A DNA stretch of 63,567 nt, counting the filler, from Stramenopiles sp. TOSAG23-6 (taxonomy: Eukaryota), in NCBI GenBank assembly GCA_900128565.1. It is 15 parts of 15 records of this genome, joined end to end, with 100 filler letters (N's around TTAATTAATTAA, not from the genome) between each part and the next. Parts side by side here need not be neighbours in the genome. Positions count along the whole stretch, not along the records: positions 1 to 4,163 come from LT637247.1; positions 4,264 to 8,426 come from LT637248.1; positions 8,527 to 12,689 come from LT637249.1; positions 12,790 to 16,950 come from LT637250.1; positions 17,051 to 21,210 come from LT637251.1; positions 21,311 to 25,467 come from LT637252.1; positions 25,568 to 29,713 come from LT637253.1; positions 29,814 to 33,956 come from LT637254.1; 7 more parts are not named here. One strand, given 5' to 3'. Under the pieces are notes generated by a model, which did no database searches, was not told the origin of the DNA, and saw only the letters and a list, made by a program, of their open reading frames with translations. Positions 1-63,567 of this stretch are shown in pieces. The position numbers and the translations under genes were made by a program. Within the stretch, counting starts at the first letter, position 1; the number at the start of each line of letters is the position of its first letter.

Positions 1-205
1 TTTTCATTGTGAATTTCAAATTTATTTATTTTTTTTTTTTTTTTTTTTAGTTTGAAATTTTGTAATTAACAATTTTCGATTTTAATTTTTTTTTTAGTTC
101 GAAATTTTTTTCCTTAAAAAAAAAAAATTTTTTTTTTTTTTTTTTGGAAAAAAAAATTTCATAACAAACGAATTTCAAATTGTAAGAATATTTTTCATAA
201 GACAT

Positions 206-3200
206 GCTTCACTTTGGGAAAATGATCCAAATTCATTTGTTAGTAAAGCAGAATATTCTGGGGTTGGAGAATATGTTTGTTTTTTTCATTTCAATTTCAA
301 ATTTATTTTTTTTTGTACTACTAAAAATTTTTACTCAAACTTTTTTTTTTTTTTCGGTAAAAAAAAAAAAAAAAATATTTTTAACAATATGTACACTCAG
401 ATCGGTAGGTCCAGATTTTATTCGTTCTGTTCTTAATACAAAATCTCATTTAGGGTGTAGACGAAGAGCATCATCCTGGGGATCTGCTGCTGCTGTACTT
501 GCTATGAAATCTAATATGAAAAAGGTAAGCAGTATTGAAAGTGAAAATGCTAAAATTGAAAGTAGAAAGATTTTTTTATTGGTTTTAGACACGATTGTAT
601 GTTTTATTTTTTTTTTTTAACAAAGAAATCGAATTTTTTTTTATAGTAAATTTTGTACCTAACAAATTTTTTTTAGATTTTTTTCAAATATTTTTCCAAA
701 ATACTTTTTCGTACGAAATTTTGTACCTAACAAATTTAAGTTTTTTTTTTCAAATATTTTTCACAATACATGTACTTTATATCGTGTTCTTTACTATAGA
801 AAATCTCTATGGGCTTATGTAGAAAAAAATGCTATACATAAAATGAGTATAATAGATAAACAACTCAGACCTCTTTCTACTGCATTGGCGCATGTACGTT
901 TTATTTTTTTTTTTGAATTTCTAATTGTTTTTCATACGAAATTTTGTACCTAACGAATTAAAAAAATATATTTTTTCACAATATATGGAACTTTATCAAG
1001 AGTCGGTAGACCTTTTGGTTGTGCTATGTTGCGATTACTTCCAAAAAAGAATTGGAAAGGTTTGCGCCCAATAATGAACCTTTCATCGTGGAACAATACT
1101 GCTTGGCCGAAAGCAATGCGACCCATTTCAAAAAAAAATAAGAAATTACCTTTCTTTTCTTATCGACCACTACCCATCAATAAAGTTTTATTAAAAGTTT
1201 TTGATGTTTTAAAATATGAAAAGAGTAAAAAACCAAAATTGCTCGGTGCTACTGTATTTAGTATTGCTGATATGTACAACCGGTTAAAATCATTTGTAGA
1301 ACTATGGCGAGGATTTCGTGTAGCAGATGAAAAACCTTTTGGTGATGGACAAAATGGAAAGAATAAACCTTTATACTTTGTTGTTGGTGATGTAGCGAAA
1401 TGTTATGATACAATTGTACGTATTTGTCATTTCAATTTCGAACATTTTTTTTTACTATGAAAATTTCGTACCTAACATTTTTTTTTTAAAATATTTTTTT
1501 ACAATACTAAATCAAAAGATTTTATGGAAACTTTTAACAAAAAAGGTTTTGAAAAGTGAAGAATATGTCATTCATAAATATTCAGTCTTGTTCGTTTTCA
1601 AAATTGAATGTTTTACCTAAATTGTTTTTTTCATACGAAATATTGTACCTAACGATTTTTTTTATTTTTTTTTACCGAAAAAAAAAAAATATTTTTTCAC
1701 AATATTTGCGATCTTCAGAATCTAAGAATAAAAATAAAATTGCAAAGTGTAGCAATAAAGATGAAATCGTGACTGATTTCAGACGTTTAGCTCTACCTAG
1801 ATTATCAAGTACACTTCAATTAGCTACTGAAGTCTTTCAAAATCATCCTCTTAAAAGACACAAAATTAACCCTAACCCTATCCCAACTGGAAAAAGACAC
1901 AAAATTAACCCTAACCCTAGGGTTAACCCTACTCGAAAAGATCATACAATATCAACTTTATTAGCAAAATCTACTGAAAAACAAAATGAAAAAATACACA
2001 AAACTGAAAAATGTTTTGATATAAAGCAAAGTAAACAAAAAGGGAAAATATTTGTCGATGGTATTGTATGTTTTCATCATGAATTCCAAATTTATTTTTT
2101 TGTACCAAACTTTGTACCTAACAAATTTCGAATGTAAAATATTTTTCACAATACTTGTACTTTGCATTTGAATTTCATTTTTTNTTTTTTTTTTTTTCAC
2201 CAAAACATATTTCATACTTACAAAAAAACAATGTTTTACATATTTTTGCACAATATTTGTTCATGGATATGTGAAACGAAAAAATATCTTAAAATTAATT
2301 CGTGAACATTTGAGAAGAAATATGTATGTTTTTTTTTTTTTCAATTTTGATTTTTTTTCGTACGAAATTCCGTACCTAACAAATTTTACCAAAAAAAATA
2401 TTTTTACAAAAACATAGTACGATTAGGTACAAAATTCTATCAGCAAATGGTCGGTATTCCTCAAGGTTCTGTACTATCCGCTTTATTATGTGGATTATAT
2501 TATGGGCAAGTGGATGATGCGTTAGTCAATGCTGCAATGCAAAACATGAAAAAATACACGAAATCAAAACATAAATTTGATGAGGACGAAATTATTTCAA
2601 TTGTAAAAGAAACAATGATGAATAGATTAGGTAAAGAAAATGACAGTGACGATGAACTAATGGGTGGAATTTCTTTATCCAATGACAATAAAAATAATGA
2701 AAATAATGAAAATAATGAAAATAATGAAAATAATAGTTTTAATCATAAAAAAAAGAAATTTGGTACGGATTGTAATACAAAAAATAATAATAAAAAAAAA
2801 AGAAAGAGTGAATGTCTTGAACAACATTACACATACAATACTAATACTAATAATACGAATAATACGAATAATACTAATAATACGAATAATACGAATAATG
2901 TTTGTGTGACATCTACAACATCATCTTTTCAAAATTCGTTTAGCAAGAAATTTAGTACGAAATTTGGTACAGGTTCAACTTCAAATTTGCTACATATTGA
3001 TGATGATGATTTATTTGGTGGAATTCCTCAAATGAATTGGATAAAAGATGAAAAGAATAACAATAACGACACGAATTCTGTACTTTTACGTTTAATTGAT
3101 GATTTCTTATTTGTAACGCCTTCATTACAACTTGCAGTAGCTTTTGTTCATAAATTACATGCTGGAGATAGAAAATTAGGATTTCATGTACGTTTTCAGA

Positions 3201-4163
3201 ATTCATTTCAATTTTTTTTTTTTTTTTTTTTTTNGTACAAAATTGTATACTTAACAAAACAAATGAAAATTTGTCATATTATCCTAAAAGTAAAGGTCAA
3301 TTCGAGTAAAACATGCGTAAATTTTGATGTATGTGTAAAAATCACTGACCCTAAAGATAAAACAAAAACAATAAAAAAAAAGATAAAAAATATAGAAAAT
3401 AACACACTTAGTTGGTGTGGTTTAGAAATTAACACAAAAACATTTGAAATAATTACTGATTTTTCAAGGTATCGCATGTTTTCATTGTGAATTTCAAATT
3501 TATTTATTTTTTTTTTTTTTTTTTTAGTATGAAATTTTGTACCTAACAAATTTCGAATTTAATTTTTTTTTTACAATACATGCGATCAATCGCTTCGTTC
3601 TGCGATTCAATATAATTCAGGACTCGGACACAAACCTGGCCAGACGATTATTGATCATCTAAAAAATTTCATTAAACATAAATGTATGTTTTATCTTTTT
3701 TCAATTTCGATTTTTTTTTTTGGAAAGTTTTGTACCTAACAAAGTTTAATTTTCTTTTTTTTGAAATATTTTTCCAAAATACATGTCAAAAATTATTTTT
3801 TGATAGGTGTATCAATAAAATATCAACAATGTTACAACATATATGCAATGTGTTGATTATTGCAGCAATGAGATTTCATCTATTGTATCGAATTTTACAA
3901 CGAAAAAAAATCAAAAGAACAAAACGAAAAAAACGGAAAAAAAAAGGAAATATGAAAAAGGATACTTTTACTAAAAATGAAAAGAAGAATGAAAATTCAA
4001 ATTTCCTTTTTAGCATATTATTGGAAATTAGCAAATACACGCAAATTTTAATCCGAAAACGATTTTCCCCAGCATCATCTTTACAATACCAAAAATCAAA
4101 TCGAAATGAAAATAATGAAACAAATCGAAATGAAAACAATAAAACAAATTCGTTTCCATCGCA
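206..4163 (+). CDS. TERT: Telomerase reverse transcriptase, partial, multi-exon (copy 1). Inferred exons 206-274, 393-596, 772-893, 987-1415, 1510-1589, 1708-2065, 2259-2323, 2416-3187, 3296-3473, 3582-3683, 3785->4163
   Basis: Motifs in order: second half of T (RVLYYRKSLW), 1/2 (LRLLPKK..GLRPIMNL), A (FVVGDVAKCYDTI), B' (YQQMVGIPQGSVLS), C (LLRLIDDFL), D (GFHVNSSKT), E (SWCG), CTE (KCQKLFFD). Exon phases are consistent from 772 onward. Confidence 0.95.
894..986 (+). mobile_element. Introner-like non-canonical intron (GT...AT) in TERT
   Basis: GCGCAT|GTACGTTTT...TTTTGTACCTAAC...TTCACAATATAT|GGAACT; removal joins ALAH to GTLSR in frame with motif 1. Confidence 0.85.
1416..1509 (+). mobile_element. 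Introner-like non-canonical intron (GT...TA) in TERT motif A
   Basis: Removal gives CYDTI|NQKILWKLL, matching the TERT YD.I.Q..L spacing. Confidence 0.75.
1590..1707 (+). mobile_element. Introner-like non-canonical intron (GT...TT) in TERT
   Basis: GTCTT|GTTCGTTTT...GTACCTAAC...CACAATATTT|GCGA; TT on both sides; frame restored. Confidence 0.8.
2066..2258 (+). mobile_element. Two back-to-back introner-like elements (2066-2156 and 2157-2258) with no exon between them
   Basis: ATT|GTATGT...CAATACTT|GTACTT...CAATATTT|GTTCAT; removing both gives IFVDGI|VHGYVKRKNILKLIREHL. Confidence 0.8.
2324..2415 (+). mobile_element. Introner-like non-canonical intron (GT...AT) before TERT motif B'
   Basis: Removal gives EHLRRNIVRLGTKFYQQMVGIPQG; the three AGs between the element and MVGIPQG are all out of frame. 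Confidence 0.9.
3188..3295 (+). other. Family-derived intron with a canonical GT-AG boundary in TERT motif D
   Basis: GGATTTCAT|GTACGT...GTAAAG|GTCAAT gives GDRKLGFHVNSSKTCVNF, colinear with TERT motif D. Confidence 0.75.
3474..3581 (+). mobile_element. Introner-like intron, GC...AT
   Basis: AGGTATC|GCATGTTTTC...TTACAATACAT|GCGAT gives DFSRYRDQSL. Confidence 0.8.
3684..3784 (+). mobile_element. Introner-like intron, GT...AT, in the TERT C-terminal extension
   Basis: AAAT|GTATGT...CCAAAATACAT|GTCAA gives HKCQKLFFD. Confidence 0.85.
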
Positions 4164-4263
4164 NNNNNNNNNNNNNNNNNNNNNNNNNNNNNNNNNNNNN
4201 NNNNNNNTTAATTAATTAANNNNNNNNNNNNNNNNNNNNNNNNNNNNNNNNNNNNNNNNNNNN
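4164..4263. other. Artificial contig linker N-TTAATTAATTAA-N. Others at about 8427, 12690, 16951, 21211, 25468, 29714, 33957, 38199, 42436, 46672, 50905, 55130 and 59352
   Basis: 100-nt N spacer with a six-frame stop cassette, recurring every ~4.2 kb; contig lengths decrease steadily. Confidence 0.98.
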
Positions 4264-4468
4264 TTTTCATTGTGAATTTCAAATTTATTTATTTTTTTTT
4301 TTTTTTTTTTTAGTTTGAAATTTTGTAATTAACAATTTTCGATTTTAATTTTTTTTTTAGTTCGAAATTTTTTTCCTTAAAAAAAAAAAATTTTTTTTTT
4401 TTTTTTTTGGAAAAAAAAATTTCATAACAAACGAATTTCAAATTGTAAGAATATTTTTCATAAGACAT

Positions 4469-7400
4469 GCTTCACTTTGGGAAAATGATCCAAATTCATT
4501 TGTTAGTAAAGCAGAATATTCTGGGGTTGGAGAATATGTTTGTTTTTTTCATTTCAATTTCAAATTTATTTTTTTTTGTACTACTAAAAATTTTTACTCA
4601 AACTTTTTTTTTTTTTTCGGTAAAAAAAAAAAAAAAAATATTTTTAACAATATGTACACTCAGATCGGTAGGTCCAGATTTTATTCGTTCTGTTCTTAAT
4701 ACAAAATCTCATTTAGGGTGTAGACGAAGAGCATCATCCTGGGGATCTGCTGCTGCTGTACTTGCTATGAAATCTAATATGAAAAAGGTAAGCAGTATTG
4801 AAAGTGAAAATGCTAAAATTGAAAGTAGAAAGATTTTTTTATTGGTTTTAGACACGATTGTATGTTTTATTTTTTTTTTTTAACAAAGAAATCGAATTTT
4901 TTTTTATAGTAAATTTTGTACCTAACAAATTTTTTTTAGATTTTTTTCAAATATTTTTCCAAAATACTTTTTCGTACGAAATTTTGTACCTAACAAATTT
5001 AAGTTTTTTTTTTCAAATATTTTTCACAATACATGTACTTTATATCGTGTTCTTTACTATAGAAAATCTCTATGGGCTTATGTAGAAAAAAATGCTATAC
5101 ATAAAATGAGTATAATAGATAAACAACTCAGACCTCTTTCTACTGCATTGGCGCATGTACGTTTTATTTTTTTTTTTGAATTTCTAATTGTTTTTCATAC
5201 GAAATTTTGTACCTAACGAATTAAAAAAATATATTTTTTCACAATATATGGAACTTTATCAAGAGTCGGTAGACCTTTTGGTTGTGCTATGTTGCGATTA
5301 CTTCCAAAAAAGAATTGGAAAGGTTTGCGCCCAATAATGAACCTTTCATCGTGGAACAATACTGCTTGGCCGAAAGCAATGCGACCCATTTCAAAAAAAA
5401 ATAAGAAATTACCTTTCTTTTCTTATCGACCACTACCCATCAATAAAGTTTTATTAAAAGTTTTTGATGTTTTAAAATATGAAAAGAGTAAAAAACCAAA
5501 ATTGCTCGGTGCTACTGTATTTAGTATTGCTGATATGTACAACCGGTTAAAATCATTTGTAGAACTATGGCGAGGATTTCGTGTAGCAGATGAAAAACCT
5601 TTTGGTGATGGACAAAATGGAAAGAATAAACCTTTATACTTTGTTGTTGGTGATGTAGCGAAATGTTATGATACAATTGTACGTATTTGTCATTTCAATT
5701 TCGAACATTTTTTTTTACTATGAAAATTTCGTACCTAACATTTTTTTTTTAAAATATTTTTTTACAATACTAAATCAAAAGATTTTATGGAAACTTTTAA
5801 CAAAAAAGGTTTTGAAAAGTGAAGAATATGTCATTCATAAATATTCAGTCTTGTTCGTTTTCAAAATTGAATGTTTTACCTAAATTGTTTTTTTCATACG
5901 AAATATTGTACCTAACGATTTTTTTTATTTTTTTTTACCGAAAAAAAAAAAATATTTTTTCACAATATTTGCGATCTTCAGAATCTAAGAATAAAAATAA
6001 AATTGCAAAGTGTAGCAATAAAGATGAAATCGTGACTGATTTCAGACGTTTAGCTCTACCTAGATTATCAAGTACACTTCAATTAGCTACTGAAGTCTTT
6101 CAAAATCATCCTCTTAAAAGACACAAAATTAACCCTAACCCTATCCCAACTGGAAAAAGACACAAAATTAACCCTAACCCTAGGGTTAACCCTACTCGAA
6201 AAGATCATACAATATCAACTTTATTAGCAAAATCTACTGAAAAACAAAATGAAAAAATACACAAAACTGAAAAATGTTTTGATATAAAGCAAAGTAAACA
6301 AAAAGGGAAAATATTTGTCGATGGTATTGTATGTTTTCATCATGAATTCCAAATTTATTTTTTTGTACCAAACTTTGTACCTAACAAATTTCGAATGTAA
6401 AATATTTTTCACAATACTTGTACTTTGCATTTGAATTTCATTTTTTCTTTTTTTTTTTTTCACCAAAACATATTTCATACTTACAAAAAAACAATGTTTT
6501 ACATATTTTTGCACAATATTTGTTCATGGATATGTGAAACGAAAAAATATCTTAAAATTAATTCGTGAACATTTGAGAAGAAATATGTATGTTTTTTTTT
6601 TTTTCAATTTTGATTTTTTTTCGTACGAAATTCCGTACCTAACAAATTTTACCAAAAAAAATATTTTTACAAAAACATAGTACGATTAGGTACAAAATTC
6701 TATCAGCAAATGGTCGGTATTCCTCAAGGTTCTGTACTATCCGCTTTATTATGTGGATTATATTATGGGCAAGTGGATGATGCGTTAGTCAATGCTGCAA
6801 TGCAAAACATGAAAAAATACACGAAATCAAAACATAAATTTGATGAGGACGAAATTATTTCAATTGTAAAAGAAACAATGATGAATAGATTAGGTAAAGA
6901 AAATGACAGTGACGATGAACTAATGGGTGGAATTTCTTTATCCAATGACAATAAAAATAATGAAAATAATGAAAATAATGAAAATAATGAAAATAATAGT
7001 TTTAATCATAAAAAAAAGAAATTTGGTACGGATTGTAATACAAAAAATAATAATAAAAAAAAAAGAAAGAGTGAATGTCTTGAACAACATTACACATACA
7101 ATACTAATACTAATAATACGAATAATACGAATAATACTAATAATACGAATAATACGAATAATGTTTGTGTGACATCTACAACATCATCTTTTCAAAATTC
7201 GTTTAGCAAGAAATTTAGTACGAAATTTGGTACAGGTTCAACTTCAAATTTGCTACATATTGATGATGATGATTTATTTGGTGGAATTCCTCAAATGAAT
7301 TGGATAAAAGATGAAAAGAATAACAATAACGACACGAATTCTGTACTTTTACGTTTAATTGATGATTTCTTATTTGTAACGCCTTCATTACAACTTGCAG

Positions 7401-8426
7401 TAGCTTTTGTTCATAAATTACATGCTGGAGATAGAAAATTAGGATTTCATGTACGTTTTCAGAATTCATTTCAATTTTTTTTTTTTTTTTTTTTTTNGTA
7501 CAAAATTGTATACTTAACAAAACAAATGAAAATTTGTCATATTATCCTAAAAGTAAAGGTCAATTCGAGTAAAACATGCGTAAATTTTGATGTATGTGTA
7601 AAAATCACTGACCCTAAAGATAAAACAAAAACAATAAAAAAAAAGATAAAAAATATAGAAAATAACACACTTAGTTGGTGTGGTTTAGAAATTAACACAA
7701 AAACATTTGAAATAATTACTGATTTTTCAAGGTATCGCATGTTTTCATTGTGAATTTCAAATTTATTTATTTTTTTTTTTTTTTTTTTAGTATGAAATTT
7801 TGTACCTAACAAATTTCGAATTTAATTTTTTTTTTACAATACATGCGATCAATCGCTTCGTTCTGCGATTCAATATAATTCAGGACTCGGACACAAACCT
7901 GGCCAGACGATTATTGATCATCTAAAAAATTTCATTAAACATAAATGTATGTTTTATCTTTTTTCAATTTCGATTTTTTTTTTTGGAAAGTTTTGTACCT
8001 AACAAAGTTTAATTTTCTTTTTTTTGAAATATTTTTCCAAAATACATGTCAAAAATTATTTTTTGATAGGTGTATCAATAAAATATCAACAATGTTACAA
8101 CATATATGCAATGTGTTGATTATTGCAGCAATGAGATTTCATCTATTGTATCGAATTTTACAACGAAAAAAAATCAAAAGAACAAAACGAAAAAAACGGA
8201 AAAAAAAAGGAAATATGAAAAAGGATACTTTTACTAAAAATGAAAAGAAGAATGAAAATTCAAATTTCCTTTTTAGCATATTATTGGAAATTAGCAAATA
8301 CACGCAAATTTTAATCCGAAAACGATTTTCCCCAGCATCATCTTTACAATACCAAAAATCAAATCGAAATGAAAATAATGAAACAAATCGAAATGAAAAC
8401 AATAAAACAAATTCGTTTCCATCGCA
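4469..8426 (+). CDS. TERT: TERT, copy 2 (duplicate contig, offset 4263)
   Basis: Same sequence and ORF set as copy 1; the only difference seen is an N in copy 1 resolved as C here. Confidence 0.9.
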
Positions 8427-8731
8427 NNNNNNNNNNNNNNNNNNNNNNNNNNNNNNNNNNNNNNNNNNNNTTAATTAATTAANNNNNNNNNNNNNNNNNN
8501 NNNNNNNNNNNNNNNNNNNNNNNNNNTTTTCATTGTGAATTTCAAATTTATTTATTTTTTTTTTTTTTTTTTTTAGTTTGAAATTTTGTAATTAACAATT
8601 TTCGATTTTAATTTTTTTTTTAGTTCGAAATTTTTTTCCTTAAAAAAAAAAAATTTTTTTTTTTTTTTTTTGGAAAAAAAAATTTCATAACAAACGAATT
8701 TCAAATTGTAAGAATATTTTTCATAAGACAT

Positions 8732-11700
8732 GCTTCACTTTGGGAAAATGATCCAAATTCATTTGTTAGTAAAGCAGAATATTCTGGGGTTGGAGAATAT
8801 GTTTGTTTTTTTCATTTCAATTTCAAATTTATTTTTTTTTGTACTACTAAAAATTTTTACTCAAACTTTTTTTTTTTTTTCGGTAAAAAAAAAAAAAAAA
8901 ATATTTTTAACAATATGTACACTCAGATCGGTAGGTCCAGATTTTATTCGTTCTGTTCTTAATACAAAATCTCATTTAGGGTGTAGACGAAGAGCATCAT
9001 CCTGGGGATCTGCTGCTGCTGTACTTGCTATGAAATCTAATATGAAAAAGGTAAGCAGTATTGAAAGTGAAAATGCTAAAATTGAAAGTAGAAAGATTTT
9101 TTTATTGGTTTTAGACACGATTGTATGTTTTATTTTTTTTTTTTAACAAAGAAATCGAATTTTTTTTTATAGTAAATTTTGTACCTAACAAATTTTTTTT
9201 AGATTTTTTTCAAATATTTTTCCAAAATACTTTTTCGTACGAAATTTTGTACCTAACAAATTTAAGTTTTTTTTTTCAAATATTTTTCACAATACATGTA
9301 CTTTATATCGTGTTCTTTACTATAGAAAATCTCTATGGGCTTATGTAGAAAAAAATGCTATACATAAAATGAGTATAATAGATAAACAACTCAGACCTCT
9401 TTCTACTGCATTGGCGCATGTACGTTTTATTTTTTTTTTTGAATTTCTAATTGTTTTTCATACGAAATTTTGTACCTAACGAATTAAAAAAATATATTTT
9501 TTCACAATATATGGAACTTTATCAAGAGTCGGTAGACCTTTTGGTTGTGCTATGTTGCGATTACTTCCAAAAAAGAATTGGAAAGGTTTGCGCCCAATAA
9601 TGAACCTTTCATCGTGGAACAATACTGCTTGGCCGAAAGCAATGCGACCCATTTCAAAAAAAAATAAGAAATTACCTTTCTTTTCTTATCGACCACTACC
9701 CATCAATAAAGTTTTATTAAAAGTTTTTGATGTTTTAAAATATGAAAAGAGTAAAAAACCAAAATTGCTCGGTGCTACTGTATTTAGTATTGCTGATATG
9801 TACAACCGGTTAAAATCATTTGTAGAACTATGGCGAGGATTTCGTGTAGCAGATGAAAAACCTTTTGGTGATGGACAAAATGGAAAGAATAAACCTTTAT
9901 ACTTTGTTGTTGGTGATGTAGCGAAATGTTATGATACAATTGTACGTATTTGTCATTTCAATTTCGAACATTTTTTTTTACTATGAAAATTTCGTACCTA
10001 ACATTTTTTTTTTAAAATATTTTTTTACAATACTAAATCAAAAGATTTTATGGAAACTTTTAACAAAAAAGGTTTTGAAAAGTGAAGAATATGTCATTCA
10101 TAAATATTCAGTCTTGTTCGTTTTCAAAATTGAATGTTTTACCTAAATTGTTTTTTTCATACGAAATATTGTACCTAACGATTTTTTTTATTTTTTTTTA
10201 CCGAAAAAAAAAAAATATTTTTTCACAATATTTGCGATCTTCAGAATCTAAGAATAAAAATAAAATTGCAAAGTGTAGCAATAAAGATGAAATCGTGACT
10301 GATTTCAGACGTTTAGCTCTACCTAGATTATCAAGTACACTTCAATTAGCTACTGAAGTCTTTCAAAATCATCCTCTTAAAAGACACAAAATTAACCCTA
10401 ACCCTATCCCAACTGGAAAAAGACACAAAATTAACCCTAACCCTAGGGTTAACCCTACTCGAAAAGATCATACAATATCAACTTTATTAGCAAAATCTAC
10501 TGAAAAACAAAATGAAAAAATACACAAAACTGAAAAATGTTTTGATATAAAGCAAAGTAAACAAAAAGGGAAAATATTTGTCGATGGTATTGTATGTTTT
10601 CATCATGAATTCCAAATTTATTTTTTTGTACCAAACTTTGTACCTAACAAATTTCGAATGTAAAATATTTTTCACAATACTTGTACTTTGCATTTGAATT
10701 TCATTTTTTCTTTTTTTTTTTTTCACCAAAACATATTTCATACTTACAAAAAAACAATGTTTTACATATTTTTGCACAATATTTGTTCATGGATATGTGA
10801 AACGAAAAAATATCTTAAAATTAATTCGTGAACATTTGAGAAGAAATATGTATGTTTTTTTTTTTTTCAATTTTGATTTTTTTTCGTACGAAATTCCGTA
10901 CCTAACAAATTTTACCAAAAAAAATATTTTTACAAAAACATAGTACGATTAGGTACAAAATTCTATCAGCAAATGGTCGGTATTCCTCAAGGTTCTGTAC
11001 TATCCGCTTTATTATGTGGATTATATTATGGGCAAGTGGATGATGCGTTAGTCAATGCTGCAATGCAAAACATGAAAAAATACACGAAATCAAAACATAA
11101 ATTTGATGAGGACGAAATTATTTCAATTGTAAAAGAAACAATGATGAATAGATTAGGTAAAGAAAATGACAGTGACGATGAACTAATGGGTGGAATTTCT
11201 TTATCCAATGACAATAAAAATAATGAAAATAATGAAAATAATGAAAATAATGAAAATAATAGTTTTAATCATAAAAAAAAGAAATTTGGTACGGATTGTA
11301 ATACAAAAAATAATAATAAAAAAAAAAGAAAGAGTGAATGTCTTGAACAACATTACACATACAATACTAATACTAATAATACGAATAATACGAATAATAC
11401 TAATAATACGAATAATACGAATAATGTTTGTGTGACATCTACAACATCATCTTTTCAAAATTCGTTTAGCAAGAAATTTAGTACGAAATTTGGTACAGGT
11501 TCAACTTCAAATTTGCTACATATTGATGATGATGATTTATTTGGTGGAATTCCTCAAATGAATTGGATAAAAGATGAAAAGAATAACAATAACGACACGA
11601 ATTCTGTACTTTTACGTTTAATTGATGATTTCTTATTTGTAACGCCTTCATTACAACTTGCAGTAGCTTTTGTTCATAAATTACATGCTGGAGATAGAAA

Positions 11701-12689
11701 ATTAGGATTTCATGTACGTTTTCAGAATTCATTTCAATTTTTTTTTTTTTTTTTTTTTTNGTACAAAATTGTATACTTAACAAAACAAATGAAAATTTGT
11801 CATATTATCCTAAAAGTAAAGGTCAATTCGAGTAAAACATGCGTAAATTTTGATGTATGTGTAAAAATCACTGACCCTAAAGATAAAACAAAAACAATAA
11901 AAAAAAAGATAAAAAATATAGAAAATAACACACTTAGTTGGTGTGGTTTAGAAATTAACACAAAAACATTTGAAATAATTACTGATTTTTCAAGGTATCG
12001 CATGTTTTCATTGTGAATTTCAAATTTATTTATTTTTTTTTTTTTTTTTTTAGTATGAAATTTTGTACCTAACAAATTTCGAATTTAATTTTTTTTTTAC
12101 AATACATGCGATCAATCGCTTCGTTCTGCGATTCAATATAATTCAGGACTCGGACACAAACCTGGCCAGACGATTATTGATCATCTAAAAAATTTCATTA
12201 AACATAAATGTATGTTTTATCTTTTTTCAATTTCGATTTTTTTTTTTGGAAAGTTTTGTACCTAACAAAGTTTAATTTTCTTTTTTTTGAAATATTTTTC
12301 CAAAATACATGTCAAAAATTATTTTTTGATAGGTGTATCAATAAAATATCAACAATGTTACAACATATATGCAATGTGTTGATTATTGCAGCAATGAGAT
12401 TTCATCTATTGTATCGAATTTTACAACGAAAAAAAATCAAAAGAACAAAACGAAAAAAACGGAAAAAAAAAGGAAATATGAAAAAGGATACTTTTACTAA
12501 AAATGAAAAGAAGAATGAAAATTCAAATTTCCTTTTTAGCATATTATTGGAAATTAGCAAATACACGCAAATTTTAATCCGAAAACGATTTTCCCCAGCA
12601 TCATCTTTACAATACCAAAAATCAAATCGAAATGAAAATAATGAAACAAATCGAAATGAAAACAATAAAACAAATTCGTTTCCATCGCA
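8732..12689 (+). CDS. TERT: TERT, copy 3 (duplicate contig, offset 8526)
   Basis: Same sequence and ORF set as copies 1 and 2. Confidence 0.9.
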
Positions 12690-12837
12690 NNNNNNNNNNN
12701 NNNNNNNNNNNNNNNNNNNNNNNNNNNNNNNNNTTAATTAATTAANNNNNNNNNNNNNNNNNNNNNNNNNNNNNNNNNNNNNNNNNNNNAAAAATATTTC
12801 AAAATTTTCTTAAAAAAAAAAAACATTAGGTACAAAA

Positions 12838-12871
<34 letters not shown>

Positions 12872-12900
12872 GTAAATTCAAAATTGAAATGAAAACGTAC

Positions 12901-13225
12901 ATGGATTTGATAATAATTGAGGTGGAGTTTGTCCAAAATTATCAATCATTGAAATCATTAATTGAAATCTCATAGGATCAATTTCACGAACATGTATTTT
13001 GGAAAAATATTTGAAAAAATCTAAAAAAAATCGTTAGGTACAAAATTTTTATAAAAAACCAAAAAAAAATTCAATTTAAAAATTTAAAAAAAAAAAATAA
13101 AACCAACACATTCCAAGGATTCCCCACCAGCATTTTCATAGGAAACAGAAGCAAATACATTACAAGCATTAACTGCTGCTTCACTACCCTCGGCAAGGAA
13201 AGGACCTCTTTGTTTATGACCAAAT
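12901..13225 (-). CDS. BEACH-domain protein fragment (exons 13225-13108 and 12991-12901)
   Basis: Translates to FGHKQRG...AVNACNVFASVSYE...IDP...MIDNFGQTPPQL, the C-terminal BEACH signature. Not present in the ORF track. Confidence 0.85.
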
Positions 13226-13348
13226 ATGCATTTTGGAAAAATATTTCAAAATTTTCTATAAAAAAAAAATTGTTAGGTACAAATTGTTTTTACCAAAAAA
13301 AAAATAAATTCAATTTCAAATTTAAAAAAAAAATAAAATAAAACACAC

Positions 13349-16300
13349 CCCCTCTATCCCACATACACACGCATTCATATGTAGTCATTTTTATACCAAG
13401 ACCAGCTTTGTTCCATAGATTCTGTAGAGTACTAAAACATTGCATCACTAGCATATCTTGGCGCATATCATCACCAACTTTAAATATAATTTGCACAACA
13501 TTTTCTTTTATATTCGATTGATTTTGCTTACTTTGTTCTTTTTTACTATTTTGAATATCTCGATTTGCCTGACGAATACATCTAGATATTTCAAACATCC
13601 ACATATCTTGTTAAAAATTATTGAAAAATTTCAAAAATTTGTTAGGTACAAAATTTTTCTATGAAAAAAACAATTGAAAAAATTGAAATTCATAATTAAA
13701 AACCTACGAATCTCTTTGTCTTGGAGATCTTGCAGCGAATGTCATTACGGAACCTTTGCTAGAGGTGCGTAACTCAAACGAGTAATAGCAAAAGCCTTTT
13801 ATATGTACTTCGCTTGGTTTGCCACTAGGTAACGCTACACTTACAATATCCGTAACAAGAGAAAATACTCGATGTTTATCAATGACTCTATCATAATCAT
13901 CAAATGTTCCTCCCATTGAATCATTTCTAATAATTTTACGATCATTTATACTTCGTTTCTTAGATACATTTGTTGAATCTAATGACATTGTACTGTGAAA
14001 AAATATTTCAAAATTTTAAATTGTTAGGTACAAAATGTACTATGGAAAAAAAAAATAAAACTGAAAACTGAAAACGTACCATGGAGCTGTGTTTCCGATG
14101 ATTTTCGATTACGTCGTGAACTTTTTGCAGTTGTATACTCCAGACGATCTTTATATAAAAGAACCTTGCGATCAATCCAACCTAATCCTCCAAGAACTCT
14201 TTTGTGGCGAAGTTTATGTAAATGACCACCACAAATTAATTCTTCTTCATCTATTTCGTTATCTATATTTTCTATATGTTCAGTGTCTTCATCATCACTG
14301 CATATGCTATTGATACATTCACTATATGGTGATGGATTTATCCAAACACTACCCGTACCTCCTGCATCATTTTGATTTTTCTGAGTATGTTGTTGTCCTC
14401 CTATATCTCCATCTTCAGAAGGATATGTATTGTAAAAAAAAATAAATTCGAAATTTGTTAGGTACAAAATTTTCAAAAAAAAAAAATAAATTTGAAATTC
14501 ATAATGAAAACGTACTTTGCTGCGCTGAAGAAAGTTTATGATGTAATTTAGCAAAGGCACCTTTTGGACCCCAAAGCCGTTGCTGTAAACTCAACTCAGG
14601 AAGTTTTCTTAATTGATATGATAACATTCGAATTAAAGGGTTAACTGTGGCTTCTTCAACTGAGCTTAACCATAATAAGGGTAAACCTATTTTGACGACA
14701 TTGGCAATAGCATATATTGTGAACAAATATTTATTTTTTTTAGTTAAAAAATCGTTAGGTACAAAATTCCTACCAAAATAAAAAAATAAATATATCTGGA
14801 ATTCATCATGAAAACGTACATACTCAAGTAATAAAGAAAGTAATGGCGACGAGGGTGCTGATCCAATTGATGATACTATAATTTTCTCGCCTTTGAGAGC
14901 TTGTAATAATTGAGGTAAATATAAAGAAAAATCTTGAACTGATAGTTTTAGTGCTTTTAGACAATGTACGGCATACAACCGCAATTCCTGTGATGTGTAG
15001 CGACAACCTAGCATTGCAATACACTCAACAGGATGATATTTTCTCCACCAGTCACACGGAGGCACTATTTGCATAGCTTCAATTGTTTGATGTTTATTTC
15101 CCCAATCAACTGCTTGAAGAAAACGATGCAACAAAGCTGGGCCAGAGCCAATTTGTTGTGTTTTTGATAACATCAAAGTAGGATGCCATAGTGCTTGAAA
15201 TTGCTGTCGCGCTTTCCAGACGACTTCTTTTTCACTAGCACACAGATTTAGGAGAGGGTCAAGTTTCATCACAGCATCTAAAGAATCAGGATCTAAAAAG
15301 TCTGAAAATTTCATAAATCCAGTAGNTGCAGGAATGGACCATTCCTCTTCTCCCGAATCATCCTCAGAACTTGAATTTGATGTAGAGCCATTTGTCAATG
15401 CAGCGATAGTATTGATCCAAGCAACACGTCGCTCATCTCCACTTGCAGATTTGAGACGTTTAAAGGGAGAAAGAGTCATCATTTTACCCGTTGTGTTTAT
15501 ACTACATCCAATTCTATTTGGTTTTGCGTGTATAGTGAAAAATATTTTATTTTTTTTTACGAAAAAAACATAAAAAAAATCATTAGTACATTTTTTGTTT
15601 TTTCGTAAAAAAAAAACAAATGTAGGTAAAACATTGAATTTTAAAAACATACATGTTTTGGTGAAAATCGTCCCAGTACACGAACAGAATTCATCCATTC
15701 ATCTAACAAAGCTTGTGCTTCTTCAACGACAGTATTCATAGCACATTTTTTAATTCCAGGTAAAAAAGTTTGGTGTAGAAACTTTCCTATCCCAGTCGAT
15801 CCTAAAATATTTTCATTTATAGAAATCAAACTAAACAATTTCAAGCAAATGACAATTTCAGAATAATCTTTTGAGATCAATGCTTTCTGTGCACGTTTTT
15901 TCACAGTTTTTGTGAATTCTATTGTTTCACTTTCAGACACAAAAAACTTTCGTTTTTTTTGGTGTGTTTGCAATTGCGGTACTATTTGTACATTTTCTGG
16001 AATTGTAGCACGGAAAATATACCAAAAATTTGTTTTTTTCCCTGGTAAAATTAAGTGAAATAAAGTCCTTTCGTATCGCTCTCTCAATGTTTCTGACTCT
16101 CCTTTGCAGTGTTCGATCTGAGACATACCTCTGCATGTTTTTCTAAAAAAAAATATATTTTTTTAAATCATTAGGTACAAAATTTTCATACTAATATATA
16201 TATATATATACAATTGAAATTGAAATGAATGATGAAGACGTACTACTCTCTCGACCGACTTTTGCATTTAATAAAGATATTGACAGCATTAATTCTTTCT

Positions 16301-16897
16301 TTGCAAATGTCGCATATAAATTTAAGGTATATTTCTGTTTATCAATCTTTGCCCATCTTTGCTCAAAAATAGTTGATTTCGTGATTGGTGGTTTTCCAAT
16401 AAATACTCCTAACGGACCTTCCCTGCCAAGATTTTCTTCTAAATAGTTACAAGAATTTCTAGAACGCAACGTTACAGATGATGTTTTTGATACTACAGTC
16501 GAAGATCGATTTCTTCTATGATGAGCTAGTGCAGCTGCATCCTGAATTTTAGTTGATGTTGGAGATGCGGTGTTGTTTGTAGGTTGAGGGAATGACTTGG
16601 AATGTCGAAGAGGGTTTTTAGTATGAGGGTTCTTGAAAAAGAATTTTCGTTTTTCAACAAATCCTTCTACAACGTAAATTTTTCCATCTGAACTTCCCTC
16701 AGTCGATACCTGCAAACGAGGGACTAATTTTGAGGGTACACTTGAAACTATTTTACTACTATGTTTCATTGATGTTGACGATTTTATTCTATTTGACGTT
16801 TTTATTCTATTTGACATTTTTTTTGAGGTTGAATGCTTTAAAACATACAAAATATATGTTGCAAACTCTCTTGATCTCTCAGATAGTGCAGGACATA
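13349..16897 (-). CDS. Phosphoinositide 3-kinase-like protein, partial, multi-exon (PH domains, PIK helical domain, start of catalytic domain)
   Basis: EKEVVWKAR...FLQAVDW...LRLYAVHCL...YLPQLLQALK (PIK); GGHLHKL...W.DRKVLL (PH); IIFKVGDDMRQDMLVMQ (kinase). Confidence 0.85.
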
Positions 16898-17116
16898 ATG
16901 TATTTTGGAAAAATATTTCAAAAAAAAAAAAACTAAAATTTGTTAGGTACNNNNNNNNNNNNNNNNNNNNNNNNNNNNNNNNNNNNNNNNNNNNTTAATT
17001 AATTAANNNNNNNNNNNNNNNNNNNNNNNNNNNNNNNNNNNNNNNNNNNNAAATTTGTTAGGTACAAAATTTCGTACGAAAAAAAATTCGAATTTGAAAA
17101 AAATATGAAAACGTGC

Positions 17117-19089
17117 ATTGTATTTGATTTAACTTTTTTTCTGAAATTTCAAAATTCCTTTTTTCTATTTCAAGCAATTTTGTTTTTTCTTCATTTTGAG
17201 TTCTTAAAGTATTTAAATGCTCTCTTAGTTTTGATGTATTGCATTTTACATCTACAATAGATTTTTCAATTGTGGAAATGATGTCAGGTTTTATTTCAAC
17301 AGTCGAAATGACGTCATCTTTTTCAATTGTCGAAATGATATCAGGTTTTATTTCAACAGTCGAAATGACGTCATCATTTGTACGTGTACTTATTCCTATC
17401 GGACGTATTAATTGATTTGTATCAAATTTTATTTTTTCTACATCTGAAATTGTTTTAGACACGAAATCGAATAATTTTGTTTTTTTATCATTTAATATTT
17501 TCCTTTCATCATTCATAAGTTTTATTTTGTCTTGATATATTTTGATTTTTTTCTGACAANCACATTCAGCGTCCATATATTTCTTTTCCATTGCGGTATT
17601 GGATGTACATATTGTGAAAAAATATTTTTTTTTTTCATAAAAAAAATCGTTAGGTACAAAATTATCTANGAAAANAAATCATTTTTAAAATGTATGATGA
17701 AAACGTNCATGTATTGAAGAAATTTCATGCTCTAATATTGTTTNCTTTTTTTCTAAATTTAAGAGCTCTTGGTGTAAACATTTGTTTGTNTTNTCTGAAT
17801 CTAATAACATTCCTTGTAATGTTTCATTATCTTCCCGGAGTAAACTCTTTTGAAAAATATTTTTTTTATTCGAAATATTCGTTAGGTACAAAATTTTCAT
17901 AGAAAAAAAAATTAAAATTGAAATTGAAATTGAAATTGAAATTGAAATGAAAGTGGATAACCTACAACATCATTTTATCACTACTTATATTTAGCTTTTC
18001 TACGATTTCATTGTGTTCCGCCTGTAATTTACATTTCTCATTTTGTAATGAAGAAAGTAATGAAATTTTACTCTCAATGACCAACTGTTGATTTTTTATT
18101 TCTTCATCTAAAATTGAAACTTCTTTTTCTAGATCAGGAATTTGTGCAATCACAGATCTATTTTCATTTATAGTANCAGAAATACGTGCTTTCGAATCAA
18201 TGATTGTAGATATTTTTGACTTGTTGTTTTGGATTTGAATCATTGCTTCCCTTTTTTCTGCCTCTAGCTTCACTGTTTCAATCTGCATGTCTAAATTTTC
18301 TTTGAATAATATCAAACTATCTACTGCAAATGTTGCGTGATTTGCTGCACAAAAAGCTTGAAAAGCAGCGTTGGCAGAAACACGAGATATCTTCTTTTGC
18401 TTAATCTTTAGATTGTCTGACTTTGCTTTTTGTTTTTTTGTATAAATTTCACCTTTTGATAATGTNAACTTTAANTCTTNTATACNTTCTTGAGAATTAT
18501 TAAACTTGATTCTTTCATTTTTTATGCGCTNCTTGAGCTCCTTATTTTTACTCTCTTGATGTCGTATTTCTGCTTGCTTTTGTAGTAGTTTCTTCTCAAC
18601 GTCATCAATATAAGACATGTTGGAACGTTCTTCAACTTTGTCTCTAAAAAGTGTCGCAATTTGAGATGTTTCGGATTTTTCACCACAGATTTGTACAAGT
18701 TCGCTATACGAATCAGATGCTGCTTTTTTTATTTCTTGTGTCGATTGTACCACTTTTTGTTCTAACAATGATACTTTGTTTATTANAANGCTNAGTGCTG
18801 CAAAGCGAGTGTTNACAGTAGACTTTCGTTGTAAAAGTGGATCAACACNCTTGTCAAGCTTTGATTGCAAAGAATCTTCCACACTACGAGCAACATCTGA
18901 AAACTGTGATTGCAGTTGTGAACATTCTTTTTGCAAGACGGAACATTGACCTACTATATCTTCAATGCTTTTCATTCTCCTTTCGTTACTTGTTTTGGAT
19001 ATAGTTGTTAAACTGAGTGCCTCTATTGCGTCACGCCGAAGTTGTGCAAAATCAACCTTTTGTGGTGCTTCGCGGGAAACTCTACTCAT
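17117..19089 (-). CDS. Long coiled-coil protein, partial, at least 3 exons
   Basis: ORFs 17962-19089, 17685-17900 and 17058-17591 join in frame across family introns; K/E/Q/L-rich. Confidence 0.7.
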
Positions 19090-19437
19090 TTCTGCAAAAG
19101 ATATTTGTAATATATATATACTCTTCTTAGTGATAACTCGTAAACGCCTTGAGAAACTTAGAATGACTGCTATTATTGATCAAAGGACAAGAACAACTCT
19201 CTTGTGCTAATCGATCCAATCGATCCGCAAGACCGCAAGACAAGGACTGTTTTAGTAGTCATTCTCAACCAATCAAAAAAATGCGATTGACACAAAGCTG
19301 CTTTGCTGAATGTTAATTATTAATGAAATAGATTCAGTTTCTTCTTTTTTTTTTTTGAGAAACCTTGTGNAACAACAACAACAACACTATCNGCCATCGT
19401 NCAANTTTACGCTTCATNTCATGTTTTTGNCATTACA

Positions 19438-20787
19438 ATGATAATAATGATTTACATTTCTTANTTTACACTTTTTTTTGTGACATCAACAAATGGTGCG
19501 ATGATACAATACTGGCCTGGGCCGGCCCGACCACAGCATCCATATTATCCTCTTAGCATAACGACGGAAAGACCACAAACGACCGCCGCCATCGGCAAGC
19601 CGGCGGAACCNGTCAGACTGAGGCAAGATTCAAGACTAAGAGAGCCCCGAAGAGAGCACACAGCAGCAGAGTATGAACGTGTCACAACACAAGCAACACA
19701 AACAACACAAACAACACGAGCAAACGAAAAAAGCACAACACTAACTGCAGCAACTGTAGTAACGACAACAGACTTAGCAACCAAAGCAACAAAACTTCCA
19801 AGACTTGCAGTTGTATTTGATTTAGATGAAACCTTAATTCATTCTCACTTAGTTGATCTTAATCAAAGTGCAGAGGATATTGATTTAATTGTTACAAAGT
19901 GTGATGAGGATAATGATTGTTTCAAACTTCTTTATATGTCTAGAGGTGGCGAAGAAACATTTACCGTTCGTAAACAACGTGGTATACCTAAATTAGAAGA
20001 GTTTGTGGCTCATGATGAAATATATTTGGTCCAAAAACGACCCGGTCTTGATGCATTTTTGGCAACTGTATCAAAAAAGTATGATCTTTGTATGTTTTTT
20101 ACGGTTNTTTACGGTTTTTCATCATTCATTTTCTTGAAAATTTATTCATTTTGTTTTCGTAGGTAATTTTGTACCTAACATTTCTTTTTGTTTTTTGATA
20201 TTTTGTATACTGTTTACATTTTTACTGCTGGAACAAAAGGCTATGCTGATGCAGTTATAAATGAAATAGATACAAACTCNTATTTTCCAAANGAAAGTCG
20301 TTATTACCGANACCATTGCCAGACTTTAACATTTTCTTCTGCAGACGGTCAAGAATTTGTAGCATANGGAAAAGACTTGCTAGTGATGAAAGGAAACCTT
20401 AAAAACCCTAACCCTAACCCTCTTTTTCCTTTTTCTCGAATTGTGTTAGTTGATAATAAAGAAATTTCGTTTTTTGCTCGACCTGGAAATGGAATACTTA
20501 TCAAAGATTTCATTGATGATAAAAATGATTTTGAACTAATGATTTTGATAGACGCTTTAAATGATATTGATAATTGTGACAATGTTGAACATCGTGCAAA
20601 CAATTTATTTCAGATGAAAAGACAAGAAAAACACGAAAAACACGAAAACCACGAAAACCACGAAAAACGAAAAGATAAAAAGAGAAAAGAGGAAGCGAAA
20701 ATGACTTTGAGACAAGAACAAGAATCGAAAAAAAAAGCGCGGGCTGCGAACATACTTGAGATGATGTTGGAACCATTGGACGTGTGA
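19438..20787 (+). CDS. FCP1/SCP (NIF) family HAD phosphatase with a putative signal peptide; one intron at about 20090-20213
   Basis: VVFDLDETLIHS, KRPGLDAFL, IFTAG..YADAVI, KDL, IVLVDN...PGNGILIKDF. Confidence 0.9.
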
Positions 20788-21364
20788 GATCAGTGACGGT
20801 GCAAAGCAGCTGCTGCAGCAGTGCGCGCTGCTTGCGTCACAAATAATTTTTTTGAATGTTTCCAAGGATTTTTTAAATTTTTTTTGGAATTTTTTTGAGT
20901 TTTTAATTTTTTCTTTGACCAATAAATTATAACTAGCCTACAGTACCTAATAAATGTCCTTATAGCCAATTCTTCAAGTATCAGAAACACGTGTCAGCAA
21001 ATTGGCACGAAATCGGAAATCATATGAACAGAAAAATCAAATTCAAAATTCAAAATTACTCCTATACCCCGGTCAAAATCAAAATTTAATGCGGTCAAAA
21101 TTTTTAAAAATCGGAGAGAGTCAAAGAAAATTATCGATTCGTACATCCAAATAAATATTAATAAGAAGATGTCTTTGAAACAGAATGGTATCTCGTTTCT
21201 CTTCATTTTGNNNNNNNNNNNNNNNNNNNNNNNNNNNNNNNNNNNNNNNNNNNNTTAATTAATTAANNNNNNNNNNNNNNNNNNNNNNNNNNNNNNNNNN
21301 NNNNNNNNNNACAAAATTTCGTACGAAAAATAAATTCGAAATTGAAAAAAAAATAAAACATATA

Positions 21365-21914
21365 TGGTAGTTCTCTGTTTTTTTGAAGAATATTCTTTCT
21401 CAGAGAGGGGAGGTTCAAACATTTCATCAAATGTTTCATCAAAACTTTCATTAAACGTTTCACTAAATAATCTCGAAGTAGCATTATTTGTATTTTTATC
21501 AAATATAGATGAAAGTTTTGCCCAAACTAAAACACAATACATTTTCACATTTTCCAGAACATCATGAATAGATCCACTTTTTGGAATAAAATAAAATAAA
21601 ACAGCCGATGTCCATGATGACAACAGTTCCATAATTGTATATACAGTACTATCTCCTTTACACACATTCTCACAAACAAATGTACATAAACCACAATATC
21701 TCCCATCACAGAAAGGAGGTCGACGTCTGTTGGCTAATGGGTTATCCAAAGTGCATGCGTCACTATTACATATACGGCAGCTGTCGCAATATCTCGTACA
21801 TGGACCCATCACAGATGAATTTGCTATCTTTTCTACCCCCATAACGCCAAATAAATGGGTATGTAGAATAATCAACAATGTGATTTTCGGTTTCATCGCC
21901 CCGCTGCCGTTCAT
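21365..21914 (-). CDS. Hypothetical Cys-rich membrane or secreted protein, partial
   Basis: Open frame with a hydrophobic N-terminus and a Cys cluster; ends at a family intron. Confidence 0.55.
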
Positions 21915-22215
21915 TATCTAAATCATTCAAAATTTTAAAGAAGAAAAGAATAGAAAAAAAGAGATCTTGTCGTCGGTTTCGCTTTATTTTTTTTTTGAAT
22001 TTTCTCCCGAGGATCGCGATTAAATTTTCAAGCAGATTTGATTTCGTGCGTCTTGTTGACGTCACTGCTGCTGGTCAATTTCAGGTAGCTGTCATAAATT
22101 AATTAAATTAATAGTGTCATCATCTGGATTCTGGAGTAGAGTATCTTCATACTATCGTAAAATATTACATCTTTGGCTTTGTAGTCTTACTATAAGGTTT
22201 GCATAATTCCAGTCT

Positions 22216-23127
22216 ATGCATAGGTTTTTGCGTATAGGAACAACACAGAAACGTATTTTTCAATTTGCATTAGCCACAGGCACAGTAGCAGCAGTCACCG
22301 AGTGCCCCCCCAACAAATCACTATATAAGTCATCTTCGTATAATATGTCTCCAATGGTAGCCCACTGCCTTAGTTTTTCAACATCTTTACCATCAAAATT
22401 GAAGAAGTGTGACCAAAAGCAGTTAGAACCCGGGAGTCATTCACGTACTGAATTATTTGAAGAGTTAGAGCAGCTATCACACGAAAACAAAACAGTTTCT
22501 GTTTTATGGCGTCTATGTCGTGCGTGCTTTGATATCTCAGAAGAAATCCCAGCAAAGGGTACGCAAGAAGAAAGGAACGAAAAGGAACGCCTCGTGCGGA
22601 AGGCTCTAGACCTCGCGCGAGAGGCTGTCACCGAAGCTAACAAAGGAGAAGCCGGGTCAGATTCTCGAGATTGTTCAGCAGCGCACAAGTGGTTTGGTAT
22701 CTGTCTTTCCTCCCTGGGTGACTACTTGGGCACAAAAGAAAAGATCAAAAATTCGTTTACGATACAGGAAAGCTTCAAAAAAGCTTCGGAATTAAATCCT
22801 TCGGATCCAAATTGTTTTCATTTATTAGGTCGATGGGCTTTCAGTGTAGCCTCAATAAGTTGGGTTGAACGTCAAGCCGCCTCTTTTATTTTTGCGACTC
22901 CTCCAACCTCGGACTATTCTAAAGCACTTAAATTATTCGAAAAAGCCGAAGAAATGCAACCTGGATTTTGGAAAACGAATATGCTTATGTTAGCAAAGTG
23001 TAAATATCAGCTGGGAGATAGACAAAGTGCAAAACAATGGGCTGAAGCTGCGTTAAAATTGCCAATACGAACTCCAGAAGATCGTGACAGTCAAGAGCAA
23101 GTGAAGGAATTACTCTCTAAGTTATAG
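22216..23127 (+). CDS. RMDN1: Regulator of microtubule dynamics (RMDN1-like) TPR protein
   Basis: VLWRLCRACFD, AHKWFGI, KEKIKNSFTI, HLLGRWAFSVA.ISWVERQAAS.IFATPP; intronless. Confidence 0.9.
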   Translation: MHRFLRIGTTQKRIFQFALATGTVAAVTECPPNKSLYKSSSYNMSPMVAHCLSFSTSLPSKLKKCDQKQLEPGSHSRTELFEELEQLSHENKTVSVLWRLCRACFDISEEIPAKGTQEERNEKERLVRKALDLAREAVTEANKGEAGSDSRDCSAAHKWFGICLSSLGDYLGTKEKIKNSFTIQESFKKASELNPSDPNCFHLLGRWAFSVASISWVERQAASFIFATPPTSDYSKALKLFEKAEEMQPGFWKTNMLMLAKCKYQLGDRQSAKQWAEAALKLPIRTPEDRDSQEQVKELLSKL

Positions 23128-23357
23128 AAGATTCTGACAGTCAAGAACAAGTGAAGGAATTACTCTCTAAGTTATGATGCTACACATTTACAGTACCTGA
23201 ACGACGACGTTTACAATACAATTCAAAATAAACGAATACTAATAACTTTTTGTTGCATTTTGTATTTTGATTAAAAAGAAAATTCTTCTTGAAACATACT
23301 AATGATATATATCGTAATATTATGGAAATTATTTTACATAACCTCAATAAACAATTT

Positions 23358-24329
23358 TTAGCATGAATTTCCACCACTGGGAATTGGAAGCAAACCAACA
23401 GAATGTCGGGCAAGATTAATAGTGTTGACAAGAAGCATTGCGATAGTCATTGGTCCAATACCTCCAGGAACTGGTGTAATAGCTGAACAAACCATTTTGG
23501 CTTCATCGTAACACACATCCCCAACTAATCTATATCCTCGCTTTTTTGTTTTATCCTCTTTCTCGTTTATACCAACATCCAATACAACAGCACCTTTTTT
23601 AAGCCAAGAACCTCGAATAATTTCTGGTTTTCCAATTGCAGCAACAACAATGTCAGCTCTACGAATTTTATCCGAAAGGTCAACTGTGCGGGAATGGCAA
23701 ACTGTCACAGTAGCATTCATAGCTTGTAACATTGCAGCAACTGGCATTCCCACAATATTAGACCGTCCAACAACAACAGCATCTTTTCCAGAGACCTCTA
23801 TCTTATATCTTCGTAAAAGCTCCACGCAACCTGCTGGTGTGCAAGGCGATGCCAGTGGGGCATCTCCACCGCGTAAGCAGAGATTTCCAATATTGAGAGC
23901 AGAAAATCCATCAACATCCTTTTCAATTTTAATTGTTTTCAAAACACGAGCTTCGTCAATTTGTTTTGGTAGAGGCAACTGTACAAGGATACCGTGTACT
24001 TTGGGATCTTCATTTAGTTTTTTTACCTCTTGAATAAGGGTAGCTTCAGCGACATCCTCGGGCAATTTAATATCATAGTTATTGAAACCCACTTCCTCAG
24101 CCGCCTTCTTTTTCATTCTGACATACACGGCTGAATCTGTACGCGAACCTACAAGAACAACAGCTAAGCCTGGGGTAACTTGATGCGAAGATTTCAAGGA
24201 CGAAACATGGACTATGAGTTCTGAACGAATAGTTTTAGCTGTGGCACGACCATCGATTTTAATGGCCACCGCTTCCGTGGATAATACTGCATCCGTTTCA
24301 ATAGTCATTGCATATACGAATTTGCTCAA
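23358..24329 (-). CDS. folD: Bifunctional methylenetetrahydrofolate dehydrogenase/cyclohydrolase
   Basis: YVRMKKKA, HGILVQLPLP, KDVDGF, PCTPAG, GRSNIVGMP, ITPVPGGIGPMT; true ATG probably at about 24308. Confidence 0.96.
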   Translation of the reverse strand: MSKFVYAMTIETDAVLSTEAVAIKIDGRATAKTIRSELIVHVSSLKSSHQVTPGLAVVLVGSRTDSAVYVRMKKKAAEEVGFNNYDIKLPEDVAEATLIQEVKKLNEDPKVHGILVQLPLPKQIDEARVLKTIKIEKDVDGFSALNIGNLCLRGGDAPLASPCTPAGCVELLRRYKIEVSGKDAVVVGRSNIVGMPVAAMLQAMNATVTVCHSRTVDLSDKIRRADIVVAAIGKPEIIRGSWLKKGAVVLDVGINEKEDKTKKRGYRLVGDVCYDEAKMVCSAITPVPGGIGPMTIAMLLVNTINLARHSVGLLPIPSGGNSC

Positions 24330-24573
24330 GTTTAAGTGGATTCAATGCAAGAGAGTTGTGTTTCTTTTCCAACAAAAGAACTAAATTAATCTTTTCTTTG
24401 GGGAATGTTCTGATTCTGAATGTCTCATCAAAAATAAACCCCAACCCTAAGCTATTTTTTTTGACATTTGAACTCGAGAGTTGGCCCATTTAAATTCTGA
24501 ACGAGGTGGTCATGTGAACTGTGTGAAGGATACCCTTTGAGTGATCTAGGTAGATCAAAGCGCATGCATTAAA

Positions 24574-25467
24574 ATGATGAAGTTTATACTATGTACAATG
24601 TTACTCTTATCTTCATATGTATGTCATATTGAAGCAGCTACTCGGACGACTCAATCTCCAGAACCAGAACCAGAACCATATTTGGAAGGAATTGCTTTAA
24701 GCAACTCAACAGACGTGCTAATCGAAATTTCCGAAATACCTGAACTAGCATCTAAAATAATCGGTCATCTCTCTTTCTCTGACATGGCAAATCTTTTCTA
24801 CACAAATAAAAGCATGCGAAACATGTTGATAATCGATGGTATTTCAAAAGTCAGGAACATTGAGACCACATTTCGACAAGAAATAAGAGAAATGATCAAC
24901 CCCCGCAACGTTGTATTAAACTGGCTAAACTATGTAGACATAATTCACAGAATGGTTTTTCAGAATTATAAACTCTCCGAAGATACAACGGTAAGACTTA
25001 GACGAAGGGTTGAAGGCGAAAGCCATGATCAATTTTTAAGCCGTACAAAAAGTGTGTTGGAAAGAGAAGCTTTGATTGCATTGTATAATAATACAAATGG
25101 AGATCGTTGGAAGCGTAAAGATAATTGGAACACAGATACGAATATTTCTATGTGGCATGGAGTCACGTGTACTGAAGGAGGAAATGTTACTGAATTAAGG
25201 TTGGAATCCAACAATCTATCTGGTTCAATTCCAAGTGAAATTGGTCAACTATCAAATCTCGTACTTTTGGACTTTCAAAAAAACAAACTATCTGGTTCAA
25301 TTCCAAAGGAAATTGGTCAACTAATAAATCTCGAACACTTGTACTTGGATGACAACGAACTCTCTGGCTCAATACCAAAAGAAATTGGTCAAATAACAAA
25401 GCTCGAATATTTGTACTTGGGAAACAACAAACTATCTGGTTCAATTCCAAAGGAAATTGGTCAACTA
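24574..25467 (+). CDS. Leucine-rich repeat protein with signal peptide and a possible F-box-like segment, partial
   Basis: EREALIALY..TNG..W cap and 24-aa repeats LSGSIPKEIGQL..L..L.L..N. Confidence 0.9.
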
Positions 25468-25672
25468 NNNNNNNNNNNNNNNNNNNNNNNNNNNNNNNNN
25501 NNNNNNNNNNNTTAATTAATTAANNNNNNNNNNNNNNNNNNNNNNNNNNNNNNNNNNNNNNNNNNNNTTTATTTTTTTTTTTACAAATAAATCGAATTTT
25601 GTTTCCGTTCGAAATTTTTTTCCTAACAATTTTTTTTTTTTTTTTTTTTTGAAATATTTTTCCAAAATACAT

Positions 25673-26236
25673 GTTTGCGTGAACCTGCTCCACCATCACT
25701 TGAACAATTCGATTTGGATGAAAACTTCGCCAGTGACCGTTTACGTCTCGCACAACTCACTAATAAATGTTTGGGACCGGGTACCACCGAATCTGACTTG
25801 GAGTATTACATTAAAGAATGTGGAGAGATTCTAGGCGTTACTGCAAAGCTTCAGCACATATGTTTTCAATATTGAATTTTTTTTTTTTTTTTTTTTTTTT
25901 TAATACGAAATTTCATACCTAACAAAAAAAAATCAAAAAAAAAAATATTTCTTCACAATACATGATCGGCAAGAAGCGAAGCATATATTAGAATATGTTG
26001 TTCGTCAATTAATCAATTTTAAAAAACTTAATCAAAATGAAAATGAGGAAAAGTTGCCAGATTATCATAATATGGCAGGTCATGGGAAAGCAGGCATAGG
26101 AGACCATCGTAATAAACTTGAAAAATTATCAAGTCAAGGAAACATAAATGGAAAAAAATTACCAAATATAAGTTCTAAACTCGGCAAATTGGAAGGTAAA
26201 ATTAGTGTGGATGGTGGAAAAAAACTTTTAAAGTAG
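25673..26236 (+). CDS. 3' end of a hypothetical protein (exons 25673-25857 and 25964-26236)
   Basis: Frames join across the element 25858-25963. Confidence 0.6.
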
Positions 26237-26534
26237 AGAGTAGAAATTTTTTTTTAAAAAGTAGATTAAAAAAAAAAAAAGTCGTTTTTCATTTATTTCT
26301 TTTTCTTTTTTTTTCTTCAAAATTTAAACAGTTGAATTCTTTTTTTATAAGATCTTGATATTGCTTGAATGAGAACCAATGTATACTGATTAAGTAATCC
26401 TATACGATTATACTTTATTATCATCAACACGTATTTTTTTACGCATGAATAAAAGGGTACGGAATCTCACAATGCGTTGCAATCTTTCTCGATCTCACAA
26501 CTCGTTGCAATCTTTCTCAATCGAAATCTTCAAC

Positions 26535-26945
26535 TCAATCAAAATTTTCACCTGGCTCATATAGTTGACTATTTGTTCCATAACACATTACCCTACTTGA
26601 TTCTAATGGTAACACCTCCATTCTAGTGTAAGAATTATATTTTGAGTTACAGCACTTCCAGAAATCTACGTAGTTCCAAAGTTTAAAAGTACAAAATAAA
26701 GTGAACATCAAATACACTACAGATGCTCCGAAAAAATCTCGCGCTGAATGCGGATTTTGTATTCCAATCATAAGTTTCGGCTGAGAAAATGAAAGGTAAC
26801 TAAATATTAAAAGTATTGTAGTTGCTAGTAATGAAAATACCCAACAAAAAACAAGAGAAACACTAGATGCTTGTCTCTTTGTCCCAGCGTCATGTTGGGT
26901 AGCTGGCCAACTATTCTCCGATATAAAAGAAACACTTTGCATCAT
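26535..26945 (-). CDS. Small two-TM membrane protein, weakly RNASEK/V-ATPase subunit f-like
   Basis: C.VFS...ILL and A...FGA..VY hydrophobic pattern; family call is weak. Confidence 0.4.
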   Translation of the reverse strand: MMQSVSFISENSWPATQHDAGTKRQASSVSLVFCWVFSLLATTILLIFSYLSFSQPKLMIGIQNPHSARDFFGASVVYLMFTLFCTFKLWNYVDFWKCCNSKYNSYTRMEVLPLESSRVMCYGTNSQLYEPGENFD

Positions 26946-27267
26946 CCGCTATATTGATCAAGAATCATAGTGAATCTTTGTAAATGAGAAGGAACGATAT
27001 GCAAACTAATGCATATGAAGTATAGGATTTTCAGAGAATATTTGTATTGTTTTCATTGTGTTTCAACTTTACTTCACACAAGTGAGTGAAGTGATGTTTC
27101 AATTATTAAAAAAAAAAAAAAGGCCAAACGGCAAATTTGCTTTTTCAAAAATAGCAAAAATTTCAAATTTGACTATTGTTCCGCACGAAAAAATAATAAA
27201 ATAATAAAATAATTATTTTTTATTATAATAATTATTATAAGACGTCCCAAAAAAGCAAATTATTATT

Positions 27268-27343
27268 ATAATATTAGGGTTAGGGCTAATTTTATAAAAA
27301 TTATCATAATATTAGGGTTAGGGCTAATTTTATAAAAAATTAT
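27268..27343. repeat. Two-copy ~38-nt direct repeat containing TTAGGGTTAGGG, between divergent ORFs
   Basis: ATAATATTAGGGTTAGGGCTAATTTTATAAAAAATTAT occurs twice. Confidence 0.85.
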
Positions 27344-28155
27344 TCGGAACAAACCTGTAAAAAATATGAAAAAATATTATTTTATTCACAATAATAGTTA
27401 TTATAATCAATAATAATTATTATTATTTTTCGTTTCTAAAAAATAATAAAATAGCGGATCAATAAATTTGACAGCAGCTGATGTTGACATAGTAGTAAAT
27501 AATATTTTACTATACTAAAGCTAGGGTAGTCCTCACGTACTACTATTCAAAGTAACTCTGTATTGTATTGCTTATTACTTGAGAAAAACAAGTTATAAAT
27601 AGTATCGTTTTAGTTTGCAATCTTTTTGAGCATGCCACAGAAATGTTTGCATAGAATTAAAGATATAGTTGTTACCATATACTGTCTGCTTATATTTATA
27701 TGCAACTCCAAATTGTTTGTGATTGCAGCACAAGTACATCCTATAGACAGTGAAAAAAATAGGACTGTAAAAACACAAGAGCTCGTTGAAATACAGAGAC
27801 ATATACCAGAGAAGCAATTTATAACAGTGAATGCAAATGATACTAAAGACCGTTATACCAAGCAAACAAAAAATGGAACCAAAGAGGGCAAAGAGAAGCA
27901 ACTTCGTCAAGTTGATCCATATATTTTCGAAGAGGAATCCTTTTGGGTGGTAGCCGAAGCTTGGTGGAACAATACCCAGGCCAATCTTTAGTTATCACCT
28001 GACATTAAATATCCAATTCACGTGTCTCTACAAGCTCTACAATGAAAAAAAAACAAAAAGTCTACTATTTAGATAAAATGCCAAATTGTTGTAAAAGTTT
28101 TATGATTCAAATTTAAAATTATATTTTTTTCTTTGTATTACGTTTGCATTATGCA

Positions 28156-29712
28156 TTAACCAATCATTCCAGAGTCTCCAGCAAGAGTTTTTAATCGTAA
28201 TTTTATGTGATGTAAATGTTCACGAGGATTTTGAATATTTATTCTCTTTGAAGATGATGTTGAACGTTTCTTTTTGTCTGTCTTTTTGTCTTCTTTTCTA
28301 CAAGTATGAAAATTATTTAAAACATGAGAATCACTCATTTCCCAATCAAATGATTCATCGTTTTTCGTGTCTTCTACAAATGTTTCTCCATGTTTTGTGA
28401 AAAAATATGGTTTAAGTAAAAAAATATCATTAGGTATGAAATTTGGTATAAAAAAAAAACAAAATTCAATTTGAAAACATACATGCTCAAGAAGAGTTTT
28501 CATTGAATATTCAAGTGCATAAGATTTCATTTTCTCACGGCTAAGTTCATCTTGTAATCTTTGAAATGTCAAATGAGCATCATTTGGATCATGACAACCA
28601 AACGAGACTTCCCATTTGATTAAACGCTCTTCACGTTCTGCGAGCTCAAAAAGCAGGCGTTCCTCTGCATCTAATGGACTTTCGATATCGTTTTCTTTCC
28701 GTATACGTGCTTCCTGCAATTTCATTTGATACCTTGCTTGAACTTTACTTTTACGCTGTTTATCTAAGGGTACTGCTGAGCGTTTTGTGTCAATGTAAGC
28801 GTCATTTGCATTTGCTTGGTACATTGGCAAAGAATCGACACTTGGCAAAATTGAATCCGTATCGATGTTTGTACCAGACAAATATCGTGTTTTCTGAGGG
28901 TCAATCCCATCCCAAAAATAGTCCTTGACTCTATCTCTCTCTCTCTCTAATGTAACCGTTTTAAATATAGTATCTACCCCTTCTTCCTTATGATGAAGGC
29001 CTTGCTCATACTCCATCATTTTGTTTTCAAATAATCTTTTCTCATGAGCTCTTGATTTAGCTTTATCATTTTGTTTCTCCATCGCCCGTTTTTCTCGAAT
29101 TTTCATTTCTTTATTGTTGTTTTCTTCATTTCTTCTCATTTTTTCAAGAATTGCCAGTTGTGCTTGTCCTTGTCCTTGTTGAATTTCCAATAGATTTTGT
29201 TGTCCTCCCAACAATAAATTTTCTTCTGTCTTTAACAAGGCTGTGGTTTTCTCTCTTTCTTTCTCCAACTCTGATAAAAGTTTTTTTGACTGTTCTTCTT
29301 CTTCATTCAAAAATTTCAAAACTTTCAAAAATTTCAAAATTTCAAAATTTTTTTTTTTTTTTTTTTTTTGTGCTCTCTCCAATAAAAGTTGTTGTTCATT
29401 CCTTTCAATCGCTAGTTCTCTCTTCAGAAGCATTTGCCTTTCTTTTTCGTCCTTGGAATGTTTCATTCTTTCCAATAAAAATTTCTCTTCTTCTTTTAAA
29501 AAAGCTACATTTTTGTCCCTCTCTCTCTTCAAAACAAGTTTTGCGTCCCGTTCTTGATCTCTCTCCGATAAAAGTTGTTGTTCATTCCTTTCAATCGCTA
29601 GTTCTCTCTTCAGAAGCATTTGCCTTTCTTTTTCGTCCTTGGAATGTTTCATTCTTTCCAATTTCTCTTCTTCTTTTAAAAAAGCTACATTTTTGTCCCT
29701 CTCTCTCTTCAA
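28156..29712 (-). CDS. Coiled-coil repeat protein, 3' part; in-frame family intron at 28390-28482
   Basis: Tandem E/K/R-rich repeats; GAGCAT|GTATGT...CAAAACAT|GGA. Confidence 0.7.
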   Translation of the reverse strand: MKRERDKNVAFLKEEEKLERMKHSKDEKERQMLLKRELAIERNEQQLLSERDQERDAKLVLKRERDKNVAFLKEEEKFLLERMKHSKDEKERQMLLKRELAIERNEQQLLLERAQKKKKKKNFEILKFLKVLKFLNEEEEQSKKLLSELEKEREKTTALLKTEENLLLGGQQNLLEIQQGQGQAQLAILEKMRRNEENNNKEMKIREKRAMEKQNDKAKSRAHEKRLFENKMMEYEQGLHHKEEGVDTIFKTVTLERERDRVKDYFWDGIDPQKTRYLSGTNIDTDSILPSVDSLPMYQANANDAYIDTKRSAVPLDKQRKSKVQARYQMKLQEARIRKENDIESPLDAEERLLFELAEREERLIKWEVSFGCHDPNDAHLTFQRLQDELSREKMKSYALEYSMKTLLEHVCFQIEFCFFFIPNFIPNDIFLLKPYFFTKHGETFVEDTKNDESFDWEMSDSHVLNNFHTCRKEDKKTDKKKRSTSSSKRINIQNPREHLHHIKLRLKTLAGDSGMIG

Positions 29713-29903
29713 ANNNNNNNNNNNNNNNNNNNNNNNNNNNNNNNNNNNNNNNNNNNNTTAATTAATTAANNNNNNNNNNNNNNNNNNNNNNNNNNNNNNN
29801 NNNNNNNNNNNNNCAAAAAAAATCTAAAAATATTTGTTAGGTACGAAATTTCGTACGAAAAAAAAAAATCGATTTTTTTGTAAAAAAAAAAAATAAAACT
29901 TAC

Positions 29904-31157
29904 ATACGTATTTAGTTCATATTGTGGCAAATATTTCACCTTTTTTTTATACTCTGGTGTAGTAATTAATAAAAAGGCCATCGATGCTTGCTCCCATAAC
30001 GAATGATCTATAAAAGGATTAGTATCAGTACCATACACTTTTTCTAGAAACCGAATTGACCACAATGACTTTTTGATAAGAAATACTCCACTATTAATCA
30101 TCAATGCATCCTCAGATATAATTACATCAAAACCAGGATTTTCTAGTATTAGAGTTTCTAAATTTTGTTTAGGATTCATAAAAAATGAATCACAGTCTGT
30201 CCAAATAATCCAATCACCATCGGGAATTTGTTCAAAATATTTTTGTACAACCTTAATTTTACTCCATGCATGAGGTCGTGTGATGTCACTTCTTTTTTGT
30301 TCAATAAATAGATCATAATTATGCAAATTAGCATACATTTTCTTATTTTCCACAGATAATTTTTCTAATTGTGTTTGACTAGGGTCATAATCACACAATG
30401 ACACAATTGTAATAGATGGCCATTCTACTGTTATTTGAATATTTTTAGAGTTTTGTTGGACAATCACATTTTCATCATTATGATCATTTTCATCATTCTC
30501 ATCATTTTCATCATACATTTGTTTATCATTCGTTTTATCAATTTTATAATCATTTTGATCTTTACTTTTATACTGTTGATCACTTTCATCTTGGTACGTT
30601 GAATTGTTTCTCGTGAAAAATATTGAGGCTCCGTGTAACATTGCTGCTTGTTCATTTCTTTTTTTTTTTTTTTTCTTTTCTTGAAAGGATAACTCATCTA
30701 TTAGGACTCTTCCTTTTATCGTCCGCAACGCAAACACCCAACGATTCCACCAGTGTTGAGCAAACTCTGATGGGCGTTTTATGGTACCAATAATAACTGC
30801 TAGTTGAAGATGTTGGAGTGCTTTTTTCCACTGAGGTGGGTTCGAATCAGCAAGGTGACCAGCAATAACAAAATGAGCTATACTTACTTCATTGAAGGCA
30901 TCTAGTATATCATCTAACGATGAAAATTGACGTACCGTTTTTCGTGCTTCGTGGACTTTCATGTGTCGCAGCGTTACTGCAGTATTTTTTCCATTTGCAC
31001 TCCCTGTCCGTTTACAGGAAATATCAGAAGCGTCGCACTCATCAATCCTATCATCAATGTCTTCAACCGCATTCACATTTTTTGAAATATTTATAATCCA
31101 CAAAAAAATAAGAACAACAAGATAATTCCAGGCGATCATTATCGAACAACTGAGCAC
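29904..31157 (-). CDS. Glycosyltransferase family 34 (GMA12/MNN10-like), partial
   Basis: ENKKMYA..HNY, HAWSKI, WIIWTDCDSFFMN, INSGVFLIK.S.WS..FL, WEQ. Confidence 0.9.
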
Positions 31158-31566
31158 TATACACAGTTATTGAATTAATATACTTGTAGCTTTGGCAAAT
31201 GTTGATCACAATTGCTTCTATATATTTTTGGAATACTTTGTACAATATGAAAATCAAATCAATCAAACATCAAAGGTATGAAAAGGCAAAATTAAATTTT
31301 TATTTCAGATATTTCGTGCGTTCCTTCCTACAGTAAACTTTTATTTCAGATATTTCGTGTGTTCCTACGCCTACGGGGACACGGGTGAAAATATCTTTTA
31401 TACCGTTTCATCCTACTGGTCAAAATTGACCGGTCAAAACTATATAGGAATCGTACTGGTTTTAGATTAATTACCTGATATTATACAAAGTCAAGATTGG
31501 ACATTAATCTGTCGCTATTGATCAACCTAATAACAATATAATACGCCAACATATCCAACACAAATC

Positions 31567-32055
31567 ATGAGAACCAGCGAATTGATAAAAGAAATTAAAG
31601 AAATTGGAGAAGAAATTGAAGAAATTGGAGAACAAATTGAAGAAAAAATTAAAGAAGGATTAGAAGGATTTACTCGATATGCTCATGCAATGATCGTATT
31701 CGTGGTATTGCTATGTGTCTGTGCTTTGGCCGATCCCGTTGACTTTATCATTTTCCTTCCAGCTTATCTTAAACATATCATTGATAATAAAAAATTCCAA
31801 GGTCAATATGCTGCTGTGAATGAAAAAGTCAAAGGGCGTAACCCCAATTTCCCAAACCCAGTCGAGAGAAACACTGATTCCACAAAGCAAACCGTGGAAC
31901 CTGTACTATTTAATGAGATTAAAAGAAAGAAGACACTTTTGCCTGGTGTCATGACGAAGATGACCCCAACAAACAAAACAAATTCCAAAAAAAGCAAAAC
32001 AAACTCGAAAAAAAAAAAAAAAAAGAAAAAGACGAATAAAAACAGAAGCGATTAA
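31567..32055 (+). CDS. Hypothetical membrane protein
   Basis: 162-aa ORF with an acidic repeat, one hydrophobic segment and a Lys-rich tail. Confidence 0.5.
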   Translation: MRTSELIKEIKEIGEEIEEIGEQIEEKIKEGLEGFTRYAHAMIVFVVLLCVCALADPVDFIIFLPAYLKHIIDNKKFQGQYAAVNEKVKGRNPNFPNPVERNTDSTKQTVEPVLFNEIKRKKTLLPGVMTKMTPTNKTNSKKSKTNSKKKKKKKKTNKNRSD

Positions 32056-32825
32056 CATGGAAGTGCGCTCATATTAACATGTTTCAAAACATTGTGTCTC
32101 GTTTACACTATAATCTTAATAAATAGCAATACAGCTTTTGTTGAACCCTTCGAGTATCTTTCCAGTGTTGGACGTATCTTTGGATTCCGTACCATTTTTT
32201 TGTAACGGAGTCCAATGATACGTGGAACACTGTATCTTTCTTTCACGTTGAGATTTTTGACCAATTTTTTTATTTAGTTTTTTTTACACAAATCTGTGTG
32301 GTGCATTAGTGTCCATTATAACGAATCAACTACAACTGGTTGGTGCCTTGTACTTTCATGATTTGGATTTTTTTTTCTTTGAAAGGTCCGAAAGAACTGA
32401 CTCAATAAGAAAGGCCAATTTTTTTTTTTTTATTATTTGTTAGGTACAAAATTTACTATGAAAAAAAAAAAAAAATCTAAAAATATTTGTTAGGTATAAA
32501 ATTTACTATGAAAAAAAAAAAAAAAAAAAAAGCCCCAACCCTAGGTAAGCTGAAAAGAAAACCCCTAACCCTAACTACTACATATATTGGATTTTTCCGA
32601 ACGACCTCCGCAATTTTTTTTGTTTTCATTTTTCTTCTTCACACACACACGAAGAAAGAAAGTGAGCCTCAACGATTGTCTTAGATTCTTTTTATATCTG
32701 AACTAGGACTTGTAACAATGACTAGCATACCAGCATAATTCATTACAGTAGCGTTTCTATTTTGGTATTTTTTTCTACAATAGTTTCAAACACGTTCAGA
32801 AAAAAAAAGTCTATTAATTCTTGAC

Positions 32826-33834
32826 ATGGCTTTTGTAAATTTGCCACAAATAAAACTACAAGAAACACGTGGAATAGATAGTGGAATTCGTCAATATATA
32901 AAGGAACAGTTTCACAAACGTTCCAATGCAGATGGTTTACTCTCTCAAGCTGACGCACGTCAATTTTTAATAGATTTGGGTCATTCTTATTCTAATCTTC
33001 CAGCTTCTGTCACTTCATCTTCAAAACTGTCTCGTCAATTTAGCTTTGAAAACTTTTACCATTTATACTTTAGTGATGAACAAATTGACTCCAGACTTTT
33101 TGTTGCAAGTCAACTTGTAATAGCGAATATAAGTGATGGCATTCCACCTTCTATTACATTTTGTGACCCACAAGCTTCACAAAAAAGTCTAGAAAGAGAT
33201 TGTACTTTTTTACCCTTGATTTTTTATTTAAAAAAAAAAAAAAAAAATATTTCATACGAAATTTTGTACCTAACAAAAAAAAAAAAATTTTTTTTTTAAT
33301 ATTTTAAAAAAATTCACAAAACATGTGAAGTTTTAGCCTTTTCAAATTACAAATGGCCAAAGATTGATTATTTTAATAGTAGTACGCCTAATTTACCCAT
33401 TTTAGTGACGCCTCCACTAGTGTGTACCGGGTATCCATCGTTAGAAGTACCCAACCAAACAACACTTAACGTCCTTGAAGATCCTGTAGCAAAACAAAGC
33501 GGATCTTGTATGTTTTTATCATACTTTTTTTTTTTCGAAGAAAATTTTGTACCTAACCAATTTTTTTTTTTTTCAAAAAAAAAATATTTTTCAATTTTTT
33601 TTTTTTTTTTTTTTTTTGTATGAAATTTTGTACCTAAAAAAAAAAAATATTTCACAAAAAAAAAAAAAAATATTTCACAAAAAAACATGGCATAAACATT
33701 GGAGGCCTCGATGGTTATCATTAGATAGTACCACAAGAACTCTCACATTTTATAAGAAAAGCAATAAAAAAGACTTTAATCGACAAATTCGTACGTCTTG
33801 CATTAGACGAGTTGGACCTGTCTCTGAAGCGGAT
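32826..33834 (+). CDS. EF-hand-like/PH-domain protein, 5' part (exons about 32826-33201, 33325-33507, 33689-33834)
   Basis: Spliced KQSGSWHKHWRPRWLSLD...LTFYK is a PH start; frames join across family introns. Confidence 0.7.
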
Positions 33835-33912
33835 GTACATTTTTATTCTGAAATTTCTGAATTTTTTTTTTTTTTTTCATACGAACTTTTGTACCTAACG
33901 AAAAATAATTTC

Positions 33913-33956
<44 letters not shown>

Positions 33957-34411
33957 NNNNNNNNNNNNNNNNNNNNNNNNNNNNNNNNNNNNNNNNNNNN
34001 TTAATTAATTAANNNNNNNNNNNNNNNNNNNNNNNNNNNNNNNNNNNNNNNNNNNNACAATAAACGTGGACGGAGAAGAAGTCTCTCTCATTGGGATCGT
34101 GAAAACTTCAACTCAATGGTAAGTCCGAACCCAAATAACCCAAATTTGCGTGGATTTGTAACCTATGGAAATCGTTTCACGTCACCAAATCCATTGGCAT
34201 CAACTTCACCTACAGTTGTTCCACCTTCCTCAGGAAAAATAAATTCTTTATCAAATGGATTTCGTTCTCTCAGAAGAAGAGCATCCTGTTCAGCATTACC
34301 AAGACCTAGCAAAAGCCATCAACGTGCTCTTAATCTTTCAAAGGAGACATCTTCGAATGAGACTAGAGGTAATGATGGACTTCCGAAGACGATATCAGAC
34401 AAGATACTCCA

Positions 34412-35815
34412 ATGAATGCAGCTCTCAAATATAACACAAATGTTACCTCGAATAGCGAGGTGACCCAAATAGCAAATTCAAATATAGATCGGCGTTCAAG
34501 AAAAGATAATCGTAGCAGTGTCAATAGTAATAGTTCAGTACCACTAAAAGTAAAGCAAAAAATGAAAGCAGAATGTGCTGAAAGTGATGCGCGACTATTT
34601 AGCGATATAACAAACAATATGAAAATGCAAGGAATTGAACTTTTATGTATAGATTGGGATAAAACTTTTATTCCAAGACATACTAAGAATAATTGGTATG
34701 CAGGACCAGAGGAGCTTTCGCGTGTTATACGACCAACTATGATATCTCTAGTCCGCGCCGCAGTAAAAAGTGATCTTAAAATTGGAATAGTTACATTTTC
34801 AACTCAAATATTTCTCATAAAAGAAACCATGAGTATCGCATTCCCCGACGTTGATCCCAATAGTTATGTTGTAAGAGGATGCAATGAAGACGGCCATTGG
34901 CAGTCAACAGATGAATTTATAATGTGTTGCGCACATGAAATGTTCCCTAAATTGGCAGAAGCCAATCAGCAAGAAACTACGAATAGATGTTCTATGTTTT
35001 CGCCTGACAAAACATTAAATGGCCCAAAAAACTTCGGTAAGCTTTTGCATATGTGTATGGTAGCTGAATGTCACCAAAATAGAAATAGATATATAGAATC
35101 TACTAAAAATAATGAAGAAAATAATTCGATGAATAGTTCAAATATGCAAGGTGTAAGTACACTGAAGCGTCGTGCAACTTGTCCTGGTAGGGTCAAGTCA
35201 AATATAATGGACATTGAAGGTTACCAAGATGACACTGGCAAACAAAACGAAGAAGTCCCTGTCTTATCACAAAGTAAAAGTATGGATACTATCGACACTC
35301 GCAATGCATTAATGCCATGTGTTATGAGGGATCATTCCAATAATGAATTTGCATATCGAAAGGACGTGCAAAACAAAAAGTGTGCTACAAATAATTTATC
35401 TTTGACAGCAACAAAACCTGTAAAGCCAGGTAAAGAAAACATTTTACGACCAATGAAAGTTGACGCATCGAAAGGTTACCCTCGACAAGCTTTTACACAA
35501 AATAAGCGAAGTTTACCAGCAAATACAAGAGAAGCTGTTGAGTCTACAAATGTTGTCGATGAGAGTCGTGATATCATTAACCTTGAGAAGACAGATGATC
35601 CTAGTGAGAGTAGTAGTATCATTGAACGAAAACATGCGGTTAATGTAAAAGAAAATGTATCGCAATGGAAAGCACACGAAATCGTGCTCATTGATGATGA
35701 TGAAAATAATATCCGTATAGCAAAGAAACATGGCGTGCATTCATTCACTTGTCCAGATACATGTGGCCGTCCTGAAGAACTCATTCGAGCTCTTCAGCAA
35801 GCATATAGAATGTGA
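34412..35815 (+). CDS. HAD-like hydrolase domain protein; probably extends upstream through ORF 34116-34415
   Basis: LLCIDWDKT, IGIVTFS, GKLLHM, IVLIDDDENNIRIA. Confidence 0.75.
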   Translation: MNAALKYNTNVTSNSEVTQIANSNIDRRSRKDNRSSVNSNSSVPLKVKQKMKAECAESDARLFSDITNNMKMQGIELLCIDWDKTFIPRHTKNNWYAGPEELSRVIRPTMISLVRAAVKSDLKIGIVTFSTQIFLIKETMSIAFPDVDPNSYVVRGCNEDGHWQSTDEFIMCCAHEMFPKLAEANQQETTNRCSMFSPDKTLNGPKNFGKLLHMCMVAECHQNRNRYIESTKNNEENNSMNSSNMQGVSTLKRRATCPGRVKSNIMDIEGYQDDTGKQNEEVPVLSQSKSMDTIDTRNALMPCVMRDHSNNEFAYRKDVQNKKCATNNLSLTATKPVKPGKENILRPMKVDASKGYPRQAFTQNKRSLPANTREAVESTNVVDESRDIINLEKTDDPSESSSIIERKHAVNVKENVSQWKAHEIVLIDDDENNIRIAKKHGVHSFTCPDTCGRPEELIRALQQAYRM

Positions 35816-36155
35816 TTCTTTGATATCAAAACGAATAGTATCAATTGATTTCGTGTGGGTTTAAAAAAACTTTAAAAAAAATACCGAATATTTCTTTTAT
35901 TCTAACAGTACAGCATCTCCAAGTATTTATGATATACGAATAAAAAGTAAAAATTTCATAAATATACAATAGTTATTATAATTTTCTATAGCAAATTAAA
36001 ACTTTTTGAAGTTTGGATTCGTTAGCTAAGGAAATTGATATATAAAAAATCGATTGTANNNNNNNNNNNNNNNNNNNNNNNNNNNNNNNNNNNNNNNAGA
36101 ACATATTTTACTCTTATTACTACGATTTATAAGCGTACTTCACTTGAAAATGAGT

Positions 36156-37122
36156 TCATTCAGTTTTTGCTTTCTGTTGCTTTTCACGAGAGTCCATATA
36201 GTCCATTAAACCAGTCCATAATACCGTAAATAACGTACCTTGTAGACCATTTGCGAGAATTCGAGTTTTTAAACCACGACCAAACAGACCAAACAAACCG
36301 TCTTTCTTAATAACCTCTCTTACAGCATCTGGATACGAAATTGGTCGAGTAAATGTCTGTTTTGTTGTCTTTGTAACCCGAATTGAGTTTGACACGCAAT
36401 CAGACACCACGNNNNNNNNCTGGTATTTTTTCTCTAAGTAAATTATAGGTTCCATACCATGGATAATGTCCGGCAAACGTTGCACCGCATGCTCCCAAAG
36501 AACCATGCCATAAGACTCTAGGTCCACCAACTTTGACTTTATTACCCAATTTAGAGAGTGCTCCTTTCCCTTCAACTTGCATCATCGTTTTACATGCATC
36601 AATCGGCATGAGTACAATACGCCATGATGCTGCTGCGGTAGAAGCTGCTACCGTCTTTGCTAAGGAAGGAAGATCTTTTGTCTGTGGTAGAGTGTTCATA
36701 ATAACATTCATGCCTTCGTTTGCAGCTGTATCTCCGAAACGAGAAAGTGGCCCTTGGAAAACTACACTTGTTGTTGTTCCATATCGGTATTGGTAGTTCA
36801 TTGTCGTTCGCATCCACATCAGTGAACCAACCTAAACTATGAAAAATATCGAAGACCCTGAAACAGACATGAGAAAGATTAACTTTACAAAATAAGAAAA
36901 AACGACGCTTTACAGCACCATTTGAAATCAGATGGAAATATTATAGATGTTAGGGGAAGTCGTGGGAACAAAAGTTAGGCTTCAAAAAGTTAAACGTACC
37001 TGAAGAAGCATGGCTACACTTCCAGCTGTGCCACCTCTAAGTGCCCTCTTTTTTGCATTTTCTAAAATTTGGTTCCAGTCTATTTGTTCCACTTCGCTTA
37101 CAGGAGATGGTAACTTTGACAT
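36156..37122 (-). CDS. Mitochondrial carrier (SLC25)-like protein; exon 1 37122-37000, exon 2 from 36831
   Basis: ALRGG.AG..AM.LQ|V.SLMWMRTTMNYQYRYG, QGPLSRFGDTAAN, MPIDACKTMMQV, SNSIRVTKT; frame break at an N gap. Confidence 0.9.
36832..36999 (-). other. Canonical GT-AG spliceosomal intron, not of the repeat family
   Basis: CTTCAG|GTACGT...ATAGTTTAG|GTTGGT; 168 nt, no family motifs, in frame. Confidence 0.9.
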
Positions 37123-37905
37123 GTTTATCTATTAATGGAGAAGAAAATTGAAGGTGGAATGCAAAATCATTCAACAGAGTTTGGAACGCCGGTGTCAATG
37201 CAGATTTTGAAGCAAATCAACCAATGCCGACAATTTCAAATTGATGTCGACGAAATCTTTTTTGAAAAATATCTTTCGAAAAAGAGTCAGTAAAAAAATA
37301 ATTTCTATCTATATATATACAACGATTTTATATTATCACTGATCATACTTGATCGGGATCATTTCTAGATTTATTTCTCTTACTGAACCCTCCCAAGTTT
37401 GACAAACTCTTCATGTCAGATGTGGAAGTATAGGTAGGGTCTGTAAGTGAGATGTCCGCTGCGAGGGGTCTGAAAATGACTCGTCGTAGGTAGATGACCG
37501 ACTCCCCATTTGCTACGCGCAAGTGCTGGATGCATGACCCTTGCCATTCCGAAGGCTACTATTTTTAGACCCCCTTGCTGATTTCAGACTTTTTTCATAT
37601 TTTTTTATATACCCAAACTTCACTGGTAAGGAAAATTGTACCAAATGTGGTATAGAGAAGGGTGCGTGGCAGAATTTCGACTGATATATGTGCCCTTTTG
37701 GCCTGGTGAAGTGGTTATAGTTGTTACAGCTTCACTTGTCCAAAGCCCGTGTTCGGATCCTCCTAAATCCGGCGTTTTTTTTTTTTTTTTTCGATTTTTT
37801 GAGATTCAGCACTGATGTCAATTGATACAACAGAAACACTGTGTCCTGGAAGTACCTGTAGTACGACACTGCTTGTACCTATTGTGCAACTATAATATCA
37901 CATCG

Positions 37906-38198
37906 ATGTTCCATTCTGTGGTTTGTGGACGTAATCTTTGTACGAGATATTACACTATGTCAGTACATCGTAACATCTTCACAAGTATTAGTATTCAAAG
38001 ATTTCATCTACGTTCAGCATGCCCAAACAAACCCATCGCAAAAAGTAAAAATATTCTTTTTAAGCAACATGCAAGGTTGTCTTCAAGTCGACCTCTGAAT
38101 AAGCGTTTTGAGGGAGGTGTTGCTGGTCGAGTTAGCTGGTTCCCTGGACATATGCACAAAGCCCAGAAACAACTCGCAAAGACTGTCCGACGAGTTGA
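37906..38198 (+). CDS. MTG1: Mitochondrial ribosome-associated GTPase (MTG1/RbgA family), N-terminus only
   Basis: Targeting-like leader followed by SWFPGHMHKAQKQL. Confidence 0.75.
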
Positions 38199-38389
38199 NN
38201 NNNNNNNNNNNNNNNNNNNNNNNNNNNNNNNNNNNNNNNNNNTTAATTAATTAANNNNNNNNNNNNNNNNNNNNNNNNNNNNNNNNNNNNNNNNNNNNTG
38301 GAAAAATATTTAAAAAAAAAAAACTTAAATTTGTTAGGTACAAAATTTTTATAAAAAAATAAATTCGAAATTGATAAAATAAAACGTAC

Positions 38390-41300
38390 ATATTTATGTG
38401 AGATCTAGCACGGGGATATGCCGATGATATTTAGTGAAAAAATATTTCGAAATATTATTTTTGTTAGTACGAAATTTTCATACAGTAAACAAATAAAAAT
38501 TAAAATTGATAATAAAAATTCGTTAGGTACGAAATTTCGTATGAAAAAAATTAAAATTGATAATAAAAACGTACATGGTCTACCCTGAACTTTTGTTGAA
38601 ATCTTCTGAGGAAATACAGGAATTATTCTAGTTTTATTTTTAGTATTTTTAGTATATGCTGATGAAGGCCTCTTATCTTTGATTGGGATGCGTTCCCTAG
38701 AAGAAAAAGTGTTTGTGGTAGATGAAGTATGTATTTTGGAAAAATATTTCAAAAAAAAATCGTTAGGTACAAAATTTACTATAAAACAAAATTCGAAATT
38801 GAAAAAAAAAAAAATACATTTCTACTATTATATCTCGGATGCGCTGAGACTGGTCTATTTCTTCTAGATCGAGCTCTTTCGACAGCTGATGTATTTTGGA
38901 AAAATATTTCAAAAGAAAATTCGTTAGGTACAAAATTTCGTACGAAAAAAAAATTCGAGTTTGAAAAAAAATAAAACAAACATGATCGTGCAGTAGTTGA
39001 TCGTACAAGTCCATAATCATCATTGTTATTTGTGTTTTGCATGTATTGTGAAAAATATTTTTTTTGTAAAATTTGTTAGGTACAAAATTTCGTATGAAAA
39101 AATTTCTTAGGTACGAAAATTAATGTTGAAAACGTACATGAATTTCTTGTGTTGTGAAATCTTTGTCTTGTACGTTTCTTCTATCGCTATGTATTTTGGA
39201 AAAATATTTCAAAAAAAAAACTAAAATTTGTTAGGTACAAAATTCCGTACGAAAAACAATTTCGAATTTGAAAAAAAGTAAAACATACATATCAATCTTT
39301 TCTCCCAACATACCACGTGCTTTTTTGAGTAAATTAGCAGAATTATTTGATATTCGATATACATCATTTTCATCATCATCGTCATTAGGGTTAGGGATTG
39401 GGTGCACATCAATTTTACTCTTTTGTGATGTATTGTTTATGTCCGTGAATGCTTCCTTAGAACCAGTGACGTCATACGATGGATTTTCATGTTTTTCATC
39501 GTTACCATTGTTACCCCTATTCCTGTTGTATTTGTAGAAACCATTTACAGTAATATTTGACATATTTGGAGACTTGGTGCGATGTAAAGGAGCTGTCATT
39601 GGTCGGGAACGACGAAATTCTGAATTATTATTTCGAGATACACATGTATTGTGAAAAAAAAAATATTTTTTTTTGTTAGGTACGAAATTTCGTATGAAAA
39701 AAAAATCGAAATAGAAATTAAAAAAAAAAACGTACTGAGCGCTAATTGACTTTGTGCAAGGTTAGCTTCAAGTTCATTATTCCTACCTTGTAATATTTTC
39801 TGTCGTATATTCGTTTTAGCTACTCTTTTTTGCATTTGTTCAACTTCTACTCTTTGTTTTGATAATTTCGATTTCCAAAAAGCGAGATAATGTATTTTGG
39901 AAAAATATTTCAAAAAAATCTAAAAAAAAATGTTAGGTACAAATTTTCGTACGAAAAAAAAATTCGACTTTTTTGTAAAAAAAAAAATAAAACATACATG
40001 TTCGTTACTATTTGCAATTACTTTGACTTCTGCAGCAGAAAGTGGTCTTGCCCCAGAAAGTCTCTGTTTCAAATTGTTTCTAGGATTCTTTATTTTACTC
40101 ACACTATTGCTTTCATCGGACTCCAAAGTTTCCATCTCTGCCTTTCGTCTTTCCTTTTCAGCCCGTGTATTTTGGAAAAATATTTCAAAAAAAAAAAACT
40201 AAAATTTGTTAGGTACAACATTTCGTACGAAAAAAAATCGAATTTGAAAAAAAAATAAAACATACGTACTGCTGCAGCCTTTCGACGTGCCTTTAAGACA
40301 CCCAGTTCCTTGCGCAGGCTTGCTGTTAACCTTGTTTCTTTTGTTAGTTGTTGCGTACATTTCTTCATCTTTGCTTGTAACACATTTACTTGTTTCTTCA
40401 ACCTTTCAGCAAGTTTTTCTGCACGAAGTCTTTTTTTTTCGGCAATGGATACACGATTAGCTTTCAAGTTAAACCGAAACGATCGAATAGTTTCCTTTGC
40501 TTGATGAAGTTTACTTGCAAGCTTTGCATTTTGAGCTTCTATCATTGGAAGTTTAGATAAATCCACTTCATACCCTCGAAGCTCTTTATTTTGAGCCACA
40601 CGAAGTCTATGCAATTCTGTGGCGTTTTCTATTTTAAGACTCTTTATTTCATCTTTTAGTTGTGGTATTTCCTTCTGCTGACAAAGGACAAGCTCTTTCT
40701 GTTTCTGGACTTGTTTGACCAATTGTTCCAAGATATCCTGATGAGCTTTGTCTTGAGTTCTGCTTTTTTTTTCAACCTTGGACAGAGCGTCTTCCGCAAG
40801 CTTGGTCCGTTTTCGATAATTTTCGGTTGCTTCTAAAGATTTCGAAAGTTTTTCCTGAATACTTTGTATATCTGCTGTGGAGTTATCAATGCTATTACGT
40901 AATCTACGAGTATGTTTTTCGTGTCGTTCAACAACAGCCCCAGTGTAGTTACGCCTCCAACGTTCCCGTGCTTGTTGGACCTGAGGTCGAACCACATCTA
41001 AAAAGTCGTCTTTTGACATTGCTGCTGCAGACTCTTCTACTAAATTTATTGATGTATCCAACTCTAATATTTCATGCAAAACTTCAAGACCACGTTCACA
41101 TCCCATTATCCTGTTTTCTAGACTAAACTTTTGTCTTTGTGCCACTTTTTTCTGAGTGTTTGCCACATCGCGCTCTTTCGAGACTATTTCAAGTTGTTTA
41201 CGGAGTTTTTTTACTTCTTTTTGTAGTTGATCCGAAATTGTAGACTTTGTTGGTTTTTTTTCTTCAAAAGACTCGCTGTTTTCTTGTACTCCTAAATTAA

Positions 41301-41475
41301 TACTTGATGATGCAATACTTGCAGAAGCATCACTTTTATCTTGAATAGCGTCAGCTTGGAGAATTACCGGAATGGGTGTTGGTAATGTTGAATGTATTTC
41401 TTTCTCCGTTATTGATACTTTCTTCTTCTTTGATACCTTTTTCTTCTTCTTTCCATTTATTGATGTCCTTGGCAT
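38390..41475 (-). CDS. Coiled-coil protein with many short exons separated by about 9 family introns, partial
   Basis: Long first exon 41475-40266, then mostly short exons; RP.SA motifs. Confidence 0.7.
40165..40265 (-). mobile_element. Introner-like intron, GT...AC, with AC direct repeat
   Basis: GCAGTAC|GTATGT...CCAAAATACAC|GGGCT gives AVRAEKE. Confidence 0.8.
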
Positions 41476-41675
41476 AATGAATAATATAAAGAAACAACGT
41501 CCTCAACTCAACTGACTTTAGTATTTTGTTATGAAATTCAAAAAGTCCAATTTTGGGAATGCATCTCTTTTGTTACATGTAACCGTTTTTCAACCGTTAA
41601 AAAAATATAAATTAAGAAAATAAATTAGAAATTCAAAAAAACGTTTATTGTACACGACTACAATCATTTTTGAAA

Positions 41676-42375
41676 TTACATTCGTTGAACACCAGATGTT
41701 CTGCGTCCAAACAAATGTATTTGGTCATCTAATGGTGATTTAATTTTTCTTCGCGATATTGCTTCAAAACTAAGAGCAAGAATATTTCGTGTAGATTCAA
41801 TATCAATGATTCCGTCATGTATTGTATGAAAATATCTTTAGAAAAAAAATGTTAGGGTTAGGGTTAGGATTTTTGTACGAAAATATTTTTAGAAAAAAAT
41901 TGAAAGTGAATGTTGAAAGCATACATCCCATAAACGACCTGTGGAATAAAGAGCACTTCGAACATTGCTCTCTATATGTTCTTCTTCAGTTTTGTTATTG
42001 TTTTTCTCATTTGCTTTCATTATTTTTGCTGTTTTTTCAGAACTAATTGAGGCATGTATTTTGGAAAAATATTTCAAAAAAAAAATCGTTAGGTACAAAA
42101 TTTTTATAAAAAAATAAATTAGAAATTGAAAAAAAATAAAACATACATTTGGCCACATAAACAGAAATGAGGGACTCATCCCTCTACCTGACATGATAAA
42201 AGTATTGTGAAAAAATATTTTTTTTGTTTTTACTTTTTTAGTAAAAAAAAATCGTTTGGTACAAAATTTTGTATTTAAAAAAAGAAATTCCCATGAAAAC
42301 GTACAATTACCACTTCCAACACTTTCTCCGATAATTAATGTAATTTTCGGTATTCGAACCGTCGCTACTGCGCTC
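41676..42375 (-). CDS. MCCC2: Methylcrotonoyl-CoA carboxylase beta-like, C-terminal part (exons 42375-42305, 42199-42147, 42053-41925, 41816-41676)
   Basis: PKITLIIG.S.GSGNFIMSGR..SP.FLFMWPNASIS...YSTGRLWDDGIID...TR..L...GVQRM*. Confidence 0.88.
41817..41924 (-). mobile_element. Non-canonical intron GT...AT in MCCC2
   Basis: TGGGAT|GTATGC...CAATACAT|GACGGA restores WD|DGIID exactly. Confidence 0.92.
42054..42146 (-). mobile_element. Non-canonical intron GT...AT in MCCC2
   Basis: CCAAAT|GTATGT...CCAAAATACAT|GCC restores WPN|ASIS. Confidence 0.92.
42200..42304 (-). mobile_element. Non-canonical intron GT...TT in MCCC2
   Basis: GGTAATT|GTACGT...CACAATACTT|TTATC restores GNFIMSGR (family GNYGMCGR). 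Confidence 0.9.
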
Positions 42376-42535
42376 ATGGATTTTGGAAAAATATTTCAAA
42401 AAAAAATCGTTAGGTACAAAATTTCGTACGAAAAANNNNNNNNNNNNNNNNNNNNNNNNNNNNNNNNNNNNNNNNNNNNTTAATTAATTAANNNNNNNNN
42501 NNNNNNNNNNNNNNNNNNNNNNNNNNNNNNNNNNN

Positions 42536-44456
42536 TTATACCATTTATATCATTAGGGTTAGGGTTATCATTAGGGTTAGGGTTATCATTATCATTCATA
42601 TTATTAGGGTTAGGGTTATTATTAGGGTTTATATCATATATATCTGTATCTATATTTGTAACTGATGAATTTTGAATTGTTGTACCTTTTTGTTTTTGAT
42701 TTTCGTCTTGTGCTGAAAAAACTGAATTCGTAGTTAATTTCGTACCTAATGGAATTGTCTGTTCTGCTTGTTTAATTAGTTTATCATTTTTTCTTTCTAT
42801 TTGATTGTATTTATCAATTTCAACATCTTTAATTATTTCATCATTTTTTTCTTCTATTTGATTGTATTTATCAATTTCAACACCTTTAATTATTTCATCA
42901 TTTTTTTCTTCTATTTGATTGTATTTATCAATTGCATTTTGAACCCTTTTTTCTGCTGCTGTTAATCCATTTTCATTTTGATTTTGATTTTCATTATGAT
43001 TTTGATTTTGATTTTCATTATAATTTTCATTTTGATTTTCATTATGATTTTGATTATAATTTTGATCTAAATTTCGTAATAATTCCAGTGTATTTTCTAC
43101 AACAGCATTATATTCTTCACCATCAAAAAATGAATCATCTAATATTGATGAAGAATCAGAATCATCTTCCAATGTAGAAGTGGCAGAATCAACAACGCCA
43201 ACATTTAATGTATTTTGTAAAAATATTTCAAAAAAATTTTTGTTAGGTACAAAATTTCGTACGAACAATAAATTGGAATTTGAAAAAAAATAAAACATAC
43301 ATTGTTCTGCAATTTCTGAAATTTTATTTGTCATACTACTTGTTGTTGTTGTTGTTGCTGTTGTTACTGTTGTTGTACTAGTGGTAGTTGGAGTAGACAT
43401 ATCCTGTATTGATGTTTTGGATATTTTGTTTTTTATTTTTTTTTCAAGATTTTGTTCATTTATTTTTTTTGTTGAAAGTATTTTGTCATTCGAAGAAAAT
43501 TGATTATTATCAAGGCACTCATTTGCAAATCTAGAATTGAGATTTTTTGTGAGTGTGAATTCAATATTACTGACATCAAATTGAGATGATTCTAATTTTG
43601 ATTCTAACTCTGCAAATAATTGAGCCAAATGATTTCTTTTCCATTTTGAAGAAGATTTCGTGTTTTTTTCATCCTTTTTTTTTTGAAATGGCGTTTTTGT
43701 TGATAACAGTTTCGTATTTTTTTCAATATTCTGATCATTTCCCCCATTGTGTATACTATTTCTAGTAGTAGTAGTAGCAGTAGTAGCACTATTAACCGTA
43801 GTAGTATCAAGGGAATTGGTATGATTTGATAGTTTTGTATAATTTATATTTTGTTTTTCTTGTTTTTGATACAATGTACTAGGGTTAGGGTTGGGAGGTG
43901 ATCGTAGAGACATTGGAATAGATGCAAATGAAGAAGGTGAACCTCTTGATGCATTAAGGAATGATTTCGATAACCATGATTTCACTAAAGACCCTTCATC
44001 AATCAGAGATACTACTTTTTCATTATTTTGATCATTTCGTGTTTCTTGGAATTCCATACTCAAGGTAGGGTTAGGGTTAGGCGTAGATAATCCACTATGA
44101 GTTGTAGTAGGGTTAGGTTTAGACATTTGTACACCTCCTAGAATTGGTGATAAAATATTATTACCAAAAATATCTGGACGATTTTCATCATTAGATTGTT
44201 TTTTAACTTTTCGACGTACTTTATTCACTAAACTAACCATTCTACGTATTTTTTCTTCTTTTTTCGTGTCATCTCGATTGGCTAAAAAATAACGTTGTAA
44301 TTGAACATTTGGTGATTCTTCCCTCCACACAACCCCACCACGTGCACCGGCTAGATTATGATTCATAGTATTTATAACATTTACGTTTGATTTATTACCA
44401 TTTTGGGACAACGATTCGACATCTTGTCGTGGTGTTAACGTTACCATTTTGCCCAT
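42536..44456 (-). CDS. Low-complexity N/T/K-rich hypothetical protein, partial; in-frame family intron at about 43208-43300
   Basis: 658-aa ORF with internal repeats and NPNP tracts. Confidence 0.6.
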
Positions 44457-45346
44457 TTTGTCCTTTTTGAGAAGAGATTTAGAAGAAACAGTGTCACGTT
44501 GTCCTTTTTTTCTCGATTGAATTGGAACATCCTGTTTTGCCCGTGGTTTACTTGTATTTGATGCTTTAGTGGCGTGCTGTTTTTCTATCGATAAAATTTG
44601 GGCGTTGGAGGCGTTTGGTGTTTTAGAACTAGACTGTTCTATAGTGTATAAGTTATTTCTAGGTTTCTTATTTCTGATTGGTGTTGTTTTGAATGTAGAA
44701 GGGTTGTGTGGAGGGAAGAATCACCAAATGTTCAACGAGATTTCGTTCGAGTAGTAGTTGCAAGAGCCTTTGACTTTCGAACATTACATTTTGGTTTTGA
44801 TTGTGGTTGTTCAGTAGATGAGTGAAAATATTTTGCTATAGACTCTTCATTTGAACATATTTTGGGCATTGCAAGATTTGAATTTCTACGAATTCTTTAA
44901 CAATCAAAAAGCTTTATTATTTGAAATGAATGTAACCTTTAATCAATTCATGTGAATAGAATGACAGAATAGATTAAATGTCTCCACCAATAAATAAAAG
45001 AACAGCGATTTATTGAGCGTACCACAGTCTTCCTTTTTTGGGAGAAGTTCCAAGGTTGCTTTTTGATCAAAAATCAATCAAAAAATGCATCTCAAATCTA
45101 AATCAATCATCAAAAATTTCGATTGGATTGGATTTCGAAATTTGGTTCAGATTTCGTGTCGACGTGTGATAATTTGGCGGTCTCTTGCGGAAGGACACGT
45201 GGTCGGTTGTTCGGTCGGAACTGGCCGTCCTCGGTATCTGTTGTTCCGCATAGTTGTTCTTTGTTAGAGCATTTTTTAGCAGATAGACCCGACCCATACC
45301 CGTCTGTGCACGTGATTTGAGATTGGATACGATACAAAAATACACC

Positions 45347-46666
45347 ATGAAAGTAATTGCGCTACTGCTGTCTTTTTGTATTCATTACGCAATATCGGGG
45401 GAAACAAACGAGAAACATGTAAGAGAAACGTATGGACATCTTTTCACAATTGTAGAACACAGCTTTCAAAGTGGTTCAGTATCTGAAGTATATCTTGCAA
45501 CTGATATAAAGACAAAACAGAAAGTAGTACTGAAATTGTGCCGTTTCAAAGATCAAGAGTGTACTCGGGATTTAGTAAAGCGAGTGTTGGAGCCAAGAGA
45601 AGGACCTGTTTGGAATTTGGATGGAACTCAAGTTGAAAATTCGGATGGTAAGCTTCGACTTGAAATGGTGCCGGGGAAAAATATAAAGGAGGAATTCGAA
45701 ATTGAGTACGACGCTATGAACGCACTAAAAGATTGTAAAAATGTAATTGGAATTACTAATCTCCGCGGCTATGACGAATTAAGGGATGCACATGGTGTCC
45801 GTATAATTGCAACGGATTACTATGAGACTGGGGATCTAAAGTCTGCCAAGATTCCCGACTTGGATAAGGTTGGCCTTCTTCCAGATATAGCGGAAGGTCT
45901 ACACTGCATGCACCAAGAAAACTGGGTTCATATGGATGTAAAAGAAGATAACATTTTTATTAAAAAAGACGATAACGGCGGATACATTGCATTACTTGGA
46001 GATCTTGGTCTTGCACGTAAANTACATGAACAAGAATATAATGGGAAAACCTATATGGTTGATGAGAAAGGAAAACGACCAAGGAAATCAAATTTTTTGA
46101 AGTGGTTATTATCTCGGTTCGAAGCTGCCAATGCCACAAACGCTCCAATACAAAGATTCGATAATAAAAGCTTTGCATTTATAATCTTTGAAATCTTAAT
46201 TTCAATAGCAAACCGTGAGTTTGTTCTTGATAAACATTTCGTTGATCCCTGGGCCAAAACAGAATATGGAAAGTTCTTAAACGGGTCTCGCAAATTGGAA
46301 TGGGTACTCAACTTGTGTTCAAAACGCGTTCTTAACGACGACACCCGAGTTAAGGTTGCAATAAACATTTTCGAAAAACTTACAAAAACGGAAATACCAG
46401 AAGACTTTGGTGAAGCTGAGTGCAAGATATTACCATCACCCAGACCACTACCAACCCTCAGTGAAGACGAGAAAAGATTTTTGATGGATATATGCCCAGA
46501 TAAACACAATCCAAAAGTTTTAATTGGTGGTGATGATGGTGTTCTTAAACCAGCAACACCACCAGCAACACCACCAGCTGCAACACCACCAAATGGAAGT
46601 AGTATTAATGTGATTGGTTTTGTGTCTGTGCTTGTTCCTATTATTCTTTCCTACTTTCTTCAGTAA
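45347..46666 (+). CDS. Protein kinase-fold protein with signal peptide and hydrophobic C-terminal tail
   Basis: SGSVSEVY, VVLK, HMDVKEDNIF, LGDLGLA; N-terminal MKVIALLLSFCIHYAISG. Confidence 0.85.
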   Translation: MKVIALLLSFCIHYAISGETNEKHVRETYGHLFTIVEHSFQSGSVSEVYLATDIKTKQKVVLKLCRFKDQECTRDLVKRVLEPREGPVWNLDGTQVENSDGKLRLEMVPGKNIKEEFEIEYDAMNALKDCKNVIGITNLRGYDELRDAHGVRIIATDYYETGDLKSAKIPDLDKVGLLPDIAEGLHCMHQENWVHMDVKEDNIFIKKDDNGGYIALLGDLGLARKXHEQEYNGKTYMVDEKGKRPRKSNFLKWLLSRFEAANATNAPIQRFDNKSFAFIIFEILISIANREFVLDKHFVDPWAKTEYGKFLNGSRKLEWVLNLCSKRVLNDDTRVKVAINIFEKLTKTEIPEDFGEAECKILPSPRPLPTLSEDEKRFLMDICPDKHNPKVLIGGDDGVLKPATPPATPPAATPPNGSSINVIGFVSVLVPIILSYFLQ

Positions 46667-46772
46667 GAAATNNNNNNNNNNNNNNNNNNNNNNNNNNNNN
46701 NNNNNNNNNNNNNNNTTAATTAATTAANNNNNNNNNNNNNNNNNNNNNNNNNNNNNNNNNNNNNNNNNNNNA

Positions 46773-47910
46773 CATCGATGAAGTACAAGATTTCACTGCA
46801 GCTGAACTTGCATTGATCTTTCTTGCGGTTGGATGTAATCCAGAAGCAGTAACAGTCGCTGGTGATGAAGCTCAACAAGTAAATGCGGATGTAGTTTTTC
46901 GATTTAGCGACGTAAAAGATGTCATGAATATGGCTGTGAACTTTAACAGCCGCGGTAGCAAACACACGAGTAAAATTTCAGAAAAACCAGAAATATTGGT
47001 GGAAAATTTACGTACGCATTTGGGAGTGCTCAAACTAGCAAACCACTTTATTGATCTTCTGAAAACGCACTTTCATTTAGAAAATATATTACCAGAAACA
47101 ACAGAAAATCCAGGTGATCCACCAGAGACATGGGCAACAAGTGTAGAACAGCTTCTAGTAGAATTAGGTGAACAATCTAGCGCAGTTCTTCTCTTTACAG
47201 ATGACGCGGCGAAAGAAGCCTTTCGTGATACTCAAGCATTTAAGGATGCTGAAAATAGTGCATCCATTACAACATTGACTATACTCCAAGCAAAAGGTCT
47301 TGAATGGAAGAACGTCGTTCTTGTTAATTTCTTTTCATCGTCGGAGATTAAATGGCACAGTATGTTAAAAAATCCTAGTTTTGGTCCCAGGGAAGAACGT
47401 ATATTAAAAATGATCTATACTGGAATAACACGATGTCAAAGTCGTCTTTTCATTGTCGAAGTGAATGCAAATTCAAATTCTCGTTCAGCATTCAAGCAAA
47501 TGGCAACATATACAGCTGTATACCATCGGTCGACTGAAGCACCAAGATCAAGATTAAACAACTTACAGATGTCAATATGTGGAATGATTAAACGTGGTAT
47601 ACAGTTAATCAAAATGGCTCAGTGCAGTGATAATAATCCAAGCCAGTTATTCTCACAAGCTATCACCATGTTTACTCTAGCAAAGAGAAATGATTTAGTT
47701 GAGAGAGCAAAAGCCACAAAAGCGTGTCTAAATCATTCTCTCAAATTTACCAGTGAGGAACAACTTGCTTCATTTGTAAATAGTTGTATTCAAAGTGGTA
47801 TGTACCGACGCGCAAAAGAACAAATGGGAAAGTGGTTTGAAAGGATGGAAGTAAGTACACATGTAGAGTATTTGAAAACTATTGAACAGAAGATTCCAAG
47901 TATATCGTAA
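46773..47910 (+). CDS. UvrD-like SF1 helicase (TRANK1-like), 3' part
   Basis: IDEVQDFT, AGDEAQ, NLRTH.G, LTILQAKGLE, YTGITR. Confidence 0.85.
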
Positions 47911-48031
47911 AAATAATGTATAAATTAATTTGTAAATAAAAAGAAATTGTAATGGCGGCACGAACCACAAACATTTTTTACTCAATTTAGATATTACATT
48001 TCAAAAAAAAAAAAAAAAAGATATTTAAAGT

Positions 48032-50700
48032 TTATTTACGTTGAAGTGATAAACGAGGATTAACACTAGTTTGACTTCTTTGTAATACAACGGGTGGTGG
48101 TGCACTTCCACTACGCAAAATACGTCTCTCAGAGTTAAGCCCCTGCATAGTTTGACTTCGATTAAGATGAACTGACGGGGGTGGAGGTGGATGCAGTTGA
48201 TGATTACTATTATTATTATTATTAACTTCTAAATAAGAATGAACAGTATTTAGAAATTGTTTTGGGACTACATGTATTTTGGAAAAATATTTCAAAAACC
48301 AAAGAAATCGTTAGGTACAACATTTCGTACGATAAAAAAATCGAATTTGAAAAAAAAAAAATAAAACATACATTGTTCCTTGCAGATTCAGGTCCAGCGA
48401 ACCTTACAAGATGTTGCAAATCTATAATACAACGTTGAAATCGTTCACGAGCATAAGCAACACCTTCCCCAGCACCCCATCGAAAATGCCAACATCCTCT
48501 TCCTCTTGGAGCTGGCCCACATTCTCTGAAACTTCCTTTCGTCACAAGCATTTGTCGTTGTACAGTGCTAAGTAAAATAGTTTTATTATCACGACTTCTT
48601 TGTTTTACCGTTGCTAACCAAGTCGGTGCAATTCCATTAGGCGTCGATCTTGACATTCGTAACAGGAAAGTTCCTTGATTTTCCCCTGAATCTTTTAATA
48701 TTTCACTATATTGACTCACTGGAAGCCATCCATGAAGAAGTTTTGTTGGCTTTTGTATAACCCATAAACCTTGAATTTCTTCAATCATTTTCATCCAAAG
48801 TGTCCAGAAATAGACCCAAAATCTTTCAAATTCAGCAAATGTCACTATCAAATCAATATCATTTGATTTATTATTTATATTATTTATATTGGTATGATCT
48901 TTAGATGTTTTTTTTGGAGGGAACCATTTTGGGTATCCATCAGCGACTAAACCGAAGAGTTCAGATGGAATCAGAGGGCGTTGAGTCGATGCTAAAGGAA
49001 ATGATGAATTAAAATGATTACATAGACTTTGGGCAAGAACAGACCATTGTGTAGTCGTTGTTGTAGTCATTTGAGACCAAAATGCTGATGCTGTATTTGC
49101 AATAGGATATGGAGTGGTGGGTATAACTATAGACTCTGTATTATTGCTAGCATTTCCTATTTTTGATACAGTATTATGAGAATCAAGAGGGAATGGATCT
49201 GATGATGATCGATATTGTATTGGTTTTTGAAAATTAGCAACCGTTGATCGAATTAAAGATATATAAGCTTCTCTATCATCAAGTAAATTTGTATGTTTTT
49301 GTAGTGCAACTTCATACACAGCTTTAGGTATACCTTGAAATGCTTTAATTAAATTACTTTTTGAAAATCTTTTAAAATCAGTCATTTCGGTCCAATCATT
49401 CCATTCATCAGAATCCATATTTTGTTAAACAGTATCTTTACACTTTAAAATTTATTAGGTAAAACATTTTGTTACAAAAAAAAAATACATTTGAACAATA
49501 TATTTGAACAATACATTTGAAAAACAAATGTTACAAGTAGGTACAAAATTTGTTTTACGAAAAAACAAAAAAATCAACTTCAAATGATGTCAATAAAAAC
49601 GTACATATCATCAATTTCATCACTTCGCATTTGATCCATTTCTATCAAAGTTAACATATTTGAGCATAAAGAATCAAACAACTCTGCACAATGAATATCA
49701 TGGAGACGTCCTATATGTACCACTTTATGAGGGATCAAAGTAGGAGGGGATACACATGTTATAATTACTTTTACATATCGTGTACTTGATAATTTTTGTA
49801 AAAAATCTGAAAAACATCGAGTAAATATTTTTTCTGTAAAGATTTCGTGATATGAACGAGGTGTTTCTATATTATTCTGACTAGGATATACTAAATTTTT
49901 GTTTGTAAATGTACCACTAGGATGACCATGTATTTTGCTTTTACTCTCTGGACTATTTACATTATTTACAGTTGTATACAACAAGTGTTCACATGTATTG
50001 TAAAAAAAATTAAATTCGAAATTTGTTAGGTACAAAATTTCGTACGAAAAAAAAAATAAATTTGAAATTCATAATGAAAACATACAACCATCTATAAATA
50101 AAAGTAATTTATCACTAGAATCTCTTCCAAACATTTTTTGCATTTCTAATAATAATTTTTGGGCACAAAGTATCCCTTTCCTATTAATTCTATTATCTAT
50201 ATTTATTTGTCCGGATTTTTCATTTTTATTACCATTTTGAAGATTTGTTTCATCTTGAATATTTTGTATTTTAACTTTACGTGATGTATTATTCAGTAAT
50301 ATCTGTGAAAAAAATGGTACAAATTGTGATTCACATAACTCACTTATTGCATCGGTCATACTTAGTGAATAACCATATGTTTGTTTTGTACTTATTTGGT
50401 ATTCCTTGACTTCATGTATTTTGTTTAATATTTTACACATTGTTTTTTTTTTGTTAGGTATGCATTTTGTAAAAAAACAAAAAACAAATCCTAAAAAAAT
50501 AAACTTTTGAAATGAATGATGAAAACATACATGTACTGAAGGCAAACGCAATGGTCCATTAAATGTCACCATTCGTGCATGTTTGAAATGACCAATTCTT
50601 TGACCAATATACTCAATAGACCGTAAAGCGAGTGTAGTTTTACCAATTCCCCTATTACCCACAATCGCAATACATTGACAATTTTCAGATCTTCGAGAAT
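48032..50700 (-). CDS. Multi-exon protein with a P-loop (GNRGIGKTT) and a C-terminal SH2-like domain, partial
   Basis: Walker A, LLLFIDG (Walker B-like), and HGWL...GTFLLRMSRSTP.GIA.TW. Confidence 0.65.
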
Positions 50701-51115
50701 TTACACAGGTAGCAAGTTCATATATATATTGTGAAAAAATATTTTTTTTTTTTGGTTTTTGGAGTACAAAAAAATGTTAGGTATGAAATTTTCATCGTAA
50801 AAAAAATAATAAAATCCATGATTGATGAAAACAAAAAAAAACAAAAAAATATAATAAAATCCATGATTGAGAAGCTTATATATCTTTAATTCGATCAACG
50901 GTTGNNNNNNNNNNNNNNNNNNNNNNNNNNNNNNNNNNNNNNNNNNNNTTAATTAATTAANNNNNNNNNNNNNNNNNNNNNNNNNNNNNNNNNNNNNNNN
51001 NNNNTTTTTTTTTTTTTTTTTTTTTTTTTTGAAAAATGTGTTAGGTACAATATTTCGTATGAAAAACAAACACAAAAAAAAAAAAAAAAAATCAAAATTC
51101 ATATTGAAAACGTAC

Positions 51116-51864
51116 ATAACATTCAGATCACTAGTTGTCTTTTTTTTAAGGGTTTGAACAGAAAGAACATTTGAAAAAGGTCCCCATCCTTTGGCATTGA
51201 CTACTCGAACTCTTAATAAATAAGTTTGTTGAGATTTTAACCCAGTCAGGAGATATTCTTGACGACCTACAATACGTACCGCTTGCCATGCACCAACAAA
51301 TCTAAAACCAAATTGTAACTCAAAGTGCAAATTAGAATTGTCTTCAACTTCATCCACATCATCAGCTGCAGGAGCCCATCTTACAAATATAGTATTTTCT
51401 CCGCGTTCAATAACTGTAAGACCTTTTGGTTTATGAGGGGCCCGTTTGACAGACAGTGCCTTTGTGACTTCTTTTCGGGCAAGAAAATTTTGTAGTCGAT
51501 CAATTACTGCCATGGTATTTCTGTCTTCTTTACATTGTTGTGCGTATATTCTATGGAGATCAGCAAACTCCAAGATATCCTGTTCAGTTAATACGCGACG
51601 AACATTACAGAGTTCGCCTTCTCTTTTCTTTAACACTTCTAAAATGTGACTTCCTCTTTCCTCCGAAACACCAGGTTTCTGAGAAACAATGCTACTTATA
51701 GTTGGTGCAGGCTTCATCGCACCCGCTGGTACAGGAACAAAAGAATTTAGTTCAGCCAAAGCAGGCGGATCTTCCATTGGTTCAGTTACAATGGATGTAT
51801 TAACATTGGCAGAAGATGAAATAGACAAAGAAGGAGTTTCGGCTGTTTGAGAAACATCAGGCAT
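51116..51864 (-). CDS. Fibronectin type III domain protein, 5' exon
   Basis: APHKP.GL, IFVRW, LTGLK..QTYLLRVRVVNAKGWGPFS. Confidence 0.85.
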
Positions 51865-52384
51865 TTAAAAAACAAAGGAATCACGAGGCAAAATAAGCCC
51901 CAGCTAATTCGACTACTACTCGAGTTTGATAATTATTGATTCCTTTTTTAAAACAGATTGAAGTATAATTCAAAATAATAAATATATTAGACTCTAATGA
52001 ATACACTACCACAGCAAAATTCTATTATTCTTCGTAATAGGAAGTGAAATTGTGTGATTACTCTCTTCTTTTCGCTCTCGAGTGGTCATAATAATTTTAT
52101 ATCATGACTTCGCTTAATAATAATAATAATAATCGACTTTTATTTTTTTGAGTCTAGGGTTAGGGTTACCGAACTATAATGAAAGTGACTTGAGTGAAAT
52201 TCAGAATTCTTAGTAACAATATAAACATTATAATCATATTGAAAAACTCTAAAAATTATACAATATGTTTATAGTTATATATATGGCACTCCAATAATTT
52301 GTGTGCTGCAAGGATATTTTTCTTTCTACCTTCTACTTCTAGTCAAAGAATTAATAATCTTAGTCTACACCATTATAATTGTAA

Positions 52385-53509
52385 TTACTTTTTTTCACCA
52401 CCACTGTCACCGCTTTGAGTAGCATTTCCTTTGCCACCTCTGCTACCTTTGCCGCGGCGGCCACCGCGAACCCTGCGGTTTTTTGTTCTTTGTACGACGG
52501 GATTTTTTGTTCTTTGTACGACGGGATTTTTTGTTCTTTGTACGACGGGATTTTTTTTTCTTTGTACGACGGCATTTTTTTTTCTTTGTACGACGGGCTT
52601 TCTTAGTGCGACGGGCTTTCTTAGTGCGACGGGCTTTCTTGTTTTAAGTACGACGGGCTCGGTCGTAATAGTGACAGTTTCTCCCCTAATTGTGATACCC
52701 ATACACCTATCAGCTGCATCTTGTTCTTTAAAAGTAACAAATGCTCTCCCCCAAAACCCATTTATTTGTTGTAAAGGATTCAAATCCTCTATTGTACCAC
52801 CACAGTTCTCTTCTAAAACAGCACGAAGATATGCTTTGAAAAGTTTGCGTCCAGAATTATTGGGTCTGAAGCGGGAGGCTTCAGGTGTAGTGTGTTGTAG
52901 CTTTACGAATACTTTACGTGGATCGTCACGTGCAATTGGATGATACGGTTCTGCTGTCCGTGGAAATTTTGGAACTGTAAATTTTAGAGGTGCTTCTGCA
53001 GCAGACGCTATGGGATCAGCGTTTTTCTTATCTTCCTCTAAAAGATCCTCCGCCATTCCGAAGGCGAGTTCGAGGCTTTGTTCGAGGATTTCTTGTTCGA
53101 GGCGTTCGAGGCGTTGGCGTTCTTGTTCGAGCCGTTGGCGTTCTCGTTCGTCGCTGCTGCGTTTCCAACTCCCTTCGTCACCGGTTTCATCAATGACACT
53201 AGACGGCGGCCCCCAAATGTCCGCCTCCCCCGTTAGATGCTGGATTGACAGCGGTGAAGGAGATCTCACTGGTGAGATTGTAGGTGTCCTCAGTAGTGTA
53301 TTAGTTGCCTGAACAACATTTTCATCAGCAGGAAAAGTAGCGGCATCACCACCACCAAATGCACCAAATCCACCATCAGCAGCACCAGGGTAAAAAGCGT
53401 CTGCATCAACATTTAAATGCATAGCATTAGCATCTTGAAAGATGCCATGCATAGCATTAGCAACTTGATAGATGCCCATAAGCACCATCAAAGATATAGA
53501 AGTCTTCAT
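52385..53509 (-). CDS. RRM-like protein with putative signal peptide, basic tandem repeats and an RGG-like tail
   Basis: RKVFVKL (RNP2-like), GRAFVTF (RNP1), repeats PVALRK and PVVQRTKN, RGGRRG. Confidence 0.7.
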   Translation of the reverse strand: MKTSISLMVLMGIYQVANAMHGIFQDANAMHLNVDADAFYPGAADGGFGAFGGGDAATFPADENVVQATNTLLRTPTISPVRSPSPLSIQHLTGEADIWGPPSSVIDETGDEGSWKRSSDERERQRLEQERQRLERLEQEILEQSLELAFGMAEDLLEEDKKNADPIASAAEAPLKFTVPKFPRTAEPYHPIARDDPRKVFVKLQHTTPEASRFRPNNSGRKLFKAYLRAVLEENCGGTIEDLNPLQQINGFWGRAFVTFKEQDAADRCMGITIRGETVTITTEPVVLKTRKPVALRKPVALRKPVVQRKKNAVVQRKKNPVVQRTKNPVVQRTKNPVVQRTKNRRVRGGRRGKGSRGGKGNATQSGDSGGEKK

Positions 53510-53776
53510 ATTGTTGATATATATGTAATATTTACCGAATGAACAACAACCCCGCATCCCTAAAATTATAACCGCCGAGCGCTATATATTTTTTGAGTTC
53601 AGTTCCTCGCGAAAATTTTTCTTTTTTCGTGTAAAATATTATGTCGATTAGATTCTCTCATGACAAATTGTAGAAAATATTTAACTTTAGTTCAATAGAA
53701 CGCTACTAGTAGTCACATTCATTTTTCTAGTAGTACAAAAAAACTATACTACTTATCGTCGAATTATCTTGGTAGC

Positions 53777-54490
53777 ATGGCTCTCGTACCATTTTCTTAT
53801 AATAGCCCATTTGCATCTGATAAGCTACAACTACCCGTGAGACTATTTAGATTTGGGGACCGCACTGTGAATATGCAGCAGGGTTGGCGAGCAGATGGGA
53901 AAGGAGGTTCTCAACTAGGCTTTGGCAAAAGTGTTTATGATGCTAGTTTTGTACTTGCAGATTTTGTGTACAATCATTGTAAAGATTTTCTCGGGAGACG
54001 TGTCGTAGAGGTTGGTGCTGGTTTAGGTTTAGTGTCTATTGTAGCTTCAATTTGTGGGGCTTCTGAAGTGTGTTCTACTGACGGGGACTCTGAGCTTGTG
54101 GCTTCAGATGGGCTTTTATCCATTAACCTCGATAGAAATCTTACAAAAACAGAACGCAAGCGAGTGACTACTTCCCAGTTGATATGGGGAGATAAAAAAG
54201 CCACGGCTGCACTACAACCGCCTTTTGACTTTGTTGTAGCATCTGATGTCGCGGCTTGTCCGTATGCGGACTCACTGGACCTTCTAGCCTATAATCTTAA
54301 ATCTCTTAGTGGTCCAAATACTATAGTATATTTATCATACAAACCTAGAAATTCTTTAGAAAAAAAATTCTTTAAAAAGATAAATACTTTTTTTCATATG
54401 GAGTTGGTATCAAACTCTTTACTTCACAAAGATTTTGTACAGTCTGATATTGAATTATTTCGTTTACGCCTTCGAGACAATGTTAAATAA
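53777..54490 (+). CDS. METTL21-like (Methyltransf_16) protein lysine methyltransferase
   Basis: G.SVYDASFVL, VVEVGAGLGL, STD, L.WG, FDFVVASDV. Confidence 0.9.
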   Translation: MALVPFSYNSPFASDKLQLPVRLFRFGDRTVNMQQGWRADGKGGSQLGFGKSVYDASFVLADFVYNHCKDFLGRRVVEVGAGLGLVSIVASICGASEVCSTDGDSELVASDGLLSINLDRNLTKTERKRVTTSQLIWGDKKATAALQPPFDFVVASDVAACPYADSLDLLAYNLKSLSGPNTIVYLSYKPRNSLEKKFFKKINTFFHMELVSNSLLHKDFVQSDIELFRLRLRDNVK

Positions 54491-54646
54491 TAATTAATGT
54501 GTATATAAATACTAGTAAAATATAATTTTTTTTTTCTAAATTTTTTTTTATACCAAACAAATTTCAAAGGCAATTCATTTGATTTTACAAAATCATACTT
54601 TAGTTTTACACAGTGTAAAGTCAATTATAAAGTCAAAAATATATCT

Positions 54647-55065
54647 CTACAAATCACCAAGGTCAATTGTATCATCTTCCAGATCTTCAGCAGCATCATT
54701 GATTACAGCACTATTTTCATCAATATTCTTGATATCAACAATTTGTTTAGGGGTATCATCATTAAGTAAAGTACTATCTTTTGTACCATTTTCAATCTGG
54801 GTATTATCATCACTTTTGCTAGTGTCCATCTTAGTTTTCCACATTTGCGCCATTTGTAGAATTTTAAGACCTGATGCAGCTTTTTTATCATCTGGAAAGA
54901 CATAATCGTAGTATTCTTCCCAACCAGCGGAGCTACCATCAGGTAATTGAATTGCTCTCTTTTTCTTTACTTTCTCGGGCATCATTGCCTTTACTTCGTT
55001 TACCTTTGCTTCGTCAATATTTTCTCTGCTTTCTTCAACATTGAGCCAATGAGTTAGGATAGTAC
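54647..55065 (-). CDS. CRNKL1: Crooked neck/Clf1 spliceosome (NTC) protein, last exon
   Basis: MPEKVKKKR...DGS.AGWEEYYDYVFPDD...LKILQMA..WK. Confidence 0.9.
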
Positions 55066-55295
55066 ATGTATTTTGGAAAAATATTTCAAAAAAAAATCGT
55101 TAGGTACGAAATTTCGTATGNAAAAAAAANNNNNNNNNNNNNNNNNNNNNNNNNNNNNNNNNNNNNNNNNNNNTTAATTAATTAANNNNNNNNNNNNNNN
55201 NNNNNNNNNNNNNNNNNNNNNNNNNNNNNGTTAGGTACAAAATTTCGTACGAAAAAAAAATCGATTTTTTTGTTAAAAAAAAAAATAAAAAATAC

Positions 55296-55996
55296 ATGCA
55301 TTTCGAAGCATATGTCTCAACCTCTTTCAACAGATCTGTGGTATAATTACTAACTCCAATCCAACGACACTTTCCATTTTCTCTTGCCTCCTCAAGTGCA
55401 GCCCACGTTGCTGCTCGAGCATTTTCTCCCTTTGTTGTCCCAAATAATTTCTTTTTTTCCCAAGCAACTTTCCGTCTTGTTTCGAGCAAAGTTAGTCGTT
55501 CTGTTGGAGTAAAATCTGGTTGTGTTGGATCATTTAGATCATTGGAAAGCTCAAAAAAATGAGGAGCACATGATGCTCGATACTCTTCAATATCAGATGC
55601 AGGGTTATGAATCAATATTAAATCGACGTAGTCTAAACCAAGAAGTGTTAAGCACTCATCAATTGCTTTCTGCGTTGATTCTTTTCCCTTTCGATTATTT
55701 TCATGAAACACAATAGGAACCCACGTATTTTTGCCATTAGCATCCTCGGGATAAAACCCAATTTTCGTAGTGACAAACAGTTCTTCACGTGTTACAAATC
55801 CTGCCTCAATTGCTTGCCGAATTCCTTTTCCAACAGCCTCTTGATTATTGTAAAGCAAAGCAGTATCAATTGCACGATACCCTAATTTAATAGCTGTACA
55901 AACAGCGTTAGAGCAAATCTCGTGGTGTAAAGTAGCAGTGCCAAGTCCAATCTTTGGGATCTCTCCTTGCTGACCTCTCACCGAAAACGAAAACAT
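55296..55996 (-). CDS. Aldo-keto reductase, 5' exon
   Basis: PKIGLGT, GYRAIDTA..Y.N, REELFVTTK, LDYVDLILIH.P, IGVSNY. Confidence 0.93.
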
Positions 55997-56338
55997 GAGA
56001 GTTATGGTAATGCAAGCTGTGAAGTAGAGTGAATTCAGAACCAGAGTAAAAATAATTTATTGAAANGAAAACTTAAAAGAGCCACTACAGGTGAAGGTAC
56101 TTTTTTAAATAATTTATCGTGATAGATGGAGATTTTGAAAAATGACCGAAACAACCATACCCGGTAATTATCAATAGATAGTATTATTATTCATCTTCTG
56201 TGCTTCAAGCCTTCAACAACCTTTTGAATCTCAATTCTGTGATTTGATTAATAAATATAAGAATAAGATATGGATTTCAAATTTATTTTTACTAGAAAAT
56301 GAAAATTTATCTGTGTAATAATCTCCAAATAATTTCTA

Positions 56339-59260
56339 CTAGTATTTTGATGATTTCAATAAAAAAATTACACAATACGTATGTATTTTGGAAAAATATT
56401 TCAAAAAAAATCTAAAAAAATCGTTAGGTACAAAATTTTTATAAAAAAAAAATCGATTTTTTGTTAAAAAAAAAAATAAAACATACATTTGCTTTATCAT
56501 CAGCTGCTGTGAGAAATCCCATTATTGAAAATAAAAACATGAGTGTTAAAACAAATGTAAGTATAGGCAATTGTTGTTGCATTTGATCCCATTCAATAAC
56601 ACCATTACCTGCCATGATGATGTATTTTGTAAAAATATTTCAAAAAAAAAAATTTAAAATTTTTGTTAGGTACAAAATTTTCAAAAAAAAAAAAACAATT
56701 CAAAATTGAAAAACCCTAACCCTAACCCTAACAAAACATACATCCCAAATAATGAAACAATGCTAACAAAAATCCAAATCCCATTAAATAATGCCAGAAT
56801 TTTAGACGATAGAGAACGTTTTGTAGTTAATTCTAACATTGTTGTGCGATGCATAAATTTGCGAAAACTTCGACTTTTTTTTAATTCACCTTTTTTCAAT
56901 TCTAACCCACAACATAATTTGACACGTTTGGCACATTTATTTTGGAAAAATATTTCAAATTTTTTTTTTTTTTNNNNNNNNNNNNNNNNNNNNNNNNNNN
57001 NNNNNNNNNNNNAAAAAAAAAAAACGTTTTTTTTTTACCGGAAAAAAAAAAAAAAAAAACATACATGGTCTTCGAACTTTTGAATTACAACAGCAGCAGA
57101 AGAATATTAATAATGATACGAATATGACACCACCAAAAATAGCCCATTCAAGCACAATGTCCGATTCACCGTATAATATACCAGTAATCGCTTCATGCTT
57201 ACAAAACTCTTCTGGGTCAGGACATGTATTTTGGAAAAATATTTCAAAAATAAATTGGTTAGGTACAAAATTTCGTATGAAAAATAAATTCGATTTTTTT
57301 TTTTTTTTTTCCGGTAAATAAAAAAAAAAAACTAAAACATACATGTAATACTTCCACTAAATCCAGGTAAATGAACATTCCCACCACCAGCGGGACATTT
57401 ATACCAGGAAGAATTTAGTCGACCTCTAATCTTAAATTGAAGATATGTTGGACTATAGCAATTCATCGCATAACATAAACCATATTTGCTCATACTTGGA
57501 TCAAATTTAAGAGAGCCTATGTATTTTAGAAAAATATTTCAAAAAAAATTCAAAAAAAATTGTTAGGTACAAAATTTCGNNNNNNNNNNNNNNNNNNNNN
57601 NAATTTCAATTTCAAATTTAAAAAAAAAAAATAAAACATACAATTCAACAAGACTACTTTCGAAACATCGACAATTCTTACAATGTGATTGACCACCAAA
57701 GAGCTGTAAGTCTGTGGATAAAGTGTTAAAGACACCAGAGAAATCTTGACTTGTATCAGGAGCGGATTGCATGTATTTTGGAAAAATAATTCAACATTTT
57801 TTTAAAAAAATTGTTAGGTACAACATTTCGTACGAAAACTAACTAAAAAAAAAAACTTTCAATTTTTTTGTTAAAAAAAAAATAAAACGTACATCTTACT
57901 TCTTGTACTTGACGGCTTATCATCTAAACAAGACCAGTACCCAACTCTAACAGGTGCATGATCCATTGCGGGTGAAAATCCACCTAAAATCCCTCCTGTT
58001 CCACTTAATTTTGATCCATCTTCAGTACCAAAATAAGTATAAATGTTTGGTAGATATGGATAATTTGCATTTTCCCAACATTTCACACTCGAACTTTCAC
58101 CATTACAACCAGCTTGTTTTGAAGCTTTATGATCTGAAGTTGGACCATACTGCACAAGATTACAACGGGCACTCATTCTATTATCAGGAGTACAGCCCCC
58201 TTCATTTGGTTTTGAAGCTTTACATGCGTATTTATCGCTCCATGCACCAGCACTACCTCGAAGGAATCTGCAGCCTTCACCACGACCCCAGCGAAGAAAC
58301 CCAGGCGTTCGGACAGAGGCTAATGATAAATCTGTAATTGTCTTTGCTCCAGTGATTACTGCAGTCCAACTTGAACTTTCGCCTTCATGTATTTTGGAAA
58401 AATATTTCAAAATTTTTTTACCAAAAAAAAAAAAAATTTGTTAGGTACAAAATTTTTTGAAAAAAAAAATTCAAAATTTTTTAAGAAAAAAAAATAAAAC
58501 ATACATCTTTTGATGTCGTAGCAAGTAAACGACCTCCCCAACTAAATGCAGGTGAAGCTACTGTTGAATTAAAAAAATCAGATTTGAAAACATTGATCCA
58601 ATCGTTTGAAGTTACAGGATTTGTTGAATTACTAATGACTTCACCATCTGCACCTAACGTTAAAGCATCGTCCACAGACACATTAGGTTTAGGGGTGTCG
58701 GTATTCGTTGATTCTTTAGGGCTTGTAGTAGTTGTTGTTGTAGAGCCTGAAGTAGAGCCTGAAGTAGAGCCTGAAGTAGAGCCTGAAGTAGAGCCTGAAT
58801 CATTTGGTATTATTTGAGTTGTTTGAGTTTCAGTTTTTTTAGCAGATCCAGAATCAGCATTTTTCATCTCTCGCATTATAACGTACTGCCGAGTATCTTC
58901 AAGAAAAGCTAAAGTAATATCAGACAGATAGGGTTCACCTGTACCTCCACCATAGGACATGACTGCAGGACCGAATAAGCGAGCTTCCCAGTGAGAATTT
59001 TTACCTAATGGCAAATCTTCAAGTGGTACACCTTCAATCTCATTACAACCAAATTGTGTCTTGGCTAAAAGAAGAACAAGAGGTGTTTTCAATAATAAAG
59101 TGCGTTTGTTATAATAACTTTCAGACATTGTCAAACCAGTCGATACGCCTTCTTTATAATCACCATCGGAATCATAAAAATAAATATCTTTTTCAGCTAC
59201 TTTTGTTCCATATAGTGAAACATCTTTTGTTGTAGTTTCGTCATGTCTAAACCTTTGCAG
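56339..59260 (-). CDS. Leishmanolysin/GP63-like (peptidase M8) protein with a Cys-rich region and TM segments, partial, multi-exon
   Basis: GVPLED...SHWEAR...MS...LSDITLAFLED...Y, WGRGEGC.FL; about 8 family introns; ends approximate. Confidence 0.85.
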
Positions 59261-59451
59261 TTGAAAATATTAAAATTTTTTTTTTTTTTTGTTAGGTACA
59301 AAATTTCGTATGAAAACCAAATTTTTTTTTGGGGATTTTTTTGGGATTTTTNNNNNNNNNNNNNNNNNNNNNNNNNNNNNNNNNNNNNNNNNNNNTTAAT
59401 TAATTAANNNNNNNNNNNNNNNNNNNNNNNNNNNNNNNNNNNNNNNNNNNN

Positions 59452-62400
59452 TTTTTTTTTTTTTTTTTTTTTTTTTTGAAAAATGTGTTAGGTACAATAT
59501 TTCGTATGAAAAACAAACACAAAAAAAAAAAAAAAAAATCAAAATTCATATTGAAAACGTACATAACATTCAGATCACTAGTTGTCTTTTTTTTAAGGGT
59601 TTGAACAGAAAGAACATTTGAAAAAGGTCCCCATCCTTTGGCATTGACTACTCGAACTCTTAATAAATAAGTTTGTTGAGATTTTAACCCAGTCAGGAGA
59701 TATTCTTGACGACCTACAATACGTACCGCTTGCCATGCACCAACAAATCTAAAACCAAATTGTAACTCAAAGTGCAAATTAGAATTGTCTTCAACTTCAT
59801 CCACATCATCAGCTGCAGGAGCCCATCTTACAAATATAGTATTTTCTCCGCGTTCAATAACTGTAAGACCTTTTGGTTTATGAGGGGCCCGTTTGACAGA
59901 CAGTGCCTTTGTGACTTCTTTTCGGGCAAGAAAATTTTGTAGTCGATCAATTACTGCCATGGTATTTCTGTCTTCTTTACATTGTTGTGCGTATATTCTA
60001 TGGAGATCAGCAAACTCCAAGATATCCTGTTCAGTTAATACGCGACGAACATTACAGAGTTCGCCTTCTCTTTTCTTTAACACTTCTAAAATGTGACTTC
60101 CTCTTTCCTCCGAAACACCAGGTTTCTGAGAAACAATGCTACTTATAGTTGGTGCAGGCTTCATCGCACCCGCTGGTACAGGAACAAAAGAATTTAGTTC
60201 AGCCAAAGCAGGCGGATCTTCCATTGGTTCAGTTACAATGGATGTATTAACATTGGCAGAAGATGAAATAGACAAAGAAGGAGTTTCGGCTGTTTGAGAA
60301 ACATCAGGCATTTAAAAAACAAAGGAATCACGAGGCAAAATAAGCCCCAGCTAATTCGACTACTACTCGAGTTTGATAATTATTGATTCCTTTTTTAAAA
60401 CAGATTGAAGTATAATTCAAAATAATAAATATATTAGACTCTAATGAATACACTACCACAGCAAAATTCTATTATTCTTCGTAATAGGAAGTGAAATTGT
60501 GTGATTACTCTCTTCTTTTCGCTCTCGAGTGGTCATAATAATTTTATATCATGACTTCGCTTAATAATAATAATAATAATCGACTTTTATTTTTTTGAGT
60601 CTAGGGTTAGGGTTACCGAACTATAATGAAAGTGACTTGAGTGAAATTCAGAATTCTTAGTAACAATATAAACATTATAATCATATTGAAAAACTCTAAA
60701 AATTATACAATATGTTTATAGTTATATATATGGCACTCCAATAATTTGTGTGCTGCAAGGATATTTTTCTTTCTACCTTCTACTTCTAGTCAAAGAATTA
60801 ATAATCTTAGTCTACACCATTATAATTGTAATTACTTTTTTTCACCACCACTGTCACCGCTTTGAGTAGCATTTCCTTTGCCACCTCTGCTACCTTTGCC
60901 GCGGCGGCCACCGCGAACCCTGCGGTTTTTTGTTCTTTGTACGACGGGATTTTTTGTTCTTTGTACGACGGGATTTTTTGTTCTTTGTACGACGGGATTT
61001 TTTTTTCTTTGTACGACGGCATTTTTTTTTCTTTGTACGACGGGCTTTCTTAGTGCGACGGGCTTTCTTAGTGCGACGGGCTTTCTTGTTTTAAGTACGA
61101 CGGGCTCGGTCGTAATAGTGACAGTTTCTCCCCTAATTGTGATACCCATACACCTATCAGCTGCATCTTGTTCTTTAAAAGTAACAAATGCTCTCCCCCA
61201 AAACCCATTTATTTGTTGTAAAGGATTCAAATCCTCTATTGTACCACCACAGTTCTCTTCTAAAACAGCACGAAGATATGCTTTGAAAAGTTTGCGTCCA
61301 GAATTATTGGGTCTGAAGCGGGAGGCTTCAGGTGTAGTGTGTTGTAGCTTTACGAATACTTTACGTGGATCGTCACGTGCAATTGGATGATACGGTTCTG
61401 CTGTCCGTGGAAATTTTGGAACTGTAAATTTTAGAGGTGCTTCTGCAGCAGACGCTATGGGATCAGCGTTTTTCTTATCTTCCTCTAAAAGATCCTCCGC
61501 CATTCCGAAGGCGAGTTCGAGGCTTTGTTCGAGGATTTCTTGTTCGAGGCGTTCGAGGCGTTGGCGTTCTTGTTCGAGCCGTTGGCGTTCTCGTTCGTCG
61601 CTGCTGCGTTTCCAACTCCCTTCGTCACCGGTTTCATCAATGACACTAGACGGCGGCCCCCAAATGTCCGCCTCCCCCGTTAGATGCTGGATTGACAGCG
61701 GTGAAGGAGATCTCACTGGTGAGATTGTAGGTGTCCTCAGTAGTGTATTAGTTGCCTGAACAACATTTTCATCAGCAGGAAAAGTAGCGGCATCACCACC
61801 ACCAAATGCACCAAATCCACCATCAGCAGCACCAGGGTAAAAAGCGTCTGCATCAACATTTAAATGCATAGCATTAGCATCTTGAAAGATGCCATGCATA
61901 GCATTAGCAACTTGATAGATGCCCATAAGCACCATCAAAGATATAGAAGTCTTCATATTGTTGATATATATGTAATATTTACCGAATGAACAACAACCCC
62001 GCATCCCTAAAATTATAACCGCCGAGCGCTATATATTTTTTGAGTTCAGTTCCTCGCGAAAATTTTTCTTTTTTCGTGTAAAATATTATGTCGATTAGAT
62101 TCTCTCATGACAAATTGTAGAAAATATTTAACTTTAGTTCAATAGAACGCTACTAGTAGTCACATTCATTTTTCTAGTAGTACAAAAAAACTATACTACT
62201 TATCGTCGAATTATCTTGGTAGCATGGCTCTCGTACCATTTTCTTATAATAGCCCATTTGCATCTGATAAGCTACAACTACCCGTGAGACTATTTAGATT
62301 TGGGGACCGCACTGTGAATATGCAGCAGGGTTGGCGAGCAGATGGGAAAGGAGGTTCTCAACTAGGCTTTGGCAAAAGTGTTTATGATGCTAGTTTTGTA

Positions 62401-63567
62401 CTTGCAGATTTTGTGTACAATCATTGTAAAGATTTTCTCGGGAGACGTGTCGTAGAGGTTGGTGCTGGTTTAGGTTTAGTGTCTATTGTAGCTTCAATTT
62501 GTGGGGCTTCTGAAGTGTGTTCTACTGACGGGGACTCTGAGCTTGTGGCTTCAGATGGGCTTTTATCCATTAACCTCGATAGAAATCTTACAAAAACAGA
62601 ACGCAAGCGAGTGACTACTTCCCAGTTGATATGGGGAGATAAAAAAGCCACGGCTGCACTACAACCGCCTTTTGACTTTGTTGTAGCATCTGATGTCGCG
62701 GCTTGTCCGTATGCGGACTCACTGGACCTTCTAGCCTATAATCTTAAATCTCTTAGTGGTCCAAATACTATAGTATATTTATCATACAAACCTAGAAATT
62801 CTTTAGAAAAAAAATTCTTTAAAAAGATAAATACTTTTTTTCATATGGAGTTGGTATCAAACTCTTTACTTCACAAAGATTTTGTACAGTCTGATATTGA
62901 ATTATTTCGTTTACGCCTTCGAGACAATGTTAAATAATAATTAATGTGTATATAAATACTAGTAAAATATAATTTTTTTTTTCTAAATTTTTTTTTATAC
63001 CAAACAAATTTCAAAGGCAATTCATTTGATTTTACAAAATCATACTTTAGTTTTACACAGTGTAAAGTCAATTATAAAGTCAAAAATATATCTCTACAAA
63101 TCACCAAGGTCAATTGTATCATCTTCCAGATCTTCAGCAGCATCATTGATTACAGCACTATTTTCATCAATATTCTTGATATCAACAATTTGTTTAGGGG
63201 TATCATCATTAAGTAAAGTACTATCTTTTGTACCATTTTCAATCTGGGTATTATCATCACTTTTGCTAGTGTCCATCTTAGTTTTCCACATTTGCGCCAT
63301 TTGTAGAATTTTAAGACCTGATGCAGCTTTTTTATCATCTGGAAAGACATAATCGTAGTATTCTTCCCAACCAGCGGAGCTACCATCAGGTAATTGAATT
63401 GCTCTCTTTTTCTTTACTTTCTCGGGCATCATTGCCTTTACTTCGTTTACCTTTGCTTCGTCAATATTTTCTCTGCTTTCTTCAACATTGAGCCAATGAG
63501 TTAGGATAGTACATGTATTTTGGAAAAATATTTCAAAAAAAAATCGTTAGGTACGAAATTTCGTATG
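59452..63567. repeat. Duplicate of the contig at about 51004-55129 (offset 8447): FN3, RRM, METTL21-like and CRNKL1 genes again
   Basis: Identical ORF translations at a constant offset. Confidence 0.97.

What the first reader, a model, noticed from the sequence alone, without database searches (positions are those of the whole stretch)
275..59351. Genome-wide family of non-AG (GT-AT/TT/AC/TA) introner-like introns
Seen: roughly 60 distinct full or partial copies (counted by eye) of a ~90-125 nt element, GTAYGTTTT-poly(T)-TTTCGTACGAAATTTTGTACCTAAC-AAATATTTTTYCAMAATAC-NN. They interrupt unrelated genes, lie on the coding strand in every junction I resolved, and occur in all three phases. Reading frames and conserved residues are restored only by cutting after ...ATAC/ATAT plus two bases, with no AG. 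Established: U2 introns end in AG; U12 AT-AC introns need an ATATCC donor, absent here; described algal introner elements keep GY-AG ends; mass non-canonical introns are known in a few lineages (euglenids, Amoebophrya, Fritillaria) with different ends. Inference: a GTATGT-type donor and a CTAAC branch-like motif suggest the major spliceosome, with the 3' site defined by the conserved terminal motif or by end pairing instead of AG. I do not recognise this intron class.
Basis: partly seen in the sequence, partly recalled or inferred. Interest (0 to 1): 0.96.

Follow-up and report, generated by a model that had tools for sequence, protein, structure and literature searches.

The report
Transposon-like introns that lack AG ends
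The genes of an uncultured marine protist are peppered with copies of one ~100-base transposon-like element that is cut out of the messenger RNA at ends that break the near-universal GT-AG rule, giving a natural test case for how new introns arise and how their ends are recognised.

Summary
The window is 15 short contigs joined by N linkers, 12 of them unique. A profile of the element finds 54 copies at E<=0.01 in the unique 49.6 kb, and the 25-mer core occurs 44 times against 0 expected. I fixed the ends of 44 complete copies. All lie on the sense strand; 40 start with GT and none ends in AG (33 AT, 4 TT, 2 GT, 2 AC, 1 TA, 1 AA, 1 TG). Cutting from the first G to two bases past the terminal ATAY restores long reading frames at 40 of 44. 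It keeps collinearity with homologues at six junctions. Two metatranscriptome contigs from different studies skip exactly these segments, one passing over an upstream AG, while an independent DNA metagenome keeps the intron. New here: the ends form a short inverted repeat (GTAT...ATAC), and the last two intron bases tend to repeat the two exon bases before the GT (26 of 42, p=0.00045). That is a MITE-like signature with a 2-bp target duplication. The closest named relative is a MAST-3-labelled stramenopile record. Which machinery does the cutting is untested; I favour the major spliceosome. I found no prior description in nine literature searches.

The parts
275..392 (+). element-type intron in TERT gene, GTTTG...AATAT+GT
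   Evidence: frame test pass; part of 945-aa spliced ORF
597..771 (+). composite intron (full A-type copy + 5'-truncated copy), ends ATAC+AT
   Evidence: passes only if candidate 41-nt intron 527-567 is also removed
894..986 (+). intron, GTACG...ATAT+AT
1416..1509 (+). intron, GTACG...ATAC+TA, inside TERT reverse-transcriptase motif
   Evidence: no gap at junction against 7 homologues
1590..1707 (+). intron, GTTCG...ATAT+TT (TT/TT flank repeat)
2066..2258 (+). two abutting copies (2066-2156, 2157-2258) removed as one 193-nt unit, ends ATAT+TT
   Evidence: no gap at junction against homologues
2324..2415 (+). intron, GTATG...AAAC+AT
   Evidence: no gap at junction
3474..3581 (+). intron with GC start, GCATG...ATAC+AT
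   Evidence: no gap at junction
3684..3784 (+). A-type intron, GTATG...CCAAAATAC+AT
   Evidence: no gap at junction: the only exact check of an A-type 3' end
12992..13107 (-). A-type intron, degenerate 5' end GTTGG
   Evidence: frame test ambiguous
13226..13348 (-). A-type intron with degenerate ends (GTGTG...ATGC+AT)
   Evidence: the one real frame exception: needs -1/+2 nt
13603..13707 (-). intron, GTAGG...AGAT+AT
   Evidence: tblastn of relative P0130 reads across with a 35-codon (=105 nt) gap, collinear
13988..14079 (-). intron, GTACG...GTAC+AA
14425..14515 (-). intron, GTACG...ATAC+AT
14712..14819 (-). intron, GTACG...ATAT+AT
15528..15652 (-). variant copy with ACTAAT branch-like motif, ends ATAC+AC
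16135..16243 (-). degenerate copy, GTACG...AAAC+AT
17607..17708 (-). intron, GNACG...ATAT+GT
17842..17965 (-). degenerate copy, GTAGG...GAGT+TT
20090..20212 (+). intron, GTATG...ATAC+TG
25858..25963 (+). intron with AT start (ATATG...ATAC+AT)
28390..28482 (-). intron, GTATG...AAAC+AT
38427..38574 (-). composite copy, ends AAAT+AT
38729..38817 (-). A-type intron
38889..38981 (-). A-type intron
39041..39137 (-). B-type intron
39189..39288 (-). A-type intron
39644..39735 (-). B-type intron GTACG...ATAC+AT, RNA-verified
   Evidence: RNA contig X8 record 18 joins 39734/39641 (same product as 39736/39643; 2-nt ambiguity)
39890..39997 (-). A-type intron
40165..40265 (-). A-type intron ending ATAC+AC, with AC before the GT
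41817..41924 (-). B-type intron GTATGC...ATAC+AT with CCCTAA repeats at branch motif, RNA-verified
   Evidence: polyA RNA contig X9 record 30 skips it; DNA contig X3 record 7 contains it; an AG 19 nt upstream of the end is not used
42054..42146 (-). A-type intron
42200..42304 (-). B-type intron ending ATAC+TT, with TT before the GT
   Evidence: present in DNA contig X3 record 8
43208..43300 (-). A-type intron
48272..48371 (-). A-type intron
49993..50085 (-). B-type intron
50414..50530 (-). intron, GTATG...ATAC+AT
50724..50854 (-). copy with uncertain 5' end near contig end
   Evidence: frame test not evaluable
56381..56486 (-). A-type intron 13 codons before a stop
   Evidence: frame test not evaluable
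56620..56741 (-). A-type intron carrying three TTAGGG units near its 5' end
57224..57342 (-). A-type intron in leishmanolysin-like gene
57519..57641 (-). A-type intron (holds an N run)
57771..57892 (-). A-type intron
58387..58504 (-). A-type intron
3188..3295 (+). degenerate family member; 3' end either at 3283 (non-AG) or at AG 3295
   Evidence: both keep the frame; the 3295 end removes a 4-residue insertion against 7 homologues
527..567 (+). candidate conventional 41-nt GT...AG intron, not a family member
   Evidence: needed for frame continuity with 597-771; unverified
33202..33324 (+). probable copy, GTACT...AAAC+AT (3' end set by eye)
33508..33688 (+). composite copy, ends AAAC+AT
   Evidence: local frames agree
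1..205 (+). copy cut by contig start, 3' end ...GAC+AT
12790..12900 (-). copy cut by contig end (5' part kept)
16898..16950 (-). copy cut by contig end (3' part kept)
17051..17115 (-). copy cut by contig end (5' part, GCACG start; 5' coordinate approximate)
21311..21365 (-). copy cut by contig end, on the contig that carries the FolD gene used for taxonomy (5' coordinate approximate)
25568..25672 (+). copy cut by contig start (3' part)
29814..29903 (-). copy cut by contig end (5' part, GTAAG start)
38299..38389 (-). copy cut by contig end (5' part)
42376..42435 (-). copy cut by contig end (3' part, ATCC+AT)
51005..51114 (-). copy cut by contig end (5' part; 5' coordinate approximate); duplicated at 59452-59561
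55066..55129 (-). copy cut by contig end (3' part)
55230..55295 (-). copy cut by contig end (5' part; coordinate approximate)
32436..32516 (-). two internal fragments (branch-motif region only) between two + strand ORFs: the only copies not sense to a neighbouring ORF

Best explanation
The elements are a very high-copy family of short, non-autonomous, MITE-like transposons that act as introns ('introners'). The host is an uncultured marine stramenopile whose closest named relative carries a MAST-3-type label.

Anatomy of a copy:
- a 5' end GTAYGTTTT;
- a central GTACCTAAC motif;
- a T-rich tract;
- a 3' end ATATTTTTYMAMAATAY;
- a flanking 2-bp direct repeat, mostly AT, with the first copy in the upstream exon.

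In the transcript, the segment from the first G to two bases past the ATAY is removed. That segment is the element plus one copy of the duplicated target, so the original reading frame is restored exactly.

I think removal is done by the major (U2-type) spliceosome. It would use the element's own GTAYGT donor and CTAAC branch site. The second step would be directed to a fixed place just after the conserved terminal motif (consensus ...AATAY-AT|G, against the usual Y-AG|G), not to the first AG.

Shown: the family; sense-only orientation; the excised length modulo 3 at 40 junctions; exact ends at 8 junctions; presence in DNA and absence from RNA; the end repeat and the flank repeat.

Inferred: DNA transposition as the way the family spreads; the spliceosome as the machine; the terminal motif as the 3' signal.
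For: Family and copy number. The core occurs 44 times against 0 expected. There are 54 profile hits at E<=0.01 in 49.6 kb. By my tally of the coordinates, 14 of the 24 unique contig ends fall inside a copy (13 profile hits, 12 of them at E<=0.01, plus a by-eye 5'-truncated copy at the start of contig 1). Element bins reach contig-depth sums of 10^3-10^4 in an independent DNA metagenome, against about 3-8 for exons. The tool warns that this figure is not a copy number.

Excision, RNA evidence. RNA contig X8 record 18 skips 92 nt and polyA RNA contig X9 record 30 skips 108 nt. Both correspond to GTAYG...ATAC+AT. The two runs come from different studies and share SNPs with DNA contigs of run X3, which do carry the intron sequence (tables 3 and 8). 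The second intron has an AG 19 nt before its real end that is passed over.

Excision, frame evidence. Removing 11 introns gives a 792-aa ORF over 8 junctions plus a 137-aa ORF over 3, and shifts of 1-2 nt break them. In the TERT gene, removing 11 introns gives one 945-aa ORF. Overall 40 of 44 junctions pass.

Exact ends. There is no alignment gap at 5 TERT junctions against 8 homologues, and the gap across 13603-13707 in relative P0130 is exactly intron-sized.

No AG. 0 of 44 introns end in AG. 27 of 41 have no AG at all between the branch-like motif and the end. Only 4 of the 16 internal AGs would keep the frame.

Transposon signature. The 4-nt ends GTAT/ATAC can pair in 88.7% of cells. The flank repeat matches in 26 of 42 copies against 19.0 expected, p=0.00045. 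All 4 TT-ended introns follow TT, and the AC-ended intron in that set (40165-40265) follows AC. By my count from the table, concordance is higher in the younger A-type copies (15 of 18) than in the older B-type (10 of 19). Mean pairwise identity is 0.85 for A-type and 0.72 for B-type.

Signals under selection. The 5' nine bases, the CCTAAC block and the terminal A-AATAY stay at >=90% conservation, while the rest of the B-type copies has diverged.

RNA-level rather than DNA-level removal. All 44 complete copies are sense, and the DNA contigs keep the intron.
Against: - Only two RNA junctions were seen. Both are low-depth metatranscriptome contigs (depth 2-2.9) and both are B-type. No A-type end has RNA support; the only exact A-type check is one homology junction (3684-3784).
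- ORF tests cannot separate ATAY+2 from in-frame cuts such as -15 nt, because the element tail has no stop codons.
- One junction (13226-13348) does not fit the rule.
- One degenerate copy fits homologues better with an AG end (3188-3295).
- 16 of 42 flank repeats do not match. A 2-bp AT duplication is also not typical of the transposon superfamilies I can recall.
- No autonomous partner, empty site or antisense genic copy was seen.
- Nothing here tests the spliceosome: no snRNAs, lariats or splicing-factor genes. Skipping a well-placed AG is not what the usual scanning model of the major spliceosome predicts (recalled).
- The taxonomic placement rests on one protein.
Confidence: 0.6

Rival explanations
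1. The elements are removed by a transformed minor (U12-type) spliceosome. U12-type splicing places the 3' cut without needing AG. A lineage-specific change of U11/U6atac/U12 pairing regions would match GTAYGTTTT and ACCTAAC, as happened with the branch motif in Physarum.
For: U12-type introns tolerate GT-AT, AT-AT and AT-AA ends, and in Physarum they multiplied through a putative transposon with a TA duplication and co-evolved snRNA (preprint 10.1101/2020.10.12.336362, passages read). Here the donor and branch motifs are long and strongly conserved, as in U12-type introns. ACCTAAC is one deletion and one substitution away from TCCTTAAC, by my own comparison with the consensus quoted. About half of the copies (23 of 42 follow AT) can also be read as AT...AC by a 2-nt shift. 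That includes RNA-verified 41817-41924.
Against: 0 of 44 copies have the ATCC of the U12 donor; position +5 is G in 42 of 44. The branch-like A lies 33-56 nt from the 3' end in simple copies, whereas the Physarum text describes a tight window of about 10-12 nt. The AT-AC reading is impossible for RNA-verified 39644-39735, where CA precedes the GT. No snRNA could be inspected: Rfam found nothing in the window and no genome is held.
Confidence: 0.12
2. The elements are removed by a non-spliceosomal or unknown pathway of the kind proposed for euglenid nonconventional introns. The short inverted ends bring the two junctions together, and cutting happens at a fixed offset, leaving one copy of the flank repeat.
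For: The elements share several features with that class: short inverted ends, target-duplication-like repeats at the junctions, and non-AG ends set by position rather than by dinucleotide. These are the features described for euglenids (review PMC11282704, passages read), for hemistasiid diplonemids (PMC12621601, abstract and two sections read) and for Amoebophrya (PMC7789003, passages read). In 4 of 8 folds the minimum-energy or centroid structure closes the intron with the GUAU/AUAC helix and a 2-nt 3' overhang. A well-placed AG is ignored.
Against: The donor GTAYGT and a CTAAC motif followed by a T tract are strongly conserved. That is the opposite of the variable ends of those classes. 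The helix is only 3-4 bp. There is no consensus structure, no covariation, and folding is no better than for shuffled sequence.
Confidence: 0.1
3. On origin rather than removal: the family spreads by reverse splicing of excised introns into transcripts at AT|G sites, followed by reverse transcription and recombination. It is not a DNA transposon. The terminal AT is then part of the intron itself.
For: The terminal dinucleotide is more uniform (AT in 33 of 42) than the exon flank (AT in 23 of 42), and 16 of 42 pairs do not match. All genic copies are sense. No transposase and no antisense genic copy was seen.
Against: Non-AT ends track the exon flank: TT/TT in 4 of 4, and AC/AC for the one AC end in that set of 42. 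The permutation p is 0.00045. Reverse splicing does not predict this. The ends are inverted repeats. Tandem and nested copies and 5'-truncated pieces (597-771, 2066-2258, 38427-38574) look like DNA-level insertions.
Confidence: 0.12
4. The segments are removed at the DNA level, like ciliate internal eliminated sequences. Alternatively they are not removed at all: the genes are dead and the assembly is faulty.
For: Short AT-rich elements bounded by a 2-bp repeat, of which one copy stays, recall Paramecium IESs (recalled, not tested). The assembly is fragmented, with N runs and duplicated contigs.
Against: DNA contigs from an independent metagenome contain introns 41817-41924 and 42200-42304 and run into 39644-39735. 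RNA contigs with the same SNPs lack them. A 44 of 44 sense orientation is not expected for DNA elimination. Long ORFs with conserved TERT motifs are restored across 11 junctions.
Confidence: 0.02

Closest known systems
Introner elements of Micromonas pusilla and Aureococcus anophagefferens, and the introner families later catalogued across eukaryotes
   Same: Many near-identical short introns in unrelated genes. Transposon hallmarks are present (inverted ends, target duplication). Splicing removes the element plus one duplication copy, so the frame is restored. The host is aquatic, and Aureococcus is also a stramenopile.
   Different: Those families keep canonical splice motifs, as stated in PMC7789003 (passages read). 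The curation rules of PMC12130899 accept only AG or AC 3' ends (passage read). Here 0 of 44 end in AG and 2 of 44 in AC. I did not read Huff et al. 2016 itself.
Non-canonical MITE-derived introns of the tunicate Fritillaria borealis
   Same: Genome-wide replacement of ordinary introns by transposon-derived ones with non-GT-AG ends, thought to be handled by a U2-type spliceosome. Seen only as described in PMC11282704 and PMC12621601; the original paper was not read.
   Different: There the commonest ends are AG-AC and AG-AT, with many other pairs. Here the 5' end is a classical GTAYGT and only the 3' end departs.
Amoebophrya introner elements and non-canonical introns
   Same: Marine protist. 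Repeated introns with inverted and direct repeats that overlap the junctions. Non-canonical ends confirmed by RNA (PMC7789003, passages read).
   Different: There the inverted repeats are 8-20 nt and form hairpins, the direct repeats are 3-5 nt, and no dinucleotide pattern dominates. Here there is a 4-nt perfect end repeat with no stable fold, a 2-nt repeat, and one dominant pattern, GT...AT, in 33 of 44.
Nonconventional introns of euglenids and hemistasiid diplonemids
   Same: Non-AG ends, junction repeats that look like target duplications, and a suspected MITE origin.
   Different: Those introns lack a conserved GT donor and branch motif and rely on extensive end pairing. Here the donor and branch-like motif are conserved and pairing is marginal.
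U12-type introns, especially the expanded set in Physarum polycephalum
   Same: The 3' end need not be AG; GT-AT is a known minor-class pair. The motifs are long and conserved. A transposon with a 2-bp duplication has been proposed as the source.
   Different: The donor lacks ATCC and the branch-like motif sits 33-56 nt from the 3' end.

Membership tests
Introner (transposon-derived spliceosomal intron family) | many similar copies as introns of unrelated genes | tested here: met
   54 profile hits at E<=0.01 in 12 contigs. The genes include TERT, a PI3K-like gene, a leishmanolysin-like gene and a coiled-coil protein.
Introner (transposon-derived spliceosomal intron family) | precise removal from mRNA that restores the frame | tested here: met
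   2 RNA contigs; 40 of 44 frame tests; 6 collinear junctions.
Introner (transposon-derived spliceosomal intron family) | canonical GY-AG (or AT-AC) ends, as required in published curation | tested here: not met
   0 of 44 end in AG and 2 of 44 in AC. The rule is quoted from PMC12130899.
MITE (non-autonomous TIR DNA transposon) | terminal inverted repeats | tested here: met
   GTAT/ATAC pair in 88.7% of cells. The repeat is short (4 nt perfect, about 8 of 9 with one indel in A-type, by eye).
MITE (non-autonomous TIR DNA transposon) | target-site duplication of fixed length | tested here: inconclusive
   The 2-nt flank repeat matches in 26 of 42 copies, p=0.00045, and non-AT cases match in 5 of 9. 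16 mismatches remain.
MITE (non-autonomous TIR DNA transposon) | autonomous partner with the same ends; empty sites | not tested
   No genome is held. Scans of metagenome and viral collections found no copy.
U2-type (major) spliceosomal intron | GT(GC) donor with extended consensus | tested here: met
   GT in 40 of 44, GC in 1, GN in 1; +5 is G in 42 of 44 and +6 is T in 43 of 44.
U2-type (major) spliceosomal intron | CTRAY-type branch motif followed by a pyrimidine tract | tested here: met
   CCTAAC is >=90% conserved in 34 aligned copies and lies 33-56 nt from the end in simple copies. Its use as a branch point is not shown.
U2-type (major) spliceosomal intron | YAG 3' end, first suitable AG after the branch | tested here: not met
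   0 of 44 end in AG, and an upstream AG is skipped in RNA-verified 41817-41924.
U2-type (major) spliceosomal intron | lariat intermediate; dependence on U1/U2/U4/U5/U6 | not testable with these tools
   Only contigs of RNA runs were served, and one read-laying run was allowed. No genome is held.
U12-type (minor) intron | donor [G/A]TATCCTT | tested here: not met
   0 of 44. The consensus is as quoted.
U12-type (minor) intron | branch motif TTCCTTRAC close to the 3' end | tested here: not met
   The motif here is ACCTAAC, at 33-56 nt from the end.
U12-type (minor) intron | presence of U11/U12/U4atac/U6atac | not testable with these tools
   There are no Rfam hits in the window and no genome is held.
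Euglenid-type nonconventional intron | stable pairing of the intron ends and variable terminal bases | tested here: not met
   No consensus pairs, no covariation, z from -1.6 to 0.0, and a conserved donor.
Euglenid-type nonconventional intron | excised as a full-length circle, no lariat | not testable with these tools
   This needs raw RNA reads.
Ciliate-type internal eliminated sequence | removal from DNA, no strand requirement | tested here: not met
   DNA contigs keep the segments while RNA contigs lack them. All 44 copies are sense.

The most novel reading that the evidence does not exclude
In this lineage the major spliceosome has gained a second, AG-independent way to choose the 3' splice site. 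The site is read from an intronic terminal motif (AAUAY plus two bases) that overrides nearer AGs. This let one MITE with a 2-bp duplication become the source of nearly all introns in the genome, in thousands of copies. It would be a natural system in which second-step site choice can be taken apart. It would also mean that published gene sets for these uncultured flagellates, including reported gene decay, are distorted by unrecognised introns.
Probability: 0.35. Interest if true: 0.92.

Novelty: new variant of a known kind. Interest (0 to 1): 0.8.

Why it matters
Introners are the best current explanation for bursts of intron gain. The described families keep standard ends, and curation pipelines discard families that do not. 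The few lineages with mass non-canonical introns (Fritillaria, Amoebophrya, euglenids, hemistasiids) have scrambled or variable ends, and those are hard to dissect. Here the donor and branch-like signals are textbook and only the 3' end departs, in one uniform way. The question 'what replaces AG?' is therefore cleanly posed and can be tested with minigenes, branch mapping and snRNA or protein comparison.

It also shows how a transposon can be made harmless at once, because element plus one duplicated target copy is removed.

There is a practical side. Standard gene finders will fail on these genomes. The single-cell study of MAST-3/4 lineages reports few genes for MAST-3 and 'advanced pseudogenization' of dynein genes in one lineage (PMC5778133, passages read; supplements not seen). 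If those assemblies carry this family, such calls may need re-examination. That link is my speculation and was not tested.

Tried and rejected
- Diplonemid origin. This was my first guess, based on single-cell genomes with predicted non-canonical introns. I dropped it after the FolD search. The best named hit, at 94% identity, carries a MAST-3-type label, and the next hits are diatoms.
- Whole-genome search. No genome is held.
- Earlier findings.
- Read laying on 20 kb. I repeated it on a single contig.
- Metagenome scan with a 17-mer. It returned 64 loci, but nhmmer matched little beyond the 17-mer region (best E 0.0018, most hits 20-35 nt). These are chance matches and no further copies were gained.
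- Two viral-collection scans returned 0 loci.
- Rfam returned no family in the window.
- Homologue search with leishmanolysin-like exon 2. It gave a single 42% hit that does not cross a junction.
- PI3K-like gene. Relative P0130 confirmed junction 13603-13707. Its catalytic core (residues 171-429) has no counterpart in the contig, so junctions 13226-13348 and 12992-13107 stay unresolved.
- Loose regular expressions for the 3' end mis-assigned several ends. I replaced them with fuzzy matching of the long terminal motif.
- ORF-only intron finding shows many in-frame alternative ends inside the stop-free tail of the element. It cannot fix exact ends.
- Depth ratios in RNA against DNA were not used to judge splicing efficiency, because the tool warns they are sums over all contigs.
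- Parts of the stretch that lacked RNA cover say nothing either way.

Full report
WHAT THE WINDOW IS

The 63,567 bases are not one locus. They are 15 contigs of 4.1-4.2 kb, sorted by length and joined by N44-TTAATTAATTAA-N44 linkers. Contigs 1-3 are 99.98% identical copies of one contig. Contig 15 repeats contig 13, as judged from identical ORF lists. All counts below use the 12 unique contigs (49.6 kb).

THE ELEMENT FAMILY

13 of the 44 lie in the duplicated contigs.

A profile built from 13 clean copies finds 70 hits at E<1, 54 at E<=0.01 and 35 at E<=1e-5 in the unique contigs. At least five more degenerate copies turned up by frame analysis or RNA evidence.

Two subfamilies stand out:
- 'A-type', ending ...GAAATATTTTTCCAAAATAC, mean pairwise identity 0.85, n=14.
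- 'B-type', more diverged, ending ...TCACAATAC or ...TTACAATAC, mean identity 0.72, n=17.

Three blocks stay at >=90% conservation even in the diverged copies. They are the first nine bases (GTAYGTTTT), the central CCTAAC, and the terminal A-AATAY.

By my tally of the coordinates, fourteen of the 24 unique contig ends fall inside a copy (13 profile hits, 12 of them at E<=0.01, plus a by-eye 5'-truncated copy at the start of contig 1). This means the assembly breaks on this repeat.

In an independent seawater DNA metagenome, the element bins collect contig-depth sums of thousands to tens of thousands, against about 3-8 for the exons. The tool warns that this is not a copy number. I take it only as a sign of very high copy number.

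WHERE THE COPIES SIT

I fixed both ends of 44 complete copies. This was done by fuzzy matching of the long end motifs, by coordinates read from the sequence and by frame tests.

All 44 are on the sense strand of the flanking ORFs, and so are the partial copies at contig ends. The only exceptions among the 54 hits are two internal fragments between two + strand ORFs, at 32436-32516.

The genes are unrelated:
- a telomerase reverse transcriptase;
- a PI3K-like protein;
- a leishmanolysin-like protease;
- an NTPase;
- coiled-coil and low-complexity proteins.

Phases are 16/15/9 for 0/1/2, and lengths are 89-193 nt with a median of 105.5 (n=40). Other genes in the window, such as FolD and a kinase, have no copy at all.

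ARE THEY REMOVED, AND WHERE EXACTLY?

(a) RNA evidence. Of four runs laid on contig 38299-42435, two RNA runs from different studies each gave one contig that bridges an intron with more than 31 nt on both sides.
- X8 record 18 skips 92 nt.
- X9 record 30, from a polyA library, skips 108 nt.

Read on the coding strand, both skips equal GTAYG...ATAC+AT. The first can also be written TA..TG or AC..GT. The second can also be written AT..AC, TG..CA or TA..TG. GT..AT and TA..TG are the only readings common to both.

Neither intron has an AG at or near the junction. The second has an AG 19 nt before its real end, after a T tract, and it is not used.

DNA contigs of an independent metagenome (X3) contain 41817-41924 and 42200-42304 in full and run 16 nt into both ends of 39644-39735. 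They share SNPs with the RNA contigs at 39576, 41775 and 41934. The same genotype therefore has the segment in DNA and lacks it in RNA.

(b) Reading frames.
- Removing 11 introns from that contig by the 'ATAY+2' rule gives a 792-aa ORF across 8 junctions and a 137-aa ORF across 3. Shifting all 3' ends by 1 or 2 nt breaks them, to a maximum of 434 aa.
- In the TERT contig, removing 11 segments gives one 945-aa ORF, against 379 aa unspliced.
- Junction by junction, with single-intron shifts of 1-2 nt as controls, 40 of 44 element-type junctions pass.

The four misses are as follows. 50724-50854 and 56381-56486 cannot be evaluated. 12992-13107 passes if the short exon before it is read in its other open frame. 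13226-13348, with degenerate ends, really needs -1 or +2 nt.

597-771 passes only if a candidate conventional 41-nt GT...AG intron at 527-567 is also removed. An alternative is a cut one base earlier with no such intron. I could not decide between the two.

(c) Exactness. The element's tail has no stop codon in any frame, so in-frame alternatives such as -15 nt also keep ORFs open. Exact ends therefore rest on the two RNA contigs and on collinearity with homologues.

Against eight TERT proteins, the MAFFT alignment shows no gap at the junctions of 1416-1509, 2066-2258, 2324-2415, 3474-3581 and 3684-3784, all in conserved blocks. A relative of the PI3K-like protein (P0130, 55% identical) aligns across 13603-13707 with a gap of exactly 35 codons, which equals the 105-nt intron. 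Only 3684-3784 is A-type.

One degenerate copy tells against uniformity. With the rule-based end at 3283, the product carries a 4-residue insertion against 7 homologues. That insertion disappears if the intron ends at an AG at 3295.

THE ENDS

- Of 44 introns, 40 begin GT (1 GC, 1 GN, 1 AT, 1 doubtful TT).
- The last two bases are AT 33, TT 4, GT 2, AC 2, TA 1, AA 1, TG 1, and AG 0.
- The 3' consensus is T-Y-C-A-M-A-A-T-A-Y-A-T|G. Position -3 is always a pyrimidine, -2 is A in 36 of 44, and -1 is T in 39 of 44.
- 27 of 41 copies have no AG anywhere between the branch-like motif and the end. Of the 16 AGs in the other 14 copies, only 4 would keep the frame.
- The distance from the A of CTAAC to the end varies from 33 to 56 nt in simple copies. 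In every exactly mapped case the distance from ATAY is 2 nt. The site therefore follows the terminal motif, not the branch distance.

The first four and the last four element bases (GTAT...ATAC) are inverted repeats and can pair in 88.7% of cells.

The two exon bases before the GT equal the last two intron bases in 26 of 42 copies. Permutation gives a mean of 19.0 and p=0.00045. All four TT-ended introns follow TT, and the AC-ended intron in that set (40165-40265) follows AC. The second AC-ended copy, 15528-15652, was added later; it follows AT and does not match.

The inferred target is A-T|G: -2 is A in 26 of 42, -1 is T in 32 of 42, and +1 is G in 23 of 42.

By my count from the table, the match is better in the young A-type copies (15 of 18) than in the B-type (10 of 19).

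This is what a non-autonomous DNA transposon with a 2-bp target duplication would leave. What is excised is the element plus one duplication copy, which is the general introner logic. The intronic copy is more uniform (AT in 33 of 42) than the exonic one (23 of 42). This suggests some selection on the last bases as well.

Tandem, nested and truncated copies (597-771, 2066-2258, 38427-38574) also look like DNA-level insertions.

STRUCTURE

- RNAalifold finds no conserved pair in 34 copies.
- The terminal 4-bp helix shows one compensatory change and no excess over shuffles, 198 of 500 shuffles reaching the observed value.
- Eight introns fold at -4.4 to -12.9 kcal/mol, with z from -1.6 to 0.0.

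Extensive end pairing, as in euglenids, hemistasiids and Amoebophrya, is therefore not present.

WHO CARRIES IT

The FolD ORF lies on a contig that ends in a copy of the element. It has a 100% identical Logan-derived protein, and a 94% identical EukProt record whose label reads like a MAST-3 assembly. After those come an unnamed JGI hit at 76% and then hits at 64-70%, the named ones mostly from diatoms.

Runs that hold the DNA are seawater metagenomes and metatranscriptomes.

I conclude that the host is a marine heterotrophic stramenopile near MAST-3. This rests on one protein.

HOW IT MOST LIKELY WORKS

I favour the major spliceosome, at about 0.6 for the whole statement. My reasons are:
- the donor GTAYGT;
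- a CTAAC motif followed by a T tract at a normal distance;
- sense-only survival;
- conservation of exactly these blocks in old copies.

What is unusual is the second step. The site is two bases past AAUAY, it is usually AU, and it overrides a nearer AG.

From recalled structural work, the 3' AG is recognised by non-Watson-Crick contacts of its A with the branch adenosine and of its G with the first intron G. An A-U end would keep the first contact and change the second. This is a lead, not a test.

RIVALS

- A transformed minor spliceosome (0.12). GT-AT is a known U12 pair, and Physarum shows that such a system can expand through a transposon and co-evolve its snRNA. Here, however, the donor lacks ATCC and the branch motif is far from the end.
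- An unknown non-spliceosomal path like the euglenid one (0.10).
- On origin, reverse splicing instead of DNA transposition (0.12).
- DNA-level elimination or artefact (0.02). contradicts this.

COMPARISON WITH WHAT IS KNOWN

Papers seen:
- PMC12621601: abstract, introduction and one results section.
- PMC11282704, PMC7789003, PMC12130899, PMC6792441, PMC5778133, PMC12614181, PMC8163842 and the Physarum preprint: passages found by term.

Henriet 2019, Huff 2016 and Gawryluk 2016 were not read and are known to me only through these papers. Supplements were closed. Those of PMC5778133 (gene prediction, dynein decay figures) could bear on whether the family was noticed.

The element works like an introner and has the marks of a MITE. 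It fails the canonical-end criterion used for introners. It also differs from each known lineage with mass non-canonical introns: it keeps a classical donor and branch motif, it has one dominant non-AG end, and it lacks stable end pairing.

The three MAST genome papers do not discuss unusual introns in their main texts. The term counts were:
- 'intron' 2 and 'splice' 0 in PMC5778133;
- 'intron' 0 in PMC12614181;
- 'intron' 0 in PMC8163842.

I therefore rate it a new variant of a known kind. The claim 'not in print' is limited to those searches of that library.

Noticed in passing
window 1-63567 (linkers at e.g. 4164-4263, 8427-8526): The window is a chain of 15 size-sorted contigs joined by N44-TTAATTAATTAA-N44. 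Contigs 1-3 (1-4163, 4264-8426, 8527-12689) are the same sequence three times. Contig 15 (59452-63567) repeats contig 13 (51005-55129). Raw counts over the window therefore overcount.
   Followed up: yes
window 1870-1920, 20406-20417, 39385-39396, 42553-42615, 43879-44082, 41852-41869, 56714-56731 and others: Double telomere-type units (TTAGGG)2 occur 25 times at <=1 mismatch, against 0.08 expected. Several lie inside coding exons, always as CCCTAA on the sense strand and read as N-P-N-P runs (TERT, the coiled-coil gene, the 42480-44720 ORF). Two lie inside element copies, one of them exactly at the CCTAAC branch-like motif. They could be footprints of break repair by telomerase; this was not tested.
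   Followed up: partly
window 527-567 (+) and 3188-3295 (+): Two candidate conventional GT...AG introns in the TERT gene: a 41-nt one with no similarity to the family, and a degenerate family member whose AG end fits homologues better than the ATAY+2 end. If they are real, AG and non-AG ends coexist in one gene. Neither has RNA support.
   Followed up: partly
window 12790-13602 (-): The PI3K-like gene has the lipid-kinase signature exon. The roughly 260-residue catalytic core seen in its closest relative (P0130 residues 171-429) has no counterpart before the contig ends. A weak match to the tail of P0130 follows instead. Possible explanations are a pseudokinase, a decayed gene or an assembly or amplification chimera.
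   Followed up: partly
window 2066-2258 (+): Two complete copies abut with a zero-length exon between them. The 3' end of the first is directly followed by the GT of the second. This could be spliced in one step or recursively.
   Followed up: no
window 38299-42435, runs X6 and X9: Element sequence is about as over-represented relative to the exons in RNA-run contigs as in DNA-run contigs: depth sums of thousands against 2-4. This could mean abundant unspliced or excised intron RNA across many loci, or DNA carry-over. Contig depths cannot tell which.
   Followed up: no
window 2600-2960 (+): The TERT reading frame carries a long asparagine-rich, low-complexity insertion (tandem AATGAAAAT and AATACGAAT-type repeats) between two conserved reverse-transcriptase blocks.
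   Followed up: no
window 59289-59351 (-): A family fragment upstream of the leishmanolysin-like ORF ends in ...CAACTGCAAAG just before the ORF continues. It may be another copy that uses an AG end, or a 5'-UTR intron. Its 5' part is lost at the contig end.
   Followed up: no

Follow-up and report, generated by a model that had tools for sequence, protein, structure and literature searches.

Positions 206 to 4163 of the analyzed window (63,567 nucleotides, filler included, joined from 15 records of the assembly of Stramenopiles sp. TOSAG23-6) code for a TERT with the T motif, the RT motifs 1 to E, and the C-terminal extension. The coding region is interrupted by 10 short introns, and the start of the contig truncates one more. 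A single repeat family accounts for nearly all of them; its members have the 5' end GTAYGTTTT, an invariant internal TTGTACCTAAC, and the 3' end ...AATAC and are flanked on either side by a 2-nt direct repeat. Judged from reading frames and homology, removal of an element together with one repeat copy restores the open reading frame (ORF), both in the TERT model and in 24 of 28 elements. The sequence suggests, with somewhat better than even confidence on our part, that this is a functional TERT gene from a marine protist with AT-rich DNA and that it was invaded by a single MITE-like introner family, the copies of which are removed via a non-AG 3' site, probably by the spliceosome.

A TERT gene divided by one repeat family

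With an E value of 5.5e-11, the ORF at 10877-12013, which duplicates 2351-3487, aligns with human TERT chains in the PDB over motifs B', C, and E, and the exon at 987-1415 matches the motif A region (E 0.002). A Pfam search with single TERT exons gives no significant match; the TERT_C profile matches the exon at 3785-4163 weakly (E 0.076). Aligned by MAFFT to 25 representative full-length TERTs, the sequence shows every RT motif (1, 2, A, B', C, D, and E) along with the catalytic Asp residues. The T motif, the RT motifs, the motif A Asp, and the motif C Asp-Asp that are expected of a TERT are thus all found. Each motif-bearing exon is delimited by a family element. The alignment and the exon boundaries thereby bear out the preliminary description of this DNA, in which the motifs 1 to E of the catalytic core were reported as intact but split by family elements. 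The exon-intron structure is as follows.

1-205 (+): family intron, 3' part, truncated by the contig start; ends with ..AAGAC plus AT; the exon frame begins at 206
206-274 (+): exon, part of the RNA-binding domain; in frame within the 919-codon model
275-392 (+): intron i0, family element, 118 nt, GT..GT, flanks AT/GT
393-596 (+): exon, ends with the first half of the T motif (homologue alignment)
597-770 (+): intron i1, composite, 174 nt; full element 597-704, TT, then the 3' two-thirds of a further copy
771-893 (+): exon, second half of the T motif (homologue alignment)
894-986 (+): intron i2, family element, GT..AT, flanks AT/AT
987-1415 (+): exon, motifs 1, 2, and A (homologue match and alignment)
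1416-1509 (+): intron i3, family element, GT..TA, flanks TT/TA; gap-free junction immediately past motif A
1510-1589 (+): exon (919-codon model and alignment)
1590-1707 (+): intron i4, family element, GT..TT, flanks TT/TT
1708-2065 (+): exon, insertion-in-fingers region (919-codon model)
2066-2258 (+): intron i5, two head-to-tail family elements (2066-2156 and 2157-2258), TT preceding, separating, and following them; gap-free junction
2259-2323 (+): exon (homologue alignment)
2324-2415 (+): intron i6, family element, GT..AT, flanks AT/AT
2416-3187 (+): exon, motifs B' and C (PDB match and alignment)
3188-3295 (+): intron i7, 108 nt, family 5' half, degenerate branch box and 3' end, GT..AG
3296-3473 (+): exon, motifs D and E (PDB match and alignment)
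3474-3581 (+): intron i8, GC-donor family element, GC..AT, flanks TC/AT; informative for the register
3582-3683 (+): exon, start of the C-terminal extension (homologue alignment)
3684-3784 (+): intron i9, family element, GT..AT, flanks AT/AT
3785-4163 (+): exon, C-terminal extension, frame open up to where the contig ends (919-codon model)

The spliced model built on the family rule described below comprises 919 codons with 0 stops and is collinear with the 25 homologues, with 7 of 10 junctions free of gaps. Two junctions encode conserved residues: the codon T|GT at 3683|3785 (i9) specifies a Cys conserved among the homologues, and the codon AT|A at 2323|2416 (i6) falls on a conserved Ile/Val/Leu position ahead of motif B'. 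The contig opens inside an intron, with about 90 residues upstream of the T motif, and stops short of the stop codon. The exon at 1708-2065 contains a duplicated stretch with CCCTAA-like runs, and an Asn-rich low-complexity insert lies between motifs B' and C in the exon at 2416-3187.

The exons are bounded by elements and not by stops, yet no TAA, TAG, or TGA occurs across the 919 codons, which shows that stop codons are standard in this organism. An MCCC2 ORF ending in TAA, previously cited for the same point, has no counterpart in the present analysis, in which no MCCC2 gene was found within the window. The assembly is redundant and made up of short contigs that contain Ns. Copies of the TERT region recur at +4263 and +8526, and contigs 1 to 3 of the window, identical save for one N, are thus not independent of one another.

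Anatomy of the element family

The elements are 90 to 120 nt long. Allowing at most 1 mismatch, TTGTACCTAAC occurs 76 times in the window with the triplicated TERT contig counted in, compared to 1.03 expected occurrences; about 54 of these matches lie on nonredundant contigs. Seven elements with ends misplaced by the automatic end-finder were excluded from the counts given here. The 5' logo reads (A/T)T|GTAYGTTTT, with G1 in 33/33 elements. The branch-like box is invariant in all 27 aligned copies, with variable spacers around it, and lies 32 to 55 nt (median, 36 nt) from the 3' end of the element; a T-rich tract is also present. In their logos, the elements thus have an extended GT/GC 5' site consensus together with a branch box and a pyrimidine tract, although these conserved blocks could serve transposition instead.

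GTAT..ATAC forms a very short terminal inverted repeat (TIR), and the last 9 nt of the elements are AAAATACAT-like. The 2-nt flanks are identical in 22/33 elements (permutation p 1.6e-4), the target-like repeat being mostly AT; all four elements with a 3' TT flank also have TT at the 5' flank (Fisher p 0.0017). Elements are found in the sense orientation only (9/9 in TERT, 8/8 on contig 4, 12/12 on contig 10, and 8/8 on contig 14). Many similar copies in different genes of one genome, together with a TIR and a target-site duplication, are traits of introners. No transposase was found in the window. DNA runs show the element parts at very high depth. Scanning metagenomes with a 16-nt piece of the box gives at least 118 loci; none of those listed has the family 5' and 3' motifs, which indicates chance matches.

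Frame rule and position of the 3' end

For each element, the segment that must be dropped to join the longest flanking ORFs was compared (mod 3) with the element from the G of GTAYGT to the C of ..ATAC plus 2 nt. Of 28 clean elements, 24 follow this rule (binomial p about 1.6e-8), and the remaining four obey it with the second-longest frame. The argument from the register presupposes fixed cut offsets for all family introns, the assumption that the frame rule tests. The 3' end is set by position, two nucleotides past the inverted-repeat end. The resulting 3' dinucleotide is AT in 25/33 elements and TT, AC, AA, TA, or GT in the other 8.

Three introns deviate from the rule. Intron i1 is gap-free against the homologues only at 174 nt, 1 nt less than the 175 nt of the rule. 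Intron i7 is best read as a GT-AG intron, as 3188-3295 is gap-free against the homologues and the rule, applied at 3282, leads to stops. The family intron at 20090-20215 in a NIF-phosphatase gene, with flanks TTT/TTT, needs the element plus 5 nt according to Pfam profile positions.

It is very unlikely that no RNA is removed at all, i.e., that the locus is a MITE-riddled pseudogene or that the elements are excised from DNA like ciliate internal eliminated sequences (IES) with 2-bp boundary repeats. TA-bounded IES have TIRs and a 2-bp repeat of which one copy is retained. The family resembles them in both respects, and a draft assembly is also compatible with such a reading, but TERT retains all motifs and catalytic residues over 919 open codons, and the frame rule holds across unrelated genes. 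The sense-only orientation is unexpected under DNA excision or neutral insertion, and the element-bearing form is present in DNA runs, including seawater metagenomes.

AG acceptors

Except for i7, the TERT introns do not end in AG. Family-wide, the first AG past the box is in frame in 12/31 elements, which is the chance level, and 9/31 pass over an AG that lies downstream of the box but ahead of the 3' end. The only AGs in or just past i6 start at 2416 and 2425, and neither is in frame when the GT donor at 2324 is used, as had been noted for the AGs ahead of motif B'. In-frame GT/GC-AG pairs for i6 need the cryptic donors 2302 or 2328 and lose residues that are aligned with homologues.

Ordinary GT/GC-AG introns with cryptic sites near the elements are therefore scarcely credible as a general explanation. 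Stop-free in-frame pairs of this kind exist for 8 of the 10 TERT introns, and the pair 3188-3295 reads best for i7. However, i5 has no canonical solution, the only pair for i8 removes 13 residues, the pairs for i3, i6, and i9 delete or insert residues at sites that are gap-free in the homologues under the family rule, and the first AG performs at chance family-wide. The former statement that the core is readable only through noncanonical introns holds, canonical solutions being absent for i5 and costing conserved residues for i6 and i8, with the amendment that i7 fits GT-AG.

Register of the junctions

At 3474-3581, the readings GC..AT, CA..TG, and AT..GC give one identical mRNA with Tyr-Arg-Asp and the junction codon CGC. 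Moving the intron 1 nt to the left changes this codon to TGC, and moving it 2 nt to the left (TC..AC) creates TAA; translation of the junction thus reproduces the stop and the open GC...AT reading first described for this intron. Among the elements in which a shift alters the mRNA, a stop arises in 1 of 11 for the 2-nt shift to the left (the TERT junction), in 1 of 15 for a 1-nt shift to the right, and in 0 of 7 for a 1-nt shift to the left. These counts disfavor the NN..AC reading and leave the caveat of 1 nt, already expressed in the preliminary description, standing.

A different register, with the intron made up of the repeat copy plus the element (AT...AC, 2 nt to the left) or lying 1 nt to the left, is unlikely. 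The 22/33 elements with identical flanks yield the same mRNA under all these registers, the 1-nt shift to the left leaves all 7 elements that it affects free of stops, and an A as the first and a C as the last base are a known compatible pair in AT-AC introns. Against the 2-nt shift stand the TAA in TERT with the loss of a Tyr/Phe conserved in the homologues and the fact that only 18/33 elements would then begin with AT. The 1-nt shift places Cys, Tyr, or Met at all six residue-changing junctions, compared to Arg, Asp, Val, Asn, Ser, and Ser in the GY register. Both shifts displace the conserved GTAYG from the cut. The GY register is further favored by the higher conservation of the 3' dinucleotide (AT in 25/33) compared to the 5' flank (AT in 18/33) and by the identity of the invariant GTAYG with the canonical diplonemid 5' site given in an excerpt of PMC12621601, which GTATG likewise matches. 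The earlier preference for GY donors with AT-type acceptors over AT-AC introns is thus supported by the frame rule and the TAA of the 2-nt shift but needs restriction, as the acceptor is AT in only 25/33 elements, i7 fits GT-AG, and i1 misses by 1 nt.

Sequence searches revealed no spliced relatives of the PI3K exon. The register from PI3K homology was dropped, as the alignment to class I PI3K ends at the junction 13282 and the downstream frame is ambiguous.

Proposed removal mechanism

Loss of the element and one repeat copy from the pre-mRNA would restore the original coding sequence. Here, the 5' cut would lie ahead of the G of GTAYG and the 3' cut 2 nt past the inverted-repeat end; with the 3' cut fixed in this way, most introns would be GT...AT, with a GC donor at 3474. 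The putative machinery is a U2-type spliceosome using the element's own 5' site, branch-like box, and T-rich tract. It would pick the 3' site by position and not by AG, and its lariats would be expected to branch at the A of the TACCTAAC box. The sequence shows the family, the frame rule, and an open TERT product collinear with its homologues; from there we infer excision from the RNA, the precise register (within 1 nt), and a spliceosomal machinery. We know of no classical spliceosomal precedent for a non-AG 3' site in an intron with G as the first and T as the last base.

Contigs from RNA and DNA runs match the TERT contig mainly in repeat parts, none crosses a junction, and no cDNA turned up; one RNA-run contig of 174 nt matches inside the exon at 2416-3187. 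An Rfam search of 8527-63567 gave no match and therefore provides no snRNA for a complementarity test.

With the boundaries unchanged, removal may possibly proceed without the spliceosome, although we consider this doubtful: in nonconventional introns of the euglenozoan type, an inverted repeat would pair the ends, a structure-specific nuclease would cut, and the exons would be ligated. The 5' junction is T|G in 26/33 elements, the 3' end is T in 30/33, and the next base is G or A in 27/33. Both junctions are thus pyrimidine|purine, a likeness to euglenid nonconventional introns, for which pyrimidine|purine junctions and repeats resembling target-site duplications (TSDs) are described in part of PMC11282704. 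Pairing of G1 with the last C would leave an excised piece with a 2-nt 3' overhang, which fits RNase III plus a ligase, an idea proposed for hemistasiid introns according to an excerpt of PMC12621601. Minimum-energy folds pair the element ends in a terminal helix in 8 of 12 cases, but with a z value below -2 in only two; in the other 10 folds, the helices are no stabler than those of shuffled sequence. The Euglena signature N3-CDG ... CH'G-N5-6|R, as given in an excerpt of PMC12501133, is absent, positions +4 to +6 of the element being YGT. A mechanism based on palindromic ends should accept both orientations, whereas all elements are in the sense orientation, and the invariant 5' GTAYG, the branch-like box, and the T-rich tract are what a spliceosome needs.

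The host is probably a euglenozoan, a weak taxonomic assignment. The MTHFD gene on a neighboring contig has as its best matches two PDB entries that we take to be trypanosomatid, which also speaks for nonconventional removal.

A more far-reaching reading, which we consider less likely than not, is that an abundant marine protist lineage has introners that lack AG but bring along a perfect 5' site of the U2 type and a branch box, the 3' cut being measured from the TIR and always lying 2 nt past it. If true, the excised RNA would have a 2-nt 3' overhang, and the machinery would be either a spliceosome that no longer recognizes AG or a hybrid in which recognition is spliceosomal and cleavage is guided by structure. 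The near-identical copies would then make the family a ready-made substrate for studying the removal of euglenozoan noncanonical introns.

Relation to known introns

U12-type introns have their own 5' site consensus and a branch site roughly 10 to 26 nt from the 3' end. The family allows an AT...AC reading, and its box ends with CTAAC, which we take to be somewhat like the U12 branch consensus. In contrast to U12-type introns, its 5' end is GTAYGTTTT, the box lies 32 to 55 nt from the 3' end, and the AT-AC register leads to a stop in TERT.

The following comparisons refer to excerpts of the cited sources. Introner elements or MITE-derived introns of Micromonas, dinoflagellates, and others (PMC11282704) likewise occur as many similar genic copies in one genome, with short TIRs, target-site-like duplications, and sense orientation, and the ORF is restored as the element and one repeat copy leave the mRNA. 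Compared to the introners described there, the family has a non-AG 3' end with its own 5' site and branch-like box and has a repeat of 2 nt instead of the 3 nt in Micromonas. The introns of Fritillaria borealis (AG-AC and AG-AT; PMC11282704) are also transposon derived, with TIR, TSD, and 3' AC or AT, and an adapted U2 spliceosome presumably cuts them. In this unrelated lineage, the 5' end is non-GT (AG), whereas in the family the 5' end is canonical and the 3' end alone deviates.

Euglenid and hemistasiid nonconventional introns (PMC12501133, PMC12621601, and PMC11282704) share with the family non-AG ends, a presumed MITE origin, junctions of the pyrimidine|purine type, repeats resembling TSDs, and, tentatively, end pairing. 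As far as these excerpts go, the perfect GTAYG 5' end, the strong branch-like box, and the T tract set the family apart, as do the absence of the CAG/CTG pair of Euglena at +4..+6/-8..-6 and of the G/C-rich, varied ends of hemistasiid introns. Gawryluk et al. (2016) inferred noncanonical introns in single-cell genomes of marine diplonemids. As described in the citing sources PMC12621601, PMC6221363, and PMC6792441, these resemble the family in a marine, AT-rich, euglenozoan-like source and in many non-GT-AG introns predicted without transcripts. Transposon-derived and noncanonical introns, those of marine diplonemids included, are already published, and the finding presents no new kind; the family is best read as a further case of introners or of noncanonical introns of the euglenozoan-diplonemid type. 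The removal of euglenozoan noncanonical introns is still described as an open question in excerpts of PMC12621601 and PMC11282704. The family is unusually regular, in that its 5' site and internal box are fixed and its 3' end depends on position, and the +2 rule makes genes of such single-cell assemblies readable, as with the ten ORF fragments that join into the 919-codon TERT.

TERT gene

Judged by sequence comparison, the gene on contigs 1 to 3 is a genuine TERT gene. The long open reading frame (ORF) holding motifs B', C, and E gives matches to human TERT chains at an E value of 5.5e-11, and the motif A exon gives a TERT match at an E value of 0.002. Searched with HMMER against 1.84 billion representatives, exon 2417-3187 yielded 454 matches with E values of ≤0.001, the best at 4e-12 with nothing closer. 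In an alignment of the spliced model with 25 homologues of 850 to 1350 residues, drawn from the best 150 of these 454 matches, the catalytic aspartates align, and so does every motif (T, 1, 2, A, B', C, D, and E). No TERT exon taken singly passes the Pfam thresholds. An Asn-rich, low-complexity insert of 9-nt repeats (2660-2910) lies between motif B' and motif C, and CCCTAA-like runs occur within a duplicated coding stretch (1867-1930, plus strand).

The 15 contigs, of ~4.1 kb each, are joined by linkers of the form N-TTAATTAATTAA-N. Contigs 1 to 3 (window 1-12689) are one TERT contig three times, a single N apart, and contig 15 (59452-63567) lies wholly inside contig 13 (51005-55129), so the 4263-nt repeats are an artefact of assembly or concatenation. 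TERT coordinates refer to copy 1, with the remaining copies at +4263 and +8526.

Intron family

Nearly all introns of TERT and other genes belong to one family of repeat elements with an invariant, branch-like internal box. The sequence TTGTACCTAAC occurs 76 times with at most one mismatch, compared to 1.03 expected. Alignment of 27 copies gives a consensus that starts with AT GTAYGTTTT, a variable T-rich spacer, and (TTCGTACGAA) ATTTTGTACCTAAC and ends, after a second variable spacer, with GAAATATTTTT[C/A]CA[A/C]AATAC AT G. The box is identical in 27/27 aligned copies, the 5' G is present in 33/33 elements, and the element ends form inverted repeats, GTAT and ATAC. Every copy lies in the sense of the gene it interrupts (TERT, 9/9; contig 4, 8/8; contig 10, 12/12; contig 14, 8/8). 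One antisense one-mismatch box copy in the motif B' exon (2422-2432, minus strand) is probably a chance match. Two internal palindromes, TTCGTACGAA just upstream of the box and, in many copies, AAATTCGAATTT, might be protein-binding or hairpin sites. Telomere-like TTAGGG/CCCTAA sequence appears as three units in a contig 14 family intron (about 56705-56741, minus strand) and as degenerate runs beside elements on contig 8 (about 32440-32540).

The length to be removed was determined from reading frames. Among 56 box matches from 8527 onwards, 28 were kept; 12 were cut by a contig end or Ns, 8 were tandem or composite, 7 had misplaced automatic ends, and 1 was the antisense match. In 24 of the 28, joining the longest upstream and downstream ORFs requires removal of the element (G to C) plus 2 nt, modulo 3 (P = 1.6e-8 against a chance of one third). 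Each of the other four has two nearly equal frames, one of which fits this rule. The flanking dinucleotides are identical in 22/33 elements (5 TERT elements added by coordinate; permutation P = 1.6e-4); all four elements with a 3' TT also have a 5' TT, and one further element has AC on both sides. Together with the frame rule, these matching dinucleotides indicate that the excised unit acts like a transposon together with one of the two copies of a 2-bp target duplication. A NIF-type phosphatase gene (20087-20215, plus strand) has its conserved domain split by a family intron with TTT on each side; the places of its two halves on the Pfam profile demand removal of 126 nt, the element plus 5 instead of the usual 2.

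The preliminary description had read the TERT core through noncanonical introns with GY donors and AT-type acceptors. The TERT model built on the frame rule is open over 919 codons, and 8/10 introns follow the rule.

TERT introns (all plus strand)
275-392, element plus 2 nt
597-770, full element, then a copy without the 5' arm (composite); homologue spacing demands 174 nt, 1 fewer than the rule
894-986, element plus 2 nt
1416-1509, element plus 2 nt
1590-1707, element plus 2 nt
2066-2258, element plus 2 nt; two elements head to tail, the second beginning exactly at the end of the first, with TT before, between, and after
2324-2415, element plus 2 nt
3188-3295, degenerate 3' half; fits GT-AG
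3474-3581, element plus 2 nt
3684-3784, element plus 2 nt

The proposed reading of TERT needs amending in that 3188-3295 is likely GT-AG and 597-770 is off by 1 nt. The tandem 2066-2258 may be removed stepwise, with a zero-length exon, or in one piece. Seven of the 10 junctions are gap free against the 25 homologues. A codon split as T|GT across 3683/3785 restores a Cys conserved in most homologues, and AT|A at 2323/2416 lies at a position where Ile/Val/Leu is conserved. Since elements, rather than stops, set the exon limits, the 919 stop-free codons show that none of TAA, TAG, and TGA is a sense codon, contrary to the reassignment of TAA that would have undone the proposed register.

Register and 3' site

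Near 2324-2415, there are just two AGs, which start at 2416 and 2425, and neither is in frame with the GT at 2324, as proposed; canonical pairs there require cryptic donors and delete aligned residues. At 3474-3581, the mRNA is the same, with the junction codon CGC, whether the intron is read as GC..AT, CA..TG, or AT..GC. The TAA predicted for a shift of both boundaries 2 nt to the left was reproduced, and the 1-nt ambiguity conceded earlier persists, a shift 1 nt to the left giving TGC at this junction and no stop in the 7 elements changed family-wide. If the family register is ignored, further stop-free pairs exist; one, GT at 3469 with ..AC at 3579, removes a Tyr/Phe found in nearly all homologues.

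Junction stops after shifting both boundaries of 33 elements
No shift: 0 stops
1 nt left: mRNA changed in 7 elements, 0 stops
2 nt left: changed in 11, 1 stop
3 nt left: changed in 31, 0 stops
1 nt right: changed in 15, 1 stop
2 nt right: changed in 24, 3 stops
3 nt right: changed in 31, 4 stops

In this weak test, NN..AC and rightward shifts are disfavoured. At the six junctions where a 1-nt left shift changes the residue, it yields Cys, Tyr, or Met every time, compared to Arg, Asp, Val, Asn, Ser, and Ser without a shift; as a heuristic, this pattern speaks for the unshifted register. The sequence across both junctions is T|G or T|R. In PMC12621601, GTATG is given as the canonical 5' site of Diplonemidae, identical to the element 5' end; this also favours the unshifted register. 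The proposed donor is supported, but the 3' end is positional and not strictly AT: AT is the 3' dinucleotide in 25/33 elements and the 5' flank in only 18/33, a bias that suits a selected intronic AT. The first AG past the box is in frame in 12/31 elements, and an unused AG lies between the box and the 3' end in 9/31. AG is not the 3' signal.

Proposed removal mechanism

The spliceosome is the favoured machinery, given sense-only elements, an invariant 5' site, a branch-like box, and a T-rich tract after it; the 3' cut would be set by position. The box resembles the yeast branch consensus UACUAAC. A less favoured rival is removal guided by structure and independent of the spliceosome, which has been discussed for euglenids and hemistasiids. 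The element ends pair in 8/12 folds, but only 2/12 folds beat shuffles at a z score below -2, and the CAG/CTG code of Euglena nonconventional introns is absent from the elements. The observation is confirmed, and its reading, as amended, is supported.

RNA and source organism

Searches for spliced relatives, including the HMMER search with exon 2417-3187, found none, and a metagenome scan with a stretch of the box gave, among the matches listed, chance matches only. RNA contigs cover only repeats and one exon piece of the TERT contig. On its copy at 8527-12689, family elements are matched at high summed depth by contigs of two seawater metatranscriptome runs, which could come from unspliced RNA, from introns after excision, or from carried-over DNA.

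On contig 6, the MTHFD gene is free of family introns, and its best PDB matches are 4a26 and 4cjx, both trypanosomatid enzymes. With the marine origin of the sequencing runs, this match hints weakly at a euglenozoan, perhaps diplonemid, source. Contigs 6, 7, and 9 (21311-29713 and 34057-38198) lack the family element and have a higher G+C content (0.31-0.38), with long ORFs that run without interruption (MTHFD, RMD1-3, IFT52 C terminus, and LRR); they belong either to the same organism, as genes poor in introns, or to a different one.

Follow-up and report, generated by a model that had tools for sequence, protein, structure and literature searches.

Introner-type introns with non-AG 3' ends, and a plausible 2-bp target-site duplication at their borders, in a marine stramenopile that appears close to MAST-3

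The window analysed here is a stretch of 63,567 nucleotides (filler included) from Stramenopiles sp. TOSAG23-6, assembly GCA_900128565.1, in which 15 parts of 15 records are joined end to end. On the part that comes from LT637256.1 (positions 38,299 to 42,435), a minus-strand reading frame is interrupted by a 101-nt intron at 40165-40265, the removal of which left 79 and 80 open codons on its two sides, as compared with 46/80 for the k=0 end and 46/22 for the k=1 end (k being the number of bases cut beyond ATAC, 2 for this element). The element belongs to subfamily A and begins, at its first base, with the 5' splice-site motif GTATGT (40260-40265), followed by a core, GTACCTAAC, with a branch-site-like CTAAC (40208-40216), and by the 3' motif CCAAAATAC (40167-40175), with the cut placed 2 nt downstream. 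The last two exon bases (40266-40267) and the last two intron bases (40165-40166) are both AC, and are proposed to be the first and second copy of a target-site duplication, the second being lost with the element. An earlier note on this DNA had proposed that the element was MITE-like and was spliced out together with one duplicated copy; its coordinates and all of the dinucleotides that it listed were found as described.

The 101-nt stretch belongs to a family with at least 44 members within ~50 kb of unique sequence. The 44 curated copies are spread over 12 unique contigs and lie in genes from unrelated families, so that many similar copies make up the introns of unrelated genes, as is the case for introners. 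A 25-nt core motif had 44 matches in the window and none in 100 shuffles, and 31 of these matches fell in non-duplicated contigs. Single copies measure 89-125 nt and composite ones up to 193 nt, and an alignment of 42 copies yielded one consensus, which starts at the first base of each copy with GTAYGT (GTATGT in 19/42 copies and GTACGT in 10/42); a GT was present at the 5' end of 39/42 copies. The internal core GTACCTAAC is a branch-site-like motif, CTAAY being found in 40/42 copies at 32-55 nt upstream of the 3' end, and each copy carries a T-rich tract. At the 3' end, copies read ...CCAAAATAC or ...CACAATAC and finish with ...AATAC and 2 further nucleotides, with ATAC found near the end of 29/42 copies, while 12/40 copies contain an AG between the branch motif and the 3' end that is not used. 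Variants of the 5' end go with variants of the 3' end, defining two subfamilies (15:1:2:13, Fisher p 7e-6), which indicates that both ends of a copy are passed on jointly and that the copying proceeds as a unit.

All copies are sense-oriented within the reading frames they interrupt, and the orientation tracks the gene strand, flipping with it inside the contigs at 17051-21210 and 29814-33956. Fragmentary copies also occur in a probably non-coding stretch, where two tandem core fragments that lack the 5' and 3' end motifs lie between two plus-strand ORFs (32440-32520, minus strand). In a seawater DNA metagenome, the summed contig depth was 667-42,486 in element bins and 2.5-8.5 in unique exon bins, the former being higher by factors of hundreds to thousands. 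A 22-mer from the core had no match in public genome contigs or viral contigs. A 16-mer had matches at 118 or more loci in public metagenome contigs; among the matches listed, three passed a loose flank filter and none of these was genuine. Taken as a family, the elements are very probably introner-type introns with non-AG 3' ends, and no earlier report of an introner family with such ends was found for this lineage.

Written as the last two exon bases/last two intron bases, the most common pair was AT/AT. It was found on the plus strand at 894-986, 2324-2415 and 3684-3784, and on the minus strand at 12992-13109, 14712-14819 (in a gene with a PI3Ka domain), 28390-28482, 38729-38817, 38889-38981, 39189-39288, 39890-39997, 42054-42146, 43208-43300, 48272-48371, 50414-50530, 56620-56741 (with a GGGTTA repeat near its 5' end), 57224-57342, 57771-57892 and 58387-58504 (in a gene with a leishmanolysin-family match in its upstream exon), all of which entered the frame test. 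Three more AT/AT introns on the minus strand are 41817-41924, which contains three tandem CCTAAC units and is confirmed as removed by RNA, 39041-39137, which has two cores and for which the frame test did not favour k=2, and 56381-56486, for which k=2 was not favoured. Apart from the AC/AC element, TT/TT was found at 1590-1707 (plus strand, k=2 64/80) and 42200-42304 (minus strand, k=2 30/80). Two other plus-strand introns are composites with a TT flank or ambiguous borders: 2066-2258 has TT as its flank and three candidate 3' ends (2156, 2219 and 2258) that are all TT, and 597-771 consists of a full copy and a 5'-truncated second one with ambiguous borders.

The remaining pairs do not match. 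Those ending in AT are, on the plus strand, 3474-3581 (TC/AT, with a GC 5' end), 25858-25963 (AC/AT, with an AT 5' end), 33202-33324 (TT/AT) and the composite 33508-33688 (TT/AT, two cores, k=2 69/80), and on the minus strand 13226-13348 (GG/AT), 13603-13707 (TC/AT), 14425-14515 (AA/AT), 16135-16243 (TA/AT), 39644-39735 (CA/AT, RNA-confirmed removal), 49993-50085 (TT/AT), the degenerate copy 50724-50842 (TT/AT) and 57519-57641 (TT/AT, containing an N run). Those ending otherwise are 275-392 (AT/GT), 1416-1509 (TT/TA) and 20090-20212 (TT/TG, splitting a NIF phosphatase domain) on the plus strand, and 15528-15652 (AT/AC), 17607-17708 (AT/GT, in an N-rich stretch where the frame test is uninformative) and 13988-14079 (TG/AA) on the minus strand. 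For several copies an in-frame downstream AG is an alternative candidate end, as in the last-named intron, which would run from 14079 to 13979 if an AG 9 nt further on were used.

Metatranscriptome and metagenome contigs were compared with one contig, on which stretches without RNA cover are uninformative. Two low-depth metatranscriptome contigs (depths 2 and 2.9), from two different studies, joined exons across an element: X8 record 18 joins 39734 to 39641, skipping 92 nt that correspond to the element 39644-39735 in a shifted register, and X9 record 25 joins 41924 to 41815, skipping 108 nt that correspond to 41817-41924. RNA junctions were seen for 2 copies, and the borders of the other 42 are assigned by frames and analogy. 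On the DNA side, X3 record 7, from a 2024 seawater metagenome, spans the intron 41817-41924, and records 1 and 2 of the same set enter 39644-39735 from either side. The CA-flanked junction at 39644-39735 permits only the registers GT-AT, TA-TG and AC-GT, while that at 41817-41924 permits GT-AT, TA-TG, TG-CA or AT-AC; as GT-AT and TA-TG are the only registers common to both, the borders are GT...AT (or TA-TG). An AT-AC (U12-like) register was ruled out by the CA-flanked junction.

Previously described introner families have canonical GT/GC-AG splice sites; here both RNA junctions are non-AG, and in 41817-41924 an AG 16 nt past the last CTAAC is bypassed in the RNA. Across the 44 copies the terminal dinucleotides were AT (33), TT (4), AC (2), GT (2), and TA, AA and TG (1 each), which bears out the variable acceptor dinucleotide described earlier. 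A search for GT-AG pairs returned 28 candidates, and both of those for 39735 were refuted by RNA, the others being candidate alternatives; the internal TTTTAG of 40165-40265, taken as a canonical 3' end, reads into a stop (checked by hand). Exon queries (40267-41502 and 14820-15527) had no match in transcript-derived protein databases, and a search of the window for snRNA genes found none.

Removing the sequence from GT to 2 nt past ATAC gave the longest open frame in 33/42 copies, with one third expected by chance, and tied for the longest in 3 further copies; it was not favoured in 6/42, and the composite 597-771 is off by one under this rule. At 20090-20212 the rule puts the two halves of the NIF phosphatase back in frame, with profile positions 2-59 before the intron and 107-159 after it. 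The '+2' rule fits the reading frames, and together with the two RNA junctions it shows the elements to be spliced from transcripts, as introners are. The exon that follows the element begins with G in 24/42 copies.

The last two exon bases equalled the last two element bases in 26/44 copies, as compared with 19.15 ± 1.98 in shuffled pairings (p = 0.001). The concordance beyond AT/TT bias that had been suspected is thus present but smaller than it looks, as the matches are mostly AT/AT: these account for 21 of the 26, which is near the expectation from two separate AT consensuses, with terminal AT in 33/44 copies and exon AT in 24/44 predicting 18 such pairs. The non-AT matches (TT/TT and AC/AC pairs) numbered 5 against 1.16 expected (p = 0.0008), two of the five sitting in ambiguous composite introns. 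When three doubtful copies were dropped, 24/41 matches were retained (p = 0.015), with 3 non-AT matches against 0.56 expected (p = 0.006), and over the strict sets the figures were 3 against 0.5-0.56 (p about 0.007). The excess depends on 3-5 non-AT cases in a sample of about 50 kb. At five other registers, flank matches were not in excess. A 3-nt repeat (flank 3 against last 3 nt) gave 7 matches against 6.5 expected and was rejected, as was an ATG register (16 against 11.9 expected, p 0.024), which is explained by the second exon starting with G in the 24/42 copies mentioned above.

Matching copies were nearer to the consensus, with a median identity of 0.83 against 0.71 (p 0.003), and the matches by identity tertile were 12/14, 7/14 and 7/14, closest copies first. 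Identity to the consensus is partly a proxy for subfamily A. If a target-site duplication decays with time, an excess of direct repeats that peaks in the least diverged copies is to be expected, and a 2-bp duplication is plausible. Since TT/TT and AC/AC are direct repeats and not complementary, RNA pairing offers no explanation for them. In the inferred frames, the four mismatches that the earlier note had called synonymous (1416, 15528, 25858 and 33508) are each single-base and synonymous, and so is that at 49993-50085; with 5/12 single-base mismatches synonymous, the proportion is not clearly above chance.

A rival that I regard as possible, if rather doubtful, is a GT-AT introner that makes no target-site duplication, in which the terminal AT belongs to the element or to the 3' splice signal and the exon AT reflects a separate preference for an insertion site or for a 5' exon end. 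Such an element might spread, for example, by reverse splicing followed by reverse transcription and recombination, and the TT/TT and AC/AC pairs would be due to chance or curation. The near-expected number of AT/AT pairs and the two ambiguous composites fit this rival, and so do the 18/44 mismatches, 12 of which keep the terminal AT in the intron while only 4 keep the exon AT; the former would suggest that the terminal AT is under selection, perhaps as a 3' signal with a function, or comes from the element itself. Inverted ends of just 4 bp and the transposase search described below point the same way. Against it stand the non-AT matches above shuffles in the strict sets, the clean cases at 1590, 42200 and 40165 that are strongly supported by frames, and the higher share of AT or matching exon flanks among the copies nearest to the consensus, which independence of exon and element does not predict. 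Of the earlier proposal that splicing removes one duplicated copy, the cut 2 nt past ATAC holds, by two RNA junctions and the frames, while the duplication draws on few matches.

The inverted ends GTAT...ATAC, which had been taken as a sign of transposon origin, are present as a perfect 4-bp complement in 20/42 copies; they are only 4 bp long, overlap the 5' splice consensus and show no covariation (paired cells 78.7% against 78.8% in shuffles; covariation score of the proposed end helix 0.077 against 0.078). Like MITEs, the elements are short, non-coding and present at high copy number. MITE terminal inverted repeats are typically 10 bp or more, and here only GTAT/ATAC was found. Transposase families were sought in 28 long ORFs of the window and none was detected, in agreement with what had been noted before. 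Target-site duplications of Tc1/mariner elements are TA, and no 2-bp superfamily is known to have AT as its target-site duplication. A MITE-like origin, favoured by the repeated family and the excess of flank matches and weakened by the 4-bp ends, is therefore retained as a working model and not as a demonstrated membership.

It is improbable that the elements are removed outside the spliceosome in a structure-guided, euglenid-like manner, in which AUGUAU pairs with AUACAU and the cuts on the two sides of the helix have a 2-nt stagger. In AT-flanked copies of subfamily A, the last two exon bases plus GUAU can indeed pair with the last six intron bases, and 78.7% of the cells of the proposed helix can pair; the minimum-energy folds contain the end helix for 58381-58510 and, for 42048-42152, a similar end-to-end helix whose register is shifted (GUAUGU with ACAUGC). 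In Euglena too, as described in PMC12501133, the distance from the helix is 2-3 nt greater for the 3' cut than for the 5' cut. However, the pairing equals its shuffled value, the folds of six copies had z-scores of -1.07 to +0.97, none of them significant, subfamily B is without the helix, and TT/TT and AC/AC flanks are unable to pair. The strong GTAYGT and CTAAC motifs are absent in the euglenid type, whose signature N3-CDG...CH'G-N5-6 is in turn absent here, and a search of the window for Rfam families found none.

That the elements are not introns but artefacts of amplification or assembly, or sequences eliminated at the DNA level, with the RNA contigs stemming from element-free DNA, is very improbable: the contigs are short, N-bearing and often broken within elements, and RNA libraries can contain DNA, but the independent 2024 seawater DNA contigs carry elements at the same sites (39644-39735 and 41817-41924), the element-lacking contigs, among those listed, come only from two RNA libraries of two studies, and the sense orientation, conserved splice-like motifs and frame rule speak against it.

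On balance I lean towards an introner whose excised stretch reaches 2 nt past ATAC, these 2 nt being a target-site duplication. Each copy would supply its own 5' splice site GTAYGT, a branch-like GTACCTAAC, a T-rich tract and a 3' motif, and the cut would run from the first G of the element to exactly 2 nt beyond ...ATAC, giving borders that are GT-NN and mostly GT-AT, with AG ignored in the choice of the 3' end. The cutting would quite probably be done by a U2-type spliceosome. The most likely source of the 2 extra bases is a 2-bp duplication that would arise when the element inserts as DNA, preferably at AT; they would be its second copy, and cutting after them would restore the coding sequence scarlessly; that the 2 nt are such a duplication and that the element spreads as DNA is held with a modest degree of confidence. 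A more speculative extension is that nearly all introns of the lineage derive from one DNA transposon with 2-bp duplications, with which the spliceosome co-evolved to cut the 3' end by position, 2 nt past an ...AAUAC motif carried by the element. If this is true, any new insertion would vanish from the mRNA scarlessly, no matter which dinucleotide was hit; 3' splice-site choice would be independent of AG and templated by the element, in a protist remote from tunicates, dinoflagellates and euglenozoans; and the lineage would add one more, independent, example of splicing machinery adjusted to make a transposon harmless.

The closest parallel is found in Fritillaria borealis (Henriet et al., 2019), whose MITE-derived non-canonical introns are, as summarised in PMC11282704 and PMC7789003, reportedly spliced by the major spliceosome, with one copy of the repeat going out with the intron. 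Shared features in these accounts are repeated, transposon-like introns in species-specific positions and non-AG 3' ends (AC, AT) formed by a copy of the preceding exon bases (TAC there). In Fritillaria, however, the 5' end is also non-canonical (AG-AC, AG-AT), inverted repeats are reported and the host is an animal, whereas the present family has a textbook GTAYGT 5' end, a 2-nt repeat and 4-bp inverted ends in a stramenopile protist. The introners of Amoebophrya A25/A120, as described in PMC7789003, also occur in a marine protist, in which a large share of the introns is non-canonical and repeated, with short direct repeats overlapping the exon/intron borders; the authors suggested a MITE-like origin and described the splicing mechanism as unknown. 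According to the same source, they differ in having direct repeats of 3-5 nt, inverted repeats of 8-20 nt that form hairpins, variable borders at both ends and an undetected U1 snRNA; here, the 5' site and the branch motif are conserved, the hairpin is absent and the repeat is 2 nt.

Introners of Micromonas pusilla and Aureococcus anophagefferens resemble the present family in that one short element occurs in many genes in sense orientation and supplies one splice site, with a target-site duplication at the other border (as presented in PMC11282704 and PMC12130899). They are GT/GC-AG, with the AG co-opted from a duplication of at least 3 nt (same sources), whereas here the 3' end is non-AG and an available AG is skipped. 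In the introner survey, as described in PMC12130899, families with unfamiliar splice sites were kept only if confirmed by transcripts or RNA-seq, and others were discarded. The nonconventional and intermediate introns of euglenids and the noncanonical introns of hemistasiid and eupelagonemid diplonemids, as portrayed in PMC6221363, PMC12501133, PMC12621601 and PMC4770533, share non-GT-AG borders, short direct repeats at the borders, a proposed MITE origin, a 3' cut offset by 2-3 nt from the end pairing and a tendency towards a purine-first next exon. By these accounts they are without U1 complementarity, rely on a CAG/CTG helix or on GC-rich ends, and leave the transcript as circles. In the present family, by contrast, GTATGT or GTACGT was found in 29/42 copies and combined with CTAAC, the consensus lacks the CAG (+4 to +6) that would pair with CTG (-8 to -6), the ends are AT-rich, the structure is not significant and the host is a stramenopile. 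Finally, AT-flanked copies can formally be written as AT...AC, like U12- or U2-type AT-AC introns, but that register is excluded at 39644-39735. The 5' motif is GTAYGT, whereas the U12-type 5' consensus is ATATCC.

A diplonemid origin, suspected from the noncanonical introns of that group, was rejected on the evidence of a housekeeping protein of the window, a folate enzyme, which is 94% identical to the EukProt record GSMAST32... of a MAST-3 stramenopile, the next named matches being mostly diatoms at 64-70% identity. The nearest Atlas cluster of a second protein is mostly Oomycota, which is weak evidence. By these protein matches, the host appears to be an AT-rich marine stramenopile close to MAST-3.

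Non-canonical introns derived from transposons had been described in a few lineages (Fritillaria, Amoebophrya, Polarella and euglenozoans), and are the best living models of burst intron gain and of the adaptation of splicing to it. The new addition would come from a heterotrophic stramenopile that appears close to MAST-3, a lineage that is uncultured and abundant in the ocean; single-cell assemblies, metagenomes and metatranscriptomes of the organism itself are publicly available. It is also an unusually clean case, with a canonical 5' site and branch motif; as only the 3' rule is altered, the choice of a 3' splice site in the absence of AG can be considered by itself.

Among the papers searched, none joining introners with MAST was found, and term searches in the main text of two MAST genome papers met introns in one of them only, in a gene-prediction method. 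Gene finders that assume GT-AG would be expected to break most genes in such genomes, and low gene counts or apparent pseudogenes in related assemblies may need a second look. As given in PMC5778133, MAST-3 has far fewer genes per Mb than MAST-4 (Table 1), and dynein genes of MAST-3A are reported there as 'pseudogenized'.

The element at 40265-40165 (minus strand) starts with GTATGT, runs through a T-rich stretch, CGTACGAAATGTTGTACCTAAC, a second T-rich stretch and CCAAAATAC, and then ends in AC. The 25-nt core of its family occurred 44 times in the window and never in 100 shuffles, with 31 of the occurrences lying within non-duplicated contigs. The window comprises 15 contigs of 4116-4163 bases each, placed in order of length with linkers of the form N44-TTAATTAATTAA-N44 between them (4164-4263, 8427-8526 and so on), rather than a single stretch of chromosome. 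Contigs 1-4163, 4264-8426 and 8527-12689 turned out to be identical, and 51005-55129 is repeated by contig 59452-63567; whole-window counts therefore tally some features two or three times. Setting duplicates aside left ~50 kb of unique sequence, and 44 full copies in unique contigs formed the curated set, 42 of them 89-125 nt long and the remaining two a 123-nt copy and a 181-nt composite.

The consensus from the alignment reads AT before the 5' border, then GTATGTTTT ... AAATTTTGTACCTAAC ... AAATATTTTT(C)CAAAATAC AT, and G after the 3' border. One subfamily has the 5' end GTATGTTTTA and the 3' end CCAAAATAC, the other GTACGTTTTC and CACAATAC, and these 5' and 3' variants were tightly linked across copies (15:1:2:13, Fisher p = 7e-6), so the elements are copied whole. 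Pairwise identity between copies reached 90%, with a median of 65%, and contig breaks were frequent within elements. In the seawater DNA metagenome (X3), summed contig depth, a rough guide to copy number to which relatives may contribute, was 667-42,486 in element bins vs 2.5-8.5 in unique exon bins, and copy number is therefore very high. For the element bins of 38299-42435 in two RNA libraries (X6 and X9), summed depth was 1,000-11,000 vs 0-4 on exons, an over-representation equal to that in DNA; this RNA-library excess could be due to stable excised introns, unspliced RNA or DNA carry-over.

The elements are oriented with the coding strand, and both flip together within contigs 17051-21210 and 29814-33956. 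Two RNA-library contigs from different studies were each missing exactly one element: in X8 record 18, 39734 is followed directly by 39641 (92 nt skipped), and in X9 record 25, 41924 by 41815 (108 nt skipped). Both elements are present in DNA, where X3 record 7 spans 41817-41924 and X3 records 1 and 2 enter 39644-39735 from opposite sides. The junction at 39644-39735 permits only the registers GT-AT, TA-TG and AC-GT, and that at 41817-41924 permits GT-AT, TA-TG, TG-CA and AT-AC. Only GT-AT and TA-TG are common to both, which excludes U12-like AT-AC borders and, together with the GTAYGT start, sets the borders as GT...AT. At 39644-39735 the exonic CA is retained and the intronic AT removed, so the 5' copy is the one kept in the mRNA where the two dinucleotides differ. 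An AG 16 nt past the last CTAAC motif of intron 41817-41924 goes unused.

Reading frames were assessed by comparing ends at ATAC plus 0, 1 or 2 nt for how far the frame stayed open on either side. Cutting 2 nt beyond ATAC (the +2 end) was best in 33 of 42 copies and tied in 3 more, with a chance expectation of one third. For 40165-40265 it left 79 and 80 open codons, vs 46/80 and 46/22 for the alternatives, and at 20090-20212 it put both parts of a split NIF phosphatase domain in frame (profile positions 2-59 before and 107-159 after the element). Six of the 42 copies did not favour +2. In the composite 597-771 the frame is out by one, except if the intron starts at a weaker GT four bases further inside, and some copies have a downstream AG in frame that is a candidate alternative end (e.g. 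14079 to 13979). The inference of the earlier note that splicing removes one of the two dinucleotide copies fits two RNA junctions and most frames, but not these six copies. The frame test of 17607-17708 was uninformative, with many single N bases at 17560-20367. Seven of 42 copies (14712-14819, 28390-28482, 38889-38981, 42054-42146, 42200-42304, 43208-43300 and 50414-50530) have lengths divisible by three and are stop-free in the upstream frame; ORF finders read through them, and their retention would add a Phe/Leu/Lys-rich peptide without truncating the protein.

Apart from the 3' end, the signals of the elements are ordinary spliceosomal ones. The 5' start is GTATGT or GTACGT in 29/42 copies, CTAAY lies 32-55 nt from the 3' end in 40/42, and the first base of the next exon is G in 24/42 and A in 11/42. 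An unused AG sits between CTAAY and the 3' end in 12 of those 40 copies, and no intron requiring AG was seen in these contigs. The terminal dinucleotide varies as had been noted from the sequence (n = 44: AT 33, TT 4, AC 2, GT 2, and TA, AA and TG 1 each).

I found that this dinucleotide equalled the last two exon bases in 26/44 copies, vs 19.15 ± 1.98 in shuffled pairings (p = 0.001), and five other registers showed no such excess. Most of the matches (21 of 26) are AT/AT, for which ~18 are expected from independent AT preferences (exon 24/44, terminal 33/44). The excess stems from the non-AT matches, four TT/TT and one AC/AC, vs 1.16 expected (p = 0.0008). It holds, though weaker, when the doubtful copies 597, 2066 and 14079 are removed (24/41 matching, p = 0.015; non-AT 3 vs 0.56 expected, p = 0.006), and copies with strong frame support matched in 19/32 cases vs 14.6 expected (p = 0.007).

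Pairing between the two dinucleotides in the RNA does not explain the match: AT/AT fits a direct and a complementary repeat alike, but TT/TT and AC/AC are direct repeats. A longer helix can be drawn, in which the last two exon bases and GUAU pair with AUACAU and then UUU with AAA, but it lacked covariation (paired cells 78.7% vs 78.8% shuffled; score 0.077 vs 0.078). RNA folds of six copies gave z-scores of -1.07 to +0.97, and Rfam had no match in the window. With no covariation and unremarkable folds, the elements therefore do not qualify as nonconventional introns of the euglenid type. The short inverted ends taken earlier as a sign of a MITE do exist, with GTAT and ATAC perfectly complementary in 20/42 copies, but at 4 bp the repeat is too short to count towards that assignment.

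Matching copies were nearer the consensus (median 0.83 vs 0.71, Mann-Whitney p = 0.003), with matches by identity tertile of 12/14, 7/14 and 7/14, although identity to consensus partly tracks one subfamily (A). This nearness and the direct-repeat form favour duplication over a consensus effect, and the match pattern is what a duplication decaying with age would look like. Counting against duplication, 12 of the 18 mismatching copies keep AT on the intron side; of the two dinucleotides it is therefore the terminal one that is better conserved, and its AT may be a splice signal or simply the end of the element. Only 5/12 single-base mismatches were synonymous. The observation of the earlier note is real, and the interpretation given there is partly supported.

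In the most likely mechanism, the element would insert at the DNA level, preferably at AT and more rarely at TT or other sites, and duplicate 2 bp. Its first base is the G that opens a strong 5' splice site, so the 5' cut would separate the element from the first duplicate, and its branch motif and T tract would recruit the ordinary spliceosome. The 3' cut falls 2 nt beyond ...AATAC, as seen directly for two copies and in agreement with the frames of most others, so that the second duplicate would leave with the element and the mRNA would be restored exactly. The last two bases would vary because they derive from the target, and AG would have no role.

The family is one of introners whose 5' half is canonical and whose 3' end does not depend on AG and may be defined by a target-site duplication. 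The nearest precedent, going by a review, is Fritillaria borealis, in which MITE-derived introns finish with a copy of the exon bases just upstream of them and are reportedly excised by the major spliceosome; their 5' end is AG, unlike the GTAYGT found here (PMC11282704). Introners of Amoebophrya are described with direct repeats of 3-5 nt, inverted repeats of 8-20 nt and variability at both borders (PMC7789003), those of Micromonas and Aureococcus with canonical splice sites (PMC11282704), and noncanonical introns of euglenids and hemistasiids as dependent on end pairing (PMC6221363, PMC12501133, PMC12621601, PMC4770533). A recent introner survey dropped families with unfamiliar splice sites unless confirmed by transcripts, and MAST and stramenopiles are both absent from its main text (PMC12130899).

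The source organism is most likely a marine stramenopile close to MAST-3, judging from the identities of one enzyme and the nearest Atlas cluster of a second protein. A EukProt record with a name starting GSMAST32 shares 94% identity with the bifunctional folate enzyme encoded at 23361-24308, the next named matches of the enzyme being mostly diatoms (64-70%), and the Atlas cluster, weak evidence, is dominated by Oomycota. A diplonemid source, suggested by the noncanonical introns known from that group, is rejected on this evidence. Sequence 38299-42435 was found in seawater metagenomes, seawater metatranscriptomes and two small DNA runs of one organism. Term searches of the main texts of two MAST genome papers found introns only under the gene-prediction method of one of them, 'introner' was not found combined with MAST terms in the main texts searched, and no report of an introner family of this sort was found for the source lineage.

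The contigs have a G+C of 24-40%, the standard code and long ORFs. Ordinary eukaryotic Pfam families (including kinase, plant-type LRR, aldo-keto reductase, leishmanolysin, PI3K accessory domain and NIF phosphatase) were matched by 14 of the 28 longest ORFs of the window and a transposase family by none, as the earlier note had it. Four long ORFs lie close together on contig 21311-25467, alternating in strand. Three match the folate enzyme, an LRR protein and a regulator of microtubule dynamics, and the fourth has no Pfam match; none contains a complete element, the only fragment lying at the contig start, so some genes are element-free. At ~32440-32520 (minus strand) the core occurs as two tandem fragments with neither end motif, flanked by plus-strand ORFs and in apparently non-coding DNA, and a second, partial copy makes composite introns of 597-771, 2066-2258, 33508-33688 and 39041-39137.

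Telomere-like hexamer arrays were seen in two introns, at 41852-41875 (in 41817-41924) and ~56700-56730 (in 56620-56741). The former, CCTAAC x3, amounts to three tandem branch-site motifs, and X3 record 7 has extra AGGG/TAGGG letters there, showing natural variation in repeat number. TTAGGG/CCCTAA arrays also occur within reading frames (e.g. 20406, 27274-27312, 32563, 39385 and 42553-42604), encoding Asn-Pro runs (NPNPNP) in several unrelated ORFs. A 24-nt tandem repeat at 52431-52628 (duplicate 60878-61075) encodes a repeated basic octapeptide near the C-terminus of a 398-aa ORF, and two 9-nt periodic arrays with units AATAATGAA and AATAATACG lie at 2683-2917 (and in its duplicates) within the long exon 2416-3473.

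Follow-up and report, generated by a model that had tools for sequence, protein, structure and literature searches.

Introner-like introns that lack a terminal AG interrupt an MCC-beta gene and other genes of a marine stramenopile

The stretch of DNA analysed here, which we call the window, comprises 63,567 bases. It consists of 15 contigs of 4,116-4,163 bases in descending order, joined by linkers of 44 N, TTAATTAATTAA and a further 44 N. Contigs that adjoin in the window are unrelated to one another, and G+C content ranges from 24 to 40%. The end of an MCC-beta (MCCC2-type) gene occupies the high end of the contig at 38299-42435, on the minus strand (Table 1). The contig stops inside a fourth intron; the exons farther upstream therefore lie outside the window, which holds only the last 130 residues of the protein. 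When the four exons are joined by script on the minus strand, they yield an open frame of 130 codons that runs to a TAA stop, which bears out the original prediction that removal of three intervening stretches would rebuild the reading frame. The stretches begin with GTACG, GTATG and GTATG and end with ATACTT, ATACAT and ATACAT (introns 1, 2 and 3), at the predicted coordinates and with the predicted ends.

Table 1. The MCC-beta gene end and its neighbourhood, in positions of the window
Feature	Position	Strand	Evidence
Last coding exon, 46 codons + TAA stop (41676-41678)	41676..41816	-	Aligns with the C-terminus of P0122, P0121 and P0124 (...RM); covered by RNA contig X6 record 17
Intron 3, 108 nt, GTATGC...ATACAT	41817..41924	-	X6 record 17 passes over it; DNA contig X3 record 1 runs through it; nhmmer 41812-41929
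Coding exon, 43 codons, ending ...RLWD	41925..42053	-	Translation and alignment; covered by X6 record 17 and X7 record 24
Intron 2, 93 nt, GTATGT...ATACAT, near-consensus element copy	42054..42146	-	Skipped in X7 record 24; nhmmer 42051-42150; blastn-short matches throughout the window
Coding exon, 53 nt	42147..42199	-	Translation; PDB alignment of query 59-77; X7 record 24 and DNA contig X3 record 7
Intron 1, 105 nt, GTACGT...ATACTT, upstream exon ends in TT	42200..42304	-	X7 record 24 passes over it; DNA contig X3 record 7 carries it with 0 differences; nhmmer 42199-42307
Coding exon, 71 nt, phase 1	42305..42375	-	Translation; query 2-24 matches MCC/GCC beta chains in the PDB; 42375 is the exact end of X7 record 24
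3' part of a fourth element copy, ...ATCCAT, predicted acceptor	42376..42435	-	nhmmer 42372-42437, model positions 39-105
Nine more same-strand element copies in neighbouring gene(s), not MCCC2	38299..40267	-	nhmmer; open-frame blocks switch at the copies

Single exons were too short to serve as queries and returned no match in the PDB or in Pfam. The lengths of the three introns are all multiples of 3 and introns 1 and 2 contain no in-frame stop, so the read-through translation could be used in their place. Against the PDB, the read-through of 41925-42374(-) has its best matches in the GCC beta chain 5ikl (E 2e-4) and the MCC beta chains 8rth, 8j4z and 3u9r. Query residues 2-24 align with 8rth_B 485-507 and residues 60-77 with 8rth_B 508-525; the two flanks thus abut exactly, and nothing corresponds to the 35 residues that intron 1 adds to the query. 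The 150-aa read-through query found no match among longer proteins at E <= 0.001, and in Pfam it retrieved only two irrelevant families below threshold. An exhaustive search with the same query returned two proteins, and P0124 comes from that search; P0121 and P0122 are matches at E 3 and 8.5, obtained with the limit raised to 10 and used only as alignment partners.

The joined 130-residue product aligns with P0122 at 50% over 113 aa (E 3e-30) and with P0124 at 46% over 138 aa (E 6e-40). In a MAFFT alignment with the three homologues P0121, P0122 and P0124, there are 0 gaps at any of the three junctions, as expected from the earlier claim that no indel would be found there, and the C-terminal ...RM is common to all. 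All three homologues are Carboxyl_trans (PF01039) proteins. For P0124, matches to MCC beta chains have E values of 1e-39 to 1e-47 and those to most PCC beta chains about 1e-23; one chain titled PCC beta (9tps) scores 1.2e-42. The domain match, together with a relationship nearer to MCC beta than to PCC beta, indicates that the gene encodes an MCC/GCC beta carboxyltransferase of the MCCC2 type.

We compared the stretch with Logan contigs of three RNA runs (X5, X6 and X7) and one DNA run (X3). In X6 record 17 (195 nt, from a polyA metatranscriptome), positions 42000-41924 pass directly to 41815-41698, with 108 nt skipped. In X7 record 24 (290 nt, from a polyA metatranscriptome of another study), the segments 41924-42052, 42146-42199 and 42305-42375 are joined, with 93 and 105 nt skipped. 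The join in the first contig is flanked by 77 and 118 letters and the pieces of the second measure 129, 54 and 71 letters, so that every side of every join spans at least 54 letters. Each junction is represented by one Logan contig, at a depth of 2.6-2.9, and none of the listed X5 contigs bridges any of the three joins. The joins differ from the predicted coordinates by at most a 1-nt alignment ambiguity, caused by an identical letter on both sides, and these two RNA contigs agree with the original prediction within the ambiguity that it allowed.

The same stretches are present in DNA. X3 record 1 covers 41500-41978 and reads through intron 3, and X3 record 7 covers 42129-42357, comprising exon 2, intron 1 and exon 1 with 0 differences. 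X3 is an independent DNA metagenome run and not likely the source of the assembly; the DNA sources X1/X2 contain 0.97 and 0.84 of the sampled words of the intron-bearing form. The joins in X6 and X7 and the read-through in X3 place the three stretches in the DNA and out of the mRNA. AG is absent at all three junctions, in the RNA contigs of both studies, and in introns 1 and 3 the RNA joins bypass an internal AG downstream of the branch-like motif. These observations confirm that the three non-AG acceptors are real and that the gene is expressed. It is neither a pseudogene nor an artefact: as had been argued from the intact frame, the product continues to the shared C-terminus, and the RNA joins now add to that argument.

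All three introns and the truncated fourth are copies of one repeat, a finding that goes beyond the original prediction. Queried with the four intron pieces, blastn-short returned 210 HSPs spread over the window. With an nhmmer profile built from 20 copies, we found 83 matches in the window and 61 in its 49.7 kb of non-redundant sequence (the window minus duplicate contigs), or about 1.2 per kb. Pairwise identity among copies has a median of 0.67 and ranges from 0.52 to 0.85. Many contigs of the window start or end inside element copies. The best-supported joints listed all link repeat copies in metagenomes and are uninformative on the MCC-beta gene. An Rfam scan of the whole window returned 0 matches and no snRNA.

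The repeat is strongly oriented with respect to genes. All 13 nhmmer matches on the MCC-beta contig lie on the gene strand, and of the 61 non-redundant matches, 54 run in the same direction as the longest open frame beside them, 6 run opposite to it and 1 is tied (p ~1e-10). Removal from GTAYG to ATACWT sets the longest flanking frames in phase in 16 of 21 copies (chance 1/3, p 7e-5), including nine of the 14 copies whose length is not a multiple of 3. The frame test failed in the other five, and some of these failures, like some of the six opposite copies, are boundary-calling errors. That all three MCCC2 introns are multiples of 3 is probably chance, since the three length classes hold 8, 9 and 6 of 23 copies.

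The element is 90-125 nt long and starts with GTAYGT followed by Ts. GTAYGT is present in 20 of 20 aligned copies; because GTA[TC]G served to select them, only positions 6 onward count as independent. The branch-like TACCTAAC lies in a central block under strict conservation; CTAAC occurs in 19 of the 20 copies, 32-54 nt from the end, and is followed by a T run. In the intron 3 copy there are three CCCTAA units, every one of which yields a CTAAC motif. The terminus is also conserved, as ATAC plus two bases. Between CTAAC and the end there is no AG in 13 of 19 copies and an AG in six, intron 3 among them. The sets of 21 and 20 copies were picked by hand from 49 regex matches, with duplicates, nested alternatives and opposite-strand matches dropped, so the counts at the termini are partly circular.

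In 17 of 21 hand-picked copies, as judged by eye, the exon upstream ends in the same two bases that follow ATAC. Automatic end-calling, in which three ends are visibly mis-set, recovers the duplicated pair in 16 of 23 copies; the two slid controls each gave 1 of 23. All three TT-ending copies near the consensus are preceded by exon TT, and a fourth TT-ending copy (28302-28482) is preceded by AT. Flanking pairs are unequal at, for example, the copies 14425-14515, 39644-39735, 57515-57645, 40162-40267 and 1414-1507. Where the duplicate deviates from AT or TT, hand inspection placed the deviation upstream in about four cases and downstream in three, with three ambiguous, and this gave no signal. 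The duplicated pair (AT or TT) looks like the trace of a 2-nt target-site duplication. The terminal inverted repeat is just GTAT/ATAC, 4 nt long or 6 nt with the duplicate, and is missing in GTACG copies.

Measured against a U2-type intron, the element has the expected 5' site (GT plus consensus) and, on the evidence of its sequence, a branch motif and pyrimidine tract in its CTAAC and T run. It lacks the terminal AG: the three MCCC2 introns end in AT, AT and TT if read from GT, or in AC if the reading is shifted. Measured against introners or MITE-derived introns, it has many sense copies in genes, exact removal (from RNA for 3 copies and from frame continuity for 16 of 21) and an apparent target-site duplication.

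The best explanation, to which we assign a probability of about 0.8, is that four copies of an intron-generating repeat of 90-125 nt, introner- or MITE-like, lie in the end of the MCC-beta gene and are excised exactly. Each copy supplies a yeast-like 5' splice site, GTAYGT, the branch-like TACCTAAC and a T tract. Insertion would leave a 2-nt duplicate, AT or TT, at both borders. The pre-mRNA loses the element and one duplicate exactly, which restores the frame. With such exact loss, AG is not needed at the 3' end, and the 3' cut appears to be set by its position relative to the conserved end of the element itself. We infer that a U2-type spliceosome makes the cuts, that these fall at GT and at AT or TT, and that the element spreads as DNA.

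Because the duplicated pair stands at both borders, RNA cannot place the cuts. For introns 2 and 3 the possible readings are GT/AT, TG/CA, AT/AC and TA/TG, and for intron 1 they are GT/TT, TG/CT and TT/AC. We favour a cut at GT/WT (where W is A or T) over WT/AC as the probable one, since GTAYGT fits the U2-type 5' consensus at six positions. Under the shifted reading, these would still be introns removed at the RNA level, with both cuts two bases upstream: most copies would be AT/AC introns (ATGTATG...ATAC), TT copies would be TT/AC, and the 3' end would be a constant AC. The junction ambiguity allows this at all three introns, the 3' dinucleotide would become invariant across copies, and AT/AC is the classic alternative terminal pair. 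However, the match of GTAYGT to the U2-type consensus at six positions, in all aligned copies, would then be a coincidence, and some copies would need TT, CA or AA as 5' ends. We give the AT/AC reading a minor share of our credence and consider it unlikely. At three copies with unequal flanking pairs, 49993-50085, ~15530-15650 and ~14710-14822, GT/WT and WT/AC cuts specify the same amino acids when compared by hand.

The non-GT/AG termini, and an AT/AC reading that is possible for introns 2 and 3, give the element some likeness to U12-type introns and to U2-type AT/AC introns. U12-type introns carry the 5' motif (A/G)TATCCTT and a branch site, TCCTTAAC, near the 3' end, at 10-26 nt. We reject a U12-type assignment: ATCC occupies positions 3-6 in 0 of 20 aligned copies, an absence that also counts against AT/AC cuts, and the branch-like motif lies 32-54 nt from the end.

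Removal might also be independent of the spliceosome. In the non-conventional introns of euglenids, as characterized in part of one paper, termini are variable, bases are repeated at the borders and a stable stem joins the ends (PMC11282704). The present introns share the variable termini and the repeated bases at both borders as described there, and a comparable mechanism, in which structure guides excision and paired ends define the cuts, can be imagined for them. In introns 2 and 3, the exon end and intron start (ATGTAT) could base-pair with the complementary ATACAT at the intron end, and three of five minimum-energy folds pair the intron ends. However, the folds are no more stable than those of shuffled sequences (z = 0.59, -0.82, 0.97, -2.86 and 0.08 for five copies with 6-nt flanks), so a hairpin-guided model is not supported. 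Intron 1 and the GTACG copies no longer have this pairing of the ends. Unlike the euglenid introns, so far as that description goes, those of the stramenopile have no supported stem and do have a canonical 5' site and a branch motif; conservation of GTAYGT, CTAAC and the T tract is what marks a spliceosomal intron. We consider removal by anything other than the spliceosome improbable.

Still harder to sustain is the idea that the transcripts derive from an intronless paralogue, or from excision at the DNA level, with the intron-bearing locus silent or a pseudogene. The evidence does come from contigs, and DNA joints were seen among the best-supported listed only, which leaves this alternative a very slender chance. 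Against it, the intron-bearing form is found in two DNA sources, X1/X2 and the X3 contigs that run through introns 1 and 3; an intron-bearing X3 contig shares two variants with the RNA, 41775 A>T and 41934 A>G; and the frame stays open as far as the conserved C-terminus. Many other open frames are split in phase by copies of this element, so the model would need intronless paralogues for all of those genes. A paralogue is an unlikely source of the transcripts. Elimination of a ciliate-type IES from DNA is rejected, as the stretches are present in DNA runs X1/X2 and X3 and their ends are not TA, and stramenopiles are not known to have nuclear dualism.

The identity of the host can be approached through an intron-less FolD ORF on the contig 21311-25467, which is 94% identical to a record labelled eukprot:GSMAST32. 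The remaining listed matches are 63-76% identical, and those with names are mostly diatoms (Seminavis, Nitzschia and Amphora) together with MMETSP protists; many further matches are unnamed records. The GSMAST32 label suggests a lineage of the MAST-3 type. The FolD contig opens with a weak partial copy of the element at 21311-21366, and this partial match is all that ties it, weakly, to the rest of the window. In a search of sequencing runs, the MCC-beta stretch was found solely in marine runs. Telomere-like TTAGGG units and the marine polyA RNA matches fit a marine stramenopile. A tunicate (Fritillaria) origin of the DNA is rejected, given that FolD is 94% identical to the GSMAST32-labelled record and next closest to diatoms.

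Henriet and colleagues reportedly described, in 2019, non-canonical, transposon-derived introns in the larvacean Fritillaria. According to portions of a later study, most introns of Fritillaria borealis and F. pellucida are non-GT/AG, and AT is the commonest 3' dinucleotide (34% and 44%) (Soo et al., 2026, PMC13326754). Portions of that study and of a second paper report a duplicated YAY triplet at the borders, with AG/AC and AG/AT with YAY/TAC as the main classes, and attribute the introns to MITE-like insertions at lineage-specific positions, with a U2-type spliceosome that has duplicated U2AF subunits (PMC13326754; PMC11282704). The introns that we describe resemble those of Fritillaria, as portrayed there, in being short and repeat-derived, in their exact removal despite non-AG ends, and in having duplicated border bases. 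Unlike them, on the same accounts, they occur in a stramenopile, have a canonical 5' GTAYGT and a 2-nt duplicate (AT/TT), and belong to one dominant family. The Fritillaria pattern does not extend to the MCCC2 introns: they start with GT, introns 2 and 3 end in CAT and intron 1 in CTT, and none of the triplets that precede them (AAT, GAT and ATT) fits YAY.

Besides Fritillaria, the closest analogue is the parasitic dinoflagellate Amoebophrya, for which part of one report describes introner elements that are spliced without GT/AG and carry direct repeats of 3-5 nt and hairpin-forming inverted repeats of 8-20 nt (Farhat et al., 2021, PMC7789003). In both cases, as far as that part extends, a marine protist has repeated intronic elements with direct repeats that overlap the exon/intron borders. 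The present element differs from that description in that its inverted repeat is at most 4-6 nt, its direct repeat is 2 nt and its folds are indistinguishable from shuffles.

Canonical introners are said to have been treated by Huff and colleagues in 2016. Such elements, known from Micromonas and Aureococcus, are widespread in aquatic protists, according to parts of two surveys (Gozashti et al., 2022, PMC9860276; 2025, PMC12130899). Like them, as they appear in those parts, the repeat is a high-copy, intron-creating element that has its own splice signals in part and obtains the rest from target-site duplication. The canonical families described there yield GT/AG introns or extra mRNA bases, and the present family does neither. 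The available part of the 2025 survey states that families with unfamiliar splice sites were dropped unless transcript or RNA-seq alignments confirmed them (PMC12130899), so a family like the present one could be missed. The main texts of the two surveys contain neither 'MAST' nor 'stramenopil' (PMC9860276; PMC12130899). A full-text search, covering main texts of mostly open-access papers, found no paper on non-canonical introns or introners in marine stramenopiles; in PMC5778133 'intron' appears only in the methods text, on gene prediction and read mapping, and in PMC12614181 it does not appear.

A broader proposal goes further than the reading given above, and we hold it tentatively, at somewhat short of even odds. 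One transposon-like family may be the predominant intron type of this lineage, with AG unread and the 3' cut made at a fixed offset, ATAC plus 2 nt, whatever bases were duplicated. The element would then encode its own scar-less removal, and the lineage would represent a third independent origin of large-scale AG-independent splicing, after the fritillariid tunicates and Amoebophrya.

A single introner-like family with non-AG ends pervades the genes of a marine stramenopile. Large-scale escape from the GT/AG rule is found in very few lineages, and each case shows the freedom of the spliceosome. Here variation is confined to the 3' dinucleotide (AT, TT and perhaps others), with 5' site, branch-like motif and T tract all in textbook form, so that the case singles out the problem of how a 3' splice site is selected when AG is absent. 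Gene-calling programs that expect AG will break or mistranslate a large share of the genes of this organism; P0123, a predicted protein in the public record, opens with residues translated from the element. Introner surveys based on annotated GT/AG introns would overlook the family, and the gene sets and completeness figures of such uncultured marine protists may be distorted.

The introner-like element is distributed very unevenly from contig to contig. Matches in the window to an nhmmer profile built from 20 copies number 10-13 per 4.1 kb in contigs 38299-42435 and 1-4163; contigs 21311-25467, 34057-38198 and 42536-46671 carry long intron-less genes and 0-1 copies. Many contigs have a matched copy spanning their start or end (Table). 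The element repeat has probably broken the assembly, and this probable breakage accounts for the absence from the window of the upstream exons of MCCC2, the MCC-beta gene. The 15 contigs that make up the window are ordered from longest to shortest and separated by N44-TTAATTAATTAA-N44 linkers. Contigs 1-4163, 4264-8426 and 8527-12689 share the same ORFs and the same hit patterns, and contigs 51005-55129 and 59452-63567 look like near-duplicates.

Coordinates of features in the window (examples for linkers, contig-end copies and telomere-like runs)
Feature	Positions	Remarks
ORF pieces of one gene	954-3490	repeated on two duplicate contigs (4264-8426, 8527-12689)
Diverged element copy	15530-15652	minus strand; outside the nhmmer matches
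Element copy at contig end	16896-16951	
Element copy at contig end	17050-17119	
Element copy at contig end	21311-21366	
Element copy at contig end	38299-38391	
Element copy at contig end	42372-42437	
Element copy at contig end	55062-55130	
Element copy at contig end	55227-55299	
Element copy at contig end	63510-63566	
Linker	4164-4263	
Linker	42436-42535	
Telomere-like run	41845-41865	MCCC2 intron 3
Telomere-like run	42545-42640	
Telomere-like run	56620-56741	

The gene at 954-3490 has 10 matched element copies in 4.1 kb. Its ORF pieces contain strings (QG..S.L and one resembling LIDDFLF) that look like telomerase reverse-transcriptase motifs; a Pfam search with two of the pieces returned no family match. 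The diverged copy is altered in its interior and retains its termini, with GTATGT at the 5' end, a branch-like TACTAAT and ATACAC at the 3' end, following an exon that ends in AT.

P0123, an 82-aa protein from public gene predictions, opens with ~32 residues that result from translating straight through the element. Public gene models for related sequence are therefore rendering the repeat as protein. The FolD model of a relative labelled GSMAST32 (P0002) lacks ~16 residues that the window ORF at 23361-24308 holds in frame, a gap that is possibly a wrongly predicted intron.

Telomere-like TTAGGG/CCCTAA runs occur within introns, where CCCTAA gives rise to CTAAC branch-like motifs, and also within open reading frames, several of which contain PNPNP strings as the Asn-Pro translation of these runs. 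Compared with the window, a population contig from the intron-bearing DNA metagenome run X3 has a 19-nt deletion at 41647, in the presumed MCCC2 3' UTR, and additional TTAGGG-like letters at 41836-41837, within intron 3. MCCC2 intron 3 is polymorphic in length in the wild population.
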